A model generated the notes under the pieces. That model saw only the letters and a program-made list of their open reading frames with translations, was not told where the DNA came from and did not search any database. Shown piece by piece: positions 1-64,000 of a stretch of DNA of 64,000 bases. The position numbers were made by a program, and so were the translations under genes. The stretch lies in IMG/VR virus record IMGVR_UViG_3300032249_001192, positions 5,524 to 69,523 of that record, one strand, 5' to 3'. This DNA is from a virus. Within the stretch, counting starts at the first letter, position 1, and each line of letters starts with the position of its first letter.

Positions 1-954
1 TTGTTTGTGACTTAATGATGCTCCAAAAATAGCAACAGAATTATGTATTCCTGCTTCCTCTAATCTCCATACATTACCGGGACTTTCTACTAAAATTACA
101 GTATGAGAAGATGCAATATGATCCTTGGCAAACCAATAATTGTATAAGTTCTCCTGTGTTTTGAAGTTCTTATTATGTCTCCATTTAGAATATTTCCATA
201 CTTCATAATCAGAAGGACAAGATGATTCTGTTTTATGAAATCCATTACATTTGACACATTTATTATGAACAGTTCGCCCAGTACATCCTGTCATATTTTG
301 ACCAGTATCATCATAAACAGGAACTACGGCTCTGTCACACATTTCTTTATTGGAATCTAGGCAGTCTCCAACGTCATATTTCCTCAGTACTTGCTCGCTA
401 AAGCCCCTATTTAAAAAGTATTGAGACGGAATAGACAGAGCTTTAACCACGGCCGATCTGGGGATAGTGTCCGTATGGACAGCCCTATCATTCGACTGAA
501 TATTCTTTATAGCATTGACAAAACTTGTTTTTTCTTTGGCTTTTTTAGATACTTTAATATTGGTCAAATCTGACTTGCTAAAACTAATGGCAAATTCTAG
601 GGCTTCTGCAAAAGATACTACTGGATCACCAGATTTTACCCATCCCTTTTCATGAGATAAGCATCCTCTTATAAAGCCAATAATAGATGACTTAAAAATT
701 TCCTCACATTGATGAGTTCTGCATTTCCAATTGCCTCTGTAAGAGTCTCCTTGGTGATACAGATTAAATGCGGAGTCGTTATCTCCACCATGAATCGGAC
801 AACTCATAATGACCATCTTATCAAGCATTCTGTATGACGGTATTCCAAGATGATTTAGTAAATTCTCTATATCATCACAAACAACATCAGAAAGATGCTT
901 TAATTGATGCTGATCATACGAATGGTATTTCTTCTGTTTCTTCATTGTTTTCAT
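1..954 (-). CDS. dnaG: DnaG-type DNA primase (3' end runs off window start; absent from ORF track)
   Basis: Manual translation from ATG at 954 (or 945): MKTMKKQKKYHSYDQ... CHC2 zinc finger SCPIHGGDN...WKCRTHQC, and TOPRIM segment VILVESPGNVWRLEEAGIHNSVAIFG near the window edge; directly follows DnaB. Confidence 0.85.
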   Translation of the reverse strand, partial: MKTMKKQKKYHSYDQHQLKHLSDVVCDDIENLLNHLGIPSYRMLDKMVIMSCPIHGGDNDSAFNLYHQGDSYRGNWKCRTHQCEEIFKSSIIGFIRGCLSHEKGWVKSGDPVVSFAEALEFAISFSKSDLTNIKVSKKAKEKTSFVNAIKNIQSNDRAVHTDTIPRSAVVKALSIPSQYFLNRGFSEQVLRKYDVGDCLDSNKEMCDRAVVPVYDDTGQNMTGCTGRTVHNKCVKCNGFHKTESSCPSDYEVWKYSKWRHNKNFKTQENLYNYWFAKDHIASSHTVILVESPGNVWRLEEAGIHNSVAIFGASLSHKQ

Positions 955-2386
955 TGTTACTAACTATAAAGCCGTCTTTTTTTGTCTGAACATTGTTGAC
1001 TAATTCTAAACGAGTTTTGCCTTCGGTAATTTTAGCACACCAACCCTTCATGTGACAATTGATATAGTCGTTGTCATCCAGACCTCCACCATGACGACTA
1101 ATCAACGGCACCAATTTACGATTTCCATTATCTGGACCATCTTCAGCAATTTCTTCATCTGATTTTCTTTTAAAGATGGTAAAATTACTACAAAGCCAAA
1201 TAATTCTGTCAGATCCGCTTGCAGTATCTGTACTCTCTTTAGAGATACCATCTCTGTTTAACTGTATAAAAGCTACTATAGGCACTTTATATCTAACAGC
1301 AAAATTGTGCAACGATGTCATCATAAAACCAAGAACCTGATATTCCTTCATGTCCTGAGAAATACCAGCAGAATCCATAAGCTTTAGATAGTCATAAAAA
1401 ATCACACACTCTTTAGCTGTACCATCATCATTGAGTCCGACCTCTTTCACTATCCATCTTCTCATCAGGGCTAATTGTTCTTCAAATGCTTTACCAGCAA
1501 TACTATGATGATATAGTCTACTCTCTTTTAGTTCGGTTACTGCTTGTTGCATTTTTGACATAGATCCTGGAGTTTCAGCAAATTTACCAGTCTCTATTTT
1601 GTTTATCTCTAGTTCTGATGACATGGCGAGTATGCGATGAACATGGTCTTCTCTAGTCATTTCAGTATCCATATTCAGTACTGGTATCTTTAATTTACTA
1701 GCAATATAGTAACCCATGTTATCTGATAACAGCGTTTTCCCTACTTTGGGTCTTGCAGCTATCACATTTACTGTTCCTCGACGCAAGCCTCCCCCAATAG
1801 ATTGATCATAAACTGGGAATCCTGTAGAGATACCAATTTGATCAACTCTGTGTTCCTGTAAAAACTTAATATAATCATCAATATCTTTGCCTATAGAAGA
1901 AGGAGAAGAGTCTCCGTCGCTAGACAAAGAAGAAGAGAAGTTAAATATGGATTCTTCTGCTATGCCTATAATAGAAGATATATTCTCTGAGCCAGTAACG
2001 TCTAATAGTTGTTCCTGTACACTTTCTAATTCTTTATGAAGTAGTCTGGCTATCTCTAGCTTTTTGATCTTAGCAGCAAACTTCCTGACATTTTCTAGAT
2101 TAACAGGAAAATCAAATATTGCTTTCAGATGCTGTGCTTCTTCTTTCTGAGATAATACCTCAGATAGTCCTACTTCTTGAGCAGATGAGTAGATTGAGGC
2201 CAGATCAAGTTTAGTTTGTGGATTTTTATCACAGATATTCTTAATACACTTATAGATTATCTGATTACTATCAATAGTAAAAGCACTCTCTTGGATTATA
2301 TCGCAAATATCCAAGTAAGCATCTTCACCATACTTTAATATGCCGCTCAGTACCGCTCTCTCTGCGGAAGGATCACATAAAATCAT
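914..2386 (-). CDS. dnaB: Replicative DNA helicase, DnaB family
   Basis: N-terminal AERAVL, GISTGF, Walker A AARPKVGKT, IFYDYLKLM, FIQLNR motifs; no intein-sized insertion. Confidence 0.95.
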   Translation of the reverse strand: MILCDPSAERAVLSGILKYGEDAYLDICDIIQESAFTIDSNQIIYKCIKNICDKNPQTKLDLASIYSSAQEVGLSEVLSQKEEAQHLKAIFDFPVNLENVRKFAAKIKKLEIARLLHKELESVQEQLLDVTGSENISSIIGIAEESIFNFSSSLSSDGDSSPSSIGKDIDDYIKFLQEHRVDQIGISTGFPVYDQSIGGGLRRGTVNVIAARPKVGKTLLSDNMGYYIASKLKIPVLNMDTEMTREDHVHRILAMSSELEINKIETGKFAETPGSMSKMQQAVTELKESRLYHHSIAGKAFEEQLALMRRWIVKEVGLNDDGTAKECVIFYDYLKLMDSAGISQDMKEYQVLGFMMTSLHNFAVRYKVPIVAFIQLNRDGISKESTDTASGSDRIIWLCSNFTIFKRKSDEEIAEDGPDNGNRKLVPLISRHGGGLDDNDYINCHMKGWCAKITEGKTRLELVNNVQTKKDGFIVSNNENNEETEEIPFV

Positions 2387-2388
2387 AA

Positions 2389-2796
2389 TTACCCTGCTTG
2401 AGTTGAACAGTTATTACATTTGTATCTTGAGGCGCCCTCAAATACTAAACCAGGACTAACAATCTCTTTTTTACCACAAATTCTGCATGTTACTTGTACT
2501 GGTTCAAATTCTCTCATTCTTGCTACCGGAGGATGTTTTGATAATTTTTTGTCTACGGAACTGTCCTCTTTGTGCATACTAAACTCTGGCATTCTGGCAA
2601 ACTTGTTGACTGATTCTTCGTTGTCGTTTGAGGTCTTACCTCTCTGACGACTTTTTGTTTTAATCTTAGGCTTTGAAGACTTAGTCTCTGACTCTGCTTC
2701 TTGCTTAGGAGTCTGATCGTTGGGTAATAAGCTTTGTAGTAAGTGGATTAGTAATTTAACATTTTCTGGATTATTTAGCACTTCTTTAGGATCCAT
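2389..2796 (-). CDS. Hypothetical protein with C-terminal zinc ribbon
   Basis: CRICG...CNNC; tightly packed in operon. Confidence 0.65.
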   Translation of the reverse strand: MDPKEVLNNPENVKLLIHLLQSLLPNDQTPKQEAESETKSSKPKIKTKSRQRGKTSNDNEESVNKFARMPEFSMHKEDSSVDKKLSKHPPVARMREFEPVQVTCRICGKKEIVSPGLVFEGASRYKCNNCSTQAG

Positions 2797-3277
2797 GGGT
2801 CACCTTTGCTCTTTGAATAGACAACATGATATCAGATAAATTCTTTAGACTATTTGCTATATAGGATAGTCTGTCGCTTCTTTGTTTAGCATATTTCTTA
2901 ATATTGCTTAAAGACTGAGCTTTGTCATTGTGTTTTATAGCCTGTAAAGACTTTTCGATATAACCATATCCTTTATAATTATTAATCTCATCTGCTATAG
3001 TTTCTTTAATAGACTCTTCAGCCCAATTCTGTCTGGCAATTTCTCTGTTAATTGTTCTTTGAACATGAAAAGCAAACTGGCCAAGTCTGTAAGATATTTG
3101 AGCACAATCTTCTGGAGATAACTTCTCAATTTCATCACGAGACATTGTTAAATATGTATTCATTTCTTGTTCTGAAACACCATATGCTTGAGCATACTCA
3201 GGCAGAGAGATGCTCTTTTCGTATTCGTCGAGCACCTTATCCCAGTGTTGTAAATCTTCTTTTGCACTTCTATTCAT
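2786..3277 (-). CDS. Helical hypothetical protein (positionally a possible UvsY-like recombination mediator)
   Basis: 163 aa helical/coiled-coil ORF between RecA/nuclease and helicase; function inferred from position only. Confidence 0.45.
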   Translation of the reverse strand: MNRSAKEDLQHWDKVLDEYEKSISLPEYAQAYGVSEQEMNTYLTMSRDEIEKLSPEDCAQISYRLGQFAFHVQRTINREIARQNWAEESIKETIADEINNYKGYGYIEKSLQAIKHNDKAQSLSNIKKYAKQRSDRLSYIANSLKNLSDIMLSIQRAKVTHGS

Positions 3278-3680
3278 TATTAGTGATCCTTTGTTCCCAC
3301 ACTTCTGGAGATTCCATATATCCCAATACTATATATTTGATTCCATTTTTTTCACACCACTCTTGTTTGTCATGATCTCTTTTTTGAGACTTGAGAAAAG
3401 AAATTCTAGAATTATGATAGAATGGGATGAATTTATAATGCTGCTCTCCATGCACTTCTACTGACATCTTTAATAGAGGAATATAAAAGTCTAAATACAA
3501 AGTTTCCGATTTACGCAACGGTACTGGAACCTCCTCCAGTATTTGCATAGTTGGAAAATTTTTAGTCAGAATCTTTCTGGCTTCCAGATGAAAAGATGAC
3601 TTATTTTGCATTTTACCCTTCGCAATGTAACCTGTCAAGTGCCAAGAATGAGAATTCCCATCCAAATCAACTATATTCAT
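3270..3680 (-). CDS. PD-(D/E)XK endonuclease (Vsr/DUF559-like)
   Basis: YLDFYIP...SVEVHGEQHY...RDHDKQEWCEKNGI motif pattern. Confidence 0.8.
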   Translation of the reverse strand: MNIVDLDGNSHSWHLTGYIAKGKMQNKSSFHLEARKILTKNFPTMQILEEVPVPLRKSETLYLDFYIPLLKMSVEVHGEQHYKFIPFYHNSRISFLKSQKRDHDKQEWCEKNGIKYIVLGYMESPEVWEQRITNNE

Positions 3681-4699
3681 TTATTAATTCCTAACACTTC
3701 TTTTACAGCACTTTCAACAGCAGCATAAGCGGTAGGGTTTTCTAGTAGATAGTTTCTTACCTTTTCTGCTCCTTGGAATTTAGGTTTGTCTTCTACTACA
3801 GTAATAGTATACCAAGCACCACCCTTATGAATAATGCCAACATCAGAAGCTAAATTGATAATTTCAGTACATTTATCAATACCTTGACCATATCTAATAT
3901 AGCTAGTTGTTGTTGCTCCGGGTGGCCCTAATGCTGAACATATAACTTGCCATTCTATCTCTTGTCCTATTTGAGTATTATCGGTACCTAGCAGCCAAGG
4001 CTTAAATGTTTTTGCTCTGAGTTTGATATCGGTCTGATATGCAATAGCCTGCCCAGACTTTTCCTTAAATTCTGCACCATAGCCAGTTGGATTACCCATT
4101 AAGTGAGTAATGCCAATAACAATATTTTTATTAACCGGAATAACATTAGCGACCTTACGACAGAACTTAGCCAAAAGCTTGGCCCCGTCTGCTCTTTGCA
4201 TTTTATCCATATCAGATGTAATTTCTGCTTCTGTACACAGTGCAGAGTACGAGTCTATGATTAGAACACATCCGGGAATTTCATTAATAATTCTTTCTCC
4301 AATTTGCAAGTATTCTTCAGCGTGTAGAATCTTACCTTGCTGAGAACCTATTACATGAAATCTGGAAAGATCTAATGCTGGTATTCCTTCAAGATCTCTT
4401 TTCTTTAATCTACCTTCAATATTTAGGTAGTACACTTGACGACCTTCTTTAAAAGATCCATAAGCATATTCTAGCCTCTGTGCTGTTGCGGCAAAGTCTA
4501 GTGATGAGGTTGTTTTACCGCATTTGGGTTGTCCGGTAAGAACAACAAAACTACCCTCTGGTATTCCTCCGTTGAGAGCAATATCTAAAGCTGGACCAAT
4601 AGGTATTGTTAAGATTTTTTTGTCTACAATAGCATTACCAGACAAAATAATCCCATCACCAAAATTCTTATTAACATCTTCTTTTAGCGTTGTAGCCAT
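3677..4699 (-). CDS. recA: RecA/UvsX-like recombinase
   Basis: LDIALNGGIPEG, Walker A GQPKCGKTT, Walker B LIIDS, C-terminal GIIHKGGAWY and FQGAEKV. Confidence 0.92.
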   Translation of the reverse strand: MATTLKEDVNKNFGDGIILSGNAIVDKKILTIPIGPALDIALNGGIPEGSFVVLTGQPKCGKTTSSLDFAATAQRLEYAYGSFKEGRQVYYLNIEGRLKKRDLEGIPALDLSRFHVIGSQQGKILHAEEYLQIGERIINEIPGCVLIIDSYSALCTEAEITSDMDKMQRADGAKLLAKFCRKVANVIPVNKNIVIGITHLMGNPTGYGAEFKEKSGQAIAYQTDIKLRAKTFKPWLLGTDNTQIGQEIEWQVICSALGPPGATTTSYIRYGQGIDKCTEIINLASDVGIIHKGGAWYTITVVEDKPKFQGAEKVRNYLLENPTAYAAVESAVKEVLGINK

Positions 4700-5118
4700 T
4701 ATTCTAAGTCTCGTAGTTTGGAAATGATATTTGGTTTACTGTTATTAACTTTTCTATGTACTATGTTTTCTTTACGATCATAATCCGTAGATAATTCTGT
4801 GTTCTCCTGCTCTACTATTTTCTGGTATTGATCTATAATAGCCAGAAGGTGTGGCGCTCGCAAAGAGTAAATCTTGACTGACTTTACATCATTTAGAGCT
4901 TTTATAATAGCTTTAGGATGATATTTTTTAAGTAGCTTATTTGCTGATCCTATTTGGTTTCTATAATAGGTTGACCATTCCTTAGTCAGCCAGAACCTAT
5001 AGTGTAAGTCCTTGCCATTTAATTTAGCTTTATGCTCACATATTATCTCTGTAATATACTGAGCAGCGGACACATCCTTACCGTTAGAATACCTGGAAGG
5101 ATATTGTATTTTATTCAT
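4699..5118 (-). CDS. Hypothetical phage protein
   Basis: 139 aa ORF abutting neighbours. Confidence 0.6.
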   Translation of the reverse strand: MNKIQYPSRYSNGKDVSAAQYITEIICEHKAKLNGKDLHYRFWLTKEWSTYYRNQIGSANKLLKKYHPKAIIKALNDVKSVKIYSLRAPHLLAIIDQYQKIVEQENTELSTDYDRKENIVHRKVNNSKPNIISKLRDLE

Positions 5119-5474
5119 TACTTGGACTTGTTTGGCCTAAAGATATTTTTATCTTGATTTCTTCCTGGTGATGATTCTGCTTGCTTTCTTGTCTCGTCTG
5201 CAACAGTCGAAGCGTCTTTGGTCATAATTGCCACATTGTTTAATTTCTTACCAGATGTGTGGGTAATCATTAAATTTTTAGGATTAGTTTTTGGTGCCGC
5301 AACTGCCTGAACTGTTGTTTCTAGTGCTTCGCTGATCTGCTTTTCTGATACTCCTAATTCAGATGATATTTTATTAATATCTTCACCAATATGATTAAGC
5401 CACAGAATAGCGTACTTATTTACCTTGCTTAATTTAGCCATCAAATCTTCTCTCTTTCTGCTTTGTTGAGCCAT
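5118..5474 (-). CDS. Hypothetical protein with N-terminal HTH-like segment
   Basis: INKISSELGVSEKQISEAL resembles an HTH; real start probably MAKLSK. Confidence 0.55.
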   Translation of the reverse strand: MAQQSRKREDLMAKLSKVNKYAILWLNHIGEDINKISSELGVSEKQISEALETTVQAVAAPKTNPKNLMITHTSGKKLNNVAIMTKDASTVADETRKQAESSPGRNQDKNIFRPNKSK

Positions 5475-5821
5475 AATAAATTTTTGGAACTAAGGAATTG
5501 TAGATAGTATTCAAATACTGCTGGGCTTACTGGGGTAAAACGATTAGTAGGACGACAAGTGTTATCAACAATGCTAGAAGACTTATCTTCTCCTAATTGA
5601 GATATTGGATTATATAACTTATTGTTTGTTGATAGTCGTATAAAATACTGTATAGGACTATTGATCTTCGTAATTTTTTTAGCTAGCACCTTATTGCTAT
5701 CAATAGTAAGCATAGGATTACCATTTGAATCGATGTGATCTTCATCTCCAACTAAACAATAGAACTTGTAGTCCGTTGTTTCTTGCTTGTTGTTATCAAT
5801 AGTAAAAATAAAATCACTCAT
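5441..5821 (-). CDS. Hypothetical protein, paralog of 6512..6910
   Basis: Start moved to MSDFIF (5821) to avoid overlap; shares FYCLxGxEDxID, Y(F/Y)IxxxxxxxxYNPI and F-x-x-YLQFL motifs with 6512..6910. Confidence 0.7.
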   Translation of the reverse strand: MSDFIFTIDNNKQETTDYKFYCLVGDEDHIDSNGNPMLTIDSNKVLAKKITKINSPIQYFIRLSTNNKLYNPISQLGEDKSSSIVDNTCRPTNRFTPVSPAVFEYYLQFLSSKNLLWLNKAEREKI

Positions 5822-6170
5822 TTGTGTCTGATGCTTTCTCTGTTGCTTCTTTGTCTGATTCCATAATACATTTCTGTAGTCTGTCAAAGAACCCTGCCAT
5901 GTACTCATGATAGTTTTTGTTCTGTGGTACGGGAACGTGGTAGTTCTGTTTGCAAATTTCATTAATTCCCACAACATTGCCAGTCTCGTCTTGCTCTAAG
6001 ACCTTGGCATTTACAGTAATCACAAGTTCATGAGGGCACTCTAAAAGTTTATCATATTCTTGACTAATCTCATTTGCTAATGAGTTTTGTTTTAATATAC
6101 TCTCTAATGCAGCATCTATGACTCTTTTTTCTTCTTCCGAAATATTTTTTTCTGTCATTATTTTGTCCAT
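5814..6170 (-). CDS. Hypothetical protein
   Basis: 118 aa ORF in tight operon. Confidence 0.6.
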   Translation of the reverse strand: MDKIMTEKNISEEEKRVIDAALESILKQNSLANEISQEYDKLLECPHELVITVNAKVLEQDETGNVVGINEICKQNYHVPVPQNKNYHEYMAGFFDRLQKCIMESDKEATEKASDTNE

Positions 6171-6508
6171 TTGGTTTTTGTTTTAGGTTTTTTAATTTGT
6201 GACATTCCTTTTGGGAGATTTGCTATTTCTTCGGGATCTTTATATGAATTATGTTTTTCTTGTAAAGACATTCTCTGGTCATCACTTAAAGAGTCTCTAT
6301 TACGATTAGCTAGATCTCCTAATGTTTTCAATTCACTAGAATGTTTCTTAATAGAACAAGAGACATTTATAACATCGTCTTCATAAGATCTGTCTGTGTT
6401 TTTTGCAGAACAGTGTTGACACTTGGGGTGTTCTTTATAGTCTGAAAAACTAGCAAATAACTCAAATTTTTTTTCGCACTTATTGCATATATATGTATAT
6501 GTTGGCAT
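6158..6508 (-). CDS. FmdB-family zinc ribbon regulatory protein
   Basis: MPTYTYICNKCEKKFE...PKCQHCSAK matches the MPxYxYxCxxC...CPxCG FmdB pattern. Confidence 0.85.
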   Translation of the reverse strand: MPTYTYICNKCEKKFELFASFSDYKEHPKCQHCSAKNTDRSYEDDVINVSCSIKKHSSELKTLGDLANRNRDSLSDDQRMSLQEKHNSYKDPEEIANLPKGMSQIKKPKTKTKWTK

Positions 6509-6511
6509 AGA

Positions 6512-6910
6512 CTACTTTGTATCTCTCTCTATTTCTTTTAACCAAACAATATTCATTGTGTTTAAAAATTGCAGATATTTATCAAATATGATTTTGTTTA
6601 CTTCCTTAAAAACCCATTCTGTTTTGCACACTTGTGTGATAATGTTGTGTTTCTTATCTTTAATCTTATGGTACTGAATAGGATTATACACTTCACCAGT
6701 AGGGCTGATCTTTATATAGTACCTGTAATACTGACTAACGCTACTAAAATGTTTAGGTTTTTTATTTTGTATACACTTAGCAACAATATGTGTAGAAGAC
6801 GGGTCGGATAATCTTGATCTGTCATTATCATCAATAAAATCCTCATTACCCCTTAAACAAAAGTACATTTCTGTATCTTTATCTTGTTTAGCTCGAAATA
6901 TGTGTTCCAT
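6512..6910 (-). CDS. Hypothetical protein, paralog of 5441..5821
   Basis: YFCLRGNEDFIDD, YYIKISPTGEVYNPI, FDKYLQFLNTMNIVWL. Confidence 0.7.
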   Translation of the reverse strand: MEHIFRAKQDKDTEMYFCLRGNEDFIDDNDRSRLSDPSSTHIVAKCIQNKKPKHFSSVSQYYRYYIKISPTGEVYNPIQYHKIKDKKHNIITQVCKTEWVFKEVNKIIFDKYLQFLNTMNIVWLKEIERDTK

Positions 6911-7505
6911 TACTTTTCTCGTGGTGAATAAACGGTTCCCACTCTGATAATACCTGAGTGTTATCTATACTAGACAATTCCTTATACCAAGGCAAGTACT
7001 CTACTGAGTATTTCGGCTCAACAGGAGATTGTAGTAGTGTCATTCCTGCTTCGTTCGGTGTTTTATTGCCTTTTTTATGGTTACACGGTCTACAGGCAGT
7101 TACTATATTATGCCAATTAGTAGATGCTTTTCTGTTTGGGGCATATCTACTTTTAGGTATAATATGATCATACGTTAATTGAGCATTAGAGCACTTTTGC
7201 CCACAATATTGACATGTAAAATTATCTCTAATAAATAGATTATGTCTAGAAAAATTAATCTTTCTACCGTAGAGATTAAAATATCTGATTGTTCTAGCAA
7301 CAGATGGAACTGGAAATCTTTTCCCATTTGGACCATGAATATTTTTGTCTTTATAATAGTCTAGTATTTCAATACCATAACTACTATCATTTTCATATTT
7401 CATAGACCAGACAATAGCCCTCCGCCAAGAGATAATGCGCAGAGGGGTCATGTCCGCATTTAATAATAAACACTTACTGTGTTCAGCTTTGTTGCTCATA
7501 ACCAT
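6888..7505 (-). CDS. HNH endonuclease (McrA/HNH_5 type)
   Basis: CLLLNAD..PL, NLFIRDNFTCQYCG, LTYDHIIP, NIVTACRPCNHKKG. Confidence 0.92.
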   Translation of the reverse strand: MVMSNKAEHSKCLLLNADMTPLRIISWRRAIVWSMKYENDSSYGIEILDYYKDKNIHGPNGKRFPVPSVARTIRYFNLYGRKINFSRHNLFIRDNFTCQYCGQKCSNAQLTYDHIIPKSRYAPNRKASTNWHNIVTACRPCNHKKGNKTPNEAGMTLLQSPVEPKYSVEYLPWYKELSSIDNTQVLSEWEPFIHHEKSNGTHISS

Positions 7506-8250
7506 CTAGTTTAGATAAGATCTTAGCAATGATTGGATTACGCACTATATCACATGATTCTAGTCTGGCACAACCAATCCCATCTATTCCATGCAAAGCT
7601 TCAATCATGCTAGCAAAACCACCCTGTAAATGTCTAGTTAAGTCCGACTGACCAACATCTCCAGTTAGTACCATTTTACTATCTGTGCCTGTGCGAGTTA
7701 TTAACATTTTAAGCTGTTCGTAGGAAGAATTTTGACACTCATCTGCGACAATAAAAGCATTATGAAAATTACGACCTCTCATTAAACCTAATGGAACAAC
7801 TTCAATTTTATTGTTTAGCTTTAAAGATGTATACTGAGCAGTTGATATAAAGTAGTTGACTTCATCAAGAACAGGCAGAAGATATGGATGTAATTTTTCT
7901 TCTGCTGATCCTGGAAGATAACCGATCTTTTCTCCTGCTTCAATTATAGGCCGAGTTATGATAATTTTCTTTACTTTTTCGTCAAGAAGATACTCTATAG
8001 CCATACCTATAGCAATGTGTGTTTTCCCACTACCTGCTAAACCTTGACAAAAGGTTATTGTATTTTCTGCTATGGTTCTAATATACTCTTTTTGATTTTC
8101 GCTTCTTGGCCTTAATCTATTTCTGTATACATTAACAACCTGCGTAGGCTCCAGAGGATTGGTAAGATTTATTACTTTGGACTTCTTTTTGGCAGTTTTG
8201 TTGTTTTTTCTCAAGAGTATTCCTTTGTAAAAACGGAGTATAATTACCAA
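7483..8250 (-). CDS. phoH: PhoH-family ATPase
   Basis: GLAGSGKT, IIITRP, GYLPG, MRGRNF, ADECQN, TGDVGQSD, DIVRNP; start may be the TTG near 8214. Confidence 0.95.
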   Translation of the reverse strand: MVIILRFYKGILLRKNNKTAKKKSKVINLTNPLEPTQVVNVYRNRLRPRSENQKEYIRTIAENTITFCQGLAGSGKTHIAIGMAIEYLLDEKVKKIIITRPIIEAGEKIGYLPGSAEEKLHPYLLPVLDEVNYFISTAQYTSLKLNNKIEVVPLGLMRGRNFHNAFIVADECQNSSYEQLKMLITRTGTDSKMVLTGDVGQSDLTRHLQGGFASMIEALHGIDGIGCARLESCDIVRNPIIAKILSKLDGYEQQS

Positions 8251-8264
8251 TTATGCATTAATAA

Positions 8265-8270
8265 TACACC
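8265..8270 (-). promoter_or_regulatory. GGTGTA motif (putative phage-specific promoter element) upstream of phoH
   Basis: ATGGTGTATTATT on minus strand in the intergenic gap; same motif recurs in many gaps. Confidence 0.55.
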
Positions 8271-8285
8271 ATTGTTAACTTAATA

Positions 8286-8738
8286 TTATTTGCCGCTAGA
8301 ACCAAAACCGCTGACGGATCTTGAGGTTTCTCCTAAGCTATTAGCCTCTTGAAATATAACAGAATGATAGGTTTCAAAAATAATCTGCGCTATCCTATCA
8401 CCACATGAAATTTTGAACATATTGTTTTGATCAGTATTGTACAACACCACCCCTATTTCTCCTCTATAGCCGGGATCTATAACCCCAGCCAAGACATCTA
8501 TACCATTTTTAAATGCTAGTCCAGAACGTGGTGCTATGCGACCATAGACACCACTGGGCATCGAGATAGATATACCTGTGCGAACCAGTTTTCTGGTTAG
8601 TGGAAAAATAACCATATCTTCTATAGAATATAGATCAGCACCAGCATCATCAGCATTTGCTCTTAATGGAGTTCTAGCTAATGGATTTAGTTTTACAAAA
8701 TCAATATTCATTTTATAGTAGACACGCTCCACCAGCAC
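8286..8738 (-). CDS. dut: Trimeric dUTPase
   Basis: AGADL, IAPRSGLA, GVIDPGYRGEI, GDRIAQ, R...GFGSSG; real start probably MNIDF. Confidence 0.97.
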   Translation of the reverse strand: MLVERVYYKMNIDFVKLNPLARTPLRANADDAGADLYSIEDMVIFPLTRKLVRTGISISMPSGVYGRIAPRSGLAFKNGIDVLAGVIDPGYRGEIGVVLYNTDQNNMFKISCGDRIAQIIFETYHSVIFQEANSLGETSRSVSGFGSSGK

Positions 8739-10908
8739 AACTAATTTCTTCTATTCCTGCTGTATTGTCTTCTAATTCTGATAATTGAGTGTAATCAACC
8801 TTAGTAAAGCCATTGAATAGATCACAATAGATTTTCCAGTTATATACGTCTTTCATGCAATATGTTAAGCGACGTAAATCAGAATCAAAGTATTTACTAG
8901 CAAAATTTGTCATTTTCGTCATGAACTTTAGCTTATTTGCATCGTCTGTTTCTTTGGTTTGATTTAGGCTGATATAATCACATGCTGCCCATAGATTATT
9001 ATTAAAGGCATTCAAGCCTAACTCAATTAATCCAGAGCACCACAATGCAGCATCTCCATACTCCTTAACTATTTCTCTGCTGGTATAAACAGTAGTAAAA
9101 GGAGCCTGTGGATAATCTTTATCTCCGCTTTGTGGTATCAATGATATGCCAGCGAAATATTTTCTATTATCATAGATAAACCTAGTAACACTTTCCCACT
9201 CATCCGGCTTAACTGTTACTGTATTGCTAACATTATGACTAAGATAGTCTTGTGTGCATAGTGATCTATTCTTTCCAGAATATACCCAATTTTTTTGAGT
9301 ATCTTTAACAACCTTTAGCATCTCTACTGCCGGTAACTGATTCTTTAACTTTGCACCATCTGGTACTTCAATAGGAAACTTAATGACCTCATCAGTATTA
9401 TTAGCAGACCATGATGACTTTTCACACGCTTGTGGGTTTAGTTTCTTAAAGTATTGATATGGTGCTTCTAAGATATTCGCTTGAACGTGCCTAATATATC
9501 TTTTGGCGTGGTGCGGATGTATTCCAGAACTAGTACCAAGCATACTGCTGCTAGTTCCTTCTGGCTTTAAGCAAGTTACTCTGGCTGCTTGATTAATACC
9601 TATAGCTTTAGCCATAAGCTTGTTCGTTTCAACAGCAATCTTTGCTCCATTCTTTAATGCTTTTTCTGTCAGTACAAGATCATGCTTTTCCATAGTACCA
9701 GTTAATGATACTCCTAATAAAGCTTCTCTTGCAAATATCTTACAGCTGGTGTCTCCAAGATAATCTAGTTTAGTAAAACCTGCCTGTAAAGTACCGATAA
9801 TAGCAGCTGCTTTACATCTCTCATAAAAATCTTCTTCATCTTCTATTGATGAGCAGTTGATTGTAGAAAGATTACATCCTTGCCATCCGCTTTTGCCGCT
9901 TTCTTCATCAACGGGCCACATACCGACTTCAACGCAAGGATTAAATGTCATTTCTGTAGAATCACTCCAAATAAATCCTGGTTCTCCAAATTCTTTCACA
10001 GACTGCATTAAAGTATCAAACTCTTCATATGTTGTTGAATCTTTTATCAGGAGTGCTGAGTTATTACTTCTTGCTCTTTGTGGATTATCCATATACCAAT
10101 TACCTGTTTTAGCCTTAGCCATTTCCGTATCGTCATGACTAAACAAAGCCAAAGAAGCACTTCGTCGAACACCACCAGAAAGAACCGCGTCACTACTATG
10201 CATAATAATATCATAAGCATCAATTGGTCTAAGCTTCTTTTGACCATTAGAGATGCATCTGTCTAGTAAGGTTCTGATTTTTTCTAGTCCGTTAGCTAGG
10301 GGTTCGTATCCGGGAGCTTTGCCAACACCGGATGCTAATGATGACCCCTTTGGTCTAATATTGGAATAATCAAACACTATATGACTATTCTTGTATTGTT
10401 TGAATTCTTCTACTGGCTTACTAAAGTAGGAACTTAGTAATACTCCAAGAGAATTTGCCCAGCCTTCTATGCTATCTTCAATTATATATTTTACTGCTTG
10501 ATCTTCTTTAACATCATGTTCTAGCGATGGTAGCTTGGATATATGATGTTTTTGAACACTGAATCCAGTACCAGATCCACATAGTAGTAGCCAAAAACAT
10601 TCTTGAAAAAACCTTAAACGATCACAGTATGAGCTTGTGCAATTATAGATTTTTGCATGTCGTTTTAGGATGGGTTCTCCACCAAATTGCAGTGCTCTTT
10701 GTGATCCAAGTACTTTTCTTTTGAGCATTAGCTCATATGCCCAGTCGATATCGTTTGCGATACCCTTATCGGTATAAAAGGAATGCATCATATTCTTAAC
10801 ACGATCTACTGCTTCTTTCCATGTTTCTCTGCGATTTTTATCTTCAATCCAACGAGCATATTTACTAACGAAAGTATAGTTTTGTAATTCTTGCAGAGCT
10901 GACATCAT
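8713..10908 (-). CDS. nrdJ: Class II (adenosylcobalamin-dependent) monomeric ribonucleotide reductase
   Basis: YNCTS, GSGTGFSVQ, GGVRRSA, GEPGF, NPCVE, CNLSTI, TCLKPEGTSS, C-terminal CAGGAC; no NrdB partner. Confidence 0.93.
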   Translation of the reverse strand: MMSALQELQNYTFVSKYARWIEDKNRRETWKEAVDRVKNMMHSFYTDKGIANDIDWAYELMLKRKVLGSQRALQFGGEPILKRHAKIYNCTSSYCDRLRFFQECFWLLLCGSGTGFSVQKHHISKLPSLEHDVKEDQAVKYIIEDSIEGWANSLGVLLSSYFSKPVEEFKQYKNSHIVFDYSNIRPKGSSLASGVGKAPGYEPLANGLEKIRTLLDRCISNGQKKLRPIDAYDIIMHSSDAVLSGGVRRSASLALFSHDDTEMAKAKTGNWYMDNPQRARSNNSALLIKDSTTYEEFDTLMQSVKEFGEPGFIWSDSTEMTFNPCVEVGMWPVDEESGKSGWQGCNLSTINCSSIEDEEDFYERCKAAAIIGTLQAGFTKLDYLGDTSCKIFAREALLGVSLTGTMEKHDLVLTEKALKNGAKIAVETNKLMAKAIGINQAARVTCLKPEGTSSSMLGTSSGIHPHHAKRYIRHVQANILEAPYQYFKKLNPQACEKSSWSANNTDEVIKFPIEVPDGAKLKNQLPAVEMLKVVKDTQKNWVYSGKNRSLCTQDYLSHNVSNTVTVKPDEWESVTRFIYDNRKYFAGISLIPQSGDKDYPQAPFTTVYTSREIVKEYGDAALWCSGLIELGLNAFNNNLWAACDYISLNQTKETDDANKLKFMTKMTNFASKYFDSDLRRLTYCMKDVYNWKIYCDLFNGFTKVDYTQLSELEDNTAGIEEISCAGGACLL

Positions 10909-11045
10909 GATCTCCTAGAGTTTAGAATCGCCGCTAGTCCGATTATTACGGCGGCGTGAAAAGAATAATTTATAGTGTCAATATTTGTATTAAAAAATCT
11001 TTGATACATATACACAACTGTTGAAATATAAAATGCGATAGACAT
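10905..11045 (-). CDS. Small membrane protein (46 aa, not in ORF track)
   Basis: MSIAFYISTVVYMYQRFFNTNIDTINYSFHAAVIIGLAAILNSRRS*; fills the gap exactly and its stop overlaps the nrdJ start (ATGA). Confidence 0.6.
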   Translation of the reverse strand: MSIAFYISTVVYMYQRFFNTNIDTINYSFHAAVIIGLAAILNSRRS

Positions 11046-11047
11046 AA

Positions 11048-11512
11048 TTATACACCGTTAATATTTTTAAGCCAAGATAAATCTGGTTTAACTTTTACTA
11101 TCTTAATACCGCTCATTTGTACGAACAAATCAAATCTTTTTTTGGCCTCTTCGTCAAATAAATGAGTACCATGATCATCAGACATCACAACAGAAATAAT
11201 ACCTTCTTGCCATAAAGCCATAATACAATCATTACAGCTTTGACCAGTTACATATGCTATACCATTATCTGGCCTAACAACACAATTACTTAGGGCATTT
11301 CTTTCTGCATGAATCATCCAAGGATATTTTTCTGGACGAGTCTTGGGAAGGTCATCATCATCTAATCCTCTAGGATACCCATTGTATCCGACTCCAAGGA
11401 TTCTGTTGTGCTGATCTGTGATTACACATCCGTGTTGAGTATGTATATCATGGCTACGCTGAGAAACAGCTTTAGCTAATCCTAAAAAATAATGATTCCA
11501 AGATGGTCGCAT
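11048..11512 (-). CDS. dCMP deaminase
   Basis: GVGYNG, IHAERNA, SCNDC zinc motifs. Confidence 0.92.
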   Translation of the reverse strand: MRPSWNHYFLGLAKAVSQRSHDIHTQHGCVITDQHNRILGVGYNGYPRGLDDDDLPKTRPEKYPWMIHAERNALSNCVVRPDNGIAYVTGQSCNDCIMALWQEGIISVVMSDDHGTHLFDEEAKKRFDLFVQMSGIKIVKVKPDLSWLKNINGV

Positions 11513-11549
11513 AGTAATTATGTAAGTTTTGTGTGTGGCTTGATACTGT

Positions 11550-11578
11550 ATTGTATCTCGCGTCTTCTATGGTGTCAA
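11550..11578 (-). promoter_or_regulatory. Sigma70-type promoter for the nucleotide metabolism/replication operon
   Basis: TTGACA-17 nt-TACAAT on minus strand, about 40 nt upstream of the dCMP deaminase start. Confidence 0.8.
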
Positions 11579-11642
11579 GAGAGAATCTCTCGGACGCTTG
11601 GACACATTATTATAGCTAGACTAAAGTATTTTTTGATTATTT

Positions 11643-12491
11643 TTAGGAGGGACATTCCTGATTTAAAACTTTTTCTAACCAGCCGTTCATAGAACATCCT
11701 ATAATATTTTTTGTATTTAAAGACATTATTTGAATGTCTATTTTAGAAGCTTCTGTCTCTTTACAAGGATATACAAAAGCCAATCCTCCAATATTATTAA
11801 TTTCGACAGGGTCGTATGTTCTAACATTAGACAGGTGTTTGTGATAGCACTTGATAGTATTACATGGATTGTACAAATTCCATCCGTATATACTCATAAG
11901 ATAAGCAAATTTATTATCACAACGAAATTGTCCAGTAGGTATATCCAATTTAGGTAAAAAGTTTATATTTTGAATATGATCCCCGTTTATTGCCCAAACA
12001 TCCTGAGACCAATGTGGATTTGGATGAAGTTTTGTAGATTTTAATAGATCTTCATGTCTAGATAAACAAATAATATTATCTGGTTTTGTTAAATAGTCTG
12101 ATATTTTATTAATTGATTCATCAAAATAAATATCAGCATTAGAAAATAAAGAAATAGTGTTTGCAGAAGAGTGTTCGATCCAATTTTTATACGTAGGCAT
12201 TTTATCTAAGCAAATAAAATTTAGTTTATTACAGTATGGATGAAGTTCTTCGTTTTCAAAAAAATGATAAAAATTAGAACTTTTTGTTTTGTGGTCTAAA
12301 AAGACATTGATTTGATTAATGTAAGAATTTTTTAAATTATTAATCAGACAGGAGTCTAGCTCCTTTTGTCTCTCTTGGGACTCAGACTGGTAGTAAGTTG
12401 TAAATAATTTAATTTTCATTAACATACCCATAAAATGTTTTAGAAATAAGATTTGTATTCTTATATATTCCATTATCCACAAGCTCATCAC
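11643..12491 (-). CDS. Putative GT-A-fold glycosyltransferase-like protein
   Basis: FSNADIYFD, CLSR, SQDVW, CDNKF motifs shared with the middle domain of 19213..21015; real start probably MKIKLF (~12419). Confidence 0.55.
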   Translation of the reverse strand: MMSLWIMEYIRIQILFLKHFMGMLMKIKLFTTYYQSESQERQKELDSCLINNLKNSYINQINVFLDHKTKSSNFYHFFENEELHPYCNKLNFICLDKMPTYKNWIEHSSANTISLFSNADIYFDESINKISDYLTKPDNIICLSRHEDLLKSTKLHPNPHWSQDVWAINGDHIQNINFLPKLDIPTGQFRCDNKFAYLMSIYGWNLYNPCNTIKCYHKHLSNVRTYDPVEINNIGGLAFVYPCKETEASKIDIQIMSLNTKNIIGCSMNGWLEKVLNQECPS

Positions 12492-14031
12492 AATATTGTT
12501 TTACCCCTGGATAATTGGGGTGTCCGTAGTCGTGAAAAGCTACTAAGCATGTATTTTTTAAATTTCTAGTAGCTAATTCAAATTGTATTTTGCAGTCTTC
12601 ATACGAATGTCCTGTATCTATAAATATCATGCCTAAATTTTCTATTGTTAAATGTTTTAGTATAATATTTGCGTCACCAGCTATTTGTATTGCTCTTATA
12701 TTATTTTTTTGCATATTATCTTTCCAGGCATTGTGCTCTTCTTCTGACCATCTACTTATACAAAAGAGTTCGCCGCCGCCTTTTGCCTGTTTAAGCCCAA
12801 GACCCAAGCACACAGAGCTTAAGCCTTTAAAAGATCCTATCTCTAAAATATTTTTGCCTTCAGGTAAATTAGAAGCTAGATTAAAAAGAAGTTGTGTTTC
12901 AACATGTTTATGTATTAGTCCTTCTGTTTTTTCTATAATTTGTTTTATATTATTGTAGTCCATATTTAAATTTTTTCTAGATTGTAGTAATTTGTTAGGA
13001 TCAATCGTAATATTATATTTTTCATCTGCTTCTATAATAAGATGATTATAGTTTTGAGCCATCTTAAAACAATTTCTAAAATTATAACATATTCTATTAT
13101 GCGGACAAAATTCTATAATTTTTGTTTCTGAGTTACAAAATATAGTATTAACAAATAATGATCCGTGTGCACCTATTATAGTTTTAGCATTACCAAAATA
13201 CTTTACGATATCTTGTAATGGTTCTTTACCGGTCAATATAATAAAGCCTTTTTTTGTTAATGATTCAATAACTTCTTTTTCGTTAAGAACGCCTCTAGAT
13301 CCTGCTCGAATATGATTTCTGCTTAGATATAAATTATACTTAGGCTCAATATCTTGTATGTCAAAATATTTAAAGTATTGATTTAATATCCATAAATATG
13401 CTTCTTTGTCCATTTCTGTAGGTACTGTTGGAGATATTGAATAAATTAGTTTTGAAATATGTAAATTATTATTTAGGATTAAATCTTTTTCTATAATAGC
13501 TCTATTGGTCAAAATAGATAGATGTTTTGTAAAGTCTATTATATTATGATATTCAGAGACTATAAATTTAATATTTTTATCATGTAGTAATTCTTTTATA
13601 GGATACAGTCTTTGAAAAGTATCAAATAAATGACCAAAAGCATAATATCTAAAAGGATGAGTCAAATCAATACAGGTCTCTTTTATATCTGTAAAGTCTG
13701 TATTGAAAGATTCTTTATTATATCTTTTTAAAATAGTCTCTGTTCTTTTATTCACCTCTTGATTGAATAATATGTCGTCTTTATAGTATTCACATATACA
13801 TTTTGGTTTCCAAAAAATTTGTTCATGAAGAGTGGACTCTATTACTTTTTGATCTTTATCAAATATAATACCATCTAACATAAAGACATCATCAAATGAG
13901 TATGCTAGTTTTTTGTGTCCAAAATAATTATGTCGATTACAATCTAAAAAACTGTATGATTTTTTCTTAGGTAAATTGAATTGGATTGTCATGATAGTAA
14001 ATCCTTGACATCTGTGTCGTATACAAACCAA
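12409..14031 (-). CDS. GT61-family glycosyltransferase fused to a class I SAM methyltransferase
   Basis: YLSR...RGVLNEKEV...IIGAHGSLFVNTIFC (GT61); ILEIGSFKGLS, IFIDTGHSYE, FHDY (Methyltransf_24-like). Confidence 0.8.
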   Translation of the reverse strand: MVCIRHRCQGFTIMTIQFNLPKKKSYSFLDCNRHNYFGHKKLAYSFDDVFMLDGIIFDKDQKVIESTLHEQIFWKPKCICEYYKDDILFNQEVNKRTETILKRYNKESFNTDFTDIKETCIDLTHPFRYYAFGHLFDTFQRLYPIKELLHDKNIKFIVSEYHNIIDFTKHLSILTNRAIIEKDLILNNNLHISKLIYSISPTVPTEMDKEAYLWILNQYFKYFDIQDIEPKYNLYLSRNHIRAGSRGVLNEKEVIESLTKKGFIILTGKEPLQDIVKYFGNAKTIIGAHGSLFVNTIFCNSETKIIEFCPHNRICYNFRNCFKMAQNYNHLIIEADEKYNITIDPNKLLQSRKNLNMDYNNIKQIIEKTEGLIHKHVETQLLFNLASNLPEGKNILEIGSFKGLSSVCLGLGLKQAKGGGELFCISRWSEEEHNAWKDNMQKNNIRAIQIAGDANIILKHLTIENLGMIFIDTGHSYEDCKIQFELATRNLKNTCLVAFHDYGHPNYPGVKQYCDELVDNGIYKNTNLISKTFYGYVNEN

Positions 14032-14789
14032 TCCTTGGGACTTTTGTAATAAGTACTATTACCAAGTATGTATGCAATATGACTAAAGCCGCTAGGAGAC
14101 CCAACGACAATATCTGCATTAACCATGTGATAAAAAATTTCTGTAGCTGCTTTATCTATAAGAGAAATAGGAGCAAACTCATCTAACATACTTAAATCTT
14201 CTATGTTGGGTTGAGAAGCTATGTAGATATTATATTGTGTAGTCTGAGAAGACACAATCTGTTTGATGGCATTGTAGAAATAACTAATGGGCAAAATTCT
14301 TCCTGGTATTCCAATAGCGTCTCCTCTTCTGATATGTACAATCAAATTATTGTTTGTGTTATATGGGTTTTTATTATGATAAATTGGCCGTAAAGTATTT
14401 TTATGTTTTTTGTAGAGTTTTAGTAGTAATGGTTTATTATCTACATTTTTAAGCAATTCGTTAAAAATATTAGAATCTTCTACTAGATTTAGATCTAGAT
14501 TGTATATGGTTTGTGTTTCAGTAAGAGAAGATATGTCTTCAGATTTATTTATTTTTTTATTTATTGCTTCTGGTTTTTTTTGAAAGCAATATTTTTGTTG
14601 AGCATAATCTAATTCATGCAGAGAAGAGAAGGATAGCACGTCCTCAAACTGTGCGGAAGCTCCTATAAAAGGAGTATATACTAGTTGAAGATCGTAAAGT
14701 TCGCATATTACTAAAGCAGAAAAATAGTTACATACTTGGTGTCCTATTCCAGCTCCTCTATTCTGTGTAATGTAAAAATAATTTTTCAT
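13989..14789 (-). CDS. Fucosyltransferase-like glycosyltransferase (GT11/GT23-like)
   Basis: GAGIGHQ, IVHIRRGD, ADIVVGSPSGFS motifs. Confidence 0.7.
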   Translation of the reverse strand: MKNYFYITQNRGAGIGHQVCNYFSALVICELYDLQLVYTPFIGASAQFEDVLSFSSLHELDYAQQKYCFQKKPEAINKKINKSEDISSLTETQTIYNLDLNLVEDSNIFNELLKNVDNKPLLLKLYKKHKNTLRPIYHNKNPYNTNNNLIVHIRRGDAIGIPGRILPISYFYNAIKQIVSSQTTQYNIYIASQPNIEDLSMLDEFAPISLIDKAATEIFYHMVNADIVVGSPSGFSHIAYILGNSTYYKSPKDWFVYDTDVKDLLS

Positions 14790-15544
14790 TTTGAATTCTT
14801 GTAATCAATCAAATTATAGTTAAATGCGTCAAGTTTGTCTTGAGCGCGTTTCATATCTTTCCACCCAGTCCAAGCAGGGTCTTTGTAAGAACGAACCCAT
14901 TTTTCCATTCTTACTTTTCCTTCTTTACTCCACCTAAAGTGATGGGTCTTTCCAGAATCATTTATTTTTATGCCAAACTCGTCAATAAACCTTTTATCTA
15001 TGTAATGATGACCACAACCAACAAATTTATAGTACTCTTTTTTAATTAAACTAATTTTTGGCATTACAAATAAATTTTCATTATATTTTGGGAATTGTTC
15101 GAAAATACTCTGTGTTGAAAGCATTTCTTTAGAAGATCCATCTTCAGATATTCTTTCTATAGTATGTCCAGATAAAACGTCAAATAAATTTTTTTCTAAA
15201 TAGTCTATGTTTAACAAAACATTATTTTCTTTGTACTCATGAAACTCATCCATGTCAGCAGGTATTATATACTCTATATCTTTTTTTGTTTCTAATAGTT
15301 CTTTTGTCCTTTTGACACCCATTCCATCGTCTAATACATGAGGCCCAATGTTGTATATGATTTCTGGATATTTCTTTGTTGTCTTATTTACAAACTCTTT
15401 GAAATTTTCCTCATCTTCTGGAAACCTATAACTAAAGTTAGCAATAAATAAATTAGCTCCAACTTTTTTATAATAGTCAATAAAGTGATCTATTAGATAG
15501 TCATCATCTTGACAACAACGAAATAAAACAGCAATTTTTTTCAT
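14786..15544 (-). CDS. GT2-like glycosyltransferase
   Basis: LIDHFIDYYKKVG, IIPADMDEFH, GHH motifs. Confidence 0.7.
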   Translation of the reverse strand: MKKIAVLFRCCQDDDYLIDHFIDYYKKVGANLFIANFSYRFPEDEENFKEFVNKTTKKYPEIIYNIGPHVLDDGMGVKRTKELLETKKDIEYIIPADMDEFHEYKENNVLLNIDYLEKNLFDVLSGHTIERISEDGSSKEMLSTQSIFEQFPKYNENLFVMPKISLIKKEYYKFVGCGHHYIDKRFIDEFGIKINDSGKTHHFRWSKEGKVRMEKWVRSYKDPAWTGWKDMKRAQDKLDAFNYNLIDYKNSK

Positions 15545-15560
15545 ATATATCTCGTAATTT

Positions 15561-15773
15561 TTATATCTCTTTGATAATCATCTCTTCTGAGAATGTAGAT
15601 ATAACGATAGTATGAATATTTTTTGTAAGATTTAAATCAGACAATGTATACCAAATATAATCTACAGAATTTTCATATGGAATCTCGAAAGGTATTAGTG
15701 CTACTTCTATATCCCAAGAATTGTCTTTTTTGATACGGTAATATTCTACTTTTCTAAGCTCTGATGTTGACAT
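15561..15773 (-). CDS. Hypothetical protein
   Basis: 70 aa ORF filling the gap. Confidence 0.5.
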   Translation of the reverse strand: MSTSELRKVEYYRIKKDNSWDIEVALIPFEIPYENSVDYIWYTLSDLNLTKNIHTIVISTFSEEMIIKEI

Positions 15774-15785
15774 ATTAAGATAGTC

Positions 15786-16787
15786 CTATTGGTATTGTAT
15801 TTTTGATATGGTTCCTATAAAATATAGAAAACCACAGGGTTTTATGACTTTAGTGACCGTCCAGTCAACTTGCTCTTTAGCAGATGATCTGTCGAAATCT
15901 TCTTGAGATACTTTTATGAGAAGTTTACTTTTGAACTCTTTTCTTATTTTTAAAACTTCTCTTTCATAATAACACCAACAGTCCCACAGGTCTTGAATTG
16001 ATTTTTCAGTATCGTCAACAATTAATTCAATCTTTCCAGAATATGGTCCAACGTTTTGAAAAAGTCCTATAATTTCTGCACTTCCAATGATAGACATTTC
16101 TTCATAAATAGTTTTAGAATCTATAGGTATCTTTTGAATATTGCTATATTTAGTTTTGGAAATGTCTGAAAAGTTGAGGTTGTTAAATGGAAGTATTTTT
16201 TCTAAAAATGTTTGATATATAAATTCACCATAAATTTTACTACCAAGCTTTAAAGTATGAACAGTATCTCTATATAAATCTTTTGTCGGTAAGTCTTTAA
16301 CGCGTTCTCTAAGATCAATATATGGAATATTGTATTTTTCAGCGTAGGTTATTGCTTGATTATACATATTTATTCTTTTGTCTGACATATGTTCTTCAGA
16401 TCCAGATAAGAACAAAAAAATAATTTGACAATTGTTATTAATGAATTTATATCTAAATGTATCTAAATATACGATAAGTTCTGATTCTGAAGGGATGTAC
16501 CCTGTGCTAAACCAATCAATGAAACAATAATTAGGATTTCCGGATAAAACATCGTCTATAAAACACATGCCAGCATCTCTTATATGAAGAGAACCATATG
16601 CGTATTTAGTAATCTCAAATTTTTGAATAACGTCTAATGCCTGAAAAATATCAACATATCCTCCTTTCTGTCTAGTTACTGATGCTCCAAAAAACGCTAA
16701 TTTAATAGGGGTTTCTCTTATTTGATCAAAAATATCCGCAGGTCCATCAACTGAAGACCCCAAATATTTTTCTTCCATTTTATCCAT
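15786..16787 (-). CDS. SGNH/GDSL hydrolase-fold protein (glycan O-acetyl esterase/transferase-like)
   Basis: FFGASVT block I, C-terminal DTVH (DxxH) motif. Confidence 0.75.
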   Translation of the reverse strand: MDKMEEKYLGSSVDGPADIFDQIRETPIKLAFFGASVTRQKGGYVDIFQALDVIQKFEITKYAYGSLHIRDAGMCFIDDVLSGNPNYCFIDWFSTGYIPSESELIVYLDTFRYKFINNNCQIIFLFLSGSEEHMSDKRINMYNQAITYAEKYNIPYIDLRERVKDLPTKDLYRDTVHTLKLGSKIYGEFIYQTFLEKILPFNNLNFSDISKTKYSNIQKIPIDSKTIYEEMSIIGSAEIIGLFQNVGPYSGKIELIVDDTEKSIQDLWDCWCYYEREVLKIRKEFKSKLLIKVSQEDFDRSSAKEQVDWTVTKVIKPCGFLYFIGTISKIQYQ

Positions 16788-16800
16788 AAAGACTCCTTAA

Positions 16801-18246
16801 TTATCTTATGTGTGATAAGTATTGTAGAATTTGTTGGTATTTTTTTTCTTTTATCCAGCTACTGTGTTCTGCTGTCGGTTGTTTTAACCATTCAAAAACC
16901 ATTAGAGAAGCATCTTCTAAAGACTTTTGATAAACTTCAGGAGCCCAACTGTATTTAGATTGTGTGGTACGGTTACAAATAAAATAATTTTTATCCTTAC
17001 TTATAATTTCAAAATTTTGCAATTCAAATGAGTTGTTCCAAAGTTCACTATTCAAACAACACTGTTTGTGTAATTCTGTTAATAAATACGGATGAAATTT
17101 GGTAGTAGAATGATTTACTCTTGTATTATTGTCATGGGGGACATGATATATGGTATCAAGATTAAATAATTTTTTGTGTAGTCCGAGCAATAGTAGTCTT
17201 GAGGTAAAATCAGAGTCATCCCAACCATAGTCTATAATAATTTCATTATATCCATTAATGCTAAAATAGTCATTAATATTTAAATACATAATTCCATGAG
17301 TAAATTTTTCATTATCATTTCTTGCACATAAATAGTCGCTAACGTAAAACTCTCCTGATTTTATAACATGTTTATCTAAAAATTTTTGATCTGTTATGTT
17401 GATATCTGCATCAAGTTTTAATATCTTGTTGTATCTGCAAAATTTAGCTCCTAGATTTTGAGCGTATGACCTTATGTAATTAATCTCGTTTTCTACTCTA
17501 ATATATCTAATTTTATCGTTATTTAATTTCTCTAGTATGGAAAGAAGAGATTCGTCTGAGCACCAGTCTACTATTATAAGCTCATCAATTCCAGAAGATA
17601 GCCAACTTCCAATATTTTTAATTAGATGTGATGTTCTATTTTTTATACATACTAGTGCTGTTGTTCCTTCTAGTATTTTTTCGTTAAGAATATTATTTTG
17701 TCTTTTAGGGTTATTTCTTTTATATTTTTTTTTAGTTAGATTTAAAGAATTTATATACTGATAATCAATATAAGGATTATAGATTAATTTTTTATCATAT
17801 TCGTTATGAGTATTAAGTATATTATATCTAGGATATTCCTGTTTGTATAATATAATTTTAAAAGGTTCTATTATTTTATTTTCGGTATTTAGTAAACAAA
17901 TTTTTATTTTACGACAAGTTATATTGCACTTAAAAATAGCTATATCTTTGCTATGTTTGAAATTAGTATTCAAAAAAGTATTTTTTTCATGAACCCATGT
18001 ATCTTTATCTGGTAATAGATAAGAGATATTAAGTTTTATGTGTCTTGAATTTTTTGTAATAATTTTAATTTGTTGTATGCTATATGAATTTTCGAAATGA
18101 AAAGTAATTGGACTCATTTCTTCGATATTATCAGGAGCCCAAAACCCTTCATATGTAGAGTCTAGAGAATCTATTCTATTATGATTTGCAGAACATGTAA
18201 TCTGACTTGGGTTAAGGAGGATTTTTTGTAACACAACTAAGCTCAC
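16801..18246 (-). CDS. Discoidin-like domain plus GT2/GT7 (beta-1,4-galactosyltransferase-like) glycosyltransferase
   Basis: IIVDWCSD, LKLDADI, GYNE...YGWDDSDFTSRL (GT7C-type motif); N-terminal F5/8-like beta sandwich. Confidence 0.75.
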   Translation of the reverse strand: MSLVVLQKILLNPSQITCSANHNRIDSLDSTYEGFWAPDNIEEMSPITFHFENSYSIQQIKIITKNSRHIKLNISYLLPDKDTWVHEKNTFLNTNFKHSKDIAIFKCNITCRKIKICLLNTENKIIEPFKIILYKQEYPRYNILNTHNEYDKKLIYNPYIDYQYINSLNLTKKKYKRNNPKRQNNILNEKILEGTTALVCIKNRTSHLIKNIGSWLSSGIDELIIVDWCSDESLLSILEKLNNDKIRYIRVENEINYIRSYAQNLGAKFCRYNKILKLDADINITDQKFLDKHVIKSGEFYVSDYLCARNDNEKFTHGIMYLNINDYFSINGYNEIIIDYGWDDSDFTSRLLLLGLHKKLFNLDTIYHVPHDNNTRVNHSTTKFHPYLLTELHKQCCLNSELWNNSFELQNFEIISKDKNYFICNRTTQSKYSWAPEVYQKSLEDASLMVFEWLKQPTAEHSSWIKEKKYQQILQYLSHIR

Positions 18247-19235
18247 TTAAAAAGCATATTAAAGTTTGGAGTTTCGCAATTTCTCATTTTGTGGAAAAAA
18301 TTATCAGCAAAATACTTTTCAGCATCAATATTGATTTCATATCTTGTAAAAATAGCTTCTAAAGTATCTACGAATTTTTTTCTATATTTTTTTGCTAAGT
18401 CTATATGGTCTTGTCTAATTTTGTTTGGGTCTTTTGGGTTGTTTACAAAGTACTCAACTGCCAAAGATATTTGCTTTGGATTATCTTCACATATAATTGA
18501 ATTATATTCATTATACCAGACATCTCTTCCTCCATAAGAATGCGTAGAAACTACTGGTATCCCACATAATAGATATTCGCTAGAACTAAAACATGCTCCT
18601 TCTTTATAAGATAAGATTAAACCAGACCGTGCCTGATTAATTAATTTTGGCATATCTTGATAAGGAATTGCTTCTGTCGGACAAAAAATACTATCAGGCA
18701 TTTTATAGTCTATGTCATGATAGTGGTTCGACCCAGAAGTTATCAGCGCTAAATTTTTAACATTATTAGCCAGATCATGTCTTTTAAATTTAGATTTTCT
18801 AGATATTAATATAGCATCGTATATTTTTTCTACAGGATTTACGGAAAAAAGATTTTCGTCTAGCCAGCAATTATGGTTAATAATTTCTCCAACGAAACCA
18901 TATTTGTATAAAATAGATTGTTCTAAAGCAGAGTTAAAAAGAAAAAAGAAATTGTTTTTGTTCAGTTTTAAATTTTCGAATATGTCGTTGTACACCTTGG
19001 CAAACCAATCATCATGAAACCATCCACAATACACAAAGAAAAAATCGGTATCTTTAATTTTGTTTTTATATTCGTTTAACCAATTGTAATTGTGCATTAT
19101 GTTTTCAATAATGTAAATATTTAATTTTTCACTTTTATAATAATGTCGAAATGGTATGGCTGGACTAGGCCAAACATATGGTGATTTATATATCATATAT
19201 TGGATCCTTTTTTTAATAAAAACAGATAAGTTCAT
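18243..19235 (-). CDS. GT-B (GT4-like) glycosyltransferase
   Basis: KRHDLA, EGACFSSSEYLLCGIPVVS (EX7E motif). Confidence 0.8.
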   Translation of the reverse strand: MNLSVFIKKRIQYMIYKSPYVWPSPAIPFRHYYKSEKLNIYIIENIMHNYNWLNEYKNKIKDTDFFFVYCGWFHDDWFAKVYNDIFENLKLNKNNFFFLFNSALEQSILYKYGFVGEIINHNCWLDENLFSVNPVEKIYDAILISRKSKFKRHDLANNVKNLALITSGSNHYHDIDYKMPDSIFCPTEAIPYQDMPKLINQARSGLILSYKEGACFSSSEYLLCGIPVVSTHSYGGRDVWYNEYNSIICEDNPKQISLAVEYFVNNPKDPNKIRQDHIDLAKKYRKKFVDTLEAIFTRYEINIDAEKYFADNFFHKMRNCETPNFNMLFK

Positions 19236-21015
19236 TAAAAGCTTTGTATGCGTTCAATGCATTCATTTGCATATTCTTTATTTGTTCCGGAGTAATAGAA
19301 AGCAAAATATCTAGTGTTTTTGAGTATTCATTCATGGGTATTCGTATAGAAAAACTTTCCCATTTATATTTATTTAACTTTGGTGGTTCCCAGGTGTCTG
19401 AGTATATTACGGGTATTACTCCTACTGACAGACTCTCCCACACCCTGAGAGTGTTGGGGCCAGCACCTTCTGGACAGAGAGAAAAGATAGAATCGCTAAG
19501 TATTTCGTTATATCTCTTTTGTTGAGACTCTAAGATCTGATTATCTTGATAAGTCCAAGGCATATTTTTTGTTTGGTAATCAAAAACATATTTTTGATAA
19601 AACCATTTATCTGTTAGTTCATATATAAATGGATGCTTTTCAGATTTTAGATTTTCACAATAGTCTTTAAGTTGATATCTAATTTGAGATTTGTGGTGTC
19701 TTGTTACTGATCCAATGAATGAAAACAAATATTTTTTATCATATAAGTTGTACTGCATATTACTATGCTTAAAATTACTAGCAGTTAATTTCCAAGGATG
19801 TATTTGTATATTTTCTATATTAGGTGTTTCTTTTTTATAATGAGAAACATAAAGATCTGTTATTCTTAATTTTTTACAGATAGGGATTATTCTATCCCAA
19901 TGGATGTGCTGACACACCGTGTGTATATTTTTATCTTCTATTTTTTGTATGTTTAGTTCTGTTTTTGTTAGAGTATCAAATACATCTTCTGTGTCTTTAC
20001 CATATACCGTAGCAGTATCTATCAATGAGGCCCATGGAAATCCTATATAGATATTAGAAGGATCTTGGGAATTTATATATAGGTGTTTAATATAAGCATC
20101 TTTTTCTGTTGTAGCAGGATGTTGCCAATTCATATCTTTTGTTAAAAGGATTACGTTTTCTTGCTCAAAATTCAAATTATACCTAGGTCTTCTCTTTGAT
20201 TCTCTGTAGTCAATATGTACACAAAAAATATCTGGATATAAATTAATAAAATCTATGTTGTTATAAACTAAATTATTTTTAAATATTCTATCACAATTTT
20301 CGTAACCTAAAAATAAATTGGTATTGATCTTATTGATATTTTTAAGATTATTTTTAAAAATCCAACAATCTTGAGAATATATATGATTTATTTCTATAGA
20401 GTTTTCTTTATAAAGTTCTTTACTATTGACAATATCTCCATCTTTGGTTAGATCTTTTCTGGTTAAAGTATACATTCTTGTGTCATCAAATTTACAAGAT
20501 TTTAATATCTTAATAGAATCTAATAAATATATGTCAGAGTTAGTTAAAATTTTAATATATTCTGGATAGTGTTCAGAAGAATAGTCTATCCAATATTTAT
20601 ATGTTAGTCTTTCTTCTATTAGAGATGTCGAAACTTTTTCCCAATGAGCTGGTTTAGATTTTAGATTATCTTCACTATTTTTCTCATAGAAGATATGTAT
20701 TTTATCTATATGTTCATTATCTATATTTTTTAGTATACATTTAAACCTATCCCATTCTGTAGACTTATCAAGATACCACTGTAAAAATACTATTATTTTA
20801 TTGTCTTCTGATACGTCTGATATGTAATGAGAGAGTGGATATGTTTTATTTTGACAATAATATTCTCTTTGTTCATACTTTCCGTGGGATAAATAATGTA
20901 TTATGGCATCTTTTTCATTTAGGATTCCAGCATTAACAAGATCTGGATGAATACTAAGATAATACTTCCAGTTAAAGTCTTTTGGTAAATTAGACATTAA
21001 TAATTTTTGTGACAT
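19213..21015 (-). CDS. Multidomain glycosyltransferase with C-terminal exostosin (GT47) domain
   Basis: N-terminal DFNWKYYL..HPDL...HYL.HG motif; middle GT-A-like domain; FSFIGS, FSLCPEGAGPNTLRVWESLSVGVIPVIYSD. Confidence 0.85.
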   Translation of the reverse strand: MSQKLLMSNLPKDFNWKYYLSIHPDLVNAGILNEKDAIIHYLSHGKYEQREYYCQNKTYPLSHYISDVSEDNKIIVFLQWYLDKSTEWDRFKCILKNIDNEHIDKIHIFYEKNSEDNLKSKPAHWEKVSTSLIEERLTYKYWIDYSSEHYPEYIKILTNSDIYLLDSIKILKSCKFDDTRMYTLTRKDLTKDGDIVNSKELYKENSIEINHIYSQDCWIFKNNLKNINKINTNLFLGYENCDRIFKNNLVYNNIDFINLYPDIFCVHIDYRESKRRPRYNLNFEQENVILLTKDMNWQHPATTEKDAYIKHLYINSQDPSNIYIGFPWASLIDTATVYGKDTEDVFDTLTKTELNIQKIEDKNIHTVCQHIHWDRIIPICKKLRITDLYVSHYKKETPNIENIQIHPWKLTASNFKHSNMQYNLYDKKYLFSFIGSVTRHHKSQIRYQLKDYCENLKSEKHPFIYELTDKWFYQKYVFDYQTKNMPWTYQDNQILESQQKRYNEILSDSIFSLCPEGAGPNTLRVWESLSVGVIPVIYSDTWEPPKLNKYKWESFSIRIPMNEYSKTLDILLSITPEQIKNMQMNALNAYKAFNELICFY

Positions 21016-21127
21016 AATATTACTTTATTTATTATTTAGAGAATATTGGTATTAAGTGTAATTTTTCTTCTACAATTCTTTCAATTGATTTACCGCTAAA
21101 CCACTTTATGCTCATGTTATCCTGCTT

Positions 21128-22051
21128 CTATATTCCTACATAAGTATTATGAGCTATTTTTATATATTTTCTAGTATGGCTATTAGAAAGATGATGCCAA
21201 ACTATAGTAAATGAGTTCTCACACCTATGCAATAATCTACCGCATACTTTTATATCTTCTTCTAAAAAAACATACCCATTATATGTGATAGATAAATGTA
21301 GTTTATTTGTTGGAGATTTTGTATTTATAATACGTATTGTTTCATATCTTGAGTAATCAGTTCGAAGATTATGATATTCACATAAATAACCAAATATTCT
21401 TTCTAGACTATGAGAATATGTTCCTCCTTTATTATCTGTGATATAACCAGTTTCCTGCATTAAAAGGGGGTTTAAATAACTTATAGAGTTCTTATTTAAA
21501 AAACTACTATACAGACTACTTTTACTCATAAACATAGTACCAGCAGCAAAAACTCTGCGAGTTATACTGTCTTTGGGTATCTGATAATATTTTAGTATTT
21601 CATTAATTTTACTAGAGTTTGGGCCTTCTTGATTTTTAAAGAGAAGACTACGATGGCTAATTAGACCAATATCTCTGTACTTTTGTAAGCGATTAATATT
21701 ATTGTAAAAATTATTACCATTATTTCCAATTAAAGAATGAAGAAGAATCTTCCTCCATTGTATCTTGTTCATTAACATACTTTTTTTAGAATGAATTTTT
21801 AAAAAGATATCTTGTTTGCAAGAATTGTTAGAAAAATCCTTGATGAACGGTAGAATATCTGCTCCGGCATTTGAGTGTTCACTAATTTGTAGATTTGGGA
21901 ACCCCTGTTCTGCCAAGCTAATTACTTCTTTATTCAAGGTGTCGAGACATAGCCCAAGATGAAGGACAATGTCTTTTTTAACGGGAGATAATACCTTATA
22001 AAACTCATCCCATAAGTCTGTATGATATAACCAGAGATAAACATCAACCAT
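21128..22051 (-). CDS. Rhamnan synthesis protein F (RgpF)-like
   Basis: NAGADILPF, LKIHSKKS, FAAGTMF, HSLERIFG. Confidence 0.8.
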   Translation of the reverse strand: MVDVYLWLYHTDLWDEFYKVLSPVKKDIVLHLGLCLDTLNKEVISLAEQGFPNLQISEHSNAGADILPFIKDFSNNSCKQDIFLKIHSKKSMLMNKIQWRKILLHSLIGNNGNNFYNNINRLQKYRDIGLISHRSLLFKNQEGPNSSKINEILKYYQIPKDSITRRVFAAGTMFMSKSSLYSSFLNKNSISYLNPLLMQETGYITDNKGGTYSHSLERIFGYLCEYHNLRTDYSRYETIRIINTKSPTNKLHLSITYNGYVFLEEDIKVCGRLLHRCENSFTIVWHHLSNSHTRKYIKIAHNTYVGI

Positions 22052-22057
22052 AAAAAA

Positions 22058-22318
22058 CTATTTGATAGGAGATGTTATTTTATTGTAAAGGACAAGGGAT
22101 AATATCGCACCAGCAACACCCATAAAAATACCTGCTGGACTTAAGCTGCTATATTGACCAATCATATATAATACGGCTCCGCCCATGTAAGATCCTGCAA
22201 CTCCTAGAGCTACAGTTTTAACAAAGCCGAAATTTTCTTCGCCGGGAACTAAGCTTTTAGCGATAGAGCCAACGAATAAACCATAAACACACCATACTAA
22301 TATATTAAACATTGGCAT
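22058..22318 (-). CDS. GlsB/YeaQ/YmgE (transglycosylase-associated) membrane protein
   Basis: GLFVGSIAKSLVPG...LGVAGSYMGG...GAILSLVLY, three hydrophobic helices. Confidence 0.85.
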   Translation of the reverse strand: MPMFNILVWCVYGLFVGSIAKSLVPGEENFGFVKTVALGVAGSYMGGAVLYMIGQYSSLSPAGIFMGVAGAILSLVLYNKITSPIK

Positions 22319-22703
22319 TCTCCACTAGGGTTTGAATCTCATCATCCGTGAGAATTTCTCCTGTTTCTAACAAAGCGTTTAGAATACTTAACGAGTATTT
22401 ATCATAATCTTCTTTTTTCATTTCTCTACGAAGAATTTTTTTAATTCTCATTTTTGTAAACCAACCTCTACGCTCGCTAAAAGTATGAAGCTGCTCTCCA
22501 TACATTAAATATTTATCTTGTGCTGTAGATTGAGATGTTAATTTATTTTTATTGCACTCTTGGAGTATTCTTACGCAAGTTAAAATTATGCTAATAATCA
22601 TTAAAATAGTAACAATAGCGAATCCATAATTGTCTTCTTTGGGTACTCTAGACTTTTCTAAAACTTTAATAGCTATAGCTTTGAGTTTTTCATTATCAGC
22701 CAT
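22305..22703 (-). CDS. Single-pass membrane protein
   Basis: FAIVTILMIISIILTCV transmembrane segment. Confidence 0.65.
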   Translation of the reverse strand: MADNEKLKAIAIKVLEKSRVPKEDNYGFAIVTILMIISIILTCVRILQECNKNKLTSQSTAQDKYLMYGEQLHTFSERRGWFTKMRIKKILRREMKKEDYDKYSLSILNALLETGEILTDDEIQTLVENANV

Positions 22704-22708
22704 AGTAT

Positions 22709-23083
22709 TTATCTCCTTGGTGTTTTAGGAATTGGACAGTTTCCGTCTGGGCAATTTATTGGAGCTGAGTATATCTTGATTGGAGGAGCTGGCGGATTAA
22801 TCGATTTGATTGGTCCCACAGAAAGAGAACCTTTATCAACTTCACAATATGTACAATCAATTTTTAGAATATCATCACCGCTTATATAGTATCCCTTACC
22901 CTTGCAAACCGGGCAGTCTTTTCTTTTATACTTTTGGGTGACTTCCTGTACATGCTTGGCTTTAATAATGCCTCCAGCAAGTGTTACTGGCGCTGTTGTA
23001 GAGCCATAGTAACGAGAGTCGGCGAATAACAAACTAATACAGAACAAACTGATAAATAGCTTATTCATTTTTGTTCTCTCCAT
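22709..23083 (-). CDS. Exported protein with DnaJ-type zinc finger
   Basis: Signal-like MNKLFISLFCISLLFA; CPVCKGKG...CTYC; C-terminal CPDGNCP. Confidence 0.6.
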   Translation of the reverse strand: MERTKMNKLFISLFCISLLFADSRYYGSTTAPVTLAGGIIKAKHVQEVTQKYKRKDCPVCKGKGYYISGDDILKIDCTYCEVDKGSLSVGPIKSINPPAPPIKIYSAPINCPDGNCPIPKTPRR

Positions 23084-23253
23084 GGTAATATATTGTCTAC
23101 CAAATCTCTCAAAGGTCTTTTGGGCTTTGGTTTTACTGGACCATCTGGTTTGTTCTCAGGAGTACTTTTATCAAACATCTTAATAATAGTTAAGATAAAG
23201 TCTAAAAGCATTTTTACTGCTCTGTTGAGAGCTATTCTATCTATTAATTTCAT
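23065..23253 (-). CDS. Small hypothetical protein
   Basis: 62 aa, amphipathic N-terminus; preceded by GGTGTA motif. Confidence 0.55.
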   Translation of the reverse strand: MKLIDRIALNRAVKMLLDFILTIIKMFDKSTPENKPDGPVKPKPKRPLRDLVDNILPWREQK

Positions 23254-23292
23254 AGAAATAATCTCTGTAGAAAGGAAGGATTATAGTATATA

Positions 23293-23298
23293 TACACC
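23293..23298 (-). promoter_or_regulatory. GGTGTA motif
   Basis: TTGGTGTATATA in intergenic gap. Confidence 0.55.
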
Positions 23299-23332
23299 AA
23301 TTTCCATCCTTGATTATTTTACTTAGATTATT

Positions 23333-24256
23333 TTATAGATAATCTTCAAAACCGTAGCTCGGTAGTTTTTGTAGTGGAAAACCGTCAAATCCACTAAAAA
23401 CATAAGAACCATTGGCTGATAACATTCCAGCAGCTACATCGGCATGAATTAGGAAAGACCCCTCTGGGATAGGACCCCATTCTGGATGTCCTCCATCATT
23501 CCATTTACCCCAGCTATTTTGGACCAGAAAAGCTGGTTCGCTACCAGTATCATCACATGCTATCCAAGCCATACAATGGGCCCAGTTACCAGATGTTCTA
23601 GCAAATCCCTTTTTATCTCTAGTATTACTAAATCCATAATTAGAACATACTGCTAATCCATAACCATTAGCGAGAGCATCACGAGCTTCTTCTACTGTTC
23701 TAATTAGTGAAGCAGTCTTAATTTGATGATCGTTAGAAAGATCTAATACTTTATCGGGTAGACCCCTACCACCCCATCCTGCTCCTAAATTACCATTATA
23801 TTTACTAAAGTCTACAAAACCATAATTCTTTCTCACTACAAGACCACCAACCTTACTAACAAATTCAGCTGCTCTGGCGCAACTCATACCCTGTCCACTA
23901 AAACCTCTGTATCCATAGATAGCTTCTGTTGCTCCTCTTGCTATCCAATCCTCTCTCTCGTTATGTATATCTATTTCTACGGCTCGGGTTACATCACAAG
24001 CGTTTCGCGTTCCGTGACTAACACAATCGCCAGTAGTTTGTCTTTCATTATAAGGATGTTTGTCAAACTTTAACACACTCTTGTATGGTGTTGAAAGCTT
24101 ACCTTTACCGCTACCATTAATTCTTTTACTAGCATCTCCAAATAATGGATACTTAGAAGTTTCCATCAGATGATTGAACACATGCTCTTCCCATAAGCAT
24201 CCGCTGAATCCTTTGCGATAATTATCGTATAGTTCTTTTGGGGATAGTTTTGGCAT
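23333..24256 (-). CDS. Papain-like (C1) cysteine peptidase
   Basis: QTTGDCVSHG (oxyanion Gln, catalytic Cys), WAHCM (His), VQNSWG (Asn). Confidence 0.88.
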   Translation of the reverse strand: MPKLSPKELYDNYRKGFSGCLWEEHVFNHLMETSKYPLFGDASKRINGSGKGKLSTPYKSVLKFDKHPYNERQTTGDCVSHGTRNACDVTRAVEIDIHNEREDWIARGATEAIYGYRGFSGQGMSCARAAEFVSKVGGLVVRKNYGFVDFSKYNGNLGAGWGGRGLPDKVLDLSNDHQIKTASLIRTVEEARDALANGYGLAVCSNYGFSNTRDKKGFARTSGNWAHCMAWIACDDTGSEPAFLVQNSWGKWNDGGHPEWGPIPEGSFLIHADVAAGMLSANGSYVFSGFDGFPLQKLPSYGFEDYL

Positions 24257-24747
24257 TATTTTGACCCCAGATTACAAGCCCAAGCTAAAGCATTAAGACC
24301 TTCTACAGCTTTAACTCTTAGCTCTTTGGATAATAGAATTTGATCATCGCCAATTGAAGCAACAACTACTTCTTTTGCTTCTTTTGCTAGATCAGGATAC
24401 TTGCCCTTAATATCTAGTCTAAGCATAACACCAGCTAAACTATTAGCTTGACGAATTTCTTCAGTACTTTTAACTACTTCATCTTCTCCATCAAGCTCAA
24501 CCAGTTTTGCCAGATCAAGATACAGGTCTCGTAGTCTTTTAGCATCTACTTTTGCTCCAGATTCTTTTAATACCAGAACAACATCATCGGCTTCTTTTTT
24601 GACAACTTCATCTGTTGGTGTTGGTAATTCGAGAACATCTACTACAGATGGTCTAGGATTAAGCACATTAGAAAATTCTGGTTTTAATAGTCCTAGAAGA
24701 ATTAACAAACCGCCTAGTGCTAGTAATACTTTTTTATCAATACTCAT
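24256..24747 (-). CDS. N-terminally membrane-anchored protein
   Basis: KKVLLALGGLLILLGLL anchor followed by a helical domain. Confidence 0.65.
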   Translation of the reverse strand: MSIDKKVLLALGGLLILLGLLKPEFSNVLNPRPSVVDVLELPTPTDEVVKKEADDVVLVLKESGAKVDAKRLRDLYLDLAKLVELDGEDEVVKSTEEIRQANSLAGVMLRLDIKGKYPDLAKEAKEVVVASIGDDQILLSKELRVKAVEGLNALAWACNLGSK

Positions 24748-25136
24748 GATACTTTATCCTCATTTTGTTTACTACATACGTTCGGACTTAAATATGGAAA
24801 CATTTGATCAGCAACCTTAACTGCTTCAGAACAACCACTCTGAACAGCCAAGTCGCGGGTTTGTTTCCACGAAACCACTAGCTTAAAAAAGGTATCTTCA
24901 GCATCAGTTCTTTTGGGAACAACTACCGGAGAAACTGATGGAACATGAACTACGGGTAAAGAAGTATCAGCAGAACCACCTTTAAATTTTTCAATAAGAC
25001 CAGCTATTAGTTTTTGTACTGGACTAAGTTTATCCTTAAATAAAACCCATAGTACAAGACCAACACCGGCATAAAGAGCCAAATCCGTTGTGCTCAGTTT
25101 ACTACTAAATTCTTGAAAGCTCTCTGTAAAATTCAT
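24744..25136 (-). CDS. Single-pass membrane protein
   Basis: LALYAGVGLVLWVLF transmembrane segment. Confidence 0.65.
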   Translation of the reverse strand: MNFTESFQEFSSKLSTTDLALYAGVGLVLWVLFKDKLSPVQKLIAGLIEKFKGGSADTSLPVVHVPSVSPVVVPKRTDAEDTFFKLVVSWKQTRDLAVQSGCSEAVKVADQMFPYLSPNVCSKQNEDKVS

Positions 25137-25146
25137 TTTATTTTCC

Positions 25147-25572
25147 TTATTTATCTGACACTTTTGGAGTATTATCTATGACGGGATCAACTTTATAACT
25201 AGGATCAACAAAAATTCCACTATTTCTAAAAGTGGTAACTAGAGCATCAATTGTTGCGCTGACCAATAGCATGAGTATTTGTTTAACATACTTCTGTATA
25301 ATAGGCTGTAAAACTTGGGGCACAAATGGAAAATTTATTATTGTAAATACTTGATCATAAAACTTAGAAATCATACCCATAGCAAGTGTTTTTTTATCAA
25401 CCCCTTTAAGAGAGGGGTTATTATCTTCTACTGTTTGAATAACTTCAGCTGTAGCTAGTTGCAATACTTTCCATGCTTGTGGCATTGCTACGGCTTTTGC
25501 ATTTTTAAGTATTTCTTTGGCTTTAACTACTAAATTCCCAAGATCATTTACTGGTAGGTTTTGGTTTTCCAT
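25147..25572 (-). CDS. Hypothetical protein (amphipathic)
   Basis: 141 aa ORF in membrane module. Confidence 0.6.
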   Translation of the reverse strand: MENQNLPVNDLGNLVVKAKEILKNAKAVAMPQAWKVLQLATAEVIQTVEDNNPSLKGVDKKTLAMGMISKFYDQVFTIINFPFVPQVLQPIIQKYVKQILMLLVSATIDALVTTFRNSGIFVDPSYKVDPVIDNTPKVSDK

Positions 25573-25888
25573 TTGTTTTTCTCTTTTTTCTTACTGTTAC
25601 TGGTTTATCGTTCTTTCTATTTGCTTCTTTTCTTTCTTGTGGAGTTGCTGTGTTCCACCAAGTCTTTTTAAGGTCTGTTCTTCCATTAATGTATTTAAAT
25701 AATACAGTTAATTGCCCTATAACAAGAATTGTTGCTTCTAGTCCTCTAGTAGTTTCTTGAATTAGATCTTCTTTTTGAGAATTTTCTCCAATAATTCCCA
25801 CCAGATATAAACCACTAAATACAAAACTAACTACTGTGAACCAAAATTCACTTGTTCTATAGCCGGGTTTTACCATTTTAAGCTCCAA
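25544..25888 (-). CDS. Holin-like two-helix membrane protein
   Basis: KPGYRTSEFW followed by two hydrophobic helices and a basic C-terminal tail. Confidence 0.55.
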   Translation of the reverse strand: MELKMVKPGYRTSEFWFTVVSFVFSGLYLVGIIGENSQKEDLIQETTRGLEATILVIGQLTVLFKYINGRTDLKKTWWNTATPQERKEANRKNDKPVTVRKKRKTNGKPKPTSK

Positions 25889-25918
25889 TTAAAGATAGTA
25901 GTAATTACTAGAGTAATA

Positions 25919-25924
25919 TACACC
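25919..25924 (-). promoter_or_regulatory. GGTGTA motif
   Basis: TTGGTGTATATT in intergenic gap upstream of the membrane module. Confidence 0.55.
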
Positions 25925-25933
25925 AATTTATAA

Positions 25934-26554
25934 TTAGGCATTTTGATCAACAAATCCGAAACAAACTGTGCAATAATTTTCACTAACAGTATAATTAAAA
26001 GTTACAGTAGTTACAATCCCATCTATTCGAATTATATTATATCCTTCTTCTCCGGTAAACTGAGAATATTGTGTAGCATTTACTGGATTTTGATATGTTG
26101 TACTTGTGCCCCAAATCGGAGTAAATGGAGAAGATATTTGTACTGGAACAGGGGTGCCTCCTTGACCAACGCTAGCAAATGCAACCAATGCATCATTAAC
26201 AGGTTGGCTGAAAGTTGCAGTGAAGATGCCTGCTTGGGTATTTTTTATTTGAGTTCCATTAAGTGGCACGCCATATGATTCAGGAAAAGTTGTTGCTCCA
26301 ACCATACCAGTATGGGCATCCATACCTCCACCAGTTTGTGTGATAGAGATCGTTATATTGTTTTGACCAATTCCAGAAGCAGTACTAGAAGTAACAGAAC
26401 TTATATTCATCCACTGAAAACCAGAGGTGCCGAAACCTGTTCTTTCAAAGACTAAATTATTTCCTAAAAAAGCTTTAGAAATATCTCTATTTCTTAGCTT
26501 AATAGAAGTTATGTTAGAGTTACTTAAAAATATATCACTGTTTACTGTTGGCAT
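25934..26554 (-). CDS. Putative virion fibre-associated protein
   Basis: N-terminal SIKLRNRDISKAFLGNNLVF motif typical of fibre-associated proteins; beta-rich Ser/Thr/Gly body. Confidence 0.5.
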   Translation of the reverse strand: MPTVNSDIFLSNSNITSIKLRNRDISKAFLGNNLVFERTGFGTSGFQWMNISSVTSSTASGIGQNNITISITQTGGGMDAHTGMVGATTFPESYGVPLNGTQIKNTQAGIFTATFSQPVNDALVAFASVGQGGTPVPVQISSPFTPIWGTSTTYQNPVNATQYSQFTGEEGYNIIRIDGIVTTVTFNYTVSENYCTVCFGFVDQNA

Positions 26555-26566
26555 ACAAATTTATCC

Positions 26567-26827
26567 TTAGCCATTAACTATATATAGGGTATTAGGATCT
26601 TTTGTAGCAAGAGCGTCGTAGTTGCTCTGAGAAATACTAATCATATTTGTTATACGACTAGAATTATTAACTAAGCTAGTATTACTTTGAACCAACCCAG
26701 AATGAAGAACGGATACCGGAACTTTTTTTGTTAAAGCAGATCCGGCTGGGTCATCCATAATTAGAAATATATCATCACTAGTCAACCCACTAGCTGCTGG
26801 AAATTCATTGATACGTTTTATACTCAT
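26567..26827 (-). CDS. Short tail-fibre-type structural protein
   Basis: KRINEFPAASGLTSDDIFLIMD...TKK fibre N-terminal motif and ISQSNYDALATKDPNTLYIV C-terminal motif. Confidence 0.6.
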   Translation of the reverse strand: MSIKRINEFPAASGLTSDDIFLIMDDPAGSALTKKVPVSVLHSGLVQSNTSLVNNSSRITNMISISQSNYDALATKDPNTLYIVNG

Positions 26828-27040
26828 TTAACCACCTATTACTGTTTGGTCGCCAACTAATTGAACAAAAATACCATTATAGAATCTATTATCATATTTT
26901 GTTTCAATATCACTAATTGTTGGGGTATTTTTAACATATGTGTCGATTGTGGAGTATTCTCCAGTAACTGTTGTTGTTACAACAATTGTTCCGTTTTTTA
27001 CCTGATTAGCACTAATTGCTTTATTTATATCGTTTGCCAT
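26828..27040 (-). CDS. Small putative structural protein
   Basis: 70 aa beta-rich ORF in the same unit. Confidence 0.5.
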   Translation of the reverse strand: MANDINKAISANQVKNGTIVVTTTVTGEYSTIDTYVKNTPTISDIETKYDNRFYNGIFVQLVGDQTVIGG

Positions 27041-27043
27041 AAA

Positions 27044-27415
27044 TTACCTTTCTATTCTATCTTCTAGGGTTTCTAGAGTTTTACCAAGCATTGCTATTTG
27101 AATTTTCAGTTCTGTCATAACTTCTGTATTTCTTTGAAGAGCCAGCGCGAAAGCTGCTTGACTTTCTTTATTAGAAGCTAATCTTTCCATAATAAATTGC
27201 TTATCATGAAGGTATGGAGATTGTGTCTCTATCATAACCAAAACCTCTGATTTAGTTGCCATATTTCTTCCTATTGCTACCCAAAAACCAACCATAGTAA
27301 CAATTATACCAATACTGGTGGTTGCAATATTTTCCCAGAAATGAATAATGGTTTCAGACATATGAAGCCCTTTATGATATTTGTGGAAAGTTTTATTTCC
27401 ATACATATAATACAC
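27044..27415 (-). CDS. Membrane protein with coiled-coil tail
   Basis: IATTSIGIIVTMVGFWVAI transmembrane segment; real start probably MSETII (~27361). Confidence 0.6.
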   Translation of the reverse strand: MYYMYGNKTFHKYHKGLHMSETIIHFWENIATTSIGIIVTMVGFWVAIGRNMATKSEVLVMIETQSPYLHDKQFIMERLASNKESQAAFALALQRNTEVMTELKIQIAMLGKTLETLEDRIER

Positions 27416-27416
27416 C
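27411..27416 (-). promoter_or_regulatory. GGTGTA motif immediately after a terminator
   Basis: ATAGGTGTATTAT directly downstream of the terminator U-tract. Confidence 0.6.
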
Positions 27417-27419
27417 TAT

Positions 27420-27452
27420 AAAAAAAGAACCAGAAAGATGATTCCTGGTTCT
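27420..27452 (-). terminator. Rho-independent terminator
   Basis: Minus strand AGAACCAGGA-loop-TTCTGGTTCT followed by a T run. Confidence 0.75.
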
Positions 27453-27480
27453 CTTATTATTGGTAGAATTTGATTAACTA

Positions 27481-28023
27481 TTAGCCATTTTTAGCTGGAT
27501 AGTTTTTTGCAACAGCAACGGGAGCGCCACTCTTGAATCTCATAGAGCCAGGAACGCTTCTGGTTGGACTAGCAGCGTTATCTGTGCCTGGATTTTCTGT
27601 AACTGGTGTTGGGTTAGTTGTAAACTTCCCAGTATAAAGACTAAAATAGCCAGCTCTAAAAGCAGTTGCAGTACCGGGTGATCTGTAGCTTTCTCTCTTG
27701 TTAATACTTCTCAATTGACCTGGAACATTGGCTGTAGTCGATAGAGCACTACTAGCAACTCCACCAAGTTCTGCGGTTACTTTAGCAGTAATCGGCTTAA
27801 CATGATTGTGGGCGATAGTGCCTGCAGAAACGGCTTTATCTGTGTAATCTCCATTAATAACTGTTGAACCAAAAACACCAACATCTACTGATCCTAGTGG
27901 ACGATTCTCTAAAATAGAAGATGCTGTTCCGATGCTTTTAGCAGTACCGTGATTGTTATTTGTAGAGCTACCACTCCAGTATGTGCCTGTTGAGGCTGCT
28001 CCACCTTGTTGAATTGTAGCCAT
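27481..28023 (-). CDS. Putative abundant virion structural protein
   Basis: Ala/Gly/Ser/Thr-rich; monocistronic between a GGTGTA motif plus GGAG RBS and a terminator. Confidence 0.55.
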   Translation of the reverse strand: MATIQQGGAASTGTYWSGSSTNNNHGTAKSIGTASSILENRPLGSVDVGVFGSTVINGDYTDKAVSAGTIAHNHVKPITAKVTAELGGVASSALSTTANVPGQLRSINKRESYRSPGTATAFRAGYFSLYTGKFTTNPTPVTENPGTDNAASPTRSVPGSMRFKSGAPVAVAKNYPAKNG

Positions 28024-28077
28024 TTGTAAAACTCCATGAAAATTAAGGAAAAGACAAGTATATACTTATTATTCGTA

Positions 28078-28083
28078 TACACC
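28078..28083 (-). promoter_or_regulatory. GGTGTA motif
   Basis: TTAGGTGTATAC in intergenic gap. Confidence 0.55.
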
Positions 28084-28096
28084 TAAAAACAAAGAA

Positions 28097-28738
28097 TTAG
28101 CTATTTATTAGCTGTAAACCGTTTAGGGAATTTATTCTTAGACCGTATAATTGGTTATTTTTAATCATTTTTAAGTGATTATTGTTCCAAAAATTACTAT
28201 TGCAAATAATATTGATATTAGGCACTTTTTTATTAATTAAAGCAGATGCTATGATATTGTCACTAATATCGTCTAGGGAGTACCCGGTAGAAGGATAAAT
28301 TATTTGAACATTAAAGTCATACAAAATTTGAGCTACTTTGTATAATAACTCATAAGAATATTGTCTATATTCTAAAACATATCTTAGTTCAACATTTACA
28401 GAAGAACATAGATTTGTTAACTGTTTAATATCATCTCTAAATTTATCATATTTTCTGTTACATAATAATTGAGCTGGACAAACTGCTTCAATTATATCAA
28501 CATTATTTTTTAAACAAAAGTCAACAACAGATAGTCTAGATTTTATATCCAGTACCCCCAGAGGGTAATCAATCGGGCAAGAGACCTTCATAGTATTAGA
28601 TACCATAGACTTTATAAGTTTAGAATATGGTGGTAATACAGATATTGTCTGTATATTGTGTTTAAGGGCTTCTGTTAAATTCTTTTGAATTTCTGTATCA
28701 TTTGAAGCGATATCATAGTATGAATATTCTAATAGCAT
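28097..28738 (-). CDS. Degenerate deoxyribose-phosphate aldolase (DeoC-like TIM barrel)
   Basis: CPIDYPLG (cf. TVIGFPLG), LRYVLE (cf. KVIIE), IYPSTG (cf. VKTSTG): fold motifs present, Schiff-base Lys absent. Confidence 0.7.
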   Translation of the reverse strand: MLLEYSYYDIASNDTEIQKNLTEALKHNIQTISVLPPYSKLIKSMVSNTMKVSCPIDYPLGVLDIKSRLSVVDFCLKNNVDIIEAVCPAQLLCNRKYDKFRDDIKQLTNLCSSVNVELRYVLEYRQYSYELLYKVAQILYDFNVQIIYPSTGYSLDDISDNIIASALINKKVPNINIICNSNFWNNNHLKMIKNNQLYGLRINSLNGLQLINS

Positions 28739-29409
28739 TATTTTTTAAGCGAGTCCATGTTGGGATATTTTTTGCTACCAAGGATACCATCAGCAAAACC
28801 ATAATAGACTGCCTCTTCAGCAGTTAATATCCAATCGCATTTATTAGCAAGTTGTGAGACAATATGTTTTTTTGCCATCATTCTTTTCCAATTTTTCTCT
28901 TTAGCTATCGTACTATTCATACACCTATCAGTAAAAATATCAATCATCTTATCGCTCTCTTTTTCGTTCCATTGAATACCTGCCGCAGCCGCTTTACTGT
29001 GTTCTCCGTCTAAGCTAAATGACCCATAATGAATCATTACATTTGTATTTGGCATCAGTATTCTTAAATCGCCAGCTTGGAAAAGAAAACTACTGGAGGA
29101 TTCTGCTTTAGCATATGCTAGGATAACAACTTTAGCTTTAGACGCTCGTATAGCATCATACATACCTAAACAGTCTTGCCAATCTCCTCCTGGTAAATGC
29201 ATATGAACTAAAATTGTTTCTAAAGACATAAGGTTTAAGAATCTCAAATTTTTTTCAAACATTACAGCAGATCTATAGTCAACACCACCTTCTTCATTAT
29301 CTGATATATATGAATGTAAATATATTTCTCTATTTTTAGCATCTATATTAGAAGAATGTAATGACTGTAATTCACTTTCGAGCTCATTGAATGATTTTGT
29401 TGCTGACAT
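28738..29409 (-). CDS. clpP: ClpP-family serine protease
   Basis: REIYL, PGGD, AESSSS (Ser), VMIH (His), DWILTAEEAVYYGFAD (Asp). Confidence 0.9.
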   Translation of the reverse strand: MSATKSFNELESELQSLHSSNIDAKNREIYLHSYISDNEEGGVDYRSAVMFEKNLRFLNLMSLETILVHMHLPGGDWQDCLGMYDAIRASKAKVVILAYAKAESSSSFLFQAGDLRILMPNTNVMIHYGSFSLDGEHSKAAAAGIQWNEKESDKMIDIFTDRCMNSTIAKEKNWKRMMAKKHIVSQLANKCDWILTAEEAVYYGFADGILGSKKYPNMDSLKK

Positions 29410-29411
29410 TA

Positions 29412-29900
29412 TTATGATAGCTCCGAGTATACTCTCTTATTTATATCTCTCATTACAGAAGAATCATCAAAAGCTTTACCAATAGCAATTCGGAATCTAT
29501 ATCTAGTAAAAATATCTAGAGTTTCAACTCCATCAGTTTTTTCAATAATATCAGAAACTTTATGAGTTATATCAAAGTTTGTATGACCAATCCAAAAATT
29601 AAAAATCTTCCCACTCATAGTATTGTCTGTGACTGGAATAATTCCCATAGGAGTAGCAATAACTTTTACTCTTTGTGTTGTACTAATTATTTTTTTTTCT
29701 TGTTCTTTTTCATGATTGTCATTTTCAGAACTCTCGTCTAATTCGTCTTCTTCATAGTCCCCAAGATACGGGTCATGTTCAAATTCTTCTGCATCATCAG
29801 AACCAAATGGATCAAACCACTTTTGCCAGGATATAAGACTAGTCATATAGTTTATTCTTTTATTTAGATTCTTATTTTTTAGATATACCATGTAATACAC
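29412..29900 (-). CDS. Hypothetical phage protein
   Basis: Acidic stretch then FNFWIGHTNFDIT...TRYRFRIAIGK; real start probably MTSLIS (~29848). Confidence 0.6.
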   Translation of the reverse strand: MYYMVYLKNKNLNKRINYMTSLISWQKWFDPFGSDDAEEFEHDPYLGDYEEDELDESSENDNHEKEQEKKIISTTQRVKVIATPMGIIPVTDNTMSGKIFNFWIGHTNFDITHKVSDIIEKTDGVETLDIFTRYRFRIAIGKAFDDSSVMRDINKRVYSELS

Positions 29901-29901
29901 C
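29896..29901 (-). promoter_or_regulatory. GGTGTA motif
   Basis: ATAGGTGTATTAC about 50 nt upstream of the probable start codon. Confidence 0.55.
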
Positions 29902-29939
29902 TATGGTATAGTAATAAGAAATTGGCCGACAAACAACTA

Positions 29940-30356
29940 CTATTTAGAGTTAAAAACTGATCTTGGCCTAATTAACGGACCATTATCTAGTAATTTTTGC
30001 TCAAATTCTGTTTTGATTAGATCATAATAAGATAAAACATTATCATAAAATAATTGTTCTTTGTCATTATTTGTATTTTTAGCCTTATCACGAATTATAG
30101 TCAATACTTTGGGTTCCATTAGACCGCTAATAGCATAAATTAAAAGTTCAGCAAATTTTTCTGCTTCTGTAGAAATTTCAATAATAGATAAATTATCGAT
30201 CCTTGGATGTAAAAATATTACATCAACTATATCATTTGGATATAGACTAACGCTCAGACTATGTATATCTTCTGTCTTATTCTCTTCTTGATTTTTTATA
30301 TCAGTAGAGGGGCTTTGTTTTTTACTGAGACAATAATGAAAGAGTTTTTGTAGCAT
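29940..30356 (-). CDS. Hypothetical protein
   Basis: 138 aa ORF in operon. Confidence 0.55.
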   Translation of the reverse strand: MLQKLFHYCLSKKQSPSTDIKNQEENKTEDIHSLSVSLYPNDIVDVIFLHPRIDNLSIIEISTEAEKFAELLIYAISGLMEPKVLTIIRDKAKNTNNDKEQLFYDNVLSYYDLIKTEFEQKLLDNGPLIRPRSVFNSK

Positions 30357-30747
30357 TTTGTGGTAGTATGTCAGTGTTAATATCTATTGTTCTAGTTACG
30401 CTATCAATTGTATCAGTTTCGTAGTTAACAAAACACATATAATAAATATCTAGTTTAGAAGTTATAACAATATCTATTAATTTAGGATTTATACTAGAGG
30501 GTTCTTTAAGATGTCTATTCAATAGCATTAATATGAGCTCGTGAATATCTTGATCTGGTTCTATCTCAGTAGAAGGTAGACGTAGATCATAGTCTAACAA
30601 CGACAATATCTCATATCTATTCTTAGAAGGAATAAAAATTGGTATGATTAAATTAAGTTGTGCATTTATCATAAGATCGAATAATATCCAGTGCTCGTTT
30701 AATGTTTTGTCTAATAGCTTCTCTAGAAACCCCGAACTTTTTACCAA
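30322..30747 (-). CDS. Hypothetical protein (possible degenerate NUDIX fold)
   Basis: LRLPSTEIEPDQDIHE loosely resembles a NUDIX region without catalytic Glu residues; real start probably MINAQL (~30672). Confidence 0.4.
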   Translation of the reverse strand: MVKSSGFLEKLLDKTLNEHWILFDLMINAQLNLIIPIFIPSKNRYEILSLLDYDLRLPSTEIEPDQDIHELILMLLNRHLKEPSSINPKLIDIVITSKLDIYYMCFVNYETDTIDSVTRTIDINTDILPQNATKTLSLLSQ

Positions 30748-31252
30748 TATATGATAAAGTATGATTTTGTAGATAATACATCTTGATTTGTATTTTCTGT
30801 TTTTCAGAAAGAATACTATTATTAAGCAGTTGATCGATGCTTGATGTTAGTTGGTTAGACTCTTCTTTGTTTATTAAAATATCTACAGGATCCATAGCCT
30901 TCTCATCTGCTATAGAAGAATAGAACGATGAGTCAGCACCTTCTTCACTAAAGTTAAGACTAATACTAGTATTAATCTGTTTTTTGTATTTATTAGTTAC
31001 ATACGTCTTGATTGCCCATATGGCACATTGATTACGGTATGAATAAAGTGTCTTTTTTTGACCACTCTTTCCTGGTCTGTCCGGATCAAATCTCCAGTCA
31101 GCATACATAATGGCTGTCGCAACATCAGACACAGCATCAGTATTTTTCAACATTTCTGCTGAAAGCCCATTATAAAATCTGGGTCCAAATTTTACTATCG
31201 TTTTCTTTGCTAAGTTTATATAGGAATCCAAACTGTCGTACGTTCTGTCCAT
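30653..31252 (-). CDS. Phage RNA polymerase sigma factor (sigma70 family, regions 2 and 4)
   Basis: AIMYADWRFDPDR...LYSY (region 2); LSEKQKIQIKMYY...TLSYIGKKFGVSREAIRQNIKRAL (region 4 HTH). Confidence 0.88.
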   Translation of the reverse strand: MDRTYDSLDSYINLAKKTIVKFGPRFYNGLSAEMLKNTDAVSDVATAIMYADWRFDPDRPGKSGQKKTLYSYRNQCAIWAIKTYVTNKYKKQINTSISLNFSEEGADSSFYSSIADEKAMDPVDILINKEESNQLTSSIDQLLNNSILSEKQKIQIKMYYLQNHTLSYIGKKFGVSREAIRQNIKRALDIIRSYDKCTT

Positions 31253-31282
31253 TAAAAGTCCTTTTATGTAATTGAAAGTGTC

Positions 31283-31711
31283 TTACTTAGTTAATTTTTT
31301 CCACTGATCAGGATCTGGTCTGTCTTTATCTCCTCTTTTTGCTGGCTTGTAATTCTTGCCTTCTCGTTCCTTTTTCTTTCGGATATTATCCCAAAGTCCG
31401 GGCTTATTCCCAGCAAAAGAGTTATCGTCATCTGATGGTACATACTTTACAAAATCATGAATGGTTCGCATGTAGTCCTCAGTTATGGCGATTTTACCCT
31501 GTAGCCAGCTCTCTGTCAAGTTTTCTTTAACTGATGGATCATCCATAGCATCAAGTATATTTTGAGCATGTTGAATAATTGCCCTGAGAGAACCAATATT
31601 CATCTCTAAGAACTCGTTTTTATATTCGCTTAATTCTGCTTGTGTTGAATCAGTTTCTTGATTCTCTAATGCTGCCTGAACATTGTTTAATAAATCGTAT
31701 ATTCTATCCAT
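31283..31711 (-). CDS. Hypothetical phage protein with basic C-terminal module
   Basis: ESWLQGKI and KPGLWDNIRKKKER...DRPDP modules of the type seen in large-phage proteins. Confidence 0.55.
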   Translation of the reverse strand: MDRIYDLLNNVQAALENQETDSTQAELSEYKNEFLEMNIGSLRAIIQHAQNILDAMDDPSVKENLTESWLQGKIAITEDYMRTIHDFVKYVPSDDDNSFAGNKPGLWDNIRKKKEREGKNYKPAKRGDKDRPDPDQWKKLTK

Positions 31712-31735
31712 TGTTAAACCTTTATCTAATATTGG

Positions 31736-32329
31736 TTATGCTTGTAAAGTTAGGAAATTGTCGATACCCATTTGTTCAATAAGCTTTAAGTAGCCTTCAT
31801 ATAGTTCTATACCGTCTTCACTACCTTGTAGTAAAGGAATCATTATATTAGCTGTTAGCTCGTCGCCTACTGCTCTGGCTGCAAGAATAGTTGCTCTCTC
31901 TGTCTCTGCAGCTTCTCTTACAGACGCTAAATTATAGTTGATAATAGCCATCATGTCATGCCGTGTCCATGATGGAGGAGATACTACTAATGGTTGATAA
32001 TCTTGATCAAAAAATTCTAATCTTGTTAGATTAATTATTGAGTGTTGATGTTCTTCTAATGCGTCTGCTTTGATAATAGCAGCAAGTTTTTTGTAACCCC
32101 ATCTTTCAAGATGAACAGCCTGAGCACTTAATGATGTTGTTTGTTGCCAGTGTATATTCAAGGATTTTTTAAGTAATACAACTACACTATTTTCAGTTTC
32201 AGATACAATATTTTCTATTGTTTCATCAACCTGATTAACTTCATTAGTTTCGTTAGCTTGAACTTCCTCCACTTGATTTTCCTTTATTTCAGCATTTTTG
32301 TTTAATAGTTCATCTATTGTTTTGGTCAT
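31736..32329 (-). CDS. Bacterioferritin-like protein with degenerate ferroxidase centre
   Basis: HLERWGYKKLA, EEHQH, LIEQMGIDNFL align with Bfr; acidic N-terminal extension; start moved to MTKTID. Confidence 0.8.
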   Translation of the reverse strand: MTKTIDELLNKNAEIKENQVEEVQANETNEVNQVDETIENIVSETENSVVVLLKKSLNIHWQQTTSLSAQAVHLERWGYKKLAAIIKADALEEHQHSIINLTRLEFFDQDYQPLVVSPPSWTRHDMMAIINYNLASVREAAETERATILAARAVGDELTANIMIPLLQGSEDGIELYEGYLKLIEQMGIDNFLTLQA

Positions 32330-32351
32330 AATTAAATCCATATTTGTTATA

Positions 32352-32906
32352 TTACCACGCCTTACAACTCCAATACCTACTTTTCCACTTGGGACCAGGA
32401 TTTTCGCAATTATGTCTTGCACGAAAATTTTTCCTTCGTGAAGGAATGTTTTTTTTAATTTTCATGTTAGGATCACCGAACCTAACAATAACAACTTTGC
32501 CACTACCATTCTTTACATAAACTGCAGATTTTTTAGGACCATCTGGAGTTCTGAATGGTTTATTTAAAGTAACTTTACGACCTTGATACTCTGAAGAGAT
32601 AGCAGATAGATCAAATTCTTCTGTAAGCTCATCAATATCTATATAATCATCGACTTCTGGCGTAACAAGATTTGCTGTTGTTAATTCTTCACCATCTTTA
32701 TCTAAATCTAGATCTTCAGCTTCTTCGGATTCAGAATGGTCTATGATCTCACATACTTGTTGTATTAGAGAAGATTTTGTTTGACCAAGACAGACAACGA
32801 TTCTTTGTTTTGAATCTGGGTATTCTTTTTGCATTTTTTCATCACCCATACATCTTGCAACAAAGTCATTAGATTTTTCACCAGGATTAGGATTGGGTAT
32901 TGGCAT
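32352..32906 (-). CDS. Phage protein with DUF6321-like basic C-terminal domain
   Basis: MPIPNP...FVARCM..QR.VVC N-module; VTLNKPFR...VRFGDPNM...FRARHNC...YWSC C-module. Confidence 0.65.
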   Translation of the reverse strand: MPIPNPNPGEKSNDFVARCMGDEKMQKEYPDSKQRIVVCLGQTKSSLIQQVCEIIDHSESEEAEDLDLDKDGEELTTANLVTPEVDDYIDIDELTEEFDLSAISSEYQGRKVTLNKPFRTPDGPKKSAVYVKNGSGKVVIVRFGDPNMKIKKNIPSRRKNFRARHNCENPGPKWKSRYWSCKAW

Positions 32907-32915
32907 AATATTAAC

Positions 32916-33977
32916 CTATTTATTCATGTAACTGAGTATCTTTTGTGCTGTATTTGTCCACGATAACTGATTAGCAGTATTTACACCAGGAAGATTATTA
33001 TTAATCCTATTATTGACCACATATCGCATATGGTCGATCAAAGTGTCTTTTTCAGATTGGTCTATTTTTGCCCAATTACCTTGACCCATAAAAGCTTTAC
33101 CATCGTAGGCTTTTTCTGTAGCTGATATATCTACTAGGTATGAGTTATCTTTATTACAAAACTCTGTATGTGCTGAATAATTAGTAGTTATAACAGGTTT
33201 ATTCATAGCCATACACTCTAATAGCTCCATGTTCCACCCTTCTGCTCTAGAAGGGAAAATACCACAGTTAGCTTTTGATATTAGTTCTGCAATCTCAGAA
33301 TGTTGAGCAAACCCCGAAAATAATTTAACTCTACTATCATTTTGGTACATATTTTTCCACTGTTCAATTTCAGTAGGAGAAGAATATCCATTAGTTGTTT
33401 CTGAAGCTAAAACCCAAAGCTCTACATCTGGATTATCTGGAAAAGCCTTAGAAAATAATTCCAGTAAAATATCATGACCTTTTCTAATTTCCCACTTACC
33501 TATATTAATAAATACATATTTATTGTCAGAAGGTTGAGAATACTTAGATTTATCAAATATTGATAAGTCAACACCAAGAGGAGCAACATGAACTGGTGTC
33601 GCAACATATTTAGACACTACGTCAGCAGCCCATTGACTAGTAGTAAAAATACCATCTGGAGTTGTTAAACTATTAATTTCTATGTCACTAAAAGTATCTA
33701 ACTCAAAAAAGGGGAAAGCAAAATATCGGCCTCTACCTACACGTTCCAGCAAATCAAACTGATGCCATATTTTAAGATAGAGAGCATTAACATCGCATAA
33801 ATATCTTTGCTTAATTATTTTTGAAACAAAAGCATGATCTTCTTGTGTTTCTACAGAAGGTTGTCCTATTGGAAAGTAGGAGATGGTATTATTTAAAGCG
33901 TGTAAAGCTTTGATTATGTTGTACGAAGCTATACCATATCCGGTACTATTAATTGGCGATGATACATTGATGTTCAT
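32916..33977 (-). CDS. GT4 glycosyltransferase
   Basis: TGYG, IGKWEIRKGHD, FPSRAEGWNMELLECMAMNKPVI. Confidence 0.9.
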   Translation of the reverse strand: MNINVSSPINSTGYGIASYNIIKALHALNNTISYFPIGQPSVETQEDHAFVSKIIKQRYLCDVNALYLKIWHQFDLLERVGRGRYFAFPFFELDTFSDIEINSLTTPDGIFTTSQWAADVVSKYVATPVHVAPLGVDLSIFDKSKYSQPSDNKYVFINIGKWEIRKGHDILLELFSKAFPDNPDVELWVLASETTNGYSSPTEIEQWKNMYQNDSRVKLFSGFAQHSEIAELISKANCGIFPSRAEGWNMELLECMAMNKPVITTNYSAHTEFCNKDNSYLVDISATEKAYDGKAFMGQGNWAKIDQSEKDTLIDHMRYVVNNRINNNLPGVNTANQLSWTNTAQKILSYMNK

Positions 33978-35095
33978 TTTTCAAATATCCTATTATGAGT
34001 ATTATTAACTTGTATAAATGTTGTTTTTTTTCCAAAGTCTTTGATTTTAGAAGAACCAATATAAGTGCACGAACTTCTAAGACCTCCTAATATATCTAGG
34101 ATAGTATTTTCTGTCGTGCCTTTATATGGAATAATAACAGATTTTCCTTCACTGGTTCTATAGTTAGCAACGCCATTATTATATTTGTCCATAGCGTCTT
34201 TTGAACTCATTCCATAGAATTTAAGACTAACTTTTCTTTTTTCTGTTTCATACCCAGGATTGAATGGTTGCCAAAATTCTCCAGCCATGCCAGCTTTTGC
34301 ACATTTATATTCATATACCCATTCTCCCTCACAGCAATCTGTACCAGCTAACATACTACCAAGCATTACAAAATCAGTATTTCCACCAAAAGCTTTACAA
34401 ATATCTGCAACTATTTTACAGCCGCCATCACTACAAATATGACCACCTACTCCATGAGCAGCATCAGCACATTCCATTACAGCAGATAGCTGGGGGTATC
34501 CTACACCAGTTTTTAATCTTGTAGTACAAACAGACCCAGAACCTATACCAACCTTAACTATATCAACCATCCCATGCATTAATAGCTCTTCTGTCATTTC
34601 CGGAGTAACAACATTTCCGGCCATAATTACAATTTCTGGATACATATCTCTTATATATTTAACCGCTTTTACAAACTTGTCACTGTATCCGTTAGCAACA
34701 TCTACACATACATTGGGTAAATATAGATTTTTAAGCTTTAGTTGCTCAAAAGTTTCTTTGAATTTTTCTAGATCTGGCTTATTAATTCCTGTTGAATAAA
34801 ATACCAGCTGTGGATTTTGCAAATTTGTGAAGTAACTAATAATATCATTAACAGAATAATGTTTATGTAAACATGTTATAGCATTGAATTGAGTCAGAAC
34901 TTTTGCCATATTCATTGTTCCAGTTGTGTCCATATTGGCAGCAATGATAGGAGTACAAGATAAAGATCTTGTAGAATATAGAAATTTAAAATCTCGTTGT
35001 AGAGAAACTTCTGATCTACTGCCAAGTCTTGATCTTTTGGGTTTGATTAACACATCATCAAAATCTAGTTTTAGTTCGTTGATAATTTTTTGCAT
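33974..35095 (-). CDS. guaC: GMP reductase
   Basis: LDFDDVLIKPKRS, IAANMD, DVANGYS, KVGIGSGSVCTTR, SDGGC, FYGMSS. Confidence 0.95.
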   Translation of the reverse strand: MQKIINELKLDFDDVLIKPKRSRLGSRSEVSLQRDFKFLYSTRSLSCTPIIAANMDTTGTMNMAKVLTQFNAITCLHKHYSVNDIISYFTNLQNPQLVFYSTGINKPDLEKFKETFEQLKLKNLYLPNVCVDVANGYSDKFVKAVKYIRDMYPEIVIMAGNVVTPEMTEELLMHGMVDIVKVGIGSGSVCTTRLKTGVGYPQLSAVMECADAAHGVGGHICSDGGCKIVADICKAFGGNTDFVMLGSMLAGTDCCEGEWVYEYKCAKAGMAGEFWQPFNPGYETEKRKVSLKFYGMSSKDAMDKYNNGVANYRTSEGKSVIIPYKGTTENTILDILGGLRSSCTYIGSSKIKDFGKKTTFIQVNNTHNRIFEK

Positions 35096-35096
35096 A

Positions 35097-35300
35097 TTAT
35101 GTTTTCTTTAGATACTCATCAGTGTCGTAACACTTCCATGTTTTATGACTTTCAAAACCACTTTCGCTAACACAAATTTTTGGTCCTGTTAAAAAACCTC
35201 GACCTTTAAAATGATATAATGCTGCCAAGATTGCTGATATAGGATCATTACAATCAATAATGTATTTTATTTGACCAGACTTTACATAATATTTGGGCAT
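35097..35300 (-). CDS. Hypothetical protein
   Basis: 67 aa ORF, tight spacing. Confidence 0.55.
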   Translation of the reverse strand: MPKYYVKSGQIKYIIDCNDPISAILAALYHFKGRGFLTGPKICVSESGFESHKTWKCYDTDEYLKKT

Positions 35301-35301
35301 G

Positions 35302-35832
35302 TTATACCGAGAAAAAATACCATCTTTTATGAGTATCTATATTTTCTGATGTGTGGATATGTGACAGATAGCTTTTGATATCATCCCAAGAAGAAAAAAT
35401 AGTTTGATGGGGCACTGTTCCAAATAACCAGTCTGGTGCATTTATCTTACCCTGTTCCATATGAATTATGATAGGTTTTTTCTGACGATTAGCCCAAAAA
35501 ATTTCTTCATAGGTTCCACACGGATGGATATCTAGATTAAGATTTACAACCAAAAAATCACTAATATCTACAAGTCTTAGATCTACCCTTCTAATAACTT
35601 TCATCATTTCTGAAAGCTCATCATATCTTTCTGTTCTCTTTAGCTTAGTTTTAACTGCGTGAGAGTCGCTATCTTCCATGCCTGTATTTGTTGGCTTGGT
35701 AATAGGATTAAAGACTATGGAACCCATTTCTTCAAGAAATGGAGTAATATTATCTCTCCAAGTAGCTCCACGATCAGCCACTCTATCCATAGCCCCGGCT
35801 AAATAAACTCTTTGATTCTTCAATCTATTCAT
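35302..35832 (-). CDS. Nucleoside 2-deoxyribosyltransferase-like / nucleotide N-glycosidase
   Basis: VYLAGAMD, FNP, DLRLVDISD, GTYEE. Confidence 0.8.
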   Translation of the reverse strand: MNRLKNQRVYLAGAMDRVADRGATWRDNITPFLEEMGSIVFNPITKPTNTGMEDSDSHAVKTKLKRTERYDELSEMMKVIRRVDLRLVDISDFLVVNLNLDIHPCGTYEEIFWANRQKKPIIIHMEQGKINAPDWLFGTVPHQTIFSSWDDIKSYLSHIHTSENIDTHKRWYFFSV

Positions 35833-35840
35833 ATTTAAAA

Positions 35841-35987
35841 TTAGTAACGATCAGTAAATAAAAAGGTAAATAAGTTTCTTGATGAATATAGTTTACTACA
35901 ACTAGATCTATCTTGAATTTTGTATTGAGCATCAATGAAACCGAATACAATAGAAACAAACAAAAAGAACAATATAATTTCAATCAT
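35841..35987 (-). CDS. Small membrane protein (48 aa, not in ORF track)
   Basis: MIEIILFFLFVSIVFGFIDAQYK...TDRY*; ATG overlaps the upstream stop (ATGA) and the ORF fills the gap. Confidence 0.55.
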   Translation of the reverse strand: MIEIILFFLFVSIVFGFIDAQYKIQDRSSCSKLYSSRNLFTFLFTDRY

Positions 35988-36706
35988 GGTTTTAAATATC
36001 CAATATAGTTTCGTCTCATTCTGTTAACCTCGTCAACCATCTCTTGCAAGTGTTCTGGATCAGTAGACCTACCCGTTGGGTTGTGGTAATACAAACCGAC
36101 TGGATGGTTGATCATTTCTATTCTAGCACCTCCGACGGCGCAACGCAACCAAAAATCTCCATCTGCAGCTGTTTTATAGTTTTCATCAAAATATCCGAAT
36201 CTATCATGTAAATTACGTCTCCATAATGGCATACAATGAGGAGAATTATTTCTTAATAGATTCTCAAACGAATGAGGAAGACAGGGGTAAATTTGATTAT
36301 ATGTATTGTCTTCATATCTCTCATTTGCTTCTGTGGAAACATAAGTAATCCCGTATGCTATGTCTAATAAAGAATTCCTGTCAAATGCTTTAAGTAAAAT
36401 ATCTATACTGTCAGTATTTTTGCGATCATCAATATTCCAGTTTCCTATTATAGACGACGAACATAGACCAATAGCAATGTTCCATGCAGCATATAATCCT
36501 GGATCTTTTTCTAGTTGGTAGTATTTTACATTTTTGAACTTTTGTGTAATAGGCAGTATCTGATTTTTTTCATTATCTGGTGAGTTGCAGTCTAAAAAAA
36601 TAAATTCAATATTATCAAATACAGACTGTCGTAGCATATCATTGAGATATCCCTCAATAAATTTTTCACCTTTATAAAACGAACAAAATATTGAACATTT
36701 AAACAT
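35984..36706 (-). CDS. GT2 glycosyltransferase
   Basis: FLDCNSPD, GLYAAWN, NWNIDDR, GYFDE...DGDFWLR. Confidence 0.88.
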   Translation of the reverse strand: MFKCSIFCSFYKGEKFIEGYLNDMLRQSVFDNIEFIFLDCNSPDNEKNQILPITQKFKNVKYYQLEKDPGLYAAWNIAIGLCSSSIIGNWNIDDRKNTDSIDILLKAFDRNSLLDIAYGITYVSTEANERYEDNTYNQIYPCLPHSFENLLRNNSPHCMPLWRRNLHDRFGYFDENYKTAADGDFWLRCAVGGARIEMINHPVGLYYHNPTGRSTDPEHLQEMVDEVNRMRRNYIGYLKP

Positions 36707-36709
36707 ATA

Positions 36710-37813
36710 TTAGTTCTGTTTGAGGAAGTGTATGATCTTGTCGCAGATAAAACTAATTTGACTTTCGCTAAGGGTAGGATATGATGGCATTATTAAACAT
36801 TGGTTTTGTAACATTTTTGAGTTGTCATTAGATATGCATCTGGTAGACTTTAGATATTCGTGTTGATGTATATCGTAAAACATTGGCCTTGTATCTATTC
36901 CCGCTTCATACAAATATAATTCGAGTGATTTTTTCTTTTCTAAATCAAAATCTACAAATCTCATTCCAAACATCCAATTAGAATGAGAGGTGTCAGGATC
37001 TGTATTCTGGAAAGATATGTTAGATCTGTTTAAGATAGATTTATATTGCTTAAAAATGTTCTTTTTTTGTTTTACAATCCAGTCTAAGTCGTTTAATTGG
37101 CCATATAATATAGCGGCTTGTATATTTGTCATTCTATAATTATAACCAATATAGTCGTGAATGAATTTTTTATGGGATTGTCCTTGATTTTTTACTGTAT
37201 TAATATAAGAGAAAAGTTCATCATCAGAAGTTATAAAAGCACCACCTTCTCCGCATGTTATTGTTTTATTACCAAAAAAAGATACTGACGAAGCAAAACA
37301 TTCCGATCCGGATGGTTTGTCTCCATATGATCCCAAGAAGCCTTCGCAATTATCTTCTATAAAAACAGTATTTGGGAATTTTTGTTGTAGTTTTGGAACA
37401 TTGATAATATTTCCAATATTATGTACTATCAACACTGCAGTTTCTTCATCTAAATACTCTTCCAGATAAGAGTCCTCAAAATTCCAAGTACTTAAATTGG
37501 CATCTATCGCTATTAGTTCGTATTTTTGAGTATATAAAAAAGCATTCCATGCCGCTACATATACATTATTTGGAACAATAATCTTTTTTATAGACGGATA
37601 TTTATACTGTAATGCCAGAGCTAATAGGTGAGTTGCTGTAGTTCCATTATTTGTTAGTATTATTTTATGATTATTGTATTGGGCTTTTGATTTTAATAGA
37701 TTTTTTGTTAAATCTAGGTATTCTCCTTGAGATGATATCCATCCACTATCTAGTGCTTTATGGGCGTGTTCTAGATTGTTTTTAGTCAGATATGGTTGAT
37801 ATATGGGTATCAT
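36710..37813 (-). CDS. DegT/DnrJ/EryC1/StrS aminotransferase (perosamine synthase-like)
   Basis: GWISSQG, NGTTATHL, IEDNCE, SFFGNKTITCGEGG, GYNYRMTNIQAA. Confidence 0.93.
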   Translation of the reverse strand: MIPIYQPYLTKNNLEHAHKALDSGWISSQGEYLDLTKNLLKSKAQYNNHKIILTNNGTTATHLLALALQYKYPSIKKIIVPNNVYVAAWNAFLYTQKYELIAIDANLSTWNFEDSYLEEYLDEETAVLIVHNIGNIINVPKLQQKFPNTVFIEDNCEGFLGSYGDKPSGSECFASSVSFFGNKTITCGEGGAFITSDDELFSYINTVKNQGQSHKKFIHDYIGYNYRMTNIQAAILYGQLNDLDWIVKQKKNIFKQYKSILNRSNISFQNTDPDTSHSNWMFGMRFVDFDLEKKKSLELYLYEAGIDTRPMFYDIHQHEYLKSTRCISNDNSKMLQNQCLIMPSYPTLSESQISFICDKIIHFLKQN

Positions 37814-38406
37814 TTTATTTTTTGGATATGAGCTAGTCCCGTACTATCAGGTATAACATTTATTAGTTTAAAGTTAGTGTTGTTAGTATCCTGTAAATAT
37901 CTTTGAATAAAGTTACCCCTACCTTCTGGAACACTCCAGTCATGTAGTAATAGATTACAGCCTATTTTGATCTTGTCTTCTAAAAATTTAAAAGACTGTA
38001 CGTTTTCTGACACATTGTAATTTTGTATATATGCACTAATATTAAGCTTATGTAATCCGTTTGGTAGTTCATCTCCTCCATCTAGCAAAATTAAGTCAAC
38101 AGAATTCAAAAATTCATAGGATAAATTTTTTAATCCGTCAATAAAAGAAGTATTATAAAGTTTGATATTATTGGTATAACTACTATTATCGTAAAAACGT
38201 TTAGCCACCTCGTAGAAGCTATGGTTTTCCTCAAAAGTATATAATATTCCTCCTGTTTCAGATAAACCTTTGACAAGACTTAGTGTGCTACCACCACCGT
38301 ACCAAGTTCCTGATTCGATAGCCTGCTTACTGTTAGTGTTTTTAACAGTATTGTATATGTATTCTTTTTCCTTTATTGACATTTGTCCTAGCGGGATTGT
38401 GTTCAT
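37810..38406 (-). CDS. Class I SAM-dependent methyltransferase
   Basis: IESGTWYGGGST, LILLDGG, LLHD. Confidence 0.75.
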   Translation of the reverse strand: MNTIPLGQMSIKEKEYIYNTVKNTNSKQAIESGTWYGGGSTLSLVKGLSETGGILYTFEENHSFYEVAKRFYDNSSYTNNIKLYNTSFIDGLKNLSYEFLNSVDLILLDGGDELPNGLHKLNISAYIQNYNVSENVQSFKFLEDKIKIGCNLLLHDWSVPEGRGNFIQRYLQDTNNTNFKLINVIPDSTGLAHIQKIK

Positions 38407-38414
38407 GATATTTT

Positions 38415-38723
38415 TTAATATGTTTTATAACTTCTCTGTAAAAATTTACCATTATCTAATTCTTCTCCATTTATCTTAGCATTAATAATTTCAATAATTT
38501 TTTGATCTACTTCATTAATTAGTTGATTTCTTTGAACATTTAAATCGCATGCTTTTTTTAAGCACTCCCATAATTCCATAGCTCCGCCTTCTGTCTCAAA
38601 GTATTTAGATTTATATTCATCAAAGGTCATACGTCTAATATTATATAGTAATTCTTGATTATTCCACATTTTTAAATCGACAGTAGTCAATTTATCCACA
38701 AGACTTCCTAGCGTGTCTGACAT
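38415..38723 (-). CDS. DUF4254-like protein
   Basis: TLGSLVDKL...LKMW...LNVQRNQLINEVD. Confidence 0.65.
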   Translation of the reverse strand: MSDTLGSLVDKLTTVDLKMWNNQELLYNIRRMTFDEYKSKYFETEGGAMELWECLKKACDLNVQRNQLINEVDQKIIEIINAKINGEELDNGKFLQRSYKTY

Positions 38724-38737
38724 TAGTTATCTCCTTA

Positions 38738-39202
38738 TCATATTTCTAAGTATCCAACAAAAGTTGAGTCTGATTGTGATTCTAGCACATATCCTAATTT
38801 ATTGTATAAGTTAATAGCTTTTATATTGTCTTTATATACAGTTAGTCTAATTTTGGAAACACCTCGTTCTTTGGCTCTAGAATGTAAAAACAACATCATT
38901 TTTTTGCCAAAACCAAATTTTCTGTAATTAGGAGATACCGCTATTCCTATGCTTGGTATAGTAAATCCTTCATCCCATCCTCGCAATATACCATAGGATA
39001 CAATTTGTTCATCTTGACACATAATCCAGTATTCGTCTAGGCTATTGCTTGATATAATTTTTTTAATGGTATTTATATCAAACGCATGAGGATGGAATAT
39101 ATTCTCTTCTTGATTATCTGTAAGGTCTTTCAAAAAATCTAAGAATAAAAACAAATATTTATCATTGAGTTTACAGAAGTTGTTTTTTATATCATTATCC
39201 AT
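38738..39202 (-). CDS. GNAT acetyltransferase
   Basis: IAVSPNYRKFGFG (motif A), NIKAINLYNKLGY. Confidence 0.9.
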   Translation of the reverse strand: MDNDIKNNFCKLNDKYLFLFLDFLKDLTDNQEENIFHPHAFDINTIKKIISSNSLDEYWIMCQDEQIVSYGILRGWDEGFTIPSIGIAVSPNYRKFGFGKKMMLFLHSRAKERGVSKIRLTVYKDNIKAINLYNKLGYVLESQSDSTFVGYLEI

Positions 39203-39840
39203 GATTTATGTGGTTTTTTCATAACACTTATATGGTCAGGGTATCTTTTTATGTATCTGTGATTAAGTAAAGGAATATTTCCTGTATCAATCGAGTCTAC
39301 TAAACAAATAAAAGAAGAATCAATACAATGTATTTCTTTAGCATGCTGTATAGTGTATATCCAATCAAAAAACTTCCCGTGAGTTGGTGAGATCAAGGGA
39401 AGATTATGGCGGATAATATATGGAGATTTAACTATACTATGGTCGTGAACAAATATGTATTCATTTTCTTTAATATTCAACGAATCAAACAATTGTTTTT
39501 CATCAGCTAAGTTTCTATTGATATAAAATTTTTGGTACTCATATTCAATGGGGACATTTGCCATTTTATAAAATTGAGCAATAAAATTTTCTCTTGTATG
39601 AAGCTGAAATCCAATATACAGAACGTTTTTAAGTTGATTCTTTTTTATAAAGTTTTGAACATATTCATCATCACCAACTATCAATTCTAGGTTATTTATA
39701 TCATTATACATGTACTGTACATTATCTTTATTGTGGGGTTTAACAAATAAAGAAACCTTGTCATTATTTTCGCAATAGTGTCTAACTATTCCATGACAGG
39801 ATATGTGATCTCCAAGACCAAGATGGTGATAAATAAACAT
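39187..39840 (-). CDS. Putative GT-B glycosyltransferase (GT9-like)
   Basis: HHLGLGDHI N-terminal motif and IHCIDSSF C-terminal motif. Confidence 0.55.
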   Translation of the reverse strand: MFIYHHLGLGDHISCHGIVRHYCENNDKVSLFVKPHNKDNVQYMYNDINNLELIVGDDEYVQNFIKKNQLKNVLYIGFQLHTRENFIAQFYKMANVPIEYEYQKFYINRNLADEKQLFDSLNIKENEYIFVHDHSIVKSPYIIRHNLPLISPTHGKFFDWIYTIQHAKEIHCIDSSFICLVDSIDTGNIPLLNHRYIKRYPDHISVMKKPHKSWIMI

Positions 39841-39846
39841 AAGTAT

Positions 39847-40497
39847 TTAAATATTGAAAGAATTTAAGTATTCAAACTGATCTTTGGTTTTTATGTAATG
39901 AAATGAAATATGTTCATGGGGTTTCTGAATACCATAAAATTCTGGTGGTTGAGAGTACACTCCTGGTAAATTTTCATTAATAATACCAGCCTGTCTACCT
40001 ATAAGTCCTATAGCAACATCGGAGTATACTAAACTATTTAGCTCACCTATAGTATATTGATTATGAGCACACAAAGATTTAAGAGAAACCTTATTAAACA
40101 AAATTCCTCCACCTCCAAGAACATAGAATAAGTTTCTATCATTTGGCCAAGTATTGCTTACTTGTCCATATATTCTATTATCATATTTGTTTAATGTTTC
40201 TATGATAGAATCTAAATTATTTACATAAACGAAAACATCGTCACCAATAAAGAAAAACCAATCAAACCTATTTATATGATTATCTAAAGCATAATACATA
40301 GCATAAAAATTTTTATACATACTAGACAGGTAGTCGTCTCTGTCTGTGCAGCAGATGTAGTTGGGCCTGTTATCTATTCTGTCTGTAATATGAAATATGT
40401 TTTGATTTTTTGCCCAAGTGTCATCTATTAGACGACATCTATCTAGGTGTTTATGTGTTGTAAAAGTATAGAATCCACAATTAGTTAATATTTTCAT
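39847..40497 (-). CDS. GT31 Fringe/core-1 beta-1,3-galactosyltransferase-like protein
   Basis: DWFFFIGDDVFVYVNNL, YVLGGGGILF, SDVAIG, ISFHYI parallel the C1GALT1/Fringe motifs DWFLKADDDTY, YMSGGAG, EDxxxG, SFHY. Confidence 0.75.
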   Translation of the reverse strand: MKILTNCGFYTFTTHKHLDRCRLIDDTWAKNQNIFHITDRIDNRPNYICCTDRDDYLSSMYKNFYAMYYALDNHINRFDWFFFIGDDVFVYVNNLDSIIETLNKYDNRIYGQVSNTWPNDRNLFYVLGGGGILFNKVSLKSLCAHNQYTIGELNSLVYSDVAIGLIGRQAGIINENLPGVYSQPPEFYGIQKPHEHISFHYIKTKDQFEYLNSFNI

Positions 40498-41147
40498 ATT
40501 AAAAACTTATAGAATTCTGGGTGTCGAACGTTGTGTTCGTCATAAACGTCTCCAACAAATTCAGTGTCTTCTCTTATGGTAGGAAAAGGTTTTTTGTCAA
40601 AAAACTCGTCGTGAACAACTTTGTCGTCACCTATCAATGGGTAAAGTTTGTTTCCTAAAAATTCATAATCAGTGCCATATTTATCTGTGGCAGTGTAGTT
40701 TTTAAGAAGTTCTTCAATATTGTATTTGTTGTTTTTTCTATACCCCCACATGCCACCCAATATAGGATATCCATGATGAGGATGATCTCTCATTATGTGA
40801 ATAGTTTTATTTTGTTTTAACCAATAGTCAACAGCATATTTTTCTCTCATATTAAGACGACTATCAGTATCTCTGAATATACAAACATCAAACCGAGGAT
40901 CAAAACAAGTTTGAAATCTCCAGAATAGATTAGACCATGAGTCTGATCCGTTCATTGTTTTTATAATCACATGATCAAATTTTTCTAGTTCTATTTTTGT
41001 TTGTTCTGGAACAGATGAGTCGCTTATGAAGAATACGCATTTCCATTCTGGATATATTGTTAAAGCTAATTCTGCGTTTTTAATAGCTCCAGCATTATAT
41101 TTGGGATTATTTCCCCATAAGCTAAAAGCAATACATTTATTAGTCAT
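40494..41147 (-). CDS. Putative glycosyltransferase (GT-A-like)
   Basis: IAFSLWG..PKY..GA, FWRF, FRDTDSRL, HIMRDHPHH...ILGGMWG. Confidence 0.55.
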   Translation of the reverse strand: MTNKCIAFSLWGNNPKYNAGAIKNAELALTIYPEWKCVFFISDSSVPEQTKIELEKFDHVIIKTMNGSDSWSNLFWRFQTCFDPRFDVCIFRDTDSRLNMREKYAVDYWLKQNKTIHIMRDHPHHGYPILGGMWGYRKNNKYNIEELLKNYTATDKYGTDYEFLGNKLYPLIGDDKVVHDEFFDKKPFPTIREDTEFVGDVYDEHNVRHPEFYKFLI

Positions 41148-41754
41148 TTAACTTATTATTTGTTTTAGGAGGATAGTTATACACAATAACGTCGAACTGC
41201 CCCCAAATATCGTCAATCAAATCAGAAACGAACTGCCAATTACCACCAGCTAGTCCGCTACCAAATTTAGGACAATGTATTTCTATCTTTTCGCTTTTAT
41301 TAGAGAATCCCGTATTTGATTTAATATATTGGGACAAAGTATTCATCGACTTAACTAATGCCAAATAGTTTAAAGGCCTAATATTATTAGTTCCTTTAAC
41401 TCCATTTTGAGCTATCATATTAACGAAAAATAGTTTATGCTTAAACTTATTGTCTTCATAGACTTTTAGTACTTGGCTATATCCAAAGTTGTTACGCAAA
41501 AAGTGTTTGCCCAATAAGTGATAGTCTTGTTTAACTGAAGGATATTTTTCAGCTAACTGAGCGGCAAATCCAGCACCGAATAGATCTATGTTATTGCACA
41601 CATGAGGAACAAATACCGTAGATCCATTGTTACCGGAACTTACTCTTTCTCTGATAGATTCAAAAAGATTTTGATTAGAAAATCTGTAGTTGGGTAATAG
41701 TTTATTTATTTTTATTGACATTTGATTACCTTTGAATTTTTGGCCATTTGCCAA
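41140..41754 (-). CDS. Macro domain (ADP-ribose processing; Poa1p/DarG/TARG1-like)
   Basis: PHVCN...FGAGFA...KYP, NMIAQ, PKFGSGLAGGNW; real start probably MSIKIN. Confidence 0.85.
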   Translation of the reverse strand: MANGQKFKGNQMSIKINKLLPNYRFSNQNLFESIRERVSSGNNGSTVFVPHVCNNIDLFGAGFAAQLAEKYPSVKQDYHLLGKHFLRNNFGYSQVLKVYEDNKFKHKLFFVNMIAQNGVKGTNNIRPLNYLALVKSMNTLSQYIKSNTGFSNKSEKIEIHCPKFGSGLAGGNWQFVSDLIDDIWGQFDVIVYNYPPKTNNKLND

Positions 41755-42004
41755 TAGGACATTCTTGATCAGCCCATGCTAATTTATTTAAGAATCTCTT
41801 CTTCTTGCTCAAATAACATCCACACACATTGCATTGCTCTTTACTTGCGTTGAATTCTTGACATGTTTCACATATCTGGTATCTATCCAGTATTTCTTTT
41901 TGTGTGGACTTTGGAAATCCACCATAAATATGAAACCATAAGGACTTAATGAAGATCTGTAGTCTGATTAGGAACATCCTTCTTCCTTTCTTTAATGGCA
42001 ACAA
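41726..42004 (-). CDS. Small Cys-rich zinc-binding protein (DUF6171-like)
   Basis: RYQICETC...CNVCGC...ECPIGKW. Confidence 0.7.
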   Translation of the reverse strand: MLPLKKGRRMFLIRLQIFIKSLWFHIYGGFPKSTQKEILDRYQICETCQEFNASKEQCNVCGCYLSKKKRFLNKLAWADQECPIGKWPKIQR

Positions 42005-42197
42005 TATTTGAATCTTTGTCTACTGTAAAAAGATCAATTTGTTCTATGATAAGATCAGGCAACATCCATTTTGTTGTTCCATCAAGAAGAGAAACACATA
42101 AACGAGAGCCATTTTTCTTGTAGTCTGTGGTGACCACATATTGGCATCCATTGTGCTGATAGCAATCACCAATTAATAATTCTTCTAAGTATTTCAT
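41946..42197 (-). CDS. Hypothetical protein
   Basis: 83 aa ORF. Confidence 0.55.
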   Translation of the reverse strand: MKYLEELLIGDCYQHNGCQYVVTTDYKKNGSRLCVSLLDGTTKWMLPDLIIEQIDLFTVDKDSNIVAIKERKKDVPNQTTDLH

Positions 42198-42202
42198 ATT
42201 AA

Positions 42203-42415
42203 TTAATGATTGTAGTATCTATCCCAGTCTTCCCATTCTTCGTCTTGAAGATCTTCTTTGTGTTTTTTAATCTGTTTATTTATATCTTTAGGAGAAAAAT
42301 CAATATCGTCGTAACGTGGTTTGTTACGCTTATTTTTGATTTTGTCTCTTCTGTCGAGTTTTCGGTCTTTTTCTGGAAATTCGTTGTTTGGTTTCATGGA
42401 AGTTGTAATTGCCAA
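42203..42415 (-). CDS. Small charged hypothetical protein
   Basis: Basic then acidic/aromatic tail; first gene after a sigma70 promoter. Confidence 0.5.
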   Translation of the reverse strand: MAITTSMKPNNEFPEKDRKLDRRDKIKNKRNKPRYDDIDFSPKDINKQIKKHKEDLQDEEWEDWDRYYNH

Positions 42416-42428
42416 AAGTATCTTCTGT

Positions 42429-42456
42429 ATACTAACTCATAAATTCTCTGTGTCAA
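42429..42456 (-). promoter_or_regulatory. Sigma70-type promoter (leftward)
   Basis: TTGACA-16 nt-TAGTAT with an upstream A-tract on the minus strand. Confidence 0.6.
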
Positions 42457-42481
42457 CTTTTTTTTAATGGCCAATCCACCC

Positions 42482-42510
42482 TTGACAGCATATCGAATTC
42501 GGATTAGTAT
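42482..42510 (+). promoter_or_regulatory. Sigma70-type promoter (rightward, no sense gene downstream)
   Basis: TTGACA-17 nt-TAGTAT on plus strand. Confidence 0.5.
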
Positions 42511-42561
42511 TATGCAGGTCGGTGGATATAATATATACTCTTACTACTTATCCCGGAGTTC

Positions 42562-45237
42562 TCAATTGATATACACTCTGGTTGACCTAGCGCTACTTGC
42601 ACCAGCCACATTTACTGATCTAATAGAAATATCATAATTTTTACCTCTCGTTATTGCGTAGCCGCTATTCCCATAGATAGTATAGTATAAATTTGCATGA
42701 GGAGACGAATAATTATCCCATCCTATTGGGGTGGATCCTTGGTCTTTAGCACCAGCACCAACAAATATTTGACCAGTAATAGAAGGGTCCTCTACTTGTG
42801 TAAAATTAATCAAGTATTGATAAACACCAGTTGTAAACATGTTAGGCCATTGCAGATTCACTATTGTTCCAACAGAATTTGGAAAATTAGATGATGCAAT
42901 TAATGATGGTGGGGCGGATGGTAACTCTGCATACTCGGCATAGAATTGCAATTCATTTCCGTCGCCTCTTGAATTGTTTGGAATAATGCGAATTCTATAA
43001 GGATTACCAATTGTGGATGTGGGAATAATACATTTCCATTTTGAAATACTATAATCAAAACCTATATTAGTAGTAGTTAATGTTGGAATACTAGATTGCC
43101 ACCAGTCTCCATTTGTTGCCAATTGATATTCACAACGGTAAGATACCGGAGCAACATTTTCTCCATAATAGTCTGGCGGAGCTGTCCATAAAACAGTCAG
43201 AGAATTTGAGTTTCTATTAACTGAAACATTCTTAGCATTAATAAGAAATCTATACCTACCAAGGTAGTAAGAATATCCAAATTCAAATGCATTTTGCACA
43301 TTGGTTGCTAAATAATTATACAGATTAAGATTAACTATTGAATTATTATCATTATTAACCGAACCAGGTCTCCCAGCAAAACTATACGGGACTATAGTAA
43401 CAGGCGTACAATAAGGACCAACGTTTCCGTTACTATAAACTGGAGCGATTGATATTGAATACGTTACTCCGCCTTTAAGCATTCTAACTCTATATCCATA
43501 TGATGTTATTGCTTGTAAAACTCCATATTGATTAGCATATGGGTATGGAGGAGGATTAGAATCCCAATATGAAAGACCATTAATTACCCTGTATGAATTG
43601 TTGTTATCCCAATTTATGATATATTCTTGTTTAGATGGATCTGGTTGAATAATATTATTGACTTCTGAAGCGGTAGAACCGTAAGCTCCTCTTGGATCTA
43701 TTGGTCCTCCTGCTATTTTTATTTTCCAAGAAAGAGGATATCCTATTTTAACAATACCTGATGACCAAGATATGTCTATTTCGGCGCTATTATATCGCGT
43801 ATCAGTAACAGATAAACTGCCTAATACTAACCTAACGGACAAATTCGATGCTCTTTGAGCTAGCGTTTCAGTTGGGGTTACTGTTGGTGTTGGTGTTGTT
43901 GTTGGGGTTAATGTTCTTGTTCTTGTTGGGGTAGCTGTTGGAGTTAATGTTCTTGTTATTGTTAGAGTAATTGTTGGGGTGGTTGTTGGGGTTGTGGTTA
44001 TTGTTGGAGTTATTGTTGGAGTAGAAGTTTTTGTTATCGTTGGAGTCAGTGATCTAGTTGGTGTTTGTGTGGCTGTTATGGTTGGTGTTGTTGACGATGT
44101 TATTGTTGGTGATGGCGTCGGAGTTGGAGTTCTGCTAGCGTCTGGTGTTGGAGTAATTGTTGGAGTTCTTGTTGGGGTTACTGTTTTGGTTGAACTGATG
44201 GTAATTGTTGGAGTAACAGATGGTGTAATTGTTGGCGTTTTAGTTGCCGTAATTGATGGAGTAGTAGTTGGAGTATTTGTTCTTGTTGGTGATACCGACG
44301 ATGTTATTGATGGCGTAACTGTTGATGTTGCAGTTATTGTTGGTGTTACCGTTGATGTTGGGGTGACACTTGAGGTTATGGTAAGAGTAGGCGTTACTGT
44401 AATGGTCGGAGTAGTAGTTGGCGTTGGAGTTATAGAGGACGTTACTGTTGGTGTAACGGTTGGTGTTGCTGTTATAGTCGCTGTTGGAGTTGGTGTTTCA
44501 CTTCCGGTAATTGTTATGGTTGGAGTCAACGAAGACGTTGGAGTAATTGACGGCGTTTGTGTTTGCGTGGCTGTAATTGTTGGTGTTTGACTTGGAGTAC
44601 TTGTAATCGTACTTGTTACAGTAGGAGTTATAGTACAAGTTGGTGTTGGTGTTGTTGTACAGGTACTGGTTGCTGTTGGCGTTATTGTCGATGTTGGTGT
44701 GCTAGTATTAGTTAAAGTTATGGTTTGGGTGGGTGTTTGAGTTGGTGTCGATGTTTTTGTTGGTGTTAGTGTTGGTGTTGTGCTAGCACCCGGAGTGGGG
44801 GTCCTTGTGGGTGTAGCTGTTCTAGTAGGTGTTTTACTCCTGGTAATTGTTATTGAAGGAGTTATAGAGGAAGTTACAGTACTAGTTGGAGTTACACTAG
44901 GAGTAGTTGTAATTGTTGAAGTTATGCTAGGAGTAATAGTGGGAGTGGCCGTTATTGATGACGTAATAGTAATGGTGGGAGTAATAGTGGGAGTAATAGT
45001 GATTGTTGTAGTTGGAGTTGGGCTGCGTGTTGGGGTTTTTGTAGGGGTTTTAGTAGGTGTAGGAGTTCTACCTGTACGTGTTGGTGTTCTTGTCGTAGTT
45101 ATCGTTGGAGTTATTGTTTGGGTTTTGGTTGGGGTTCTTGTTGGAGTTGGAGTTTTTGTTGGAGTTCTGGAGGGACCAAGACCAACATCACTCAATGCCT
45201 TTTCACAATTATTACAGTCGTTTGGTGACATAGTCAT
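42562..45237 (-). CDS. Mucin-like Thr/Pro-rich stalk protein with C-terminal FN3-like domains
   Basis: About 430 aa of TPT/TPS repeats, then beta-sandwich segments ([27 protein letters not shown]); no signal peptide. Confidence 0.8.
43861..45180 (-). repeat. Degenerate low-complexity repeat encoding (T/S)PT(x)T units
   Basis: Codon-diverged GTTGGTGT/GTTGGAGT-rich tract on the plus strand. Confidence 0.85.
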
Positions 45238-45357
45238 AATAAATTCGATTCTTTATGATATTAAACTAGATTAGCCATATTTATAATACTAAATTTTCTA
45301 ATACTTAAGTATTACACTATAATTGCAATAATCTAAGAACAAAGACTGCTTTAAACC

Positions 45358-45385
45358 TTGACTTCAACAACACCAAGAATATAAT
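45358..45385 (+). promoter_or_regulatory. Sigma70-type promoter for the inverted glycosylation cassette
   Basis: TTGACT-16 nt-TATAAT about 45 nt upstream of the ATG at 45430. Confidence 0.7.
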
Positions 45386-45429
45386 CTTATTAGTGTAGCG
45401 CAAGACTTTTAAATGACAAGTTTTTTATA

Positions 45430-47088
45430 ATGAAATCAACCATAGTTACCGGCATATGGGATTTGGGTAGAGATTCTCTGTCTGATGGCTGGAGCAGATC
45501 ATTTGATCATTATAAAGAAAAATTTGCTGTATTACTTGATTCTTTACAAAATATTCCAACTATAGTTTTTATAGACAAAAAACATGAAGATATAGTATGG
45601 AATCATCGTAATAAAGAAAATACAGTAGTATACCACCATACTGCTAATGATTTTGATAATAATTTTTTCCCTTTCAGAGATAAGGTAGAAAAAATAAGAA
45701 CTAGCGAGCAGTGGTTATGTCAAGCAGGATGGCTCAGAGAAAGCACTCAGGCCAAATTATCTCTCTACAACCCAATGGTTATGAGTAAGATGTTCCTACT
45801 GCACAATGCCAAGGTATTTAATCCATTTAATACTGAATATATGTACTGGCTTGATGGTGGAATATCTAATACTGTTCACCCAGGATACTTTAGCCACGAC
45901 AAAGTCTTAGAAAAAATACAAGATATCACTAAAAAATTTCTATTTGTTTGTTTTCCTTATGAAACAGAATCAGAGATTCATGGATTCGATATAAAGAAGA
46001 TGAAAGAATATGCTAAATCAGAAGAGGTTAGTAGGGTTGCTAGAGGAGGATTTTTTGGTGGACATATTGACTATATAGCTGAGGCTAATAATCTATATTA
46101 TAGTCTATTAAGTGATTCTCTTAATAATGGTCTTATGGGTACTGAAGAAAGTATATTTACCCTAATGACATACTTGCAACCAGAAACCTACCAGCATGAA
46201 ATGATTAATCATGATGGTTTGTTGTCTACATTCTTCGAAAAAGTTAAAAATAATCAAACTATTATAGAAGAAACCGTAAAAAATAATCCTAGAAAAAAAC
46301 ATTCAAACAACGAAACAATATTATACATTAATGCTTTTAATTCTCCAGAACAATTACAAATGGTCTTGGATAGTTTTGAACTACATGATAACTCATTTAT
46401 TACTCAAACAAAAAAGATTCTAATAAACAATAGCACAAAAGAAGATCTCTTCAGTAAGTATGATGCCATTTGCGAAAAATACGGATTTTCAGAGCAGATT
46501 AAAAAAGGAAATTTAGGAGTTTGTCGAGCTAGACAATTTGCTGCTGAACATTTTGCAGACCTTGGTTCTAAATACATGATCTTTTTTGAGGATGACATGT
46601 TGTTAGATTATTCTATATCTAATTGTAATTTTGGTTTTAAAAAATCGACACCTAATTTATTAAGTAGTCTTATTCGTATAATGGACAATGAAGAGTATGA
46701 TTTTTTGAAATTTAGCTTTAGCGAATTTTATGGACATAACGGAGAACAGTGGAGTTGGCATAATGTTCCTTCAGAATTACGGGTAAAATATTTTGGAGAC
46801 GCAAAGAAAAAACCTCTCACCAAGTTTTCTTGCATAAAATCTTATAATGGCATACCTTATGCAGAAGGGGAGATTTACTATTCAAATTGGCCCCATATAA
46901 TAGATCAGGAAGGCAACCAAAAACTATTCTTAGATACTACATGGTCAAATCCTTTTGAACAAACGTGGATGAGTCACATATATACTCTAACAATTAACAA
47001 TAAAGTTAAACCGGCAATATTATTAGCTAGTCCAATAACACATAATAGGGTTCATTTTTATGAAGCGAACGAACGCAAAGAAAACTAA
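45430..47088 (+). CDS. HtrL/YibB-like domain fused to a GT2-like domain
   Basis: TIVTGIWDLGR, YWLDGG, GGFFGG, GTEESIF (HtrL-like); C-terminal FFEDDMLL. Confidence 0.75.
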   Translation: MKSTIVTGIWDLGRDSLSDGWSRSFDHYKEKFAVLLDSLQNIPTIVFIDKKHEDIVWNHRNKENTVVYHHTANDFDNNFFPFRDKVEKIRTSEQWLCQAGWLRESTQAKLSLYNPMVMSKMFLLHNAKVFNPFNTEYMYWLDGGISNTVHPGYFSHDKVLEKIQDITKKFLFVCFPYETESEIHGFDIKKMKEYAKSEEVSRVARGGFFGGHIDYIAEANNLYYSLLSDSLNNGLMGTEESIFTLMTYLQPETYQHEMINHDGLLSTFFEKVKNNQTIIEETVKNNPRKKHSNNETILYINAFNSPEQLQMVLDSFELHDNSFITQTKKILINNSTKEDLFSKYDAICEKYGFSEQIKKGNLGVCRARQFAAEHFADLGSKYMIFFEDDMLLDYSISNCNFGFKKSTPNLLSSLIRIMDNEEYDFLKFSFSEFYGHNGEQWSWHNVPSELRVKYFGDAKKKPLTKFSCIKSYNGIPYAEGEIYYSNWPHIIDQEGNQKLFLDTTWSNPFEQTWMSHIYTLTINNKVKPAILLASPITHNRVHFYEANERKEN

Positions 47089-48376
47089 AGCCAAGACTCA
47101 AACAACTAAAAAGAGTAATAAAGTAGAGACTATTTTTATTCAGATAGCTTCATATCGAGATCCTCAACTCCTTCCAACCTTAAGAGATTTGTTTAGTAAA
47201 GCAAAAAATCCAAGCAATATCACCGTTGGAATATGCTGGCAACATTCTCCAGAGGATACATGGGACGTACTAGCGGAGTTTGAGAACGATCCAAGAATAA
47301 AAGCTATAGACATAGACTATAAAGATAGTCAAGGTGTTTGCTGGGCCAGAAATTTGGTTCAGTCTCTATATGATGGAGAAACATATACTCTACAACTAGA
47401 TAGTCACCACAGATTCGTTCAAGACTGGGATGAAATTCTAATAGATATGCTAAAAGGTTTACAAAAAGATGGATACAATAAACCGTTAATAACAGCATAT
47501 ATACCCAGCTTCGATCCAGACAATGATCCCGCATCTAGAGTTCAAGAGCCTTGGAAAATGAATTTTGACAGATTCATTCCTGAAGGAGCAGTTTTCTTTT
47601 TACCTGCCTCTTTTGATTCTTGGGACGATAAAACCAAACCTCTTCCAGGCAGATTTTATAGTGCTCATTTCGCTTTTAGTGTAGGAGCATTTTGTAAGGA
47701 GGTTCCTCACGATCCTCAGTATTATTTTCATGGTGAAGAAATTAGTATTGCCGCTAGAGCATATACTCATGGGTACGATATATTCCATCCTCATAAGGTT
47801 GTCTGTTGGCATGAATATACCAGGAAAGGAAGAACCAAGCAGTGGGATGATGATAAAAAATGGGGTGACAGGAATAATATCTGTCACCTAAGAAACAGAA
47901 AATTGTTTGAAATGGATGGAGAAAAAAGAGATATAGATTTTGGCCAATATGGTTTTGGCACAGTAAGATCTTTGAGAGATTATGAAAAATATAGTGGATT
48001 ATCATTTGGTAAAAGAGCTATACAAAAAAGAGTACAGGATCATCAAGCACCACCAGATCCAGAAACGTCCTATCTAACCGATGAAGATTTTGATAAAAAA
48101 CTGTTAAGAATATTCAAACACTGCATAGATATTCAATATGGTCAAGTACCAGAAAATGATTATGATTTTTGGGCTGTTGCTTTTAAAGACAAAGAAGGCC
48201 AAGATATATACAGGCAGGACGCAGATAAAGATGAAATATTACGTATTAAAAATGATCCAGATGGATATTGTAAGGTGTGGAGAGAGTTTCAAACAGAAGT
48301 TAGCCCAACAAGCTGGTTGATTTGGCCTCATAGCTTATCAAAAGGATGGGCAGAACCGATTATAGGATATCTGTAA
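47060..48376 (+). CDS. GT60-family polypeptide N-acetylhexosaminyltransferase (Skp1 GlcNAc-T/Gnt1-like)
   Basis: IFIQIASYRDP, GVCWAR, LQLDSHHRFVQDWD (DxH), SAHFAFS, EVPHDP..YFHGEEISIAARAYTHGYD. Confidence 0.88.
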   Translation: MKRTNAKKTKAKTQTTKKSNKVETIFIQIASYRDPQLLPTLRDLFSKAKNPSNITVGICWQHSPEDTWDVLAEFENDPRIKAIDIDYKDSQGVCWARNLVQSLYDGETYTLQLDSHHRFVQDWDEILIDMLKGLQKDGYNKPLITAYIPSFDPDNDPASRVQEPWKMNFDRFIPEGAVFFLPASFDSWDDKTKPLPGRFYSAHFAFSVGAFCKEVPHDPQYYFHGEEISIAARAYTHGYDIFHPHKVVCWHEYTRKGRTKQWDDDKKWGDRNNICHLRNRKLFEMDGEKRDIDFGQYGFGTVRSLRDYEKYSGLSFGKRAIQKRVQDHQAPPDPETSYLTDEDFDKKLLRIFKHCIDIQYGQVPENDYDFWAVAFKDKEGQDIYRQDADKDEILRIKNDPDGYCKVWREFQTEVSPTSWLIWPHSLSKGWAEPIIGYL

Positions 48377-48385
48377 AAACATTTT

Positions 48386-48997
48386 ATGCAAATATTCTCA
48401 AATATTAGTGCTATTGGAGATTCTCATGTTGGTGCTTTTTCACCATACTGTAGATTGTGTACTCTTGGTCCAGTTACCATGTATTCGTTGACAACAGATA
48501 AGCTTAATGAATATATTGTTTATTTACTTGAACGAAAAGAAATAGATATTAATGGCTGGTGGATTTTTTGTACCGGTGAAATAGATATAAGATGCTTATT
48601 GTACAAACAAATAAATGAGTACGGCAGAAAAGAGGACGAGACTATAGAAACATTAGTAGATAATTATATCTCTAGTCTATATAAGCTGAATCACGCAAAG
48701 TTAGCCATATCAACCACAGTACCTCCTGCAAAAACAGAAGGTTTTGAAGTTCAACAAAAACATACCATCAATTCTGACTATCCTTTTAAGGGATCAGATT
48801 CAGAAAGAAACAGATGGTCTAAAAAACTAAATCACTATCTAATAAATAAGTGCATAGAAAAAAACATTACTTATTTAGATATATACTCTCTATTCAAAAA
48901 CAACGAAGGATTTTTAGATCATCAATATATAGACGCAGATATGATACATGTTTCAAAAAATGATAAAATCGTCACACTACTTAATAATTTATACTAG
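48386..48997 (+). CDS. SGNH-hydrolase-like protein
   Basis: IGDSH, GEIDIR, DMIH (DxxH). Confidence 0.7.
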   Translation: MQIFSNISAIGDSHVGAFSPYCRLCTLGPVTMYSLTTDKLNEYIVYLLERKEIDINGWWIFCTGEIDIRCLLYKQINEYGRKEDETIETLVDNYISSLYKLNHAKLAISTTVPPAKTEGFEVQQKHTINSDYPFKGSDSERNRWSKKLNHYLINKCIEKNITYLDIYSLFKNNEGFLDHQYIDADMIHVSKNDKIVTLLNNLY

Positions 48998-49005
48998 GAG
49001 AAACT

Positions 49006-49746
49006 ATGAATTTACTTTCCGCTCTGACAACATATGATGTTAATTCAAATAAAATAAGAATAGGTAATCAGCATGATGGTGGATATATTATCAATGATCT
49101 CATAGTTAAAAATACCAAAAGATTGATTTCTGTAGGAATAGGCGGAGAAGACAATTTTGAATTACAGTGGGCAGAAAAATTCCCAACAACATCCATAGAA
49201 GCATACGACGGAACGTACCCATGTAACAATTTGTGTAATAAATTTCCTGATAGAATTAACAAAAACATTTTTTACGTTCATAATGACGTTGGTTTTGGAG
49301 AAAAACAAATTCCTCTCAATACAATCGTAGATAGCAAAGAAGGAGTTTTATTAAAAGTTGATATAGAAGGTGGCGAATATACTGCATTTGATAATTTATA
49401 TCCAGACAGTAATCTAACAGGACTCATCTTAGAAGTCCACGATTTACATATACCTGAGAATTGTCAAAAAATAGCAAAAATAATAACTGAAAATTTCAAA
49501 AACTTGCTTCTTTTCCATGTTCACGGAAATTCGTGGGGAGGTATGTTTGATTTGAACTTGACACCCAGTGTCAATGACGGTATACTAATCAAGAGGTTCC
49601 CTCATGTGCTAGAACTTACATTCATATCAAAGCATATTGTGGATAATTACTCTCTTGAAAAGGGTAAATTCCCTGTAGACGGTTTGGATAATACTAACAG
49701 ACATGATTTTCCTGATATAGATCTTTATTGGATAAATGCTATATGA
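49006..49746 (+). CDS. FkbM/Methyltransf_22-like methyltransferase
   Basis: RIGNQHDGGY, LKVDIEGGE, LEVH, HVHGN. Confidence 0.8.
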   Translation: MNLLSALTTYDVNSNKIRIGNQHDGGYIINDLIVKNTKRLISVGIGGEDNFELQWAEKFPTTSIEAYDGTYPCNNLCNKFPDRINKNIFYVHNDVGFGEKQIPLNTIVDSKEGVLLKVDIEGGEYTAFDNLYPDSNLTGLILEVHDLHIPENCQKIAKIITENFKNLLLFHVHGNSWGGMFDLNLTPSVNDGILIKRFPHVLELTFISKHIVDNYSLEKGKFPVDGLDNTNRHDFPDIDLYWINAI

Positions 49747-50603
49747 TATACATATCACTATGTGCCATGCCAGATAGACTAGAGACTAAAGATAGTTCGT
49801 CTCAGTGTTTATCTTCTTTATTAGAACAAGAAACAACCCATGAATATAAAGTTCTTTTGAATATTCCTTTAAAATTAAGGAACTATGAAAATACAACTAT
49901 ACCACAATGGGTATTGGATTTAGAAGTAGCATATAATGGTAAGCTTATTATTCTTAGAGACGATATAGACTATGGACCAATATCTAATCTATTGTCTCCC
50001 ATTAAGCTAATAAGTATGGATCCAAATGATATTATTATTATTTGCGATGATGATCATATGTACGACCCAAAGATGATTGAATACCATCTTAAAAAGCTGC
50101 AACAATATCCTGACCATCATGCTATTTGTTTTAGAGGGAATCAACCACTAGAACTAAGAACGTGGTATATAGATAACGTTAAATATGGTAAACTCTATAA
50201 TTCGTGTGTTTTATTTCCAACAAGAAATGATATTTATTTAAAATTGCCTGATCATTGGCATAGCGTATCGTATCGTAGAAAGTTTATTCAACAAGATATT
50301 TTTGATCAAGATTTTTTAAATATATCTTGGAATAACGACATTTTAATGGGGTGCTATGCATGGTCTCATGACTTTTATTTTTTATGTGCTAACTACGATC
50401 AAGAGAGTGATTTTAGACCCGTTAACTATGATGGTCGAGGAGCTAATTCTTTCCCTTTAATGAAGATGCTTCCATTTTCTGGAGACAGTGGTTGCAATAG
50501 ATGGAGGAATCAAAATAAGAAACCGGGTGAAGATATATGGGATTTAGAAAAATTTCGACAACTATTTGATAAGGATAAAGGAATAATACAATTATGGAAA
50601 TAA
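49728..50603 (+). CDS. GT-A-fold glycosyltransferase
   Basis: ISLCAMPDR, DYGPI, IIICDDDHMY; paralog of the next gene. Confidence 0.7.
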   Translation: MDKCYMIYISLCAMPDRLETKDSSSQCLSSLLEQETTHEYKVLLNIPLKLRNYENTTIPQWVLDLEVAYNGKLIILRDDIDYGPISNLLSPIKLISMDPNDIIIICDDDHMYDPKMIEYHLKKLQQYPDHHAICFRGNQPLELRTWYIDNVKYGKLYNSCVLFPTRNDIYLKLPDHWHSVSYRRKFIQQDIFDQDFLNISWNNDILMGCYAWSHDFYFLCANYDQESDFRPVNYDGRGANSFPLMKMLPFSGDSGCNRWRNQNKKPGEDIWDLEKFRQLFDKDKGIIQLWK

Positions 50604-51364
50604 TTATATCTCTAACAACTGTACCTAATAGGTTATATGAGCATCACGGTCATTCAGCCACTAGGGCTGCTCTCACCACTTTATTAGAACAGTCATATCC
50701 CTTATATTCTGTTCACCTAAATATTCCTTTAGAATATAGAGGAGAGCAAGTTTCTATACCAGATTGGCTTAATGACTACACAAATAAATACAAACATCTA
50801 AAAGTTTTTTTAACACAAGACTACGGATCAATAACCAAGCTAATACCAACTCTAGAGAGAGTTGAAGATCCAGAAAGTATTATAATACTAGCAGATGATG
50901 ATCTTTACTATATGGATGGATTAATTGCTGCACATATCAATGGAAGACAAAAATACCCAGACTATGCATTAGGTTTCGCTGGCATGGCGGCAATAGATGG
51001 TTCCTGCCACTTTTGTACAACGATACCAAAGGATACTAGAGTTAAAGTTCTAGAAGGATACAAAACTGTATCATACCTAAGAAAATTTTTCGATATTAAT
51101 GAACTCAAAAAAGATTTCGTTGGCAAGTCTTGGAGAGATGACGAAACATTATCGGCTTATATGGGCTATAGGAATATTAAAAAACTAGTACTATCATATG
51201 ATGGAGATACTGACTTTTCTCCTAGAGTAGAGTCCTTTCCGGTAATTGGTCATGTTCCAGCAGAAAGAGGTGGATGTAATTTATTTAGGGACTGCTCTGA
51301 TTCTCAAAACAAGTCAGAACAAAATATACAAGAATTTTTTAAACTTGGTTACTTAGAAAGATAA
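50594..51364 (+). CDS. GT-A-fold glycosyltransferase
   Basis: ISLTTVPNR, DYGSITKLIP, ILADDDLYY, DDETLS. Confidence 0.75.
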   Translation: MEIIISLTTVPNRLYEHHGHSATRAALTTLLEQSYPLYSVHLNIPLEYRGEQVSIPDWLNDYTNKYKHLKVFLTQDYGSITKLIPTLERVEDPESIIILADDDLYYMDGLIAAHINGRQKYPDYALGFAGMAAIDGSCHFCTTIPKDTRVKVLEGYKTVSYLRKFFDINELKKDFVGKSWRDDETLSAYMGYRNIKKLVLSYDGDTDFSPRVESFPVIGHVPAERGGCNLFRDCSDSQNKSEQNIQEFFKLGYLER

Positions 51365-51366
51365 TT

Positions 51367-51747
51367 ATGAAATACTTTTATTGTGTTATTTTAACGGTTG
51401 TTTTATCCCAGAACGTCTGCGCTCAACAGTGGTCTAATCCTGAAAATGCTAATCTTACAAATAGTATGACAAATTTAATGGTTAATTTTGGCATTGCAGG
51501 AATGCAAACGGCACAACCTTCTTTAGCAAATAATACTAATTCATATTTAGATTATCAAAATGGATATTATCAAGAACTACAAAATAGTTTAACTAAAACT
51601 GAAATATATTTTCAAAAAAGACAAACTAATATGTACTACAGAGAACTTGAAGTTATTCAAAAACGAGAACTTAAAGATCTTAAAAAATATAATCAGTTGA
51701 CGATACCAGAACTAAATAGGATTTTTGATAGAGATATCAGAAACTAA
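51367..51747 (+). CDS. Exported hypothetical protein
   Basis: Signal peptide MKYFYCVILTVVLSQNVCA; Q/N/Y-rich helical body. Confidence 0.6.
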   Translation: MKYFYCVILTVVLSQNVCAQQWSNPENANLTNSMTNLMVNFGIAGMQTAQPSLANNTNSYLDYQNGYYQELQNSLTKTEIYFQKRQTNMYYRELEVIQKRELKDLKKYNQLTIPELNRIFDRDIRN

Positions 51748-52679
51748 AATACCGGATTAATAATTCCATATCCTTGGTACTTTCTTATTCCTTTATATCT
51801 AGGATTTTCTAAAGAAATAGCATGTAGTTTAAATACTTCTATATAGTCTTCGTATGTTTTAAGTTGATATTTTTTATGCTTATTATTATAGCTTAATAAT
51901 AAAGAAGCACAACCAACCACAAATGGATTACTCATGCTGGTTCCACTCATACTAGCATATCTATTTCCTGGAACACATCCAATAATATTGTGACCAGGAG
52001 CTAAAAAGTCTAAATCATCTCCACTACAAGTAAATGAAGTACGATTCATATTTTCGTCTATCGCCCCTATAGATATAGTATTTTTATATCTAGCAGGATA
52101 CATTATCTCAGCATTCTCTCCGCTATTTCCAGCAGCGCAAAAAACAACACATCCCTTACCATTAGCATGTGTTATAGCCTCCTCTATAGCTTTTGATGGT
52201 GCGGGTGAACCAAGGCTCATGGTTATAAAATCTACATCTCCGTGATCTGCAGCCCAGTAAATCCCATCTGCAACTGTGTTCATTGATCCTGACCCATCGT
52301 CTCCAAGTGATTTAATCGGAATAATTTTAGTCATAGGAGCAACGCCAACCATACCAAAACCATTATCTGATGCAGCTATTGTAGAAGCAACATGGGTTCC
52401 ATGCCCAGCGCCGTCTATTGGTTCTTTATTTTGGTTAATAAAGTTTTTCCCGGGTAATAAATTATCTACTAAGTCTTTATGAGTTAAATCACATCCTGTG
52501 TCTATAACAGCTACGACCACTCCTTCTCCTTTAGATTCTTTCCATAGATTCGGTATATTAAATTTTGTAAGTTCCCACCCTTTGAATTGTGGATCATTTA
52601 CAGATAGTCCATATACATCTTCTCTGACATATGGTAATAGAGAGATATTGTTTTTCTTTTTAAAAAAACCTCTAGTCAT
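51744..52679 (-). CDS. Subtilisin-like (S8) serine protease
   Basis: VAVIDTG, HGTHVA, AAGN, SGTSMS. Confidence 0.95.
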   Translation of the reverse strand: MTRGFFKKKNNISLLPYVREDVYGLSVNDPQFKGWELTKFNIPNLWKESKGEGVVVAVIDTGCDLTHKDLVDNLLPGKNFINQNKEPIDGAGHGTHVASTIAASDNGFGMVGVAPMTKIIPIKSLGDDGSGSMNTVADGIYWAADHGDVDFITMSLGSPAPSKAIEEAITHANGKGCVVFCAAGNSGENAEIMYPARYKNTISIGAIDENMNRTSFTCSGDDLDFLAPGHNIIGCVPGNRYASMSGTSMSNPFVVGCASLLLSYNNKHKKYQLKTYEDYIEVFKLHAISLENPRYKGIRKYQGYGIINPVF

Positions 52680-52681
52680 GA

Positions 52682-53428
52682 TTACTCCTTAGTTTTTGCT
52701 AATATTTCTGTTATCCATTCAACATGATCGCTAATTCGCGTATGTCCACTTTCTGTACCGTACGTTGATCGTACAGCACCCTTTTCATGTATTACACAAG
52801 AATTAATTCCTGCTATTTTGTTGTCTATAAATAATCCACCACCACTATCCCCACTCCCTATACAAAACTCAAGTTCTGTTCTATTAGATCTAGAAGGAGA
52901 ACATATTAAAAGTCCCCGATCAATTCTATCTACAATATTAGATCCTGCTCTTTTTTTATCGTCAGAAATATTTGCACCAGTTAGAAAAGTTCCGGTAATC
53001 CCATAACCGGAGATAGAGCAAACTTTACCAGTTTCATTAGTTTTTGTATATAGCTCAGGATACCAATCTAATCCAATATTTTCTTCTAAAAAACATATTG
53101 CAATATCGTGATAACCAAATTGATCAGAATTATATTTGGGATGAATAATAATTTTAGCCACTTTTATATTTTTACCATTTATTTCAACAGCACAATCTAT
53201 AATATCTTCTACCATATGGGCAGCAGTTAATACTACTTTATCTTTATGTGCAACTCCAGAACCAAAAAAGGGTTTAGTGTCTGGCATTTTCCCTTTTACT
53301 TTAGAAACATAAACGAACTTGGATCCGTATGAGACATATTTAGAGTCTGGAGTATTAGGGTCTATGGTTCCAGAATAAGCTACAGAACCTATCAAGAATA
53401 CTACTAAAGATAGTAAAAATTGACGCAT
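52682..53428 (-). CDS. Exported trypsin-like (S1) serine protease
   Basis: Signal peptide; LTAAH, DIAI, GDSGGG. Confidence 0.92.
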   Translation of the reverse strand: MRQFLLSLVVFLIGSVAYSGTIDPNTPDSKYVSYGSKFVYVSKVKGKMPDTKPFFGSGVAHKDKVVLTAAHMVEDIIDCAVEINGKNIKVAKIIIHPKYNSDQFGYHDIAICFLEENIGLDWYPELYTKTNETGKVCSISGYGITGTFLTGANISDDKKRAGSNIVDRIDRGLLICSPSRSNRTELEFCIGSGDSGGGLFIDNKIAGINSCVIHEKGAVRSTYGTESGHTRISDHVEWITEILAKTKE

Positions 53429-53735
53429 GGTTTTGCACTTTAAGAGAGTAGGGGCGATTCTTAACCTTATTTAAATACACCGAGCAATCATTAATCACAT
53501 CAACATTCCAACTACTATAATCCATTAAATGGCCAAAAATAAAATGACAATTAGGACATAAAGTAATAAGATTAGTTAAATCCAACTCTCTGCTTGGATT
53601 GACATGAAAAGGCTCTATATGATGTACCTGAATTTTTTTGCATGAACCGCAAGCCATGCAGCAGGGTTGTGATAGTAGGTGTTTTTTTCTTACTGATGTC
53701 CATTCAGGAGATCTGTCGGATAAAATATTCCACAT
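53355..53735 (-). CDS. Small HNH endonuclease
   Basis: CMACG...VHHI...NLITLCPNCH. Confidence 0.85.
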   Translation of the reverse strand: MWNILSDRSPEWTSVRKKHLLSQPCCMACGSCKKIQVHHIEPFHVNPSRELDLTNLITLCPNCHFIFGHLMDYSSWNVDVINDCSVYLNKVKNRPYSLKVQNHASIFTIFSSILDRFCSLFWNHRP

Positions 53736-53750
53736 TTTTTCACTATACTA

Positions 53751-54290
53751 TCAGCTTATTTCCATATAAACACAATAATTTCCAACATTATCAAACCATG
53801 TTCCACTATCCCATATTCCACAATATACATATCCAGAGGATGGGGCAACTATATTTCCTCCCAATCCTATATAAAAAGCATTAGTAGTAGTAAATGGTAT
53901 TGACGGTGAGTTTGTTGCAGATATAACTCCAAATACAGCGTTGTAATTGCCTATAAAAGCATTGGGAGTACCATATAGACCACGAGCATCACTAAGACAA
54001 GAACCAGCAATACAAGAAACACACCCTCTAACAGAGAAACTTATAGTCTGACCCGCTGTCACAAACTGCTGACCAATTCTTTTAAGTGTTGCTCCATCGG
54101 AATAAACTAATGATGTTTCAATGGGTAGGCACGTAATACTTTCGGCACTTATACACATTCCGGTTCGCGTGGGTGTGATTGTTGGTGTGGGTGTAGGTGT
54201 ATTTGTTGTTGTTATCGTAGGAGTCGGAGTAACGCTACTTAATGGTTTTTGAGTAGCTACTGGACAGCAATTAATATTAATAATAGTCAT
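53751..54290 (-). CDS. Thr/Pro linker plus LecA (PA-IL)-like lectin domain
   Basis: TPTPT linker; AGQTISFSVRG...IGLGGNIVAPSSGYVYCGIWD..WFDNVGNYCV resembles the PA-IL fold. Confidence 0.6.
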   Translation of the reverse strand: MTIININCCPVATQKPLSSVTPTPTITTTNTPTPTPTITPTRTGMCISAESITCLPIETSLVYSDGATLKRIGQQFVTAGQTISFSVRGCVSCIAGSCLSDARGLYGTPNAFIGNYNAVFGVISATNSPSIPFTTTNAFYIGLGGNIVAPSSGYVYCGIWDSGTWFDNVGNYCVYMEIS

Positions 54291-54311
54291 AAATAATACT
54301 TTCTTAAATTA

Positions 54312-56771
54312 TTATACAATAGGATTATGCTCAAAAAAGTAAACATCTGAGTCAGCAACAACCCCATTATTAGTTACTCTACACCACAGCTTATAGTAAC
54401 CTCTGCAACTCCTATTAAACCTAATACTATTTGGATCTAATGTATCAATGGAATTAGGTATAGATCGCGTCCAACAAGGAGAAGTAAGCATAATGGGAGA
54501 AGTCGGGGATGAGCAATCTCTATCATAGTATATGGCCCACCATTCATATATTGTATTTCCCTGTGGGTTCTGAATAGTAGAGCTTACACTAAACACATCA
54601 CCATCTCTAGTAATATCAGAATTTAATGGATCAGTTATGATGCAATCACTGAGACATCGTGGGAATTGATCACTCCGTGGGTGAAACTGATTACCGTTAC
54701 ATCCATTAGTGGTCGTATTGTTTTTTGTAAAAGATATCGTGGTTGGCGGACAAATAAATGACCCCGCAACAACAATATCGTTAGGTATACATACCGCTAA
54801 TACAATATTATTGGATGGATTTTTTAAGACTACTCTTCCAATACCATTATGACACCTTTCCCCCGCACAAACCAGCTTTAATTCTGTTAAACTACTTGTT
54901 ATTATATGATTATTTATAGTAAAAACACCCTCTCTATATCCTCCGTCACCAGCATTATTTAAATTAGCTTGTCCTATTAAAATGTTATCTATATAGAAAT
55001 CAAAAATAGCTCTATTACAACTATGTCCGCCTCCGCAATTAACTGGATCATATGAGACTATTGCGGTATAGCCATACAGATCAATACCTGCAGCTAAACA
55101 TACTTCTGGTTGTGGTGGGGGTGGGGGTGGCGGCACCGCAGGTATTATTATATCTCTAATATTAGATCTTGAACAACAAGTTCTTCCCCCAATACGTAAC
55201 TGTATATTAGATGCTCTATTCCCTCCTGGAGATATTATAGAGTTTGGTATGTATAGTTTGAGAATTTTGTGATCACAACCAACAACTGCTGCTCTAGTAG
55301 GATTCGGAGTTTTTGTTACTGTGGGTGTTAGCGTTATTGTAGATGTTACCGTAGGAGTAGCCGTAACAGTTGGAGTTGCTGTTGACGTAGTTTTAATGGT
55401 GGGAGTAATCGTTAAAGTTGGAGTTGGTGTTGGAGTTGATGTTTGCGTTGCTGTGACGGTTATTGTTGGTGTTGGTGTGGGGGTAGAAAATAGACCATCT
55501 CCCACACTATTTGCACTAACACAGGTTGGATCACTATCGCTTTGAGTAGCATACTTCCAATATCCAGCATTGGTTCCTCCACCCTTATAATATGCTGCTT
55601 TATACCATTCGTTTTCCGTTGGAATGTGGTATTTTGCGCCAGGATTCCTAGCCACAGCATCTCCGGTAGTACTGCCATTTAAAGTATAGGCTCCGTCTTC
55701 AGTAGTGCTGCTGTTTTGAGACCCAGTTGGTTTTCCGTTATGTAGCCAATTACAATATCTTGCACAGTCAAACCAGCTTACATATATTACCGGCTTGTTT
55801 CCGTAATTAGTTTTTACTGAGTAAGTGTAGCTTCCACTAGCTCCTGATCTATTGATCGCCGACCCCTGAATCGAATTACTCGCCATATTGACATTGTAAA
55901 GAGCATACGAGTCAGTTGCGGCAACAGCATTCAAAAATTCAACATATTCACTATTAGTAACAAGATATTTTCCCACGGCGTAGCTGTAACCAACACTGCC
56001 TCTTCCAACTCTTCCTCCAGTATCAGGAGAGTTGTTAACATCACCCACAGTCACAAAGTTAGAAAGGACTAAAGGATTAAGTATGGAGAAGGAACTGGCG
56101 ATACGAAAACCGATGATATTGATCACTTCCGACGTGGTGGAGGCGGGTAGGCCGAGGGAGGGCGACGCCAAGTAGAATGCAGCAGCATCGCCCCAATAGC
56201 CGCCCCGCAACTCGCGAGCTGAATCATTCCACTCATAGACTTGCCCAATTTGATCATAAGTACCATATGCACTAGGTCCACCATTAGTTCCAACAGAGGT
56301 GACATTGCCATTTTTACCATCCCAATCAGCACAATAATTAAAATTAGCAGAGTTAGATCCCGGACACAATGAGTTAAATACTAATCTGTTATTTCCTCCC
56401 ATATATCCATGGTAATAACAGTAATAGCTTAATTCTGGTGGTTGTGCTCCTACTCCATTAACAGTAATTGTTACATTACCATAGTAAAAGTCATATGACA
56501 CTCCACCAACTGTTTTTGTTAGTTTATTATTAACGTCTCCAGAATATGATATAAATGATTCATAGCCTGAGTTTAAAATTGCAATAGGATGAGCAGAGGG
56601 GACTCCTGTTAAAGTATATGTACCTATTTGATATCCTAGTTTATGATCAAGATTATTAGGATCAAAACCCGGACCCTCTGCAAAAGTAAAGTTGTAATTT
56701 CCTTCAACAGCGGATACTGCTGTATTATTTCTCATACATCTAATTATCATGGTATAATATCTCCAAAACAT
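54312..56771 (-). CDS. Modular adhesin-like protein: cupredoxin-like, circularly permuted FGE-sulfatase (CLec) domain, Thr/Pro linker, Cys-rich domains
   Basis: HP...YYCYYHGYMGG; FGE motifs GQVYEW, RGG.W, IGFR, GKYLVTN.EY, PV.YVSWFD, PTENEWYKAAY; TPT tract; polyproline stretch. Confidence 0.8.
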   Translation of the reverse strand: MFWRYYTMIIRCMRNNTAVSAVEGNYNFTFAEGPGFDPNNLDHKLGYQIGTYTLTGVPSAHPIAILNSGYESFISYSGDVNNKLTKTVGGVSYDFYYGNVTITVNGVGAQPPELSYYCYYHGYMGGNNRLVFNSLCPGSNSANFNYCADWDGKNGNVTSVGTNGGPSAYGTYDQIGQVYEWNDSARELRGGYWGDAAAFYLASPSLGLPASTTSEVINIIGFRIASSFSILNPLVLSNFVTVGDVNNSPDTGGRVGRGSVGYSYAVGKYLVTNSEYVEFLNAVAATDSYALYNVNMASNSIQGSAINRSGASGSYTYSVKTNYGNKPVIYVSWFDCARYCNWLHNGKPTGSQNSSTTEDGAYTLNGSTTGDAVARNPGAKYHIPTENEWYKAAYYKGGGTNAGYWKYATQSDSDPTCVSANSVGDGLFSTPTPTPTITVTATQTSTPTPTPTLTITPTIKTTSTATPTVTATPTVTSTITLTPTVTKTPNPTRAAVVGCDHKILKLYIPNSIISPGGNRASNIQLRIGGRTCCSRSNIRDIIIPAVPPPPPPPQPEVCLAAGIDLYGYTAIVSYDPVNCGGGHSCNRAIFDFYIDNILIGQANLNNAGDGGYREGVFTINNHIITSSLTELKLVCAGERCHNGIGRVVLKNPSNNIVLAVCIPNDIVVAGSFICPPTTISFTKNNTTTNGCNGNQFHPRSDQFPRCLSDCIITDPLNSDITRDGDVFSVSSTIQNPQGNTIYEWWAIYYDRDCSSPTSPIMLTSPCWTRSIPNSIDTLDPNSIRFNRSCRGYYKLWCRVTNNGVVADSDVYFFEHNPIV

Positions 56772-58909
56772 TTGTTGTGTACTGAATAAGAATAATATCC
56801 AGGATTTGCTGGGTCACAATCAACGGCAGAACTTGGTAGTGCTGCCCAGGTGTTGCTATTATCTAAAGAGTATTCAATATCACAACAACATAGTTCGTTT
56901 TTCTCTACTTGTAATTCTACTATAATACCACCATCAACTAATGAGCCGTCTATGAATCCATCACAAACAATTATTGCTGGACAGTATGATGGAGATGGTG
57001 TTATTGTGGGGGTTGGCGTTAGTGTAGGAGTAGGAGTTGGTGTTACACATATAGATTCTAAACAATATATTCCAGAGAATACTGTCCATGAACTAGAGAT
57101 CGGTGAAGGAGAAGTAGATATTGAATCGTTATATGCTGAAGAACAATCGGTAAAATCAATGGCTCTTATTCTGAAAGTTAATGGTCTACCAGCAGTATTT
57201 ATACAGGTTCCGTCTCCTCTTATAATATCGCTACTAGTTAAAGTATACGTATAAGAAGTAATGCTTGTATTAAAAATACAAATATTGTCTACTATGTTGC
57301 CAGGTAAGCCGCTACTACCGCGACTATCTAATGTTTGTATTTGATAACCGGTCATACATGCTTGGTTACGACCATTAGTACCCTTTAACCAATCTAATAT
57401 CACTGTTGCTTCTGAACCAGATATACCAACAGATGAGCATGAAGCAGATATATTATTGACTGTTGGCGCAGCAAGTGCACAATTGGGTGTTGGTGTAGGA
57501 GTTGGACTTTGACTAGGAGAAGGGGTACAACAATTACAGTTGCTTGTATTACCTTCAAATGTCCATATTGGAGGAATATTACACTGACATGCAGTAGATA
57601 TTCCAGTTATAGTTAATCCTCCAACACAAGAGATATTAGCATTTGCTGTCCATTTATTAGCACATGATCCAGCACCAGTATATGCTACACTAGGATCACA
57701 AGTAACAGACATAAAGTATGTGTCACCACAAGCCAATGTTCCGCTACTAGTCCAATAATTAGGCATGACCTTCGTAAATAATAAGTCTAAAGATATGGTT
57801 CTGGTCACATTACTACAATTTAATACAAATGTAGTCAAACCATTCCATTCACAGCAGGATTGTTTACTTGGTGAGGGGGTTAATGTTGGAGATGCTGTTA
57901 ATGATGGAGTAGGAGTTAGTGTTCTTGTAACTGTTTGAGTTGGTGTTCTTGTTGGAGTAGGAGTACAGCAAGTACAATTAGTAAAATCGCCAATGAAACT
58001 CCAAATAGGAGGAGCATTACATTGACATGCTTCTTTTATTCCGGTAATTATTAAACCAGTAACACAGGATATTGTCAATGAGGAAGTCCATTTATTAACG
58101 CAAGAGCTGAATCCTGTGTATCTAACAGTTGGATCGCAAGTGATAGTAGCACTAAACGTATCCCCACATAATAAAGTCCCACTAGCCTGCCATCTATTTG
58201 CTGCTGTTTTGGTATAAGTTACTGGAATAACTAAATTACCACAAGAAGCATCAAATTCTAAATATGTATTACCATCCCATTCACAACAGGTAACTGTAGA
58301 TGGACTTGGAGTATTTGTTGGAGTAGCAGTAATTGTGATAGAAGGAGTAATAGAAGGTGTTACTGTGGCAGTAGCAGATCTTGTAACAGTGATTGTTGGA
58401 GTTTGACTTACTGTGATACTTGGTGTTAGCGTAGGTGTTTGCGAAGGTGTTCTTGTTTGTGTATTAGTTTGAGTAATACTAGGAGTTAGTGTAGGGGTCG
58501 ATGTAGCCGTTTGACTATTAGTGGGGGTTGCAGTTGGTGTTCTTGTATTAGTGGGGGTGTTTGTTCTAGTTGTTGTTGTGCTTGGGGTTACAGTAGGTGT
58601 TACTGTTCTTGTTACTGTTCTAGTTGGTGTTCTTGTTGGAGTAACTGTTCTAGTAACAGTAGTGCTTGGAGTTATTGTCGGCGTAAGGGTTGGTGTGGGT
58701 GTTGGTGTTTTTTTAGGGGTTTTAGTTGGTGTTGGGGTTTTAGTGGGTGTCTTAGTAGGCGTTTGACTAAGAGAATTTCTATCTATAAAAGGACACCCAT
58801 CATCCGACCTTATCCTTGGGGGTTTTGGAGTTTCTGTTGGTGTTCTGGTTGGTGTTGGAGATGGCGGAAGTATTTTCCGCTCATTTTGTCCGTTCATTCT
58901 GTTTGTCAT
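56747..58909 (-). CDS. Mucin-like Thr/Pro-rich protein with two 12-Cys repeats and an FN3-like domain
   Basis: Several TPT tracts separated by duplicated CCEW...CGDT...CDP...CQC...CxCC domains; LTFRIRAID. Confidence 0.8.
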   Translation of the reverse strand: MTNRMNGQNERKILPPSPTPTRTPTETPKPPRIRSDDGCPFIDRNSLSQTPTKTPTKTPTPTKTPKKTPTPTPTLTPTITPSTTVTRTVTPTRTPTRTVTRTVTPTVTPSTTTTRTNTPTNTRTPTATPTNSQTATSTPTLTPSITQTNTQTRTPSQTPTLTPSITVSQTPTITVTRSATATVTPSITPSITITATPTNTPSPSTVTCCEWDGNTYLEFDASCGNLVIPVTYTKTAANRWQASGTLLCGDTFSATITCDPTVRYTGFSSCVNKWTSSLTISCVTGLIITGIKEACQCNAPPIWSFIGDFTNCTCCTPTPTRTPTQTVTRTLTPTPSLTASPTLTPSPSKQSCCEWNGLTTFVLNCSNVTRTISLDLLFTKVMPNYWTSSGTLACGDTYFMSVTCDPSVAYTGAGSCANKWTANANISCVGGLTITGISTACQCNIPPIWTFEGNTSNCNCCTPSPSQSPTPTPTPNCALAAPTVNNISASCSSVGISGSEATVILDWLKGTNGRNQACMTGYQIQTLDSRGSSGLPGNIVDNICIFNTSITSYTYTLTSSDIIRGDGTCINTAGRPLTFRIRAIDFTDCSSAYNDSISTSPSPISSSWTVFSGIYCLESICVTPTPTPTLTPTPTITPSPSYCPAIIVCDGFIDGSLVDGGIIVELQVEKNELCCCDIEYSLDNSNTWAALPSSAVDCDPANPGYYSYSVHNKCFGDIIP

Positions 58910-58912
58910 TTA

Positions 58913-59914
58913 TTACAATACTTTCGCAGCTATTAAGCATCCTTTTGATACTGAGTGCAAAGGATCGGCAGCGTGCTTAACTTCTTTAATAGATAAAGGA
59001 AAATTATTCTCTAATAGTTTTTTCTTAAAGTGTTCAATATAACCACCTGCTTGGGATGTGCCACCAGCTATTACTATTGTTAGAGGTTCTTTAAACTTAG
59101 GCAAAGACTTATGATCGGTAAGTGCTGCTGATAATTGCTTGGTAGTATAATCTATTAAACGATCATAATAAGAAGATATAGCAGCTAAAATAGGGCTATC
59201 ATTATGCTGACCAACATTAAAATTCCCACCCTCCTTCTCAGCCTGTACAACACTATCTGGTTCTCCCGTGGCTACTGCGCTCATTCTGTCAACCCAATCT
59301 CCAGACTTTGTTGTAGAAAATACAACAGTCGGCTCACCATTTAGCATGACGCAAACATTAGTCATACCCGCACCACAGCTGATAGCTATTCCAGTATAAT
59401 CGTTATCTGCTAACTCAGCATAACACAAGGCTTCTGCTTCGTTAATTGATTTAGCATCATAGCCACAACTATCCAAGATAGTTTTTACCACATCTTCATG
59501 ATATCCAACATCAAAATCTTCATCTTCTTGGTCTACTGGTTGAGCAGGGACGCAGAAAACAATCTTTTCAAGGGGCTCTGAAGATTGCCCGACTACTTCC
59601 TTTAAAATAAAAGCCAATACTCTTTTTGCATCCTTCTCTTTTGCTGAAACCACTCCTTTAAACATGGGTCTTTTAGCATTGTCATTTCTTTCAATAGCTT
59701 TTTCTATAGCGTCTTGTCCAAGAATAATAAAAGATCCGTCTGCATCTTTAATAAAAACTTTACCAGCTAGACCCTTCTCTATCATCTTCGTTGCTACAGG
59801 AGTAGCCGGTTTAATGATATAAAAAGCATCTCTAAAGTCTTTATATTGTACTTTATTTTCTTTGTCTTCTGATAATACAATATAACTTGTTCCTACATCC
59901 AAACCCTTTGCCAT
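58913..59914 (-). CDS. Actin-fold ATPase (MreB/FtsA/MamK-like)
   Basis: Phosphate-1 GLDVGTS, VFCVPA, connect-1 INEAEA, phosphate-2 ISCGAGMTN, adenosine IAGGTS, connect-2 DPLHSVSKG. Confidence 0.85.
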   Translation of the reverse strand: MAKGLDVGTSYIVLSEDKENKVQYKDFRDAFYIIKPATPVATKMIEKGLAGKVFIKDADGSFIILGQDAIEKAIERNDNAKRPMFKGVVSAKEKDAKRVLAFILKEVVGQSSEPLEKIVFCVPAQPVDQEDEDFDVGYHEDVVKTILDSCGYDAKSINEAEALCYAELADNDYTGIAISCGAGMTNVCVMLNGEPTVVFSTTKSGDWVDRMSAVATGEPDSVVQAEKEGGNFNVGQHNDSPILAAISSYYDRLIDYTTKQLSAALTDHKSLPKFKEPLTIVIAGGTSQAGGYIEHFKKKLLENNFPLSIKEVKHAADPLHSVSKGCLIAAKVL

Positions 59915-59917
59915 AAT

Positions 59918-60226
59918 TCACCTTTTTAAATTTTGAAGTTTATTAACAGATTCAGAAATATTATCATTTGATAATTTAGTATCGCCCAATTTGTTATATT
60001 TTTTTTCTATGCCGTCTGTACTTATATCAGTAACAAATTTCCTGTCATCTATAATAATCTTATTTTGACTTTTTTCACTATTATATTGTTTATTTGTTTT
60101 TGATACTAATTTATCAGTCATTACACATCCTCTATTCTTTAATTGTCCTATAATATAACCCATTCCAAAAGATACAAAATTAAATAGTATCAATATTATA
60201 CTTAACAACGATGCAGTGTCTATCAT
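59918..60226 (-). CDS. Single-pass membrane protein
   Basis: LLSIILILFNFVSFGMGYII anchor; first gene after the GGTGTA motif. Confidence 0.65.
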   Translation of the reverse strand: MIDTASLLSIILILFNFVSFGMGYIIGQLKNRGCVMTDKLVSKTNKQYNSEKSQNKIIIDDRKFVTDISTDGIEKKYNKLGDTKLSNDNISESVNKLQNLKR

Positions 60227-60249
60227 GTGGATAGCCTCCTTACCAGATT

Positions 60250-60255
60250 TACACC
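60250..60255 (-). promoter_or_regulatory. GGTGTA motif immediately after a terminator
   Basis: TATGGTGTAAAT between the terminator and the GGAGG RBS. Confidence 0.6.
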
Positions 60256-60262
60256 ATACAAT

Positions 60263-60293
60263 AAAAGAAAAAAGGAGCGATTGCTCGCTCCTT
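60263..60293 (-). terminator. Rho-independent terminator after ruvB
   Basis: AAGGAGCGA-GCAA-TCGCTCCTT (GNRA loop) followed by TTTTCTTTT. Confidence 0.9.
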
Positions 60294-60331
60294 AATTTTA
60301 AAAACAGGGTTGTAATCGGCCCGTAGTTTTA

Positions 60332-61222
60332 CTACATCGTACCCATGACTCTACCCTTTTGAGTACGAACAACATACCCCTTACGAACCAAAAACGGCTC
60401 AATACTATTTTCGATAGTGTCTAAAGCTATTCCTGTCATTGCTGATATAGACTTGAGACCCAAAGGATTGCCCTTATTTCGTCGCAAAGCATCAATATAA
60501 AGCCTATCATAGAGATCTAAACCCTTACTGTCTATACCCTGAGTAGAAAAAATTGTATCAATTGTACATGGTTCAGCATGGCATATCTTATAATTTTTGT
60601 ACCATAATAGTCTAGCATTAAGAATTCTTGGAGTACCCTTGCTTCTTTTTGCTATCTCAACCAAATCATCATCCGAAATCTCTAAATCTAGTTTAGCAGA
60701 GTTCAATCTTGCTACTTTAGCTAGATCATCGTCCGTATAGAAAGAAAGATGTTCTTTAATTGTGAATCTATCATAAAATGGCTGACTTAAGCTTCCTCCA
60801 CTTGTAGTCGCTCCGATCAGAGTAAACATCGGCAGATCAATAGTTTCTGGAGCATCGTCTGACGATATACTAAGTACGAAATCTTCCATAATAGGATAGA
60901 GAAACTCCTCTACCGCTTTGGGCAATCTGTGTATTTCATCAATAAATAACACAGACCTAGCAGATATTCCCATAATATATGGCAAAATATTCTTTATGCT
61001 ACGAACATTCGCCGCGTTAAGAGTATAAAGACTGACACTCATCTCGTTAGCTATGGCACTCGCTATGGTGGTCTTACCAAGCCCAGGAGGGCCATCTATT
61101 AAAACATGAGGCAGCACACTGCCAGACATTTTACAACCCGTTGCAGAGATGCGTAGACGCTCAATAACGTCTCCCTGTCCAATAATTTCATCGAAACTCT
61201 TCGGTCTTGTAACATTTGCCAT
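60332..61222 (-). CDS. ruvB: Holliday junction branch-migration helicase RuvB
   Basis: RPKSFDEIIGQ, GPPGLGKTT, LFIDEIHRL, IGATT, GTPRI, IEPFL...RTQKGR. Confidence 0.95.
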   Translation of the reverse strand: MANVTRPKSFDEIIGQGDVIERLRISATGCKMSGSVLPHVLIDGPPGLGKTTIASAIANEMSVSLYTLNAANVRSIKNILPYIMGISARSVLFIDEIHRLPKAVEEFLYPIMEDFVLSISSDDAPETIDLPMFTLIGATTSGGSLSQPFYDRFTIKEHLSFYTDDDLAKVARLNSAKLDLEISDDDLVEIAKRSKGTPRILNARLLWYKNYKICHAEPCTIDTIFSTQGIDSKGLDLYDRLYIDALRRNKGNPLGLKSISAMTGIALDTIENSIEPFLVRKGYVVRTQKGRVMGTM

Positions 61223-61225
61223 AAT

Positions 61226-61642
61226 TCAGATTCCTCCAAAAATTTTAAGTGCATCCTTCACTAACAATAAAGGATTGTCACACTTATTAGTACTATATAC
61301 CTTAGTTATTAAATCTACAGCTTCTTTGTTAGAAAAGCCATAGGTTGCCAAAATTTTATATGCTTTTTTAAGATACTCAGGCTCAACTTGTATCACTATT
61401 TCAGACAGCTTATCGTGTTCGGTTTTAGGTTTTTTATTCTTTTTGGAATATTGTGTTTTTATATTTGTAATCTGTCTTATTTTATAGACAATACCACAAT
61501 CACAAACAAGCTTAAAGCCTTTAACCTGAACTTGATTTAAAAATAGCCAATGTTCTGATTCACAGTCTGTATTTGTACATCTATATTTAAACTGAGCATC
61601 TAGACTAATCGGTTTCAGGCTTTTGACTTGATTTTGTATCAT
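61226..61642 (-). CDS. Zinc ribbon plus RuvA C-terminal (domain III)-like protein
   Basis: CTNTDC...CDC; AYKILATYGFSNKEA...LLVKDALK parallels RuvA ALVALGYKPQEA...LIREALR. Confidence 0.7.
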   Translation of the reverse strand: MIQNQVKSLKPISLDAQFKYRCTNTDCESEHWLFLNQVQVKGFKLVCDCGIVYKIRQITNIKTQYSKKNKKPKTEHDKLSEIVIQVEPEYLKKAYKILATYGFSNKEAVDLITKVYSTNKCDNPLLLVKDALKIFGGI

Positions 61643-62042
61643 CTTCTTCTTTCACCCAAAAGATAAAATCATTTTGATCACTATCGTACGCACTATCAAG
61701 AACCCCCTTATTAACCAAAGAGTTTAGTATATTGCTAATCATTCTATTATTCAGATCTTCTATGATAGACTGAAGAAGCTTGTCTGTTAAACAATATCTG
61801 ATTTCTTTTGTTTTCTTATTGATTTGTTTTTTTGCATGGTTTTTGATGATTATGGCGGATTCATCGTGAGTTAGTGTTTCGTTCATTTCTTCTGTCTCTT
61901 GTTTGCTCATCTCATAAAGAGAGGCAGTCATCGAATCATCCGCTACCTTATTTACTTCTCCAAAAAACTTGAACACTAAAGATCTAGAATGATCAACAAA
62001 GTCATCAAAGTCATTAATAAAAAACCATTGATCGTTATTCAT
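61605..62042 (-). CDS. Hypothetical phage protein
   Basis: 145 aa ORF; LNSLVNKGVL suggests a winged helix. Confidence 0.55.
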   Translation of the reverse strand: MNNDQWFFINDFDDFVDHSRSLVFKFFGEVNKVADDSMTASLYEMSKQETEEMNETLTHDESAIIIKNHAKKQINKKTKEIRYCLTDKLLQSIIEDLNNRMISNILNSLVNKGVLDSAYDSDQNDFIFWVKEEDDTKSSQKPETD

Positions 62043-62281
62043 GATATTAGGGTAGTGCCGTCCTTGTATTTGGGTATCTCAGTCCATTCCAGTTTAGCAG
62101 AGAAGTTGGGTTTGTAAATTGTTACAGTTCTGTGCGTTTTACTATCTTTTTCTATTACCGTTTCAGCTATGGCTCTGTCCTCATTAAGAATTTTAGCTAT
62201 AGCAGAATTAACCTCCAACATTGTATCAAACGTATCATTATATTGGGTTCTATTAAAAACTACCTGAAAATAAGTATTCAT
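62039..62281 (-). CDS. Hypothetical protein
   Basis: 80 aa ORF, tight spacing. Confidence 0.55.
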   Translation of the reverse strand: MNTYFQVVFNRTQYNDTFDTMLEVNSAIAKILNEDRAIAETVIEKDSKTHRTVTIYKPNFSAKLEWTEIPKYKDGTTLIS

Positions 62282-62282
62282 A

Positions 62283-62531
62283 TTATTCCCTTAATTCTGA
62301 TTGACAGTTGTTGTGTTTGTCCACAAAAGTTCTTTCAAACCCTAACTCTGCTAGTATGGGCATTTTATAAAATGTAATGGTGAATCTTACATTGTTGTTA
62401 TCGTCTGTCATTTTTGTCCATTCCACTCTTTGTGCTTTACTAATATGGGTAGCTAAATCATAAGCAATATATGGAGTTTCAGTAAATGAACTAAAAAACA
62501 TTGCTAAATACAAAAGGGCTGATGGTAACAT
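62283..62531 (-). CDS. Small protein with signal/anchor
   Basis: Hydrophobic N-terminus MLPSALLYLAMFFSS. Confidence 0.5.
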   Translation of the reverse strand: MLPSALLYLAMFFSSFTETPYIAYDLATHISKAQRVEWTKMTDDNNNVRFTITFYKMPILAELGFERTFVDKHNNCQSELRE

Positions 62532-62540
62532 CTGTATCTT

Positions 62541-62948
62541 TCAGTTTAAAATATCAAACATACCTTTATAGTAGTTTGGTTGTTGTAGAAAGTGAACCGC
62601 ATGTGCTCTTAAATGATTTTTATATTCACTGTGTATCTTGTCATGAATAAAGTATTGTGTTTTGTATATTGGTTCTTTGTAATGATTGTTCCCCAAATAC
62701 AGGGAGTTTTTAAAGTTCCCTGATTTGGAGAAGTAATCATTCACAGGTAACGAACCTTTCGGAAAGCTAGGGCCAATATACCATACGTTTGAAGGATATT
62801 CAACTATTTCATTTAGAGTATCATATAACATCTTTCCCCAAGCATCCCAAGCATCGGGATCAAACTTGAAGTATTTTTTATAATGACTCTCTAAATTGTC
62901 CTGACTATCATCGTCATCGTAGTTGTCATCTTCATAATCTTCGTGCAT
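62541..62948 (-). CDS. Hypothetical protein with acidic N-terminus
   Basis: 135 aa ORF. Confidence 0.55.
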   Translation of the reverse strand: MHEDYEDDNYDDDDSQDNLESHYKKYFKFDPDAWDAWGKMLYDTLNEIVEYPSNVWYIGPSFPKGSLPVNDYFSKSGNFKNSLYLGNNHYKEPIYKTQYFIHDKIHSEYKNHLRAHAVHFLQQPNYYKGMFDILN

Positions 62949-62953
62949 GGAAT

Positions 62954-63211
62954 TTACCTATAGCTGTATCTGTTTTGACAAGTTACATTCTTACGATTAC
63001 GTCCTCTACGACCCTTAAAGCCTAATCTTCTTATGATATTATTAATCGTTTGGCGACTAAGATAATACTTATTACCATAAAACTTGTTTTCTTCAAAATG
63101 ATAATAAAGACCTTTTGCTGATCCTAGCACGCTCATCAATTCAATAAACTTTTTCTTCGCTTCTTCATCAGATAACAAAAGTTGTAAAAGAGGATTAATA
63201 TGTCTACCCAT
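62954..63211 (-). CDS. Small basic HTH-like DNA-binding protein
   Basis: LSRQTINNIIRRLGFKGRRGR; AAGGAG RBS. Confidence 0.55.
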   Translation of the reverse strand: MGRHINPLLQLLLSDEEAKKKFIELMSVLGSAKGLYYHFEENKFYGNKYYLSRQTINNIIRRLGFKGRRGRNRKNVTCQNRYSYR

Positions 63212-63276
63212 TTGTTTTCTCCTTATGCGGTTGTGTCAAAGGGTACGGAACCCCCAATACCCCTGACACTGAACCC

Positions 63277-63999
63277 TCACCCGATACAAAATTTGTCACT
63301 GATTTTAGATGCCAGTTCTTTAGCAGAATTAGAAAGGAATCTGTTGTTGCTAAAGTAGAGGGGCGTTGAGACTTGATTAAGGAACTCCACAACCGTCTTT
63401 AAAAGCTTGGTCTGGGAACCGTCAAGATCTAAATCCTCGCCCCCAGCGTCAGCAGGAAGCGGCTCAAGAGAATCTGTATCGTCCTCAACCACAGGAGATA
63501 CTGGAGTAGGATCACCATAAGCCTTATTGAACAAAGCGCCGCTGCTAGTATAAACGTATTTAGAATTGTTATAATTCTTGATATCGTCTGTACTATTCGT
63601 ATAGGTGTTAAGGTTTAAAGAGCTCATCTGATTAGCAATAGTTGAGGCAACATTAACTGATACCGGAACACCAGTAATATCAGACTTCTTATAAGCCTTA
63701 GCATATTCCTTAAACCATTCGTCGCTAGTCTTATTTGCAACAACATTAACAACAGCAGACACTCCATCAAGAGCCTCTTTAAGCTGTTCAATATTAACCC
63801 AATTACCAGTTGATCCTGACAAAATACTGGTAAAGTAAGGTTGCTTTCCTTCCCAGCCCTTCCTCCACCAAGTATAAGGGATTCTATAAATCTGATTGAT
63901 TTTAATAGCTCGGGCATCACCACCAAAATGGTTTTCCAGTTTCTTTTGAATACCATTCCAATAAGTCTTGTGAGGATTTATATTGTTTTGGTTTAGAAT
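63277..63999 (-). CDS. RepB-type (AEP superfamily) primase-like protein, 5' end beyond the window
   Basis: Frame of ORF 63277..63822 stays open to the window end: ...YWNGIQKKLENHFGGDARAIKINQIYRIPYTWWRK matches the RepB primase GGD...R(I/L)P.T..K motif. Confidence 0.6.
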   Translation of the reverse strand: MLNQNNINPHKTYWNGIQKKLENHFGGDARAIKINQIYRIPYTWWRKGWEGKQPYFTSILSGSTGNWVNIEQLKEALDGVSAVVNVVANKTSDEWFKEYAKAYKKSDITGVPVSVNVASTIANQMSSLNLNTYTNSTDDIKNYNNSKYVYTSSGALFNKAYGDPTPVSPVVEDDTDSLEPLPADAGGEDLDLDGSQTKLLKTVVEFLNQVSTPLYFSNNRFLSNSAKELASKISDKFCIG

Positions 64000-64000
64000 C

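Follow-up and report, generated by a model that had tools for sequence, protein, structure and literature searches.

Family GT60 includes polypeptide alpha-GlcNAc-transferases from Dictyostelium as well as the Skp1 GlcNAc-transferase, which is directed at hydroxyproline. Cytoplasmic glycosylation of long repeats occurs in the serine-rich-repeat adhesins of Gram-positive bacteria: O-GlcNAc is placed on Ser/Thr-rich repeats by GtfA/B, a pair of GT-B enzymes (GT4), the glycans are extended stepwise by cluster-encoded glycosyltransferases (some bifunctional) and vary between lineages, and export is by accessory Sec. Giant viruses such as chloroviruses and mimiviruses encode their own cytoplasmic glycosylation machinery, which acts on the capsid protein or on fibrils and forms different linkages. 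Among phages, Freeman et al. reportedly described in 2023 mycobacteriophage glycosyltransferases of other families that modify the phages' own structural proteins in the cytoplasm, at the C-termini of the capsid and tail-tube subunits.

A DxH motif is the hallmark of families GT27 and GT60 in a published survey (PMC7185993). The T. cruzi GT60 enzyme TcOGNT1 is described as transferring GlcNAc to Thr of mucin-like, Thr-rich proteins, giving GlcNAc-alpha-1-O-Thr, which further transferases extend (PMC9472816). The virions of phage XacN1 contain "at least two glycoproteins" according to its describers, whose account of them assigns no gene and links them to neither GT60 nor Thr/Pro tracts (PMC5852040).

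Layout of the window and its Thr/Pro proteins

The window (the whole 64-kb stretch of DNA analysed) comes from the genome of a freshwater-type jumbo phage and covers only part of it; the genome of a complete relative measures 243.8 kb. The gene coordinates in the initial annotation were all correct, and so was its description of an inverted cassette flanked by four Thr/Pro ORFs: positions 45430-51747 are read from the plus strand, amid minus-strand genes. At the core of this cassette, the gene for a GT60 (PF11397) enzyme overlaps that for a two-domain glycosyltransferase by 29 nt. The genes around the minus-strand Thr/Pro ORFs beside the cassette are replication genes, and the main structural module is located elsewhere.

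Just four ORFs in the window, all on the minus strand, pass a filter for Thr/Pro tracts (30 amino acids [aa] with T+P+S >= 70%, P >= 20% and T >= 25%). The coding frame is the Thr/Pro one, which continues past the repeats through non-repeat domains; the (GV)n ORFs on the opposite strand end at the repeat borders. Thr/Pro protein 1 (42562-45237, 891 aa, tract of 328 aa) has a Thr/Pro stalk at residues ~24-466 followed by FN3/Ig-like repeats; residues 1-480 contain 33-47% Thr and 12-20% Pro per 60-aa block. Its gene is missing from the complete relative G001. Thr/Pro protein 2 (53751-54290, 179 aa, tract of 39 aa) has an N-terminal Thr/Pro tract and then a Cys-rich domain, and matches phrog_15511 (E 2.5e-6). 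Thr/Pro protein 3 (54312-56771, 819 aa, tract of 52 aa) consists of an FGE-sulfatase (C-type-lectin-like) head, a Thr/Pro linker at residues 430-493 and a Cys-rich C-terminal part; the head has 40% identity (E 1e-57) with a Thr/Pro protein in the tail/fibre module of G001. Thr/Pro protein 4 (56747-58909, 720 aa, tract of 96 aa) combines a Thr/Pro stalk with two copies of a Cys-rich domain split by Thr/Pro linkers, the duplication being visible in its translation (residues ~206-315 and ~351-462).

Lectin-like and FN3 heads had been proposed for these proteins. The first are borne out by the FGE-sulfatase match (E 1.6e-16); the second are suggested by an fn3 match to protein 1 that falls under the cut-off (E 1.2e-4) and by Atlas leads (score 0.93-0.94) pointing to clusters of FN3 and of tail-tip J Ig-like proteins. 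The four proteins had also been put forward as the substrates of the system, and they stand as candidates, but not as the sole ones: complete relatives encode more, some of them in the tail/fibre module, where G001 has two. The genes of G001 also include those for a GlmS-like enzyme and two sugar epimerases.

The GT60 enzyme and the genes around it

The protein encoded at 47060-48376 (plus strand, 438 aa), a putative initiating polypeptide HexNAc-transferase, belongs to GT60 as first annotated, with a PF11397 profile match of 260.2 bits (E 5e-77) against a cut-off of 21; it also matches phrog_24687 (E 1e-172). D114 and H116 of its DxH motif are invariant in all 23 aligned relatives, down to 24% identity. 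In comparison with the PDB (VIA), ppGalNAc-Ts take all of the top 29 places for its structure model (pLDDT 88.7), at Z 18.6-21.5 and an rmsd of 3.4-4.1 A over 269-283 residues, and the next family reaches only Z 16.1. The protein is thus predicted to be built like the ppGalNAc-Ts that start mucin glycosylation, a kinship already claimed for it, and to resemble them well above other GT-A enzymes. The model has an extra beta-rich C-terminal domain (residues ~350-438), and no ricin-type lectin domain was recognised in the protein. A hydropathy scan found no N-terminal hydrophobic segment in the glycosyltransferases or in the four Thr/Pro proteins, in agreement with the earlier statement that enzymes and candidate substrates lack signal peptides and share a cytoplasmic setting.

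The overlapping gene (45430-47088, plus strand) encodes a 552-aa protein with two GT-A domains, hereafter HtrL-GT. The initial annotation listed it as an HtrL+GT2 fusion, without picking it out as the partner of GT60. The HtrL_YibB half is well founded (residues 3-255, 53.3 bits against a cut-off of 24.1), but the C-terminal GT-A domain falls outside Pfam GT2. E387-D388-D389 are invariant. In structure comparisons the N-domain resembles GT6 (Z 13.2-13.6), the C-domain resembles B4GALNT1/POMGnT1/GnT-I (Z 14.1-15.4), and the whole model matches the two-domain enzymes LH3, LARGE1 and K4CP; Mimivirus R699 is also among the matches.

Of 80 related loci, 74 have HtrL-GT close to GT60, and it is present in 5/5 GT60-positive genomes tested compared with 0/5 GT60-negative relatives. 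The conserved partner of GT60 is this two-domain protein and not the GT31-like protein, which had been named a "core-1-like extender". The latter (39847-40497, minus strand, 216 aa) matches the Fringe profile barely at the cut-off (21.4 versus 21.0 bits), and its closest Atlas clusters, a lead only, are Fringe-like and viral (score 0.98). Its gene occurs in only 5/80 related loci and lies in a part of the window that has no alignment with G001; its membership of the system is uncertain, and a core-1 role for it is conjecture.

The remaining cassette genes, all on the plus strand, are lineage-specific. An SGNH/GDSL-like protein (48386-48997, 203 aa; 5/80 loci), possibly a glycan O-acyl tailoring enzyme, shows GDS near its N-terminus and DxxH near its C-terminus; the SGNH label is supported by these motifs and not by the Lipase_GDSL profile (E 0.0056, 17.3 bits, cut-off 23.6). 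The annotated methyltransferase (49006-49746, 246 aa; 7/80 loci) is a candidate only, its match to Methyltransf_21 (FkbM) lying under the cut-off (E 4e-4, 21.0 versus 22.7 bits). The two GT-A paralogues were correctly recognised as such (30% identity, E 7e-33), each in 14/80 loci: the first (49728-50603, 291 aa) matches Glycos_transf_2 (E 2.9e-5, 24.5 bits, cut-off 23.3), and a Pfam profile search gave no match for the second (50594-51364, 256 aa).

Association with Thr/Pro tracts and alternative targets

Several phage lineages, and one bacterium or more, show a statistically visible genetic link of GT60 genes with Thr/Pro-tract proteins. A Thr/Pro ORF lies within 10 kb of GT60 in 46/80 loci, or 38/61 after dereplication (within 2 kb in 23 and within 150 bp in 12), counts that are phylogenetically non-independent. 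Such ORFs thin out with distance, their density being 1.34 per 10 kb over the first kilobase and 0.28 between 8 and 10 kb. TPT-codon runs are present in 9/9 GT60-positive and 1/4 GT60-negative records rated >= 90% complete (Fisher p 0.014, kinship ignored; the completeness that CheckV assigns to linear contigs may be in error). In the opposite direction, 45 IMG/VR records selected by an exact (TP)5T run alone were searched for PF11397, which is present in nine, compared with none of 34 controls chosen by a collagen-like pattern (p 0.004; 8/45 and p 0.008 minus one record whose repeat reads (GV)n). On the chromosome of Noviherbaspirillum sp. ST9, a GT60-methyltransferase fusion is directly preceded by a gene for a 966-aa (ETPAPT)n protein, and also by genes for an ABC transporter and an HlyD-like protein. 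Further bacterial or MAG cases of GT60 beside Thr/Pro genes are loci L531, L463, L480 and L513.

The initial annotation had envisaged GT60 and Thr/Pro genes as coupled; the association is real, but the coupling is loose, not strict. In genome G004 the TPT runs among the matches listed (51 further) lie at least 57 kb from GT60, and PF11397 is absent from 36/45 (TP)5T records, including 5/6 rated >= 90% complete. Other cases would suit an enzyme that targets a protein other than the tracts, such as capsid, tail tube, a host protein or hydroxyproline, with the tracts as flexible linkers. No Thr/Pro ORF lies within 10 kb of GT60 in 23/61 dereplicated loci, nor in any of 16 low-GC cyanobacterial loci whose GT60 homologue has the catalytic domain only; and G010 (rated 100% complete, linear) and G012 (84%) retain Thr/Pro tracts without GT60 or HtrL-GT. 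Many proteins carry Thr/Pro linkers without glycosylation, and the hydroxyproline-directed Skp1 enzyme is itself a GT60 member. We nevertheless consider such a target unlikely: the prolyl-hydroxylase-type PF13640 is above its cut-off in 0/5 complete GT60-positive genomes (with one weak match in G005), GT60 and Thr/Pro genes are direct neighbours, often co-oriented, in several lineages as well as in bacteria, and the sole characterised Thr-directed GT60 enzyme, as its description has it, modifies mucin-like Thr-rich proteins.

Quite unlikely, too, is that the cassette modifies host envelope glycans or builds free polysaccharide (for instance by remodelling LPS or capsule so as to exclude superinfection, or by masking receptors), the Thr/Pro genes being chance neighbours because both sit in variable genome regions. 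The window has 12 glycosyltransferase genes, including those of two sugar islands with DegT aminotransferase, GNAT and methyltransferases, and the contents of these islands vary among close relatives, as expected of surface-glycan genes. HtrL_YibB is named after a gene of the E. coli LPS-core cluster, and the C-domain of HtrL-GT also resembles the wall-teichoic-acid enzymes TarP and RmlT (GT-A). Against this, the hydropathy scan found no polytopic membrane protein in the window and nothing like a flippase, polymerase or initiating phosphoglycosyltransferase, and the GT60 model is nearest to polypeptide-modifying enzymes rather than polysaccharide synthases. GT60 neighbours in other lineages are tail-fibre, minor-tail, portal and virion-structural genes, and PF11397 is enriched in records picked by their Thr/Pro tract alone.

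The folds predicted here are GT-A, nearest to ppGalNAc-Ts, whereas BshA and sucrose-phosphate synthase are GT-B-fold enzymes. Modification of phage DNA bases (glycosylated hydroxymethyl- or hydroxy-pyrimidine) for restriction evasion is highly improbable: DNA-glycosylating phage enzymes are well known, those tabulated being matched by the authors to known glycosyltransferases such as BshA and sucrose-phosphate synthase (PMC13326640), and the C-terminal half of HtrL-GT has a faint, non-significant match to a TET-associated family (E 0.015), but G001 lacks a thymidylate-synthase-family gene (dCMP hydroxymethylase type), for which the same search was positive in 10/14 control genomes, and the link with Thr/Pro genes is left unexplained.

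Proposed pathway and comparison with known systems

An enzyme resembling mucin initiators is encoded beside long Thr/Pro fibre-like proteins, and the phage therefore probably adds sugars to proteins of its own within the host cell. We consider it moderately likely that the conserved GT60 and HtrL-GT module O-glycosylates Thr in the Thr/Pro stalks that fibre or adhesin proteins of the phage carry, and that it does so in the host cytoplasm, ahead of particle assembly or release. GT60, a retaining GT-A enzyme whose metal site is DxH, would attach the first HexNAc to Thr, probably GlcNAc from UDP-GlcNAc. Both domains of HtrL-GT would add subsequent sugars, and lineage-specific enzymes would vary the glycan: here the two GT-A paralogues and the SGNH-like and methyltransferase-like proteins, in other lineages a carbamoyltransferase. 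The products would be carried in the virion and may serve as stiff, protease-resistant spacers or alter surface recognition; the virion "glycocalyx" first suggested, with its display, rigidity, protease resistance and camouflage, is conjecture.

The phage enzyme shares its family and DxH motif with the protist GT60 enzymes. These either work in the Golgi or modify the hydroxyproline of Skp1, whereas the phage protein has no membrane anchor, is predicted to act in the bacterial cytoplasm, carries the extra C-terminal domain and is paired with HtrL-GT. The ppGalNAc-T (GT27) system offers the closest solved fold, a DxH site and Pro/Thr/Ser-rich acceptor domains (candidate ones in the phage), but belongs to another CAZy family, is Golgi-based and includes a GT31 "core-1" step, which is not conserved here.

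Compared with the mycobacteriophages, the candidate acceptors here are long mucin-like tracts of fibre or adhesin proteins and the candidate initiator is GT60. The serine-rich-repeat adhesin system is not phage-borne, and its repeats are Ser-rich where the phage repeats are Thr/Pro. Giant viruses differ in their eukaryotic hosts; PF11397-like proteins are present in Megaviridae and Pandoravirus. Among phages, XacN1, Xoo-sp13, Stenotrophomonas CM1 and RAS14 form a distant clade with larger genomes, and their GT60 homologues are 45-49% identical over 93-94% of the protein (48% for XacN1 ORF334). In XacN1 a carbamoyltransferase gene adjoins GT60, as in locus L447, and TPT-codon runs number 68, compared with 1 in the reversed control.

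Source phage and genome context

The window covers bases 5524–69523 of a 69.5-kb linear IMG/VR virus record with a CheckV completeness of approximately 50%. Genes of large tailed phages are present, encoding a DnaB-type helicase, a RecA-like protein, PhoH and a class II ribonucleotide reductase, as well as ClpP, a sigma-70 region-4 protein, RuvB and an actin-like protein. Neither tRNA genes in the 64-kb window nor near-identical DNA in the isolate-phage collection were found. Because a complete relative with direct terminal repeats (G001, 243,821 bp) aligns to most of the window at 85–93% nucleotide identity, the window is a fragment of a jumbo phage. Compared with the window, G001 lacks the gene for an 891-amino acid (aa) Thr/Pro protein, does not align in the stretch that holds a Fringe-like gene, is rearranged where the window encodes the 819- and 720-aa proteins, and has 21 kb of other sequence in place of a low-GC glycosyltransferase (GT) island at 11.5–21.1 kb.

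This island (window 12409–22051, minus strand; 27–30% GC versus approximately 35%) encodes five sugar enzymes: a GT61-methyltransferase fusion, a GT2/GT7C protein, a GT4, a GT47 exostosin-like protein and an RgpF-like protein. As the equivalent stretch of G001 is unrelated, it looks like a swappable glycan island. A second sugar cluster (32916–39202, minus strand) contains a GT4, a GMP-reductase-like gene, a GT2, a DegT aminotransferase, an O-methyltransferase and a GNAT gene, which suggests synthesis of a modified amino sugar. The whole window carries 12 GT genes. Along its entire length, the 333-aa actin-fold protein (58913–59914, minus strand) fits the Volactin family (PF25216; 222 bits with a cut-off of 35, E 1.4e-65). 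Its gene adjoins that of RuvB, and a relative is present in 35 of 80 related loci. Volactin is an archaeal actin, and its occurrence in a jumbo phage may merit separate study.

GT60, HtrL-GT and the cassette

The gene positions proposed in the initial annotation were all confirmed, and its identification of a GT60-type enzyme stands: the product of 47060–48376 (plus strand) is a member of GT60 by profile, motif and fold. The match to the PF11397 profile falls into two stretches (profile positions 1–44 and 96–350) and scores 260.2 bits (cut-off 21; E 5e-77). The DxH motif is D114-S-H116, and all 23 aligned relatives, down to 24% identity, retain both D114 and H116; according to PMC7185993, DxH in place of the GT-A DxD is a mark of GT27 and GT60. 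The AlphaFold model (pLDDT 88.7, pTM 0.83) has a GT-A fold nearest to the GT27 polypeptide GalNAc-transferases (ppGalNAc-Ts). VIA re-alignment ranks 29 ppGalNAc-T entries ahead of all others (Z 18.6–21.5, rmsd 3.4–4.1 Å over 269–283 residues), and other GT-A families follow at Z 16.1 and below; the top Foldseek matches are likewise nearly all ppGalNAc-Ts (E 3e-10 to 1e-7). The beta-rich C-terminal part (approximately residues 350–438) is not accounted for by these matches. Among the models of the viral structure library, phage 'GlcNAc' transferases come closest, followed by Megaviridae and Pandoravirus proteins. Sequence searches of the PDB gave no matches for GT60 or profile A1, and three insignificant matches (E 0.028–0.21) for profile A2.

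Relatives of GT60 are abundant in metagenomes (at least 7422 at E ≤ 1e-5 among 8000 candidates scored), and one is encoded in 118 of 120 pattern-matched IMG/VR stretches. Of the 50,697 records in the isolate-phage collection, only four contain a homologue, namely those of the Xanthomonas jumbo phages XacN1 and Xoo-sp13 and of the Stenotrophomonas phages CM1 and RAS14.

The gene preceding GT60 (HtrL-GT, 45430–47088, plus strand) overlaps the GT60 start by 29 nt, both in the window and in close relatives. Its N-terminal domain matches HtrL_YibB (PF09612; 53.3 bits against a cut-off of 24.1, residues 3–255), and the model (pLDDT 87.3) comprises two GT-A domains in one chain, which were matched separately. 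The HtrL half is closest to GT6 enzymes (Z 13.2–13.6); the C-terminal half, which has an invariant E-D-D, resembles B4GALNT1, POMGnT1 and GnT-I (Z 14.1–15.4). With the whole chain, Foldseek finds LH3, LARGE1, K4CP, COLGALT1 and PmHS2 at E 8e-11 to 1e-6, with a TM score of only about 0.25; Mimivirus R699 is also among these two-domain matches.

The remaining cassette genes are assigned with differing strength. The two GT-A paralogues noted initially are indeed related (30% identity, E 7e-33). The SGNH/GDSL candidate (48386–48997) matches weakly (17.3 bits against a cut-off of 23.6), with GDS and DxxH motifs in the translation, and the FkbM methyltransferase match (PF05050; 49006–49746) is below the cut-off (21.0 versus 22.7 bits) and limited to residues 112–160. 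To the left of the cassette, the product of 39847–40497 matches Fringe (PF02434) right at the cut-off (21.4 versus 21.0 bits, E 1.8e-4) and Galactosyl_T below it (18.5 versus 23 bits); its nearest clusters in the protein atlas are viral Fringe-like proteins (score 0.98, a lead only).

Conservation of these genes was counted in 80 IMG/VR loci, 10 kb to each side of GT60. HtrL-GT is present in 74 loci, as opposed to 14 for the two GT-A paralogues, seven for the methyltransferase-like gene, and five each for the SGNH-like and Fringe-like genes. HtrL-GT was also found in all five GT60-positive complete genomes tested and in none of five GT60-negative relatives. GT60 and HtrL-GT thus form the core of the system, with lineage-specific enzymes making up the rest; a carbamoyltransferase, for example, lies beside GT60 in another lineage and in XacN1. 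The initial annotation had proposed a GT60 initiator with a GT31 core-1-like extender. Its genes and the GT60 identity hold, but the core requires correction to GT60 with HtrL-GT, as a GT31 gene found in so few loci, and not aligned in G001, is not a conserved extender.

Thr/Pro proteins and their association with GT60

Four proteins with long Thr/Pro tracts had been described as flanking the cassette. A composition filter (30-aa window with T+P+S ≥ 70%, P ≥ 20% and T ≥ 25%) picks exactly these four ORFs from the whole 64-kb window, all on the minus strand: Thr/Pro proteins 1 (42562–45237, 891 aa), 2 (53751–54290, 179 aa), 3 (54312–56771, 819 aa) and 4 (56747–58909, 720 aa). Residues 1–480 of the 891-aa protein contain 33–47% Thr and 12–20% Pro per 60-aa block, and its C-terminal part resembles FN3 or tail-tip Ig-like domains, as judged solely from a sub-threshold Pfam match and atlas leads. 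The Thr/Pro reading is the coding frame, because it runs on into ordinary domains whereas the antisense (GV)n ORFs stop with the repeat. The tracts are imperfect short-period repeats rather than recent tandem duplications.

Other genes lie between the cassette and Thr/Pro protein 2. A small protein with a signal-like N-terminus (51367–51747, plus strand) is followed by an S8 subtilase and a trypsin-like protease (signal-peptide-like N-terminus; 51744–53428, minus strand), relatives of which occur in 47 and 45 of 80 loci, respectively. An HNH endonuclease ORF (53355–53735, minus strand; relative in 40 of 80 loci) lies between the trypsin-like gene, whose start it overlaps by 74 nt, and Thr/Pro protein 2.

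A Thr/Pro ORF lies within 10 kb of GT60 in 46 of 80 loci. When loci with GT60 genes at least 95% identical were collapsed, 61 clusters remained, with a Thr/Pro ORF within 10 kb in 38, within 2 kb in 23 and within 150 bp in 12. Such ORFs thin out with distance, from a density of 1.34 per 10 kb within the nearest kilobase to 0.28 at 8–10 kb; the G001 genome as a whole has eight in 243.8 kb (approximately 0.33 per 10 kb). The predicted co-occurrence of GT60 and Thr/Pro tracts in related phages exists as an association and fails as a strict rule, since no Thr/Pro ORF lies within 10 kb of GT60 in 23 of the 61 clusters. In G004, TPT runs are far from GT60 among the matches listed.

Whole records rated at least 90% complete were compared using a TPT-codon pattern (one mismatch allowed) and its reversed control. 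All nine GT60-positive records have TPT runs (6 to 73, versus 0–1 in the control), while three of four GT60-negative records have none and the fourth, G010, has 40 (versus 3 in the control); this association has a Fisher p of 0.014, not corrected for kinship. In the opposite direction, IMG/VR was scanned for an exact (TP)5T codon run, giving at least 128 stretches and 80 loci among the matches listed. The sample consisted of 50 loci from contigs of at least 20 kb, excluding giant-virus bins (45 records searched), and the control of 42 loci with a collagen-like codon pattern from contigs of at least 20 kb (34 records searched). PF11397 was found in 9 of 45 (TP)5T records and in none of the 34 control records (Fisher p 0.004). 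One positive, G045, was dropped from the count as the coding strand of its supposed Thr/Pro ORF reads (GV)n, leaving 8 of 45 (p 0.008); a Thr/Pro ORF was confirmed in six further positive records, and G032 and G042 were counted without a strand check. The G045 gene (locus L443, 10332–12554, minus strand) encodes a 740-aa fibre-like protein, whose long (GV)n runs are what (TP)n codons give when read from the opposite strand. A divergent PF11397 gene is its immediate neighbour, and portal and virion-structural genes lie nearby.

A bacterial scan with one genome per species gave 97 relatives, of which 80 loci were kept. Full-length homologues lie on contigs of metagenome-assembled genomes (MAGs) of Saprospiraceae, Gemmatimonadaceae and others, and are probably phage DNA binned with the host. 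Six of these contigs (L454, L455, L457, L459, L460 and L461; 53–61% identity) are binned with Saprospiraceae or Lewinellaceae MAGs and others with Gemmatimonadaceae MAGs, which may point to the bacteria that these phage clades infect; in L454, the Thr/Pro-like protein adjoining GT60 has a signal-like N-terminus. Homologues comprising only the catalytic domain reside in real chromosomes. High-GC bacterial loci give a noisy Thr/Pro scan, as wrong-frame stop-to-stop ORFs pass the filter, and only cases read by eye were used. In Noviherbaspirillum sp. ST9 (L518 1601–11560, plus strand), genes for a 1308-aa ABC transporter and an HlyD-like protein are followed by a 966-aa protein of approximately 70 ETPAPT repeats and, directly after it on the same strand, a GT60-methyltransferase fusion. 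The repeat protein looks like a type I secretion substrate that is glycosylated before export. Similar Thr/Pro repeat proteins lie 0.1–2.6 kb from the GT60 homologue in four further loci (L531, L463, L480 and L513). No Thr/Pro ORF was found near the GT60 homologue in 16 low-GC cyanobacterial loci (Trichodesmium, Okeania, Dapis and relatives).

Candidate virion proteins, proposed pathway and known systems

In three loci (L443, L446 and L448), GT60 has tail-fibre, minor-tail, portal and virion-structural genes as neighbours. Homologues with 38–62% identity sit amid tail-fibre-like, minor-tail, tail-fibre-assembly and virion-structural genes, beside Thr/Pro ORFs, and the G045 homologue (29% identity), next to the (GV)n fibre-like ORF, is placed between portal and virion-structural genes. 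The structural module of G001 extends on the plus strand from terminase and portal (230–235 kb) across the terminal repeat to approximately 68 kb and includes ORFs of 6454, 2137 and 2660 aa, as well as two Thr/Pro proteins (1248 and 516 aa). The 516-aa protein and the 819-aa protein of the window both have an FGE-sulfatase (C-type-lectin-like) head followed by a Thr/Pro tract, and the heads are 40% identical (E 1e-57). Phage GT genes are thereby genetically tied to structural-protein genes, through the three loci and the Thr/Pro paralogues of the G001 fibre module, and we infer that the Thr/Pro proteins are candidate virion parts. The giant tail/fibre ORFs of G001 (L165–L167) lie at 13704–33065, 53285–59695 and 59702–67681; no PHROG match was found for the two giant ORFs scanned.

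Here, the sole evidence for glycans on virion proteins is a report on XacN1, whose virions are said to contain glycoproteins; its authors suggest that the phage's own transferases make them (PMC5852040). The XacN1 genome has 68 TPT-codon runs (versus 1 in the control). They fall in ORF174, 180, 190, 232–237 and 325, whose annotation is hypothetical protein or predicted ORF. G001 encodes a GlmS-like enzyme and two nucleotide-sugar epimerases, which fits a demand for UDP-HexNAc.

We favour, as the probable reading, cytoplasmic glycosylation of phage fibre or adhesin proteins; the interpretation in the initial annotation is supported in part. GT60 would transfer HexNAc, most likely GlcNAc, onto Thr in the Thr/Pro tracts; the two domains of HtrL-GT would extend this first sugar, and the variable enzymes would tailor the glycan. 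It is unlikely that GT60 instead acts on another protein acceptor and the tracts are plain linkers. Against a strict link between enzymes and tracts, Thr/Pro tracts occur in G010 and G012, which lack both GT60 and HtrL-GT, and PF11397 is absent from 36 of 45 (TP)5T records, mostly small phages and proviruses, including five of the six rated complete. The hydroxyproline variant of this alternative was set aside because a prolyl-hydroxylase domain above the cut-off was found in none of five genomes. One of the five, G005, has a sub-threshold 2OG-Fe(II) oxygenase match (L451, 210051–210275; 26.4 bits versus 27) approximately 4 kb from GT60.

Remodelling of host glycans by the cassette is also unlikely. 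The ppGalNAc-T-like fold of GT60 weakens it, as does the lack of a membrane or export component: no polytopic membrane protein was found within the 64-kb window and, as initially described for enzymes and substrates alike, no N-terminal hydrophobic segment in the cassette enzymes, the Fringe-like protein or the four Thr/Pro proteins. DNA glycosylation is highly improbable and was set aside, the thymidylate-synthase-family gene being absent from G001.

Glycosylation of the tracts by GT60 and HtrL-GT also has a more far-reaching version, which we regard as quite improbable: jumbo phages and some free-living bacteria (e.g. Noviherbaspirillum) would share a widespread cytoplasmic mucin/proteoglycan pathway of GT60 priming, HtrL-GT co-polymerase and glycan brushes. 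HtrL-GT would then act as a LARGE1- or chondroitin-polymerase-like co-polymerase, growing a repeating disaccharide on GT60-primed Thr, and the particle or secreted adhesin would bear long brushes of glycan, giving a bacterial virus a true glycocalyx.

That phage particles can be glycosylated has been recognised only recently and in few phages; mycobacteriophages reportedly glycosylate their own structural proteins. Giant viruses are also known to do so, and Gram-positive bacteria add cytoplasmic O-GlcNAc to Ser-rich adhesin repeats. To our knowledge, the GT60 family has been characterised so far in protists only, and keyword searches of the open-access literature found no paper tying GT60 or Thr/Pro tracts to phage glycosylation. 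Here, a GT60-type gene of high abundance in metagenomes is linked to the mucin-like tracts of jumbo-phage fibre proteins. If this link is true, it assigns a function to prokaryotic GT60 enzymes and accounts for the long Thr/Pro tracts of many large phage proteins. A glycan layer would then have to be weighed in host recognition, particle stability and antibody recognition, and there would be a simple cytoplasmic route to producing mucin-like glycoproteins in bacteria.

The phage GT60 is predicted to work like the ppGalNAc-Ts, its nearest fold, and like the Thr-directed GlcNAc-transferase of Trypanosoma cruzi mucin-like proteins, as described in PMC9472816. HtrL-GT, in turn, shares with the polymerases LARGE1, K4CP and PmHS2 the arrangement of two GT-A domains in one chain. 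The animal mucin pathway begins with a GT27 initiator bearing a lectin domain, in the Golgi lumen, and proceeds to core-1 extension by GT31. The phage system, in contrast, has a GT60 initiator, no signal or anchor and no Golgi, and a GT31-like gene that is not conserved. Because the initiator family and the setting differ and the GT31 step is not conserved, the phage system falls outside animal mucin-type O-glycosylation, although it may work like it.

Follow-up and report, generated by a model that had tools for sequence, protein, structure and literature searches.

In an uncultured jumbo-phage lineage, represented here by a 64,000-nucleotide stretch of viral DNA (the window), we identify a group of genes that may encode a transmembrane system coupling a cytoplasmic actin to an extracytoplasmic protease. 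We assign this reading a probability of roughly 0.55, and the purpose of the coupling, including the target of the protease and the benefit to the phage, is what we infer rather than observe. The components are an actin-like ATPase of the Volactin family, a 102-residue single-pass membrane protein encoded next to it (the anchor) and a secreted trypsin-like serine protease, which is the third conserved partner of the actin and anchor (Table 1). Complete relatives of the window's phage measure 197-244 kb, and DNA of the lineage carries lake water or freshwater as its source label. In the literature, we found no paper describing a phage actin/anchor/protease system.

Table 1. Features of the locus, in window coordinates.
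Feature	Position	Strand	Basis
S8 subtilase, 311 aa	51744..52679	minus	PF00082 9e-52, phrog_3677 4.3e-79
Secreted trypsin-like (S1) serine protease, 248 aa	52682..53428	minus	PF00089 2.8e-15
HNH endonuclease, 126 aa	53355..53735	minus	PF01844 8.2e-8, phrog_144 1.1e-11
Variable cargo 3, 179-aa Thr/Pro- and Cys-rich protein	53751..54290	minus	composition
Variable cargo 2, 819 aa	54312..56771	minus	PF03781 8.5e-16
Variable cargo 1, 720-aa Thr/Pro-rich protein with two ~110-aa Cys-rich repeats	56747..58909	minus	composition
Volactin-family actin-like ATPase, 333 aa	58913..59914	minus	Pfam PF25216
Anchor, 102-aa single-pass membrane protein	59918..60226	minus	hydrophobic helix at about residues 5-29
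GGTGTA promoter-like motif	60250..60255	minus	24 nt before the anchor start codon
Terminator-like hairpin and T run, past the ruvB stop	60272..60293	minus	9 pairs, 5 G-C
RuvB-like AAA+ helicase (context)	60332..61222	minus	Pfam RuvB_N 2.5e-43, AAA_lid_4 3.2e-8, RuvB_C 1.7e-16

An earlier note on this DNA had described eight minus-strand genes running with minimal gaps or overlaps. All eight ORFs are present among the translations of the window at the positions it gave, and their tight spacing was borne out, with inter-ORF gaps of 3, 3, 21, 15 and 2 nt and overlaps of 25 and 74 nt. Gene order was compared in IMG/VR, where 288 relatives of the actin were found and the best 80 of the 288 were kept as comparison loci; counts of downstream genes refer only to the 49 of these 80 loci with at least 9 kb of downstream sequence. 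The order kept across the 80 loci is RuvB, the 102-residue membrane protein, the actin, sometimes an HNH gene, the secreted trypsin-like protease and sometimes a subtilase. As a whole the order of the eight genes is not conserved, and their treatment as one module does not hold: RuvB, anchor, actin and trypsin are kept, the Thr/Pro-rich proteins are not, and HNH and subtilase are kept in part. Since all 80 loci belong to a single lineage, with actins at least 80% identical, this synteny could be simple inheritance.

The ATPase matched the Pfam Volactin profile with an E-value of 1.4e-65 and 222.4 bits (cut-off 35) over positions 1-321 of 321, and the Pfam MreB_Mbl profile gave 22.7 bits, under its cut-off of 27. 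The AF2 model of the protein (pLDDT 94.6, pTM 0.91) has an actin fold, and its best Foldseek matches in the PDB were the MamK filament 5ljv (E 2.8e-15, TM 0.73), the BeeR filament 8r2n and MreB. Searching the PDB with the family profile returned MamK (2e-15), BeeR (1.3e-10) and MreB (7.6e-9), and MamK is the nearest solved structure both by fold and by profile. The frame of phage cytoskeletal proteins such as PhuZ and AlpC, in which the ATPase had been placed, stands as a comparison of kind only, as the protein belongs to the Volactin family with MamK as its nearest solved structure. In an 87-sequence family alignment D6, G8, E159, G284 and G285 are invariant and T9 and T286 are at least 90% conserved. 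The atypical phosphate-2 motif SCGAGM was confirmed in the translation; within it G181 and G183 show no variation in the same alignment and S179 is conserved at 90% or more, and in the profile alignment DIGAGTTD of MamK pairs with SfGaGmvN of the family, so SCGAGM is a family signature rather than a local defect. As the usual phosphate-2 aspartate is a serine in the phage family, the ATPase may behave differently from classical actins. We found 1827 relatives of the actin, at least 81% identical among the 120 listed. The protein is single-copy in each of five complete relatives, none of which has a match to Pfam Tubulin (PF00091).

A relative of the anchor is present in 80 of 80 loci, and in 72 it lies upstream of the actin gene with a gap of at most 25 nt; in the other eight, intervening genes occupy about 600 nt (four loci) or 4.4-6.6 kb (four loci). 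The protein, which has 830 unannotated standalone relatives, matched no Pfam or PHROG family. It is built from an N-terminal membrane helix, a variable linker and a 45-residue cytoplasmic tail, the last being its most conserved part (mean majority-residue frequency 0.72 for residues 58-102 versus 0.42 for the linker). Of the two flanks of the helix, the one that follows it carries the more positive charge in all 53 sequences compared, giving an N-out, C-in topology. That the small membrane protein pairs with the actin, as the earlier note had proposed, is supported by their adjacency and by co-folding of the two proteins, which gave a score, expressing the model's confidence rather than a measurement, of 0.69 (0.62, 0.69 and 0.69 in three runs) against 0.00 for the best of three controls. 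Among solved complexes 116 of 157 reached the mark used, as did 2 of 215 mismatched pairs; these counts are only rough here because our own alignments were used. The runs had at least 83% of contacts in common, with a partner pLDDT of at least 56. As actin-like proteins with partner helices in the IA/IIA groove are already found among solved complexes, the score may be helped by likeness to them. The predicted interface joins anchor residues 67-101 to actin residues 17-27, 46-58, 97-107, 142-149, 165-173, 192-193 and 317-332. Judging from the contact list, the order of secondary-structure elements and general actin topology, rather than from coordinates, the tail is predicted to bind actin by wrapping subdomains IA and IB, and its last helix to occupy the hydrophobic IA/IIA groove, where ParR binds ParM and arcadin-2 binds crenactin.

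The groove and subdomain IB both serve longitudinal contacts in actin-like filaments, and an interface predicted to span these regions would also suit a tail that is mainly a regulator, sequestering monomers or capping filaments at the membrane, with no positional role for the membrane or the protease. Arcadin-2, whose conserved C-terminal helix likewise follows a non-conserved linker, depolymerises crenactin via the hydrophobic groove (PMC5173319). We regard a mainly regulatory tail as distinctly unlikely, however, as a soluble protein would suffice for sequestration, whereas all 53 sequences, and fused forms of the anchor too, retain the membrane helix in its N-out, C-in orientation.

These fused forms join the anchor to the protease. 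A standalone trypsin gene is present in 44 of the 49 loci. Judged by hydrophobicity only, the window's trypsin begins with a signal-like segment, and such an N-terminal hydrophobic segment accompanies the AAH and GDSGG motifs in all 41 distinct orthologues, none of which has a C-terminal membrane helix. Four diverged relatives (P0394-P0397, 357-382 aa) combine a signal-like segment, a Pfam Trypsin domain, a membrane helix and the anchor tail in one protein, the protease part matching the window's trypsin along its full length at 44-53% identity and the tail part matching the window's anchor at 37-48%. The four share the same order of parts and are only 43-54% identical to one another, which marks the fusion as old and maintained. 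In one locus (L123), the fused gene immediately precedes the actin gene, only 2 nt away, and no separate trypsin gene follows the actin. Fusion is uncommon (four clusters, compared with 830 standalone anchors), and an unfused anchor has only a few residues beyond the outer face of the membrane. The fusions beside the actin gene support the earlier placing of the exported trypsin with the actin and membrane protein, and they lend some backing to the idea of host-envelope remodelling.

The core genes could also be merely neighbours, with the actin working by itself (it might disturb host MreB or cell shape, for instance) and the fusions being accidental read-throughs. The synteny evidence comes from one lineage, and in two of two distant huge phages examined, whose actin is 33% identical, no membrane anchor, RuvB or protease adjoins the actin gene. 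We consider such an absence of any physical system very unlikely, however, as four fusions with so little mutual identity retain one arrangement of parts, conservation within the anchor is highest in the tail, and the co-fold passes while its controls stay at 0.00.

Upstream of the anchor gene, a RuvB relative was found in 80 of 80 loci. A terminator-like hairpin past ruvB and the GGTGTA motif, both said to precede the run, were located in the window. Hairpins of differing sequence occupy the equivalent place in some relatives, while in others the anchor gene follows immediately on ruvB or on a thioredoxin gene; in 26 of 80 loci a gene for a secreted thioredoxin precedes the anchor gene by at most 35 nt. 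With one mismatch allowed, a 9-mer around GGTGTA shows no enrichment across the window (26 matches versus 23.5 expected). Five of the 14 minus-strand copies of GGTGTA are intergenic, intergenic DNA making up 5.2% of the window, and among 49 distinct upstream regions from relatives, 15 retain a copy 21-32 nt before the anchor start.

The constant position after RuvB, together with the primase, DnaB, UvsX, ribonucleotide reductase and other DNA-metabolism genes of the surrounding stretch, would fit a replication or genome-positioning system in which membrane-tethered filaments place phage DNA or the replication and packaging factory, in the manner of AlpC/AlpA in prophage CGP3 or PhuZ in nucleus-forming phages, and the link to the protease is incidental. 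Many relatives have no terminator between ruvB and the anchor gene, Pfam Tubulin is unmatched in the five complete genomes, and some cellular volactin-family proteins have a weak N-terminal ParB-type HTH (P0153, E 3.5e-4, below the Pfam cut-off). AlpC requires a co-transcribed adaptor and supports phage replication (PMC4446434). Yet the partner here is a membrane protein without a DNA-binding domain, the repeats near the genes are short two-copy matches rather than an iteron-like array, and the fusion of the anchor to an exported protease in four diverged relatives is left unexplained. On balance, we find a genome-positioning role unlikely.

Between the actin and protease genes, the loci differ. 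The slot after the actin is empty in 44 of 76 loci, where the actin is followed directly by HNH, trypsin or S8, and elsewhere it holds unrelated cargo proteins of up to 2915 aa. Relatives of cargo 1, 2 and 3 were found in 6, 6 and 4 of the 49 loci, respectively, so these Thr/Pro- and Cys-rich proteins, proposed as adhesins of the module, are not part of it. They contain 150, 82 and 26 Thr, 76, 55 and 13 Pro, and 40, 24 and 9 Cys residues. Cargo 1 and cargo 3 matched no Pfam family, cargo 1 giving only weak FN3/Ig-like leads (scores 0.80-0.82), while in cargo 2 an FGE-sulfatase-type (C-type-lectin-like) domain spans residues 260-406, alongside a Thr/Pro linker and a Cys-rich C-terminal part. 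That domain recurs at other loci in cargo as long as 2915 aa. The HNH gene, present in 31 of the 49 loci, varies in position, lying past the actin or, in loci such as L042 and L123, ahead of the anchor; it is probably a mobile homing gene, and its inclusion in the module is not upheld. The stretch from actin to protease is a hot spot where cargo and HNH genes insert variably, and these genes do not belong to the system. The subtilase, which lacks a signal peptide and is 36-47% identical to proteases of large Bacillus phages, is a facultative neighbour, placed in the operon by the earlier note and found in 26 of the 49 loci only.

In the earlier note the eight genes were read as one operon, expressed late, whose membrane-tethered actin might organise how mucin-stalked adhesins are displayed, together with two proteases. 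Among RNA runs, none was found to contain the region. Their tight spacing in the window, the occurrence of GGTGTA in front of genes near the prohead protease and the lectin-type domains of the cargo (FGE-sulfatase here and in cargo of other loci; DUF642 and PA-IL in L008) would suit such an operon. We find it extremely improbable, however, given how few loci carry the Thr/Pro-rich proteins and how often the slot is empty or otherwise filled. No N-terminal signal-like segment was seen by eye in the translations of cargo 1-3, making their display on the infected cell unlikely, and they fit better as virion fibres.

The proposed coupling of actin, anchor and protease has partial counterparts in known systems. 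Volactin of Haloferax volcanii (VolA, HVO_2015), an archaeal protein whereas the actin here is phage-encoded, belongs to the Pfam family that the phage actin matches over its full length and far above the cut-off. Its filaments are dynamic, extend across the cytoplasm and contact the membrane at their tips (PMC10869688), which fits an end-binding membrane anchor. MamK (5ljv, 5jyg), the magnetosome actin, forms filaments tied to membrane organelles, but it is only 18% identical to the phage actin, has DIGAGTTD where the phage family has S-x-G-A-G-M-x-N, and belongs with magnetosome genes that are absent from the phage locus. Among phage-encoded filaments, AlpC of prophage CGP3 is of a different actin family, and PhuZ of nucleus-forming jumbo phages is a tubulin, of which the five complete relatives show no Pfam match. 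AlpA is an adjacent, co-transcribed partner of AlpC (PMC4446434), much as the anchor adjoins the actin gene, but AlpA binds DNA whereas the partner here is a membrane anchor.

Partner binding offers a further comparison. In ParM/ParR and crenactin/arcadin-2 a short conserved C-terminal helix of the partner enters the IA/IIA groove behind a variable linker (PMC5173319), and the phage anchor tail is predicted to contact the matching actin elements. ParR binds DNA and arcadin-2 is soluble, whereas the phage partner is a membrane protein without sequence likeness to them; unlike ParM/ParR, the phage locus has no centromere-like repeats. In MreB-RodZ, FtsA-FtsN and PilM-PilN, a cytoplasmic actin-fold protein holds the short tail of a single-pass membrane protein that works outside, and complexes of this kind (2wus, 7q6i, 5eou) are among the fold matches of the phage actin. 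Those serve cellular machines for wall growth, division and pili, whereas the outer module here is an S1 protease and the genes are viral; the binding sites of RodZ, FtsN and PilN presumably differ from that predicted for the anchor.

We propose that the Volactin-family ATPase polymerises in the cytoplasm and that the filaments, or their ends, would recruit, cluster or position its dedicated anchor, which is oriented with its N-terminus outside and its conserved last 45 residues in the cytoplasm. The trypsin-like protease would act on the outer side, in the periplasm if the host has two membranes, as the product of a separate gene just downstream of the actin in most relatives and, in the four diverged ones, through a covalent link to the anchor's outer end. 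Through the anchor, and by a logic like that of MreB-RodZ, FtsA-FtsN and PilM-PilN, phage actin filaments may place protease activity on the envelope.

The 333-aa ATPase encoded directly after the anchor gene matches Volactin (PF25216), a family that received its name as recently as 2024 from an archaeal protein. The match (E value 1.4e-65; 222.4 bits, the cut-off being 35) runs from end to end, pairing residues 1-330 with profile positions 1-321 of 321, and a Pfam search of the whole record gave the same result. MreB_Mbl (PF06723) reached 22.7 bits, below its cut-off of 27, over a partial stretch of residues 57-209, and ParM-type Pfam families gave no match to the protein at E values up to 0.01. 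An AF2 model (pLDDT 94.6, pTM 0.91) adopts an actin fold with four subdomains, for which the best Foldseek matches were the MamK and BeeR filaments and MreB, each with a probability of 1.00. No PDB entry was matched by the single sequence; a profile of 87 family members recovered MamK (2e-15), BeeR (1.3e-10), MreB (7.6e-9) and also FtsA. Within the family alignment D6, G8, E159, G284 and G285 do not vary, conservation of T9 and T286 is 90% or higher, and the phosphate-1, connect-1 and adenosine motifs are maintained. The phosphate-2 motif, S-C-G-A-G-M, lacks the usual Asp and aligns with DIGAGTTD of MamK; the earlier note had remarked on it as atypical, and it turns out to be the family consensus.

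The Volactin-type family comprises 933 representatives at the 50% clustering level (E up to 1e-3), and ESM Atlas clusters called 'Volactin domain-containing protein' have a recorded viral share of 50-100%. The window's actin has 1827 matches, the best 120 of which are all at least 81% identical, and exactly one copy is present in each of five complete relative genomes, in which no match to Pfam Tubulin (PF00091) was found. Among the 150 best family representatives none carries an N-terminal membrane anchor of its own; inteins, tandem copies, zinc ribbons and one Wzz/BY-kinase fusion were seen. In three proteins of about 700 aa (P0122, P0130 and P0145) an intein with a LAGLIDADG homing domain splits the actin after about residue 170-205, and further forms of about 700 aa, also matched in two stretches, may be intein-split too. 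The 1160-aa protein P0187 combines the volactin domain with Wzz, a weak GNVR match and a ParA-type (tyrosine-kinase-like) module and has two membrane helices, placing an actin in covalent union with a polysaccharide co-polymerase, and some other forms contain a weak ParB-type HTH.

The record containing the window is 69.5 kb long and about 50% complete (CheckV), and its nearest relatives have complete genomes 197-244 kb in length, of which two carry terminal repeats. The window encodes a large-phage gene set with primase, DnaB and a UvsX-like recombinase, as well as PhoH, ribonucleotide reductase, dUTPase, dCMP deaminase, a prohead protease, a sigma factor and many sugar-modifying enzymes, and contains zero tRNA genes in its 64 kb. 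DNA samples matching the region are labelled lake water or freshwater, most with only small shares of it, and the sample listing for 51744-61300 contains no RNA sample. Searches with the actin, DnaB and the S8 subtilase found no close cultured phage: DnaB had only distant Bacillus-type matches to cultured phages (26-34% identity), the actin matched 2 among 50,697 phage records, and no viral model in BFVD was nearer to it than 15% identity. Scans with three single proteins (P0121, P0123 and P0127) for distant actin-bearing phages returned the same lineage or almost nothing. Genome collections yielded only four contigs (L117-L120; 2-9.5 kb, 76-82% identity), binned in MAGs labelled Chitinophagia, Alphaproteobacteria, Flavobacteriales and Thermoplasmatales; these labels were dropped as host evidence, the short contigs being read as mis-binned phage DNA and probably representing binning errors in public genomes. 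A block of low GC content lies in the window (0.27-0.30 versus 0.33-0.38 elsewhere), in which nine ORFs are without a PHROG match save for the methyltransferase-like part of one of them, and this block may be a recently acquired island.

Where the earlier note had proposed one putative late operon joining the anchor and actin to adhesins and two proteases, eight minus-strand ORFs separated by gaps of 2-21 nt or short overlaps were found, and the membrane helix, protease, HNH and Thr/Pro/Cys-rich proteins and the upstream signals that it listed are all present. Pfam identified Volactin, an FGE-sulfatase-type domain (in the 819-aa protein), HNH, Trypsin and Peptidase_S8, with a complete RuvB upstream. 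We compared this region with 80 IMG/VR loci in which the actin shares 80-95% identity with that of the window, using tblastn with the window proteins of the region. RuvB, the anchor and the actin were each found in 80/80 loci, and the distance from the end of the anchor gene to the actin start is at most 25 nt in 72 of them, about 600 nt in four and 4.4-6.6 kb in another four. All 80 loci belong to one lineage, and one rival explanation is that the gene order is mere inherited synteny. Two distant huge phages, of 485 and 595 kb, have actins that are 33% identical, beside which no membrane anchor, RuvB or protease was seen; directly upstream of the actin gene, both (L082 and L083) encode a small unannotated protein that lacks a membrane helix and may be a different kind of actin partner.

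Coordinates of features in the window and in related loci (the latter preceded by the locus name), and occurrence of relatives of the genes downstream of the actin
Feature	Position	Strand	Remark
Terminator-like hairpin	60293-60272	-	after ruvB
GGTGTA	60250-60255	-	24 nt before anchor start
Intergenic copies of (A/T)GGTGTA(T/A)(T/A)	60250-60255, 28078-28083, 25919-25924, 23293-23298, 8265-8270	-	
Further motif copies	27411-27416, 29896-29901	-	
Membrane anchor, 102 aa	60226-59918	-	
Volactin-family actin, 333 aa	59914-58913	-	
HNH/trypsin ORF overlap	53355-53428		74 nt, ORFs as called
Glycosyltransferase/sugar-modifying island	45430-51364	+	
Thr/Pro-rich protein, 891 aa	42562-45237	-	
Glycosyltransferase/sugar-modifying island	32916-41754	-	
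Phage sigma factor	30653-31252		
Low-GC block	12001-22000		
ORF with methyltransferase-like part	12409-14031		
Larger anchor-actin insert	L022:3385-9923		
Secreted thioredoxin	L123:5236-5637		
Small protein upstream of actin	L082:3334-3957		
Small protein upstream of actin	L083:3762-3992		
Trypsin relative			44/49 loci with at least 9 kb downstream
HNH relative			31/49 loci with at least 9 kb downstream
S8 subtilase relative			26/49 loci with at least 9 kb downstream
720-aa protein relative			6/49 loci with at least 9 kb downstream
819-aa protein relative			6/49 loci with at least 9 kb downstream
179-aa protein relative			4/49 loci with at least 9 kb downstream

The slot downstream of the actin is variable. 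In 44 of the 76 loci that extend at least 1.5 kb beyond the actin gene, HNH, trypsin or S8 comes directly after it; other content follows in 32. The proposed membership of the adhesins in the module did not hold, as relatives of the three proteins occur in only 6, 6 and 4 of 49 loci and the slot is empty in 44/76. Elsewhere this slot holds other proteins of up to 2915 aa with FGE-sulfatase-type domains, and in one locus (L008) a protein with DUF642 and a weak, below-cut-off PA-IL match. The supposed mucin-stalked adhesins thus have a lectin-like character but represent exchangeable cargo at this hot spot. The three proteins have a very high Thr, Pro and Cys content, and as inspection of their translations revealed no signal peptides, a place in virion fibres or decorations would suit them better than display at the cell surface. 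The 720-aa protein gave only weak FN3/Ig-like leads in the ESM Atlas (scores 0.80-0.82) and has relatives in only eight loci. A fourth Thr/Pro-rich protein of 891 aa without a Pfam family is encoded elsewhere in the window at a position of extreme G/C skew (+0.41 for 44001-46000), and with low-complexity filtering on no relative of it was found in the 80 loci. The larger insert between the anchor and actin genes of L022 consists of sugar- and capsule-type genes, as judged from their translations alone, and a capsule/sugar-type set lies between these two genes in L022 and three similar loci. Large islands of glycosyltransferase and sugar-modifying genes flank the region. Glycan-related cargo thus has a hot spot around the actin gene. 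HNH proteins of the relatives are about 100 aa long and shift in place, lying after the actin or before the anchor (L042, L123); such mobile behaviour suits a homing endonuclease.

Relatives with an intergenic region before the anchor gene repeat the arrangement of a terminator-like hairpin and a GGTGTA(A/T) motif. It is present in 15 of 49 distinct upstream regions; the motif lies 21-32 nt from the start codon, and the hairpins differ in sequence among relatives. In other relatives the ruvB gene or a thioredoxin gene directly abuts the anchor gene. As a 9-mer with one mismatch allowed, the motif is without enrichment in the window. Five of the 14 minus-strand GGTGTA sites of the window are intergenic, against an intergenic fraction of 5.2%, and two more lie at gene-start edges; some sites are near the prohead protease, and twice the motif stands right after a hairpin and T run. 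GGTGTA is a plausible phage promoter element, which may perhaps be read by the phage sigma factor.

The anchor family comprises 830 clusters and has no annotation in Pfam or PHROG. The 52 distinct homologues encoded in the 80 loci share a common plan: a membrane helix ending in GYxxG(R/K), a variable linker and a conserved tail, about 45 residues long, with NKLKNxK(R/G) at its end. The single N-terminal hydrophobic helix of the anchor indicates one span, and as positive charge is stronger in the flank that follows the helix than in the one preceding it in 53/53 sequences, satisfying the positive-inside rule, the tail is placed in the cytoplasm. The earlier note had proposed to co-fold the actin with this 102-aa protein, which it saw as a possible tether, and the outcome agrees with it: the actin alignment and anchor residues 30-102 gave a predicted complex with a score of 0.69 (runs 0.62, 0.69 and 0.69), versus 0.00 for the best of three controls. 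The mark applied is passed by 116/157 solved complexes and 2/215 mismatched pairs, counts that are approximate here because our own alignments were used. The runs have at least 83% of contacts in common, with a partner pLDDT of at least 56. In the most confident predicted contacts, residues 83-98 of the tail meet actin residues 22-25, 165-173, 193 and 324-332, which sit, by the order of secondary structure in the model, on the IA-IIA connecting helix, the IIA hairpin and the C-terminal helix, elements that from the topology of actins we take to form the hydrophobic groove. The co-fold thus supports a predicted binding of actin by the anchor tail, in which the tail would occupy this groove. According to passages of PMC5173319, the same groove takes the C-terminal helix of ParR and of arcadin-2, carried behind a variable linker, and the likeness of the present system to ParM-ParR and crenactin-arcadin-2 lies in the predicted binding site. 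A rival reading of the predicted contact is that the tail is mainly regulatory and sequesters the actin.

The trypsin encoded in the window (248 aa) matches PF00089 with 57.2 bits against a cut-off of 20.6 and has a signal-like hydrophobic N-terminus, while the subtilase matches Peptidase_S8 (PF00082) with 176.6 bits against 21.8 and phrog_3677 at 4.3e-79. AAH and GDSGG motifs and a hydrophobic N-terminus are present in 41/41 distinct standalone trypsin orthologues, the catalytic Asp being judged by eye only, and a C-terminal membrane helix in 0/41. Searching longer proteins with the anchor profile revealed four fusions (P0394-P0397, 357-382 aa), a rare form compared with 830 anchor clusters, in which an N-terminal signal-like segment is followed by Pfam Trypsin, a membrane helix and the anchor tail. 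Their protease part is 44-53% identical to the window trypsin over its full length, about the identity found among standalone orthologues (median 50%), and their tail part is 37-48% identical to the window anchor. The four share no more than 43-54% identity among themselves; the fusion is therefore old and maintained rather than an accident of assembly. This architecture fits the deduced topology, with the protease outside and the tail inside. In L123, RuvB is followed in turn by a secreted thioredoxin, HNH, the fused protease-anchor and the actin, and no separate trypsin was found in the 5 kb after the actin. A secreted thioredoxin (WCGAC, PF00085) is encoded directly upstream of the anchor gene in 26/80 loci, not including the window, and could fold a Cys-containing secreted protease. 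In the split form just a few anchor residues project beyond the membrane, a point against a coupling of the anchor to the free protease.

An actin-fold filament with an adaptor is a known kind of system, and the volactin-domain label is already assigned automatically in databases. MreB-RodZ, FtsA-FtsN and PilM-PilN follow the same principle of an actin-fold protein with a single-pass membrane partner; as with RodZ, FtsN and PilN, the partner predicted here spans the membrane once and would have its actin-binding part in the cytoplasm. FcmB, a family derived from ParM, is unrelated. The actin and its anchor could alternatively position DNA or a replication factory, a reading with which the constant RuvB neighbour and the DNA-metabolism context agree. 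It is weakened by the partner, which, unlike those of ParM/AlpC-type systems, is a single-pass membrane protein without a family match rather than a DNA-binding adaptor and has no DNA-binding domain; by the lack of a centromere-like repeat array in 58800-61400, where only short two-copy repeats were found; and by the protease-anchor fusions. We favour a role at the envelope, in which the anchor tail would hold cytoplasmic volactin-type filaments at the membrane and the anchor would couple them to a protease on the outer face. Passages of PMC10869688 describe volactin filaments of H. volcanii as meeting the membrane only by their tips, and an anchor that binds filament ends would therefore be suited to this family. 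In its full form, to which we give a chance of about one in four, this reading is of a 'demolition complex' that mirrors the cell's wall-building machine: filaments held by the single-pass anchor at their groove would steer or cluster the outer-face protease, with the secreted thioredoxin helping in many relatives, such that the host envelope would be cut at chosen places and times.

Literature listings, abstracts and passages contained nothing on phage volactin-family actins, their anchor or the protease fusion; among the volactin papers listed, titles and abstract openings named no phage, and the texts of two freshwater large-phage papers lacked 'actin', 'MreB' and 'cytoskelet'.

To our knowledge, phage cytoskeletons examined to date, namely PhuZ (a tubulin) and AlpC and Alp7-like proteins (actins), act on DNA or the phage nucleus. 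In contrast, the actin described here is widespread, strongly conserved, of another family and provided with its own membrane anchor; it is found in jumbo phages from many metagenomes, and a natural gene fusion, that of its anchor, ties it to a secreted protease. The anchor is a concrete, testable candidate partner for a volactin-family actin, whose partners the archaeal work left open, and its small parts lend themselves to expression in E. coli in place of the host, where tests of binding, polymerisation and topology are straightforward. For annotation, the region carries a warning: the conspicuous 'adhesin' genes next to the actin are swappable cargo and are not to be taken for parts of the machine. 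The findings suggest that viral cytoskeletons may also target the cell envelope. If the demolition complex exists, it could give exit sites, stripped receptors or a reshaped cell, and would be the first virus-encoded cytoskeleton to act through the membrane on the envelope instead of on DNA.

Follow-up and report, generated by a model that had tools for sequence, protein, structure and literature searches.

A modular protein on the minus strand

Within the window (the whole analysed stretch of 64,000 nucleotides from a virus record in IMG/VR), an open reading frame on the minus strand encodes a protein of 819 aa (P0001; its copy in the Atlas begins at Met8) with a modular layout, in which an N-terminal domain is succeeded by a putatively permuted FGE/CLec domain, a Thr/Pro stalk and a Cys-rich C-terminal region (Table 1). 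The domain under study had been delimited in the initial annotation as 55494-56354 (aa 140-426, minus strand, within the open reading frame 54312-56771). The motifs quoted there were recovered as written in the P0001 translation, and reading the same translation confirmed the Thr/Pro-rich mucin stalk that had been placed after the domain, of which aa 430-493 are matched by PHROG 15511 (Thr/Pro-rich, function unknown).

Table 1. Parts of the P0001 gene, with positions in the window
Feature	Residues (aa)	Position	Strand	Basis
Whole gene (P0001)	819 aa	54312..56771	-	ORF list and translation
N-terminal domain	1-135	56367..56771	-	homologous stretches in other permuted-FGE proteins
C-half (NSANF...IGFRIAS)	140-226	56094..56354	-	sequence and structural matches
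Most variable segment	193-220	56112..56195	-	column entropy on alignment A1
Linker (SFSILNPLVLSN)	227-238	56058..56093	-	projected C-to-N gap of 11 aa
N-half (FVTVGD...GDGLFS)	239-429	55485..56057	-	
Thr/Pro-rich 'mucin-like' stalk	430-495	55287..55484	-	translation
Cys-rich C-terminal region, with poly-Pro tract	496-819	54315..55286	-	translation

The N-terminal domain is a shuffled module that recurs elsewhere in permuted-FGE proteins (P0021, residues 2174-2300; P0071, 668-797; P0042, 1751-1865), as are the first ~200 aa of the C-terminal region, which adjoin permuted FGE units in P0139, P0098, P0205 and P0123 too. Pfam scans gave no credible match for either aa 1-135 or aa 496-819, and the Atlas structure matches of the latter all had TM below 0.5. 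The 'cupredoxin-like' label proposed earlier for aa 1-135 gained no support from Pfam, the sole lead being a weak one from the Atlas (score 0.76; 17% of the members of the cluster carry Copper-bind).

Within the domain, the leading C-half is equivalent to the final ~95 residues of a canonical FGE-fold domain, and the N-half behind it to the initial ~190 residues; the linker runs from the former C-terminus (GFR strand) to the former N-terminus (FVTVGD strand). The RGGxW motif precedes the most variable segment, and the GFR strand follows it. Each half occurs only once in the window, with no spare copy of either (best other match E 0.21).

Order of the halves and predicted fold

Scanned over its whole length, P0001 scored above the curated cut-off of the FGE-sulfatase family (PF03781: E 8.5e-16, 58.8 bits, cut-off 23.3), the match being divided into two stretches and not running colinearly from N to C across the full profile. 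When scanned alone, aa 130-240 matched profile positions 159-191 of 255 (E 8.8e-4, 19.4 bits, under the cut-off) and aa 236-430 matched positions 33-132 (E 3.8e-14); the order of the halves is therefore swapped. As a positive control, canonical P0251 and P0233 each yielded a single colinear stretch (profile positions 34-254 and 20-254 of 255), and in permuted P0154 and P0153 the best stretch covered only positions 27-133 or thereabouts. Alignment to the PDB sequence of pFGE (1y4j) paired query 28-68 with chain 187-235, and query 118-222 with chain 17-141.

Furthermore, we made use of an alignment (and profile) of 84 members of the permuted family (A1), all of which match PF03781 (84/84; only one also matches another family, fn3). 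With better statistics, this profile gave the same swapped order as the Pfam and PDB comparisons: its positions 53-115 correspond to pFGE 197-266 (whole-protein E 5.3e-10), positions 22-114 to TvpA 183-291 and positions 43-114 to PvdO 196-283, and the N-terminal parts of the pFGE, TvpA and PvdO chains fall on positions 145-284. The expectation of a swapped HMM order was thus upheld by both the Pfam pieces and the A1 profile, which rule out a canonical one.

AlphaFold2 run on A1 predicted one compact domain (pLDDT 89.4, pTM 0.90; from single sequence, pLDDT 29), so that the two halves are predicted to fold together, as had been claimed, and not to represent remnants of tandem domains. In an exhaustive structural search of the model against 48,161 chains, the 13 best-ranked rows were all FGE-fold proteins; the N-terminal parts of the solved chains are matched by model residues ~100-300 and their C-terminal ends by residues ~10-99 (e.g. 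EgtB-IV 8vig 336-441 by model 10-97, with an rmsd of 1.8 A over 78 aa; Mtd 1yu0 266-374 by model 11-96). As the aligners are sequential, we base the provisional assignment to the same fold on the pTM together with the separate matches of each half. No solved permuted relative was present among the PDB matches (by structure or by sequence), and Foldseek searches of the model against PDB and BFVD returned nothing at E <= 0.001, a result that is little informative for a permuted model poor in regular secondary structure.

The permuted unit, its distribution and its origin

Unit order was surveyed in 151 proteins (P0001 and its best 150 homologues, length unrestricted), which included 32 CN, 21 CNCN and 5 CNCNCN proteins (C-first) as well as 43 NCNC and 6 NCNCNC ones (N-first). 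In 32 of the 32 single-unit C-first proteins the C-to-N junction measures 5-20 aa and the flanks are arbitrary and unrelated; C-first arrays have C-to-N junctions of 2-61 aa (mostly 8), and the N-to-C junctions of C-first proteins span 4-490 aa. The pattern is reversed in N-first proteins, whose N-to-C junctions are contiguous (-27 to +14) and whose C-to-N junctions vary (2-2205 aa). Moreover, dozens of stand-alone permuted proteins of 300-350 aa are colinear with the query over 96-99% of its length.

The homologue search yielded 8190 hits, in which tandem arrays of 2-11 units are frequent, in both phases, and this C-to-N junction recurs within canonical arrays, from which it could be argued that the C-half and the N-half are the tail and the head of two neighbouring tandem FGE domains, left behind by a decayed array. 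We regard this as scarcely credible, since the C-then-N unit is kept as an autonomous module (with short junctions between unrelated flanks, and in dozens of stand-alone proteins), the single-domain prediction is confident, and the missing partner halves are absent from the window. A further alternative is that the halves pair up across chains, or across neighbouring units, in a domain-swapped oligomer: phage fibre proteins are usually oligomers, and tight CNCN arrays (N-to-C gaps of 4-10 aa in P0009, P0047 and P0004) could pair in either phase. Against it stand the confident monomer model and the conservation of an 8-11-aa C-to-N linker beside arbitrary N-to-C spacers, which leave it very improbable. 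With both segments homologous to parts of the canonical domain, in reversed order, and a short linker spanning the old termini, we consider it very probable that aa 140-429 of P0001 represent a true circular permutation of the FGE-sulfatase-type C-type-lectin-like fold. The swapped HMM order, the single predicted domain and the abundance of phage homologues bear out the circular permutation proposed by the initial annotation.

The sampled virus loci contained 86 permuted, 4 canonical and 13 unassigned units, so that the survey of other phages that had been called for found permuted homologues to be abundant in phage contigs. In the sampled loci of bacterial genomes, which belong mostly to Planctomycetota and Verrucomicrobiota, 63 units were canonical, 3 ambiguous and 28 unassigned; the 1 permuted unit is doubtful and lies where its contig ends. 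In the loci sampled, the permuted form is almost confined to virus contigs. The permuted domain is present in thousands of predicted proteins; no match at E 1e-5 emerged when 50,697 deposited phage genomes, a set from which the window's own record is possibly absent, were searched with the domain by tblastn. A description of a permuted FGE domain was not found in the Creative-Commons PMC papers and bioRxiv texts searched (including passages of PMC7824862 and PMC3521204).

The idea that the permutation occurred so that the module could sit inside a long multidomain fibre found no support, as canonical units are also internal and most permuted ones are terminal or stand-alone. Canonical-order units inside long proteins have flanks of up to 851 and 1105 aa; in 71 of 108 permuted single-unit proteins the chain stops at most 20 aa beyond the unit, 46 are stand-alone, and only 13 extend by over 50 aa on each side of it, in a set biased toward short proteins by the length window of its search (without length limit, the last fraction is 13/32).

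The canonical relatives P0251 and P0233 (about 348 aa; named 'sulfatase modifying factor 1' or 'formylglycine-generating enzyme' in their sources) consist of the same two halves as P0001 (N-half 55-61% identical, C-half 46-49%) in the order N-half to C-half, with the same conserved motifs and, likewise, without the FGE-type Cys pair in the aligned C-half. Such canonical-order proteins stem from bacterial genomes (Planctomycetota, Verrucomicrobiota and relatives) and not from virus contigs; P0251 and P0233 begin with a hydrophobic leader and end in a PEP-CTERM-like tail (16.7-17.2 bits, under the 20.7 cut-off). The junction at which their N-half meets the C-half, 'GDG-(about 11 aa)-NFANF', coincides exactly with the new C- and N-termini of the P0001 domain; the cut point falls cleanly in one ~10-residue loop of these relatives, and the new termini thus lie in a surface loop of the canonical form.

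In a tree built from 46 permuted plus 45 canonical single-unit proteins, 1 order change sufficed (SH-aLRT 88; 0/500 shuffles as low), and 2 were needed once boundary columns had been removed. An N-half-only FastTree that included tandem-array units implied 13 changes, with a 28-member canonical clade nested among permuted units; a single origin therefore falls short of established. We infer that the permuted form may have arisen by tandem duplication, followed by trimming at both ends. In the arrangement observed the C-half segment leads (an N-G...YGxYDxxGxxxEW motif, then RGGxW, the variable loop and the GFR strand), the 12-aa linker bridges the two former termini, and the conserved scaffold half comes last. 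Tandem arrays in both phases persist in the family to this day. As close canonical relatives and tandem-array intermediates are both extant, the family offers a clean model for permutation by duplication and trimming.

Putative function and comparison with known systems

The PF03781 match, and source annotations that call relatives of P0001 'formylglycine-generating enzyme', could be taken to mean that the domain is an active enzyme of the FGE, EgtB or PvdO group (an oxidase using copper or iron, with a substrate from the phage or the host). P0001 has no Cys throughout aa 148-326, and so no Cys pair in the segment bearing the catalytic cysteines of FGE proper (their copper-binding pair is located in the C-terminal segment). 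Furthermore, the DinB-like domain found in EgtB or OvoA is absent (Pfam), the NCBIfam enzyme equivalogs are not matched (the sole match, GldK, scored 16.3 bits against a cut-off of 350), and the closest structural relatives of the model include the non-enzymes TvpA and PorK. An enzymatic role is accordingly hard to credit.

The variability of the domain peaks in its leading half. The smoothed column-entropy maxima on A1 fall at aa 195-199 and 208-217, and the part of the profile aligned to TvpA 183-291 holds the segment aa 193-220, which corresponds to the variable region of DGR CLec proteins and presumably forms the ligand-contact surface. This coincidence could mean that the domain is itself a DGR target with its variable region moved to the front, the more so as FGE-type CLec domains are the commonest DGR targets (PMC3521204). 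Neither the template repeat nor the nearby reverse transcriptase by which a DGR variable protein is recognised was found: PF00078 had no match in the 69.5-kb record (about 50% complete; control genomes do match), and nt 56094-56354, which include the variable segment, have no template-like repeat elsewhere in the window. We hold diversification by a DGR to be a most remote prospect for this domain.

The nearest relatives of P0001 are 80-83% identical to it in the N-half and only 54-63% in the C-half. Exchange of the C-half as a cassette was considered and rejected, the identities of the two halves being correlated (r 0.64, 155 permuted units). Pairs with an N-half identity of at least 80% include none below 53% in the C-half; this floor, together with the correlation, therefore points to faster divergence of the C-half, without obvious swapping.

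Taken together, these observations lead us to favour the view that the domain is probably a non-enzymatic binding head whose specificity resides in the fast-evolving loop aa 193-220, a view that also draws on the P0001 translation, with its Thr/Pro stalk, its Cys-rich modules and no visible signal peptide. Such a head would bind a host-surface ligand and be displayed on the Thr/Pro stalk. Its display on the virion, as part of a modular surface protein, is put forward tentatively, at slightly less than even chances; against it, the gene neighbours encode proteases, an HNH endonuclease, an actin-like protein and a clamp loader, and are not tail genes. A bolder and rather unlikely proposal would be that the permuted head is phage-specific and essentially of single origin, with a fast-evolving ligand segment lying 5' of a conserved scaffold, and that, with no DGR involved, its specificity is altered by recombination or by swapping a short leading piece; if true, this would constitute a second, retroelement-free route to the diversification of the same binding fold.

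As domain libraries give only a partial match, permuted proteins are annotated as 'formylglycine-generating enzyme', a name that almost certainly misdescribes them. With a profile built for the permuted form, many phage surface proteins could be re-annotated correctly and likely receptor-binding modules flagged.

The FGE-type C-type-lectin fold is the main phage and bacterial scaffold for programmable ligand binding (as in DGR targets), and several enzymes share it. In TvpA (Treponema denticola variable protein 1, 2y3c), Mtd (1yu0) and TaqVP (5vf4), it occurs in canonical order; the variable region lies at the very C-terminal end of the chain, where a reverse transcriptase working with a template repeat diversifies it, whereas in P0001 the equivalent segment comes first and neither of the two was found. 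FGE/SUMF1 (1y1e) and pFGE/SUMF2 (1y4j) are homologous to the permuted family by profile (the match to 1y4j cited above); in comparison with them, the P0001 domain has its halves swapped, lacks the Cys pair in the C-half and belongs to a modular phage protein with a Thr/Pro stalk. PorK/GldK (9mzu; TIGR03525), a lipoprotein of the type IX secretion system ring, is again of canonical order, and P0001 scores far under the cut-off of its equivalog. The P0001 domain is, in this company, very probably a natural circular permutant of a known binding fold: the fold is familiar, and its form is rewired.

Order of the two halves and the cut site

The claim of the initial annotation that P0001 carries the two halves of an FGE-like domain in swapped order is borne out by Pfam, by PDB searches and by a family profile, which all agree. 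PF03781 matched the protein (E 8.5e-16) in two stretches and, when scanned by pieces, aa 130-240 corresponded to positions 159-191 of 255 and aa 236-430 to positions 33-132, so that the normally C-terminal part (C-half) stands ahead of the normally N-terminal one (N-half). In a PDB sequence search against pFGE (1y4j), the first piece matched residues 187-235 and the second 17-141. Better statistics were obtained with A1, a profile of 84 family members, in which positions 53-115 aligned with pFGE 197-266 (E 5.3e-10), 22-114 with TvpA 183-291, 43-114 with PvdO 196-283, and 145-284 with the N-terminal parts of these three chains. Canonical relatives, serving as controls, gave a single colinear PF03781 match over profile positions 20/34-254, and no second copy of either half was found elsewhere in the window.

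AlphaFold2 with A1 predicted a single compact domain for the 316-aa region (mean pLDDT 89.4, pTM 0.90, 232 residues with pLDDT >= 90). A Foldseek search with this model yielded no significant match in PDB or BFVD; model residues ~10-99 correspond to the last part of FGE-fold structures, namely 8vig (336-441, rmsd 1.8 Å over 78 residues), Mtd (1yu0 266-374) and TaqVP.

Two close canonical relatives, P0251 and P0233 (55-61% identity in the N-half, 46-49% in the C-half), have an internal junction of the form GDG-(about 11 residues)-NFANF, which corresponds to both the new C-terminus (...SVGDG) and the new N-terminus (NSANF...) of the window domain. Judged from these alignments, the permutation cut is thus clean and confined to a single loop, and a 12-residue linker connects GFRIAS and FVTVGD, the old termini. 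At their C-terminal ends both relatives carry a PEP-CTERM-like motif that covers the full profile (1-24 of 24) at 16.7-17.2 bits, under the cut-off of 20.7; this suggests exosortase-dependent surface proteins in bacteria.

The permuted unit, its distribution and origin

The two halves could alternatively be remnants of two tandem domains. Searching the full library with the 301-aa region (HMMER) recovered 8190 proteins at E <= 0.001 (2626 at E <= 1e-30), and mapping the halves separately on the query and its best 150 homologues revealed two phases. In C-first proteins (32 CN, 21 CNCN, 5 CNCNCN) the C-to-N junction measured 5-20 aa in 32/32 single-unit proteins; in arrays it ranged over 2-61 aa, usually 8, and N-to-C junctions spread from 4 to 490 aa. 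Their repeating unit is therefore C-then-N. N-first proteins (43 NCNC, 6 NCNCNC) had contiguous N-to-C junctions (-27 to +14) and C-to-N spacers of 2 to 2205 aa; their unit is canonical. Furthermore, a length-limited search (165-527 aa) returned many further proteins of 300-350 aa (96-99% of the query covered colinearly, identity 50-72%), which are stand-alone permuted domains. The constant short C-to-N junctions and these proteins argue for a permuted domain over tandem remnants. The anticipated permuted homologues are abundant, both as stand-alone proteins and as units in virus contigs. On the other hand, the proposed purpose of the permutation (internal placement in a long multidomain fibre) is not supported: canonical units can also be internal, and the majority of permuted units are terminal or stand-alone. 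Of the permuted single-unit proteins 71/108 end <=20 aa from the unit, only 13/108 being internal in this length-biased set and 13/32 in a set without length bias.

Pattern scans (a sample, not a census, with units classified within stop-to-stop ORFs) gave 86 permuted, 4 canonical and 13 unassigned units at 68 IMG/VR loci. The 79 distinct GTDB loci (from the best 80 of 611 confirmed matches, a ranking that would favour full-length colinear ones), mostly from Planctomycetota and Verrucomicrobiota MAGs, held 63 canonical, 1 permuted, 3 ambiguous and 28 unassigned units; the lone 'permuted' one is the final unit of an NCN protein (L134) whose locus runs to the contig end.

A FastTree phylogeny of the N-half (338 units, tandem arrays included) implied 13 order changes, with a 28-member canonical clade nested among permuted units. 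An IQ-TREE quick tree of both halves (277 columns), built from 46 permuted (the window unit and a random 45) and 45 canonical members of 151 de-duplicated clean single-unit proteins (the other 60 omitted), required 1 change (SH-aLRT 88; 0/500 label shuffles as low), or 2 without cut-adjacent and linker columns. These trees are compatible with a single origin of the permuted form. The classical route to circular permutation is duplication followed by trimming, and tight arrays containing both phases (e.g. P0009, N-to-C gaps of 6 aa) are plausible intermediates of it.

Gene layout and neighbourhood

The 69.5-kb virus record (estimated completeness ~50%) encodes, within the window, several phage hallmarks: a DnaB-like helicase, a UvsX-like recombinase, ribonucleotide reductase, a clamp loader and a prohead protease. 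The start of P0001 is ambiguous by <=12 codons, since the annotated ATG falls inside the upstream gene, giving an overlap of 25 nt, whereas the protein begins at Met8 in the Atlas and Met13 lies past the upstream stop codon. For the N-terminal domain, 'cupredoxin-like' is at most a tentative label: Pfam returned no credible match and the Atlas one weak lead.

Features of P0001 (ORF from the ORF list and translation; segments read from the translation) and of its surroundings
Feature	Position	Strand	Details
P0001, permuted-FGE ORF	window 54312-56771	(-)	819 aa
P0001 start region	window 56735-56771	(-)	annotated ATG at 56771
P0001 N-terminal domain	aa 1-135		
P0001 FGE-like region	aa 140-429		
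P0001 stalk	aa 430-495		Thr/Pro-rich
P0001 C-terminal region	aa 496-819		Cys-rich, with poly-Pro tract
P0002	window 56747-58909	(-)	720 aa, adjoins P0001 gene; long Thr/Pro tracts
Volactin (actin-like)	window 58913-59914	(-)	333 aa; PF25216 full length, E 1.4e-65; weak MreB match
Protease and HNH endonuclease genes	window 51744-53735	(-)	subtilase S8 (E 9e-52), trypsin-like protease (E 2.8e-15); immediately downstream of P0001 gene
Thr/Pro-rich protein	window 42562-45237	(-)	891 aa; PHROG 15511 match
Glycosyltransferase-like genes	window 16801-22051, 32916-38406, 39847-40497, 45430-50603		at least ten

The phage-encoded Volactin gene lies immediately upstream of two Thr/Pro-rich genes. P0002, which matched no Pfam family, contains a ~130-aa Cys-rich module twice; this module starts CCEW(D/N)G and is also present in two virus loci (L058, L032). 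The 891-aa protein consists mostly of Thr/Pro-rich sequence encoded by degenerate 12/18-nt repeats (D1-D3). The glycosyltransferase-like genes (GT2, GT4/GT1, Exostosin GT47, RgpF, Fringe-like, HtrL_YibB, phrog_24687), accompanied by a sugar aminotransferase, a dehydrogenase and O-methyltransferases, look like a large phage-borne glycosylation island, which could decorate the window's three Thr/Pro-rich 'mucin-like' proteins.

Putative function and relation to known folds

No full-length match to the permuted unit was found in Pfam, NCBIfam or PHROGs (partial matches only), source annotations of relatives read 'formylglycine-generating enzyme', and we found no description of a permuted FGE domain in the literature covered (Creative-Commons PMC papers and bioRxiv). 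New here are the junction-length test defining the unit, the exact cut site as set by comparison with close relatives of canonical order, the tally of viral against bacterial units, the order tree and the variability map; the permuted domain matters chiefly for protein evolution and for the right annotation of phage surface proteins.

P0001 might be displayed on the virion, a placement we advance tentatively because it has no visible signal peptide, a Thr/Pro stalk, Cys-rich modules, and flanking modules that recur, shuffled, in other permuted-FGE proteins; the gene's neighbours are not tail genes.

The domain is devoid of cysteine from aa 148 to 326, the stretch in which the FGE cysteine pair would fall, and thus lacks that pair; moreover, no DinB-like partner domain was found in it by Pfam, and it met no NCBIfam enzyme model. 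The window's nearest relatives share 80-83% identity in the N-half and only 54-63% in the C-half, which evolves faster than the scaffold. As no reverse transcriptase was found in the 69.5-kb record and no template repeat of the variable segment in the window, we read the putative specificity loop, between RGGxW and the GFR strand, as diversified through ordinary divergence, and we lean towards a non-enzymatic binding head with its specificity in that loop. Variability across the family peaks at aa 195-199 and 208-217, between RGGxW and the GFR strand; in the alignment to TvpA, this stretch is matched by the variable part at the TvpA C-terminus.
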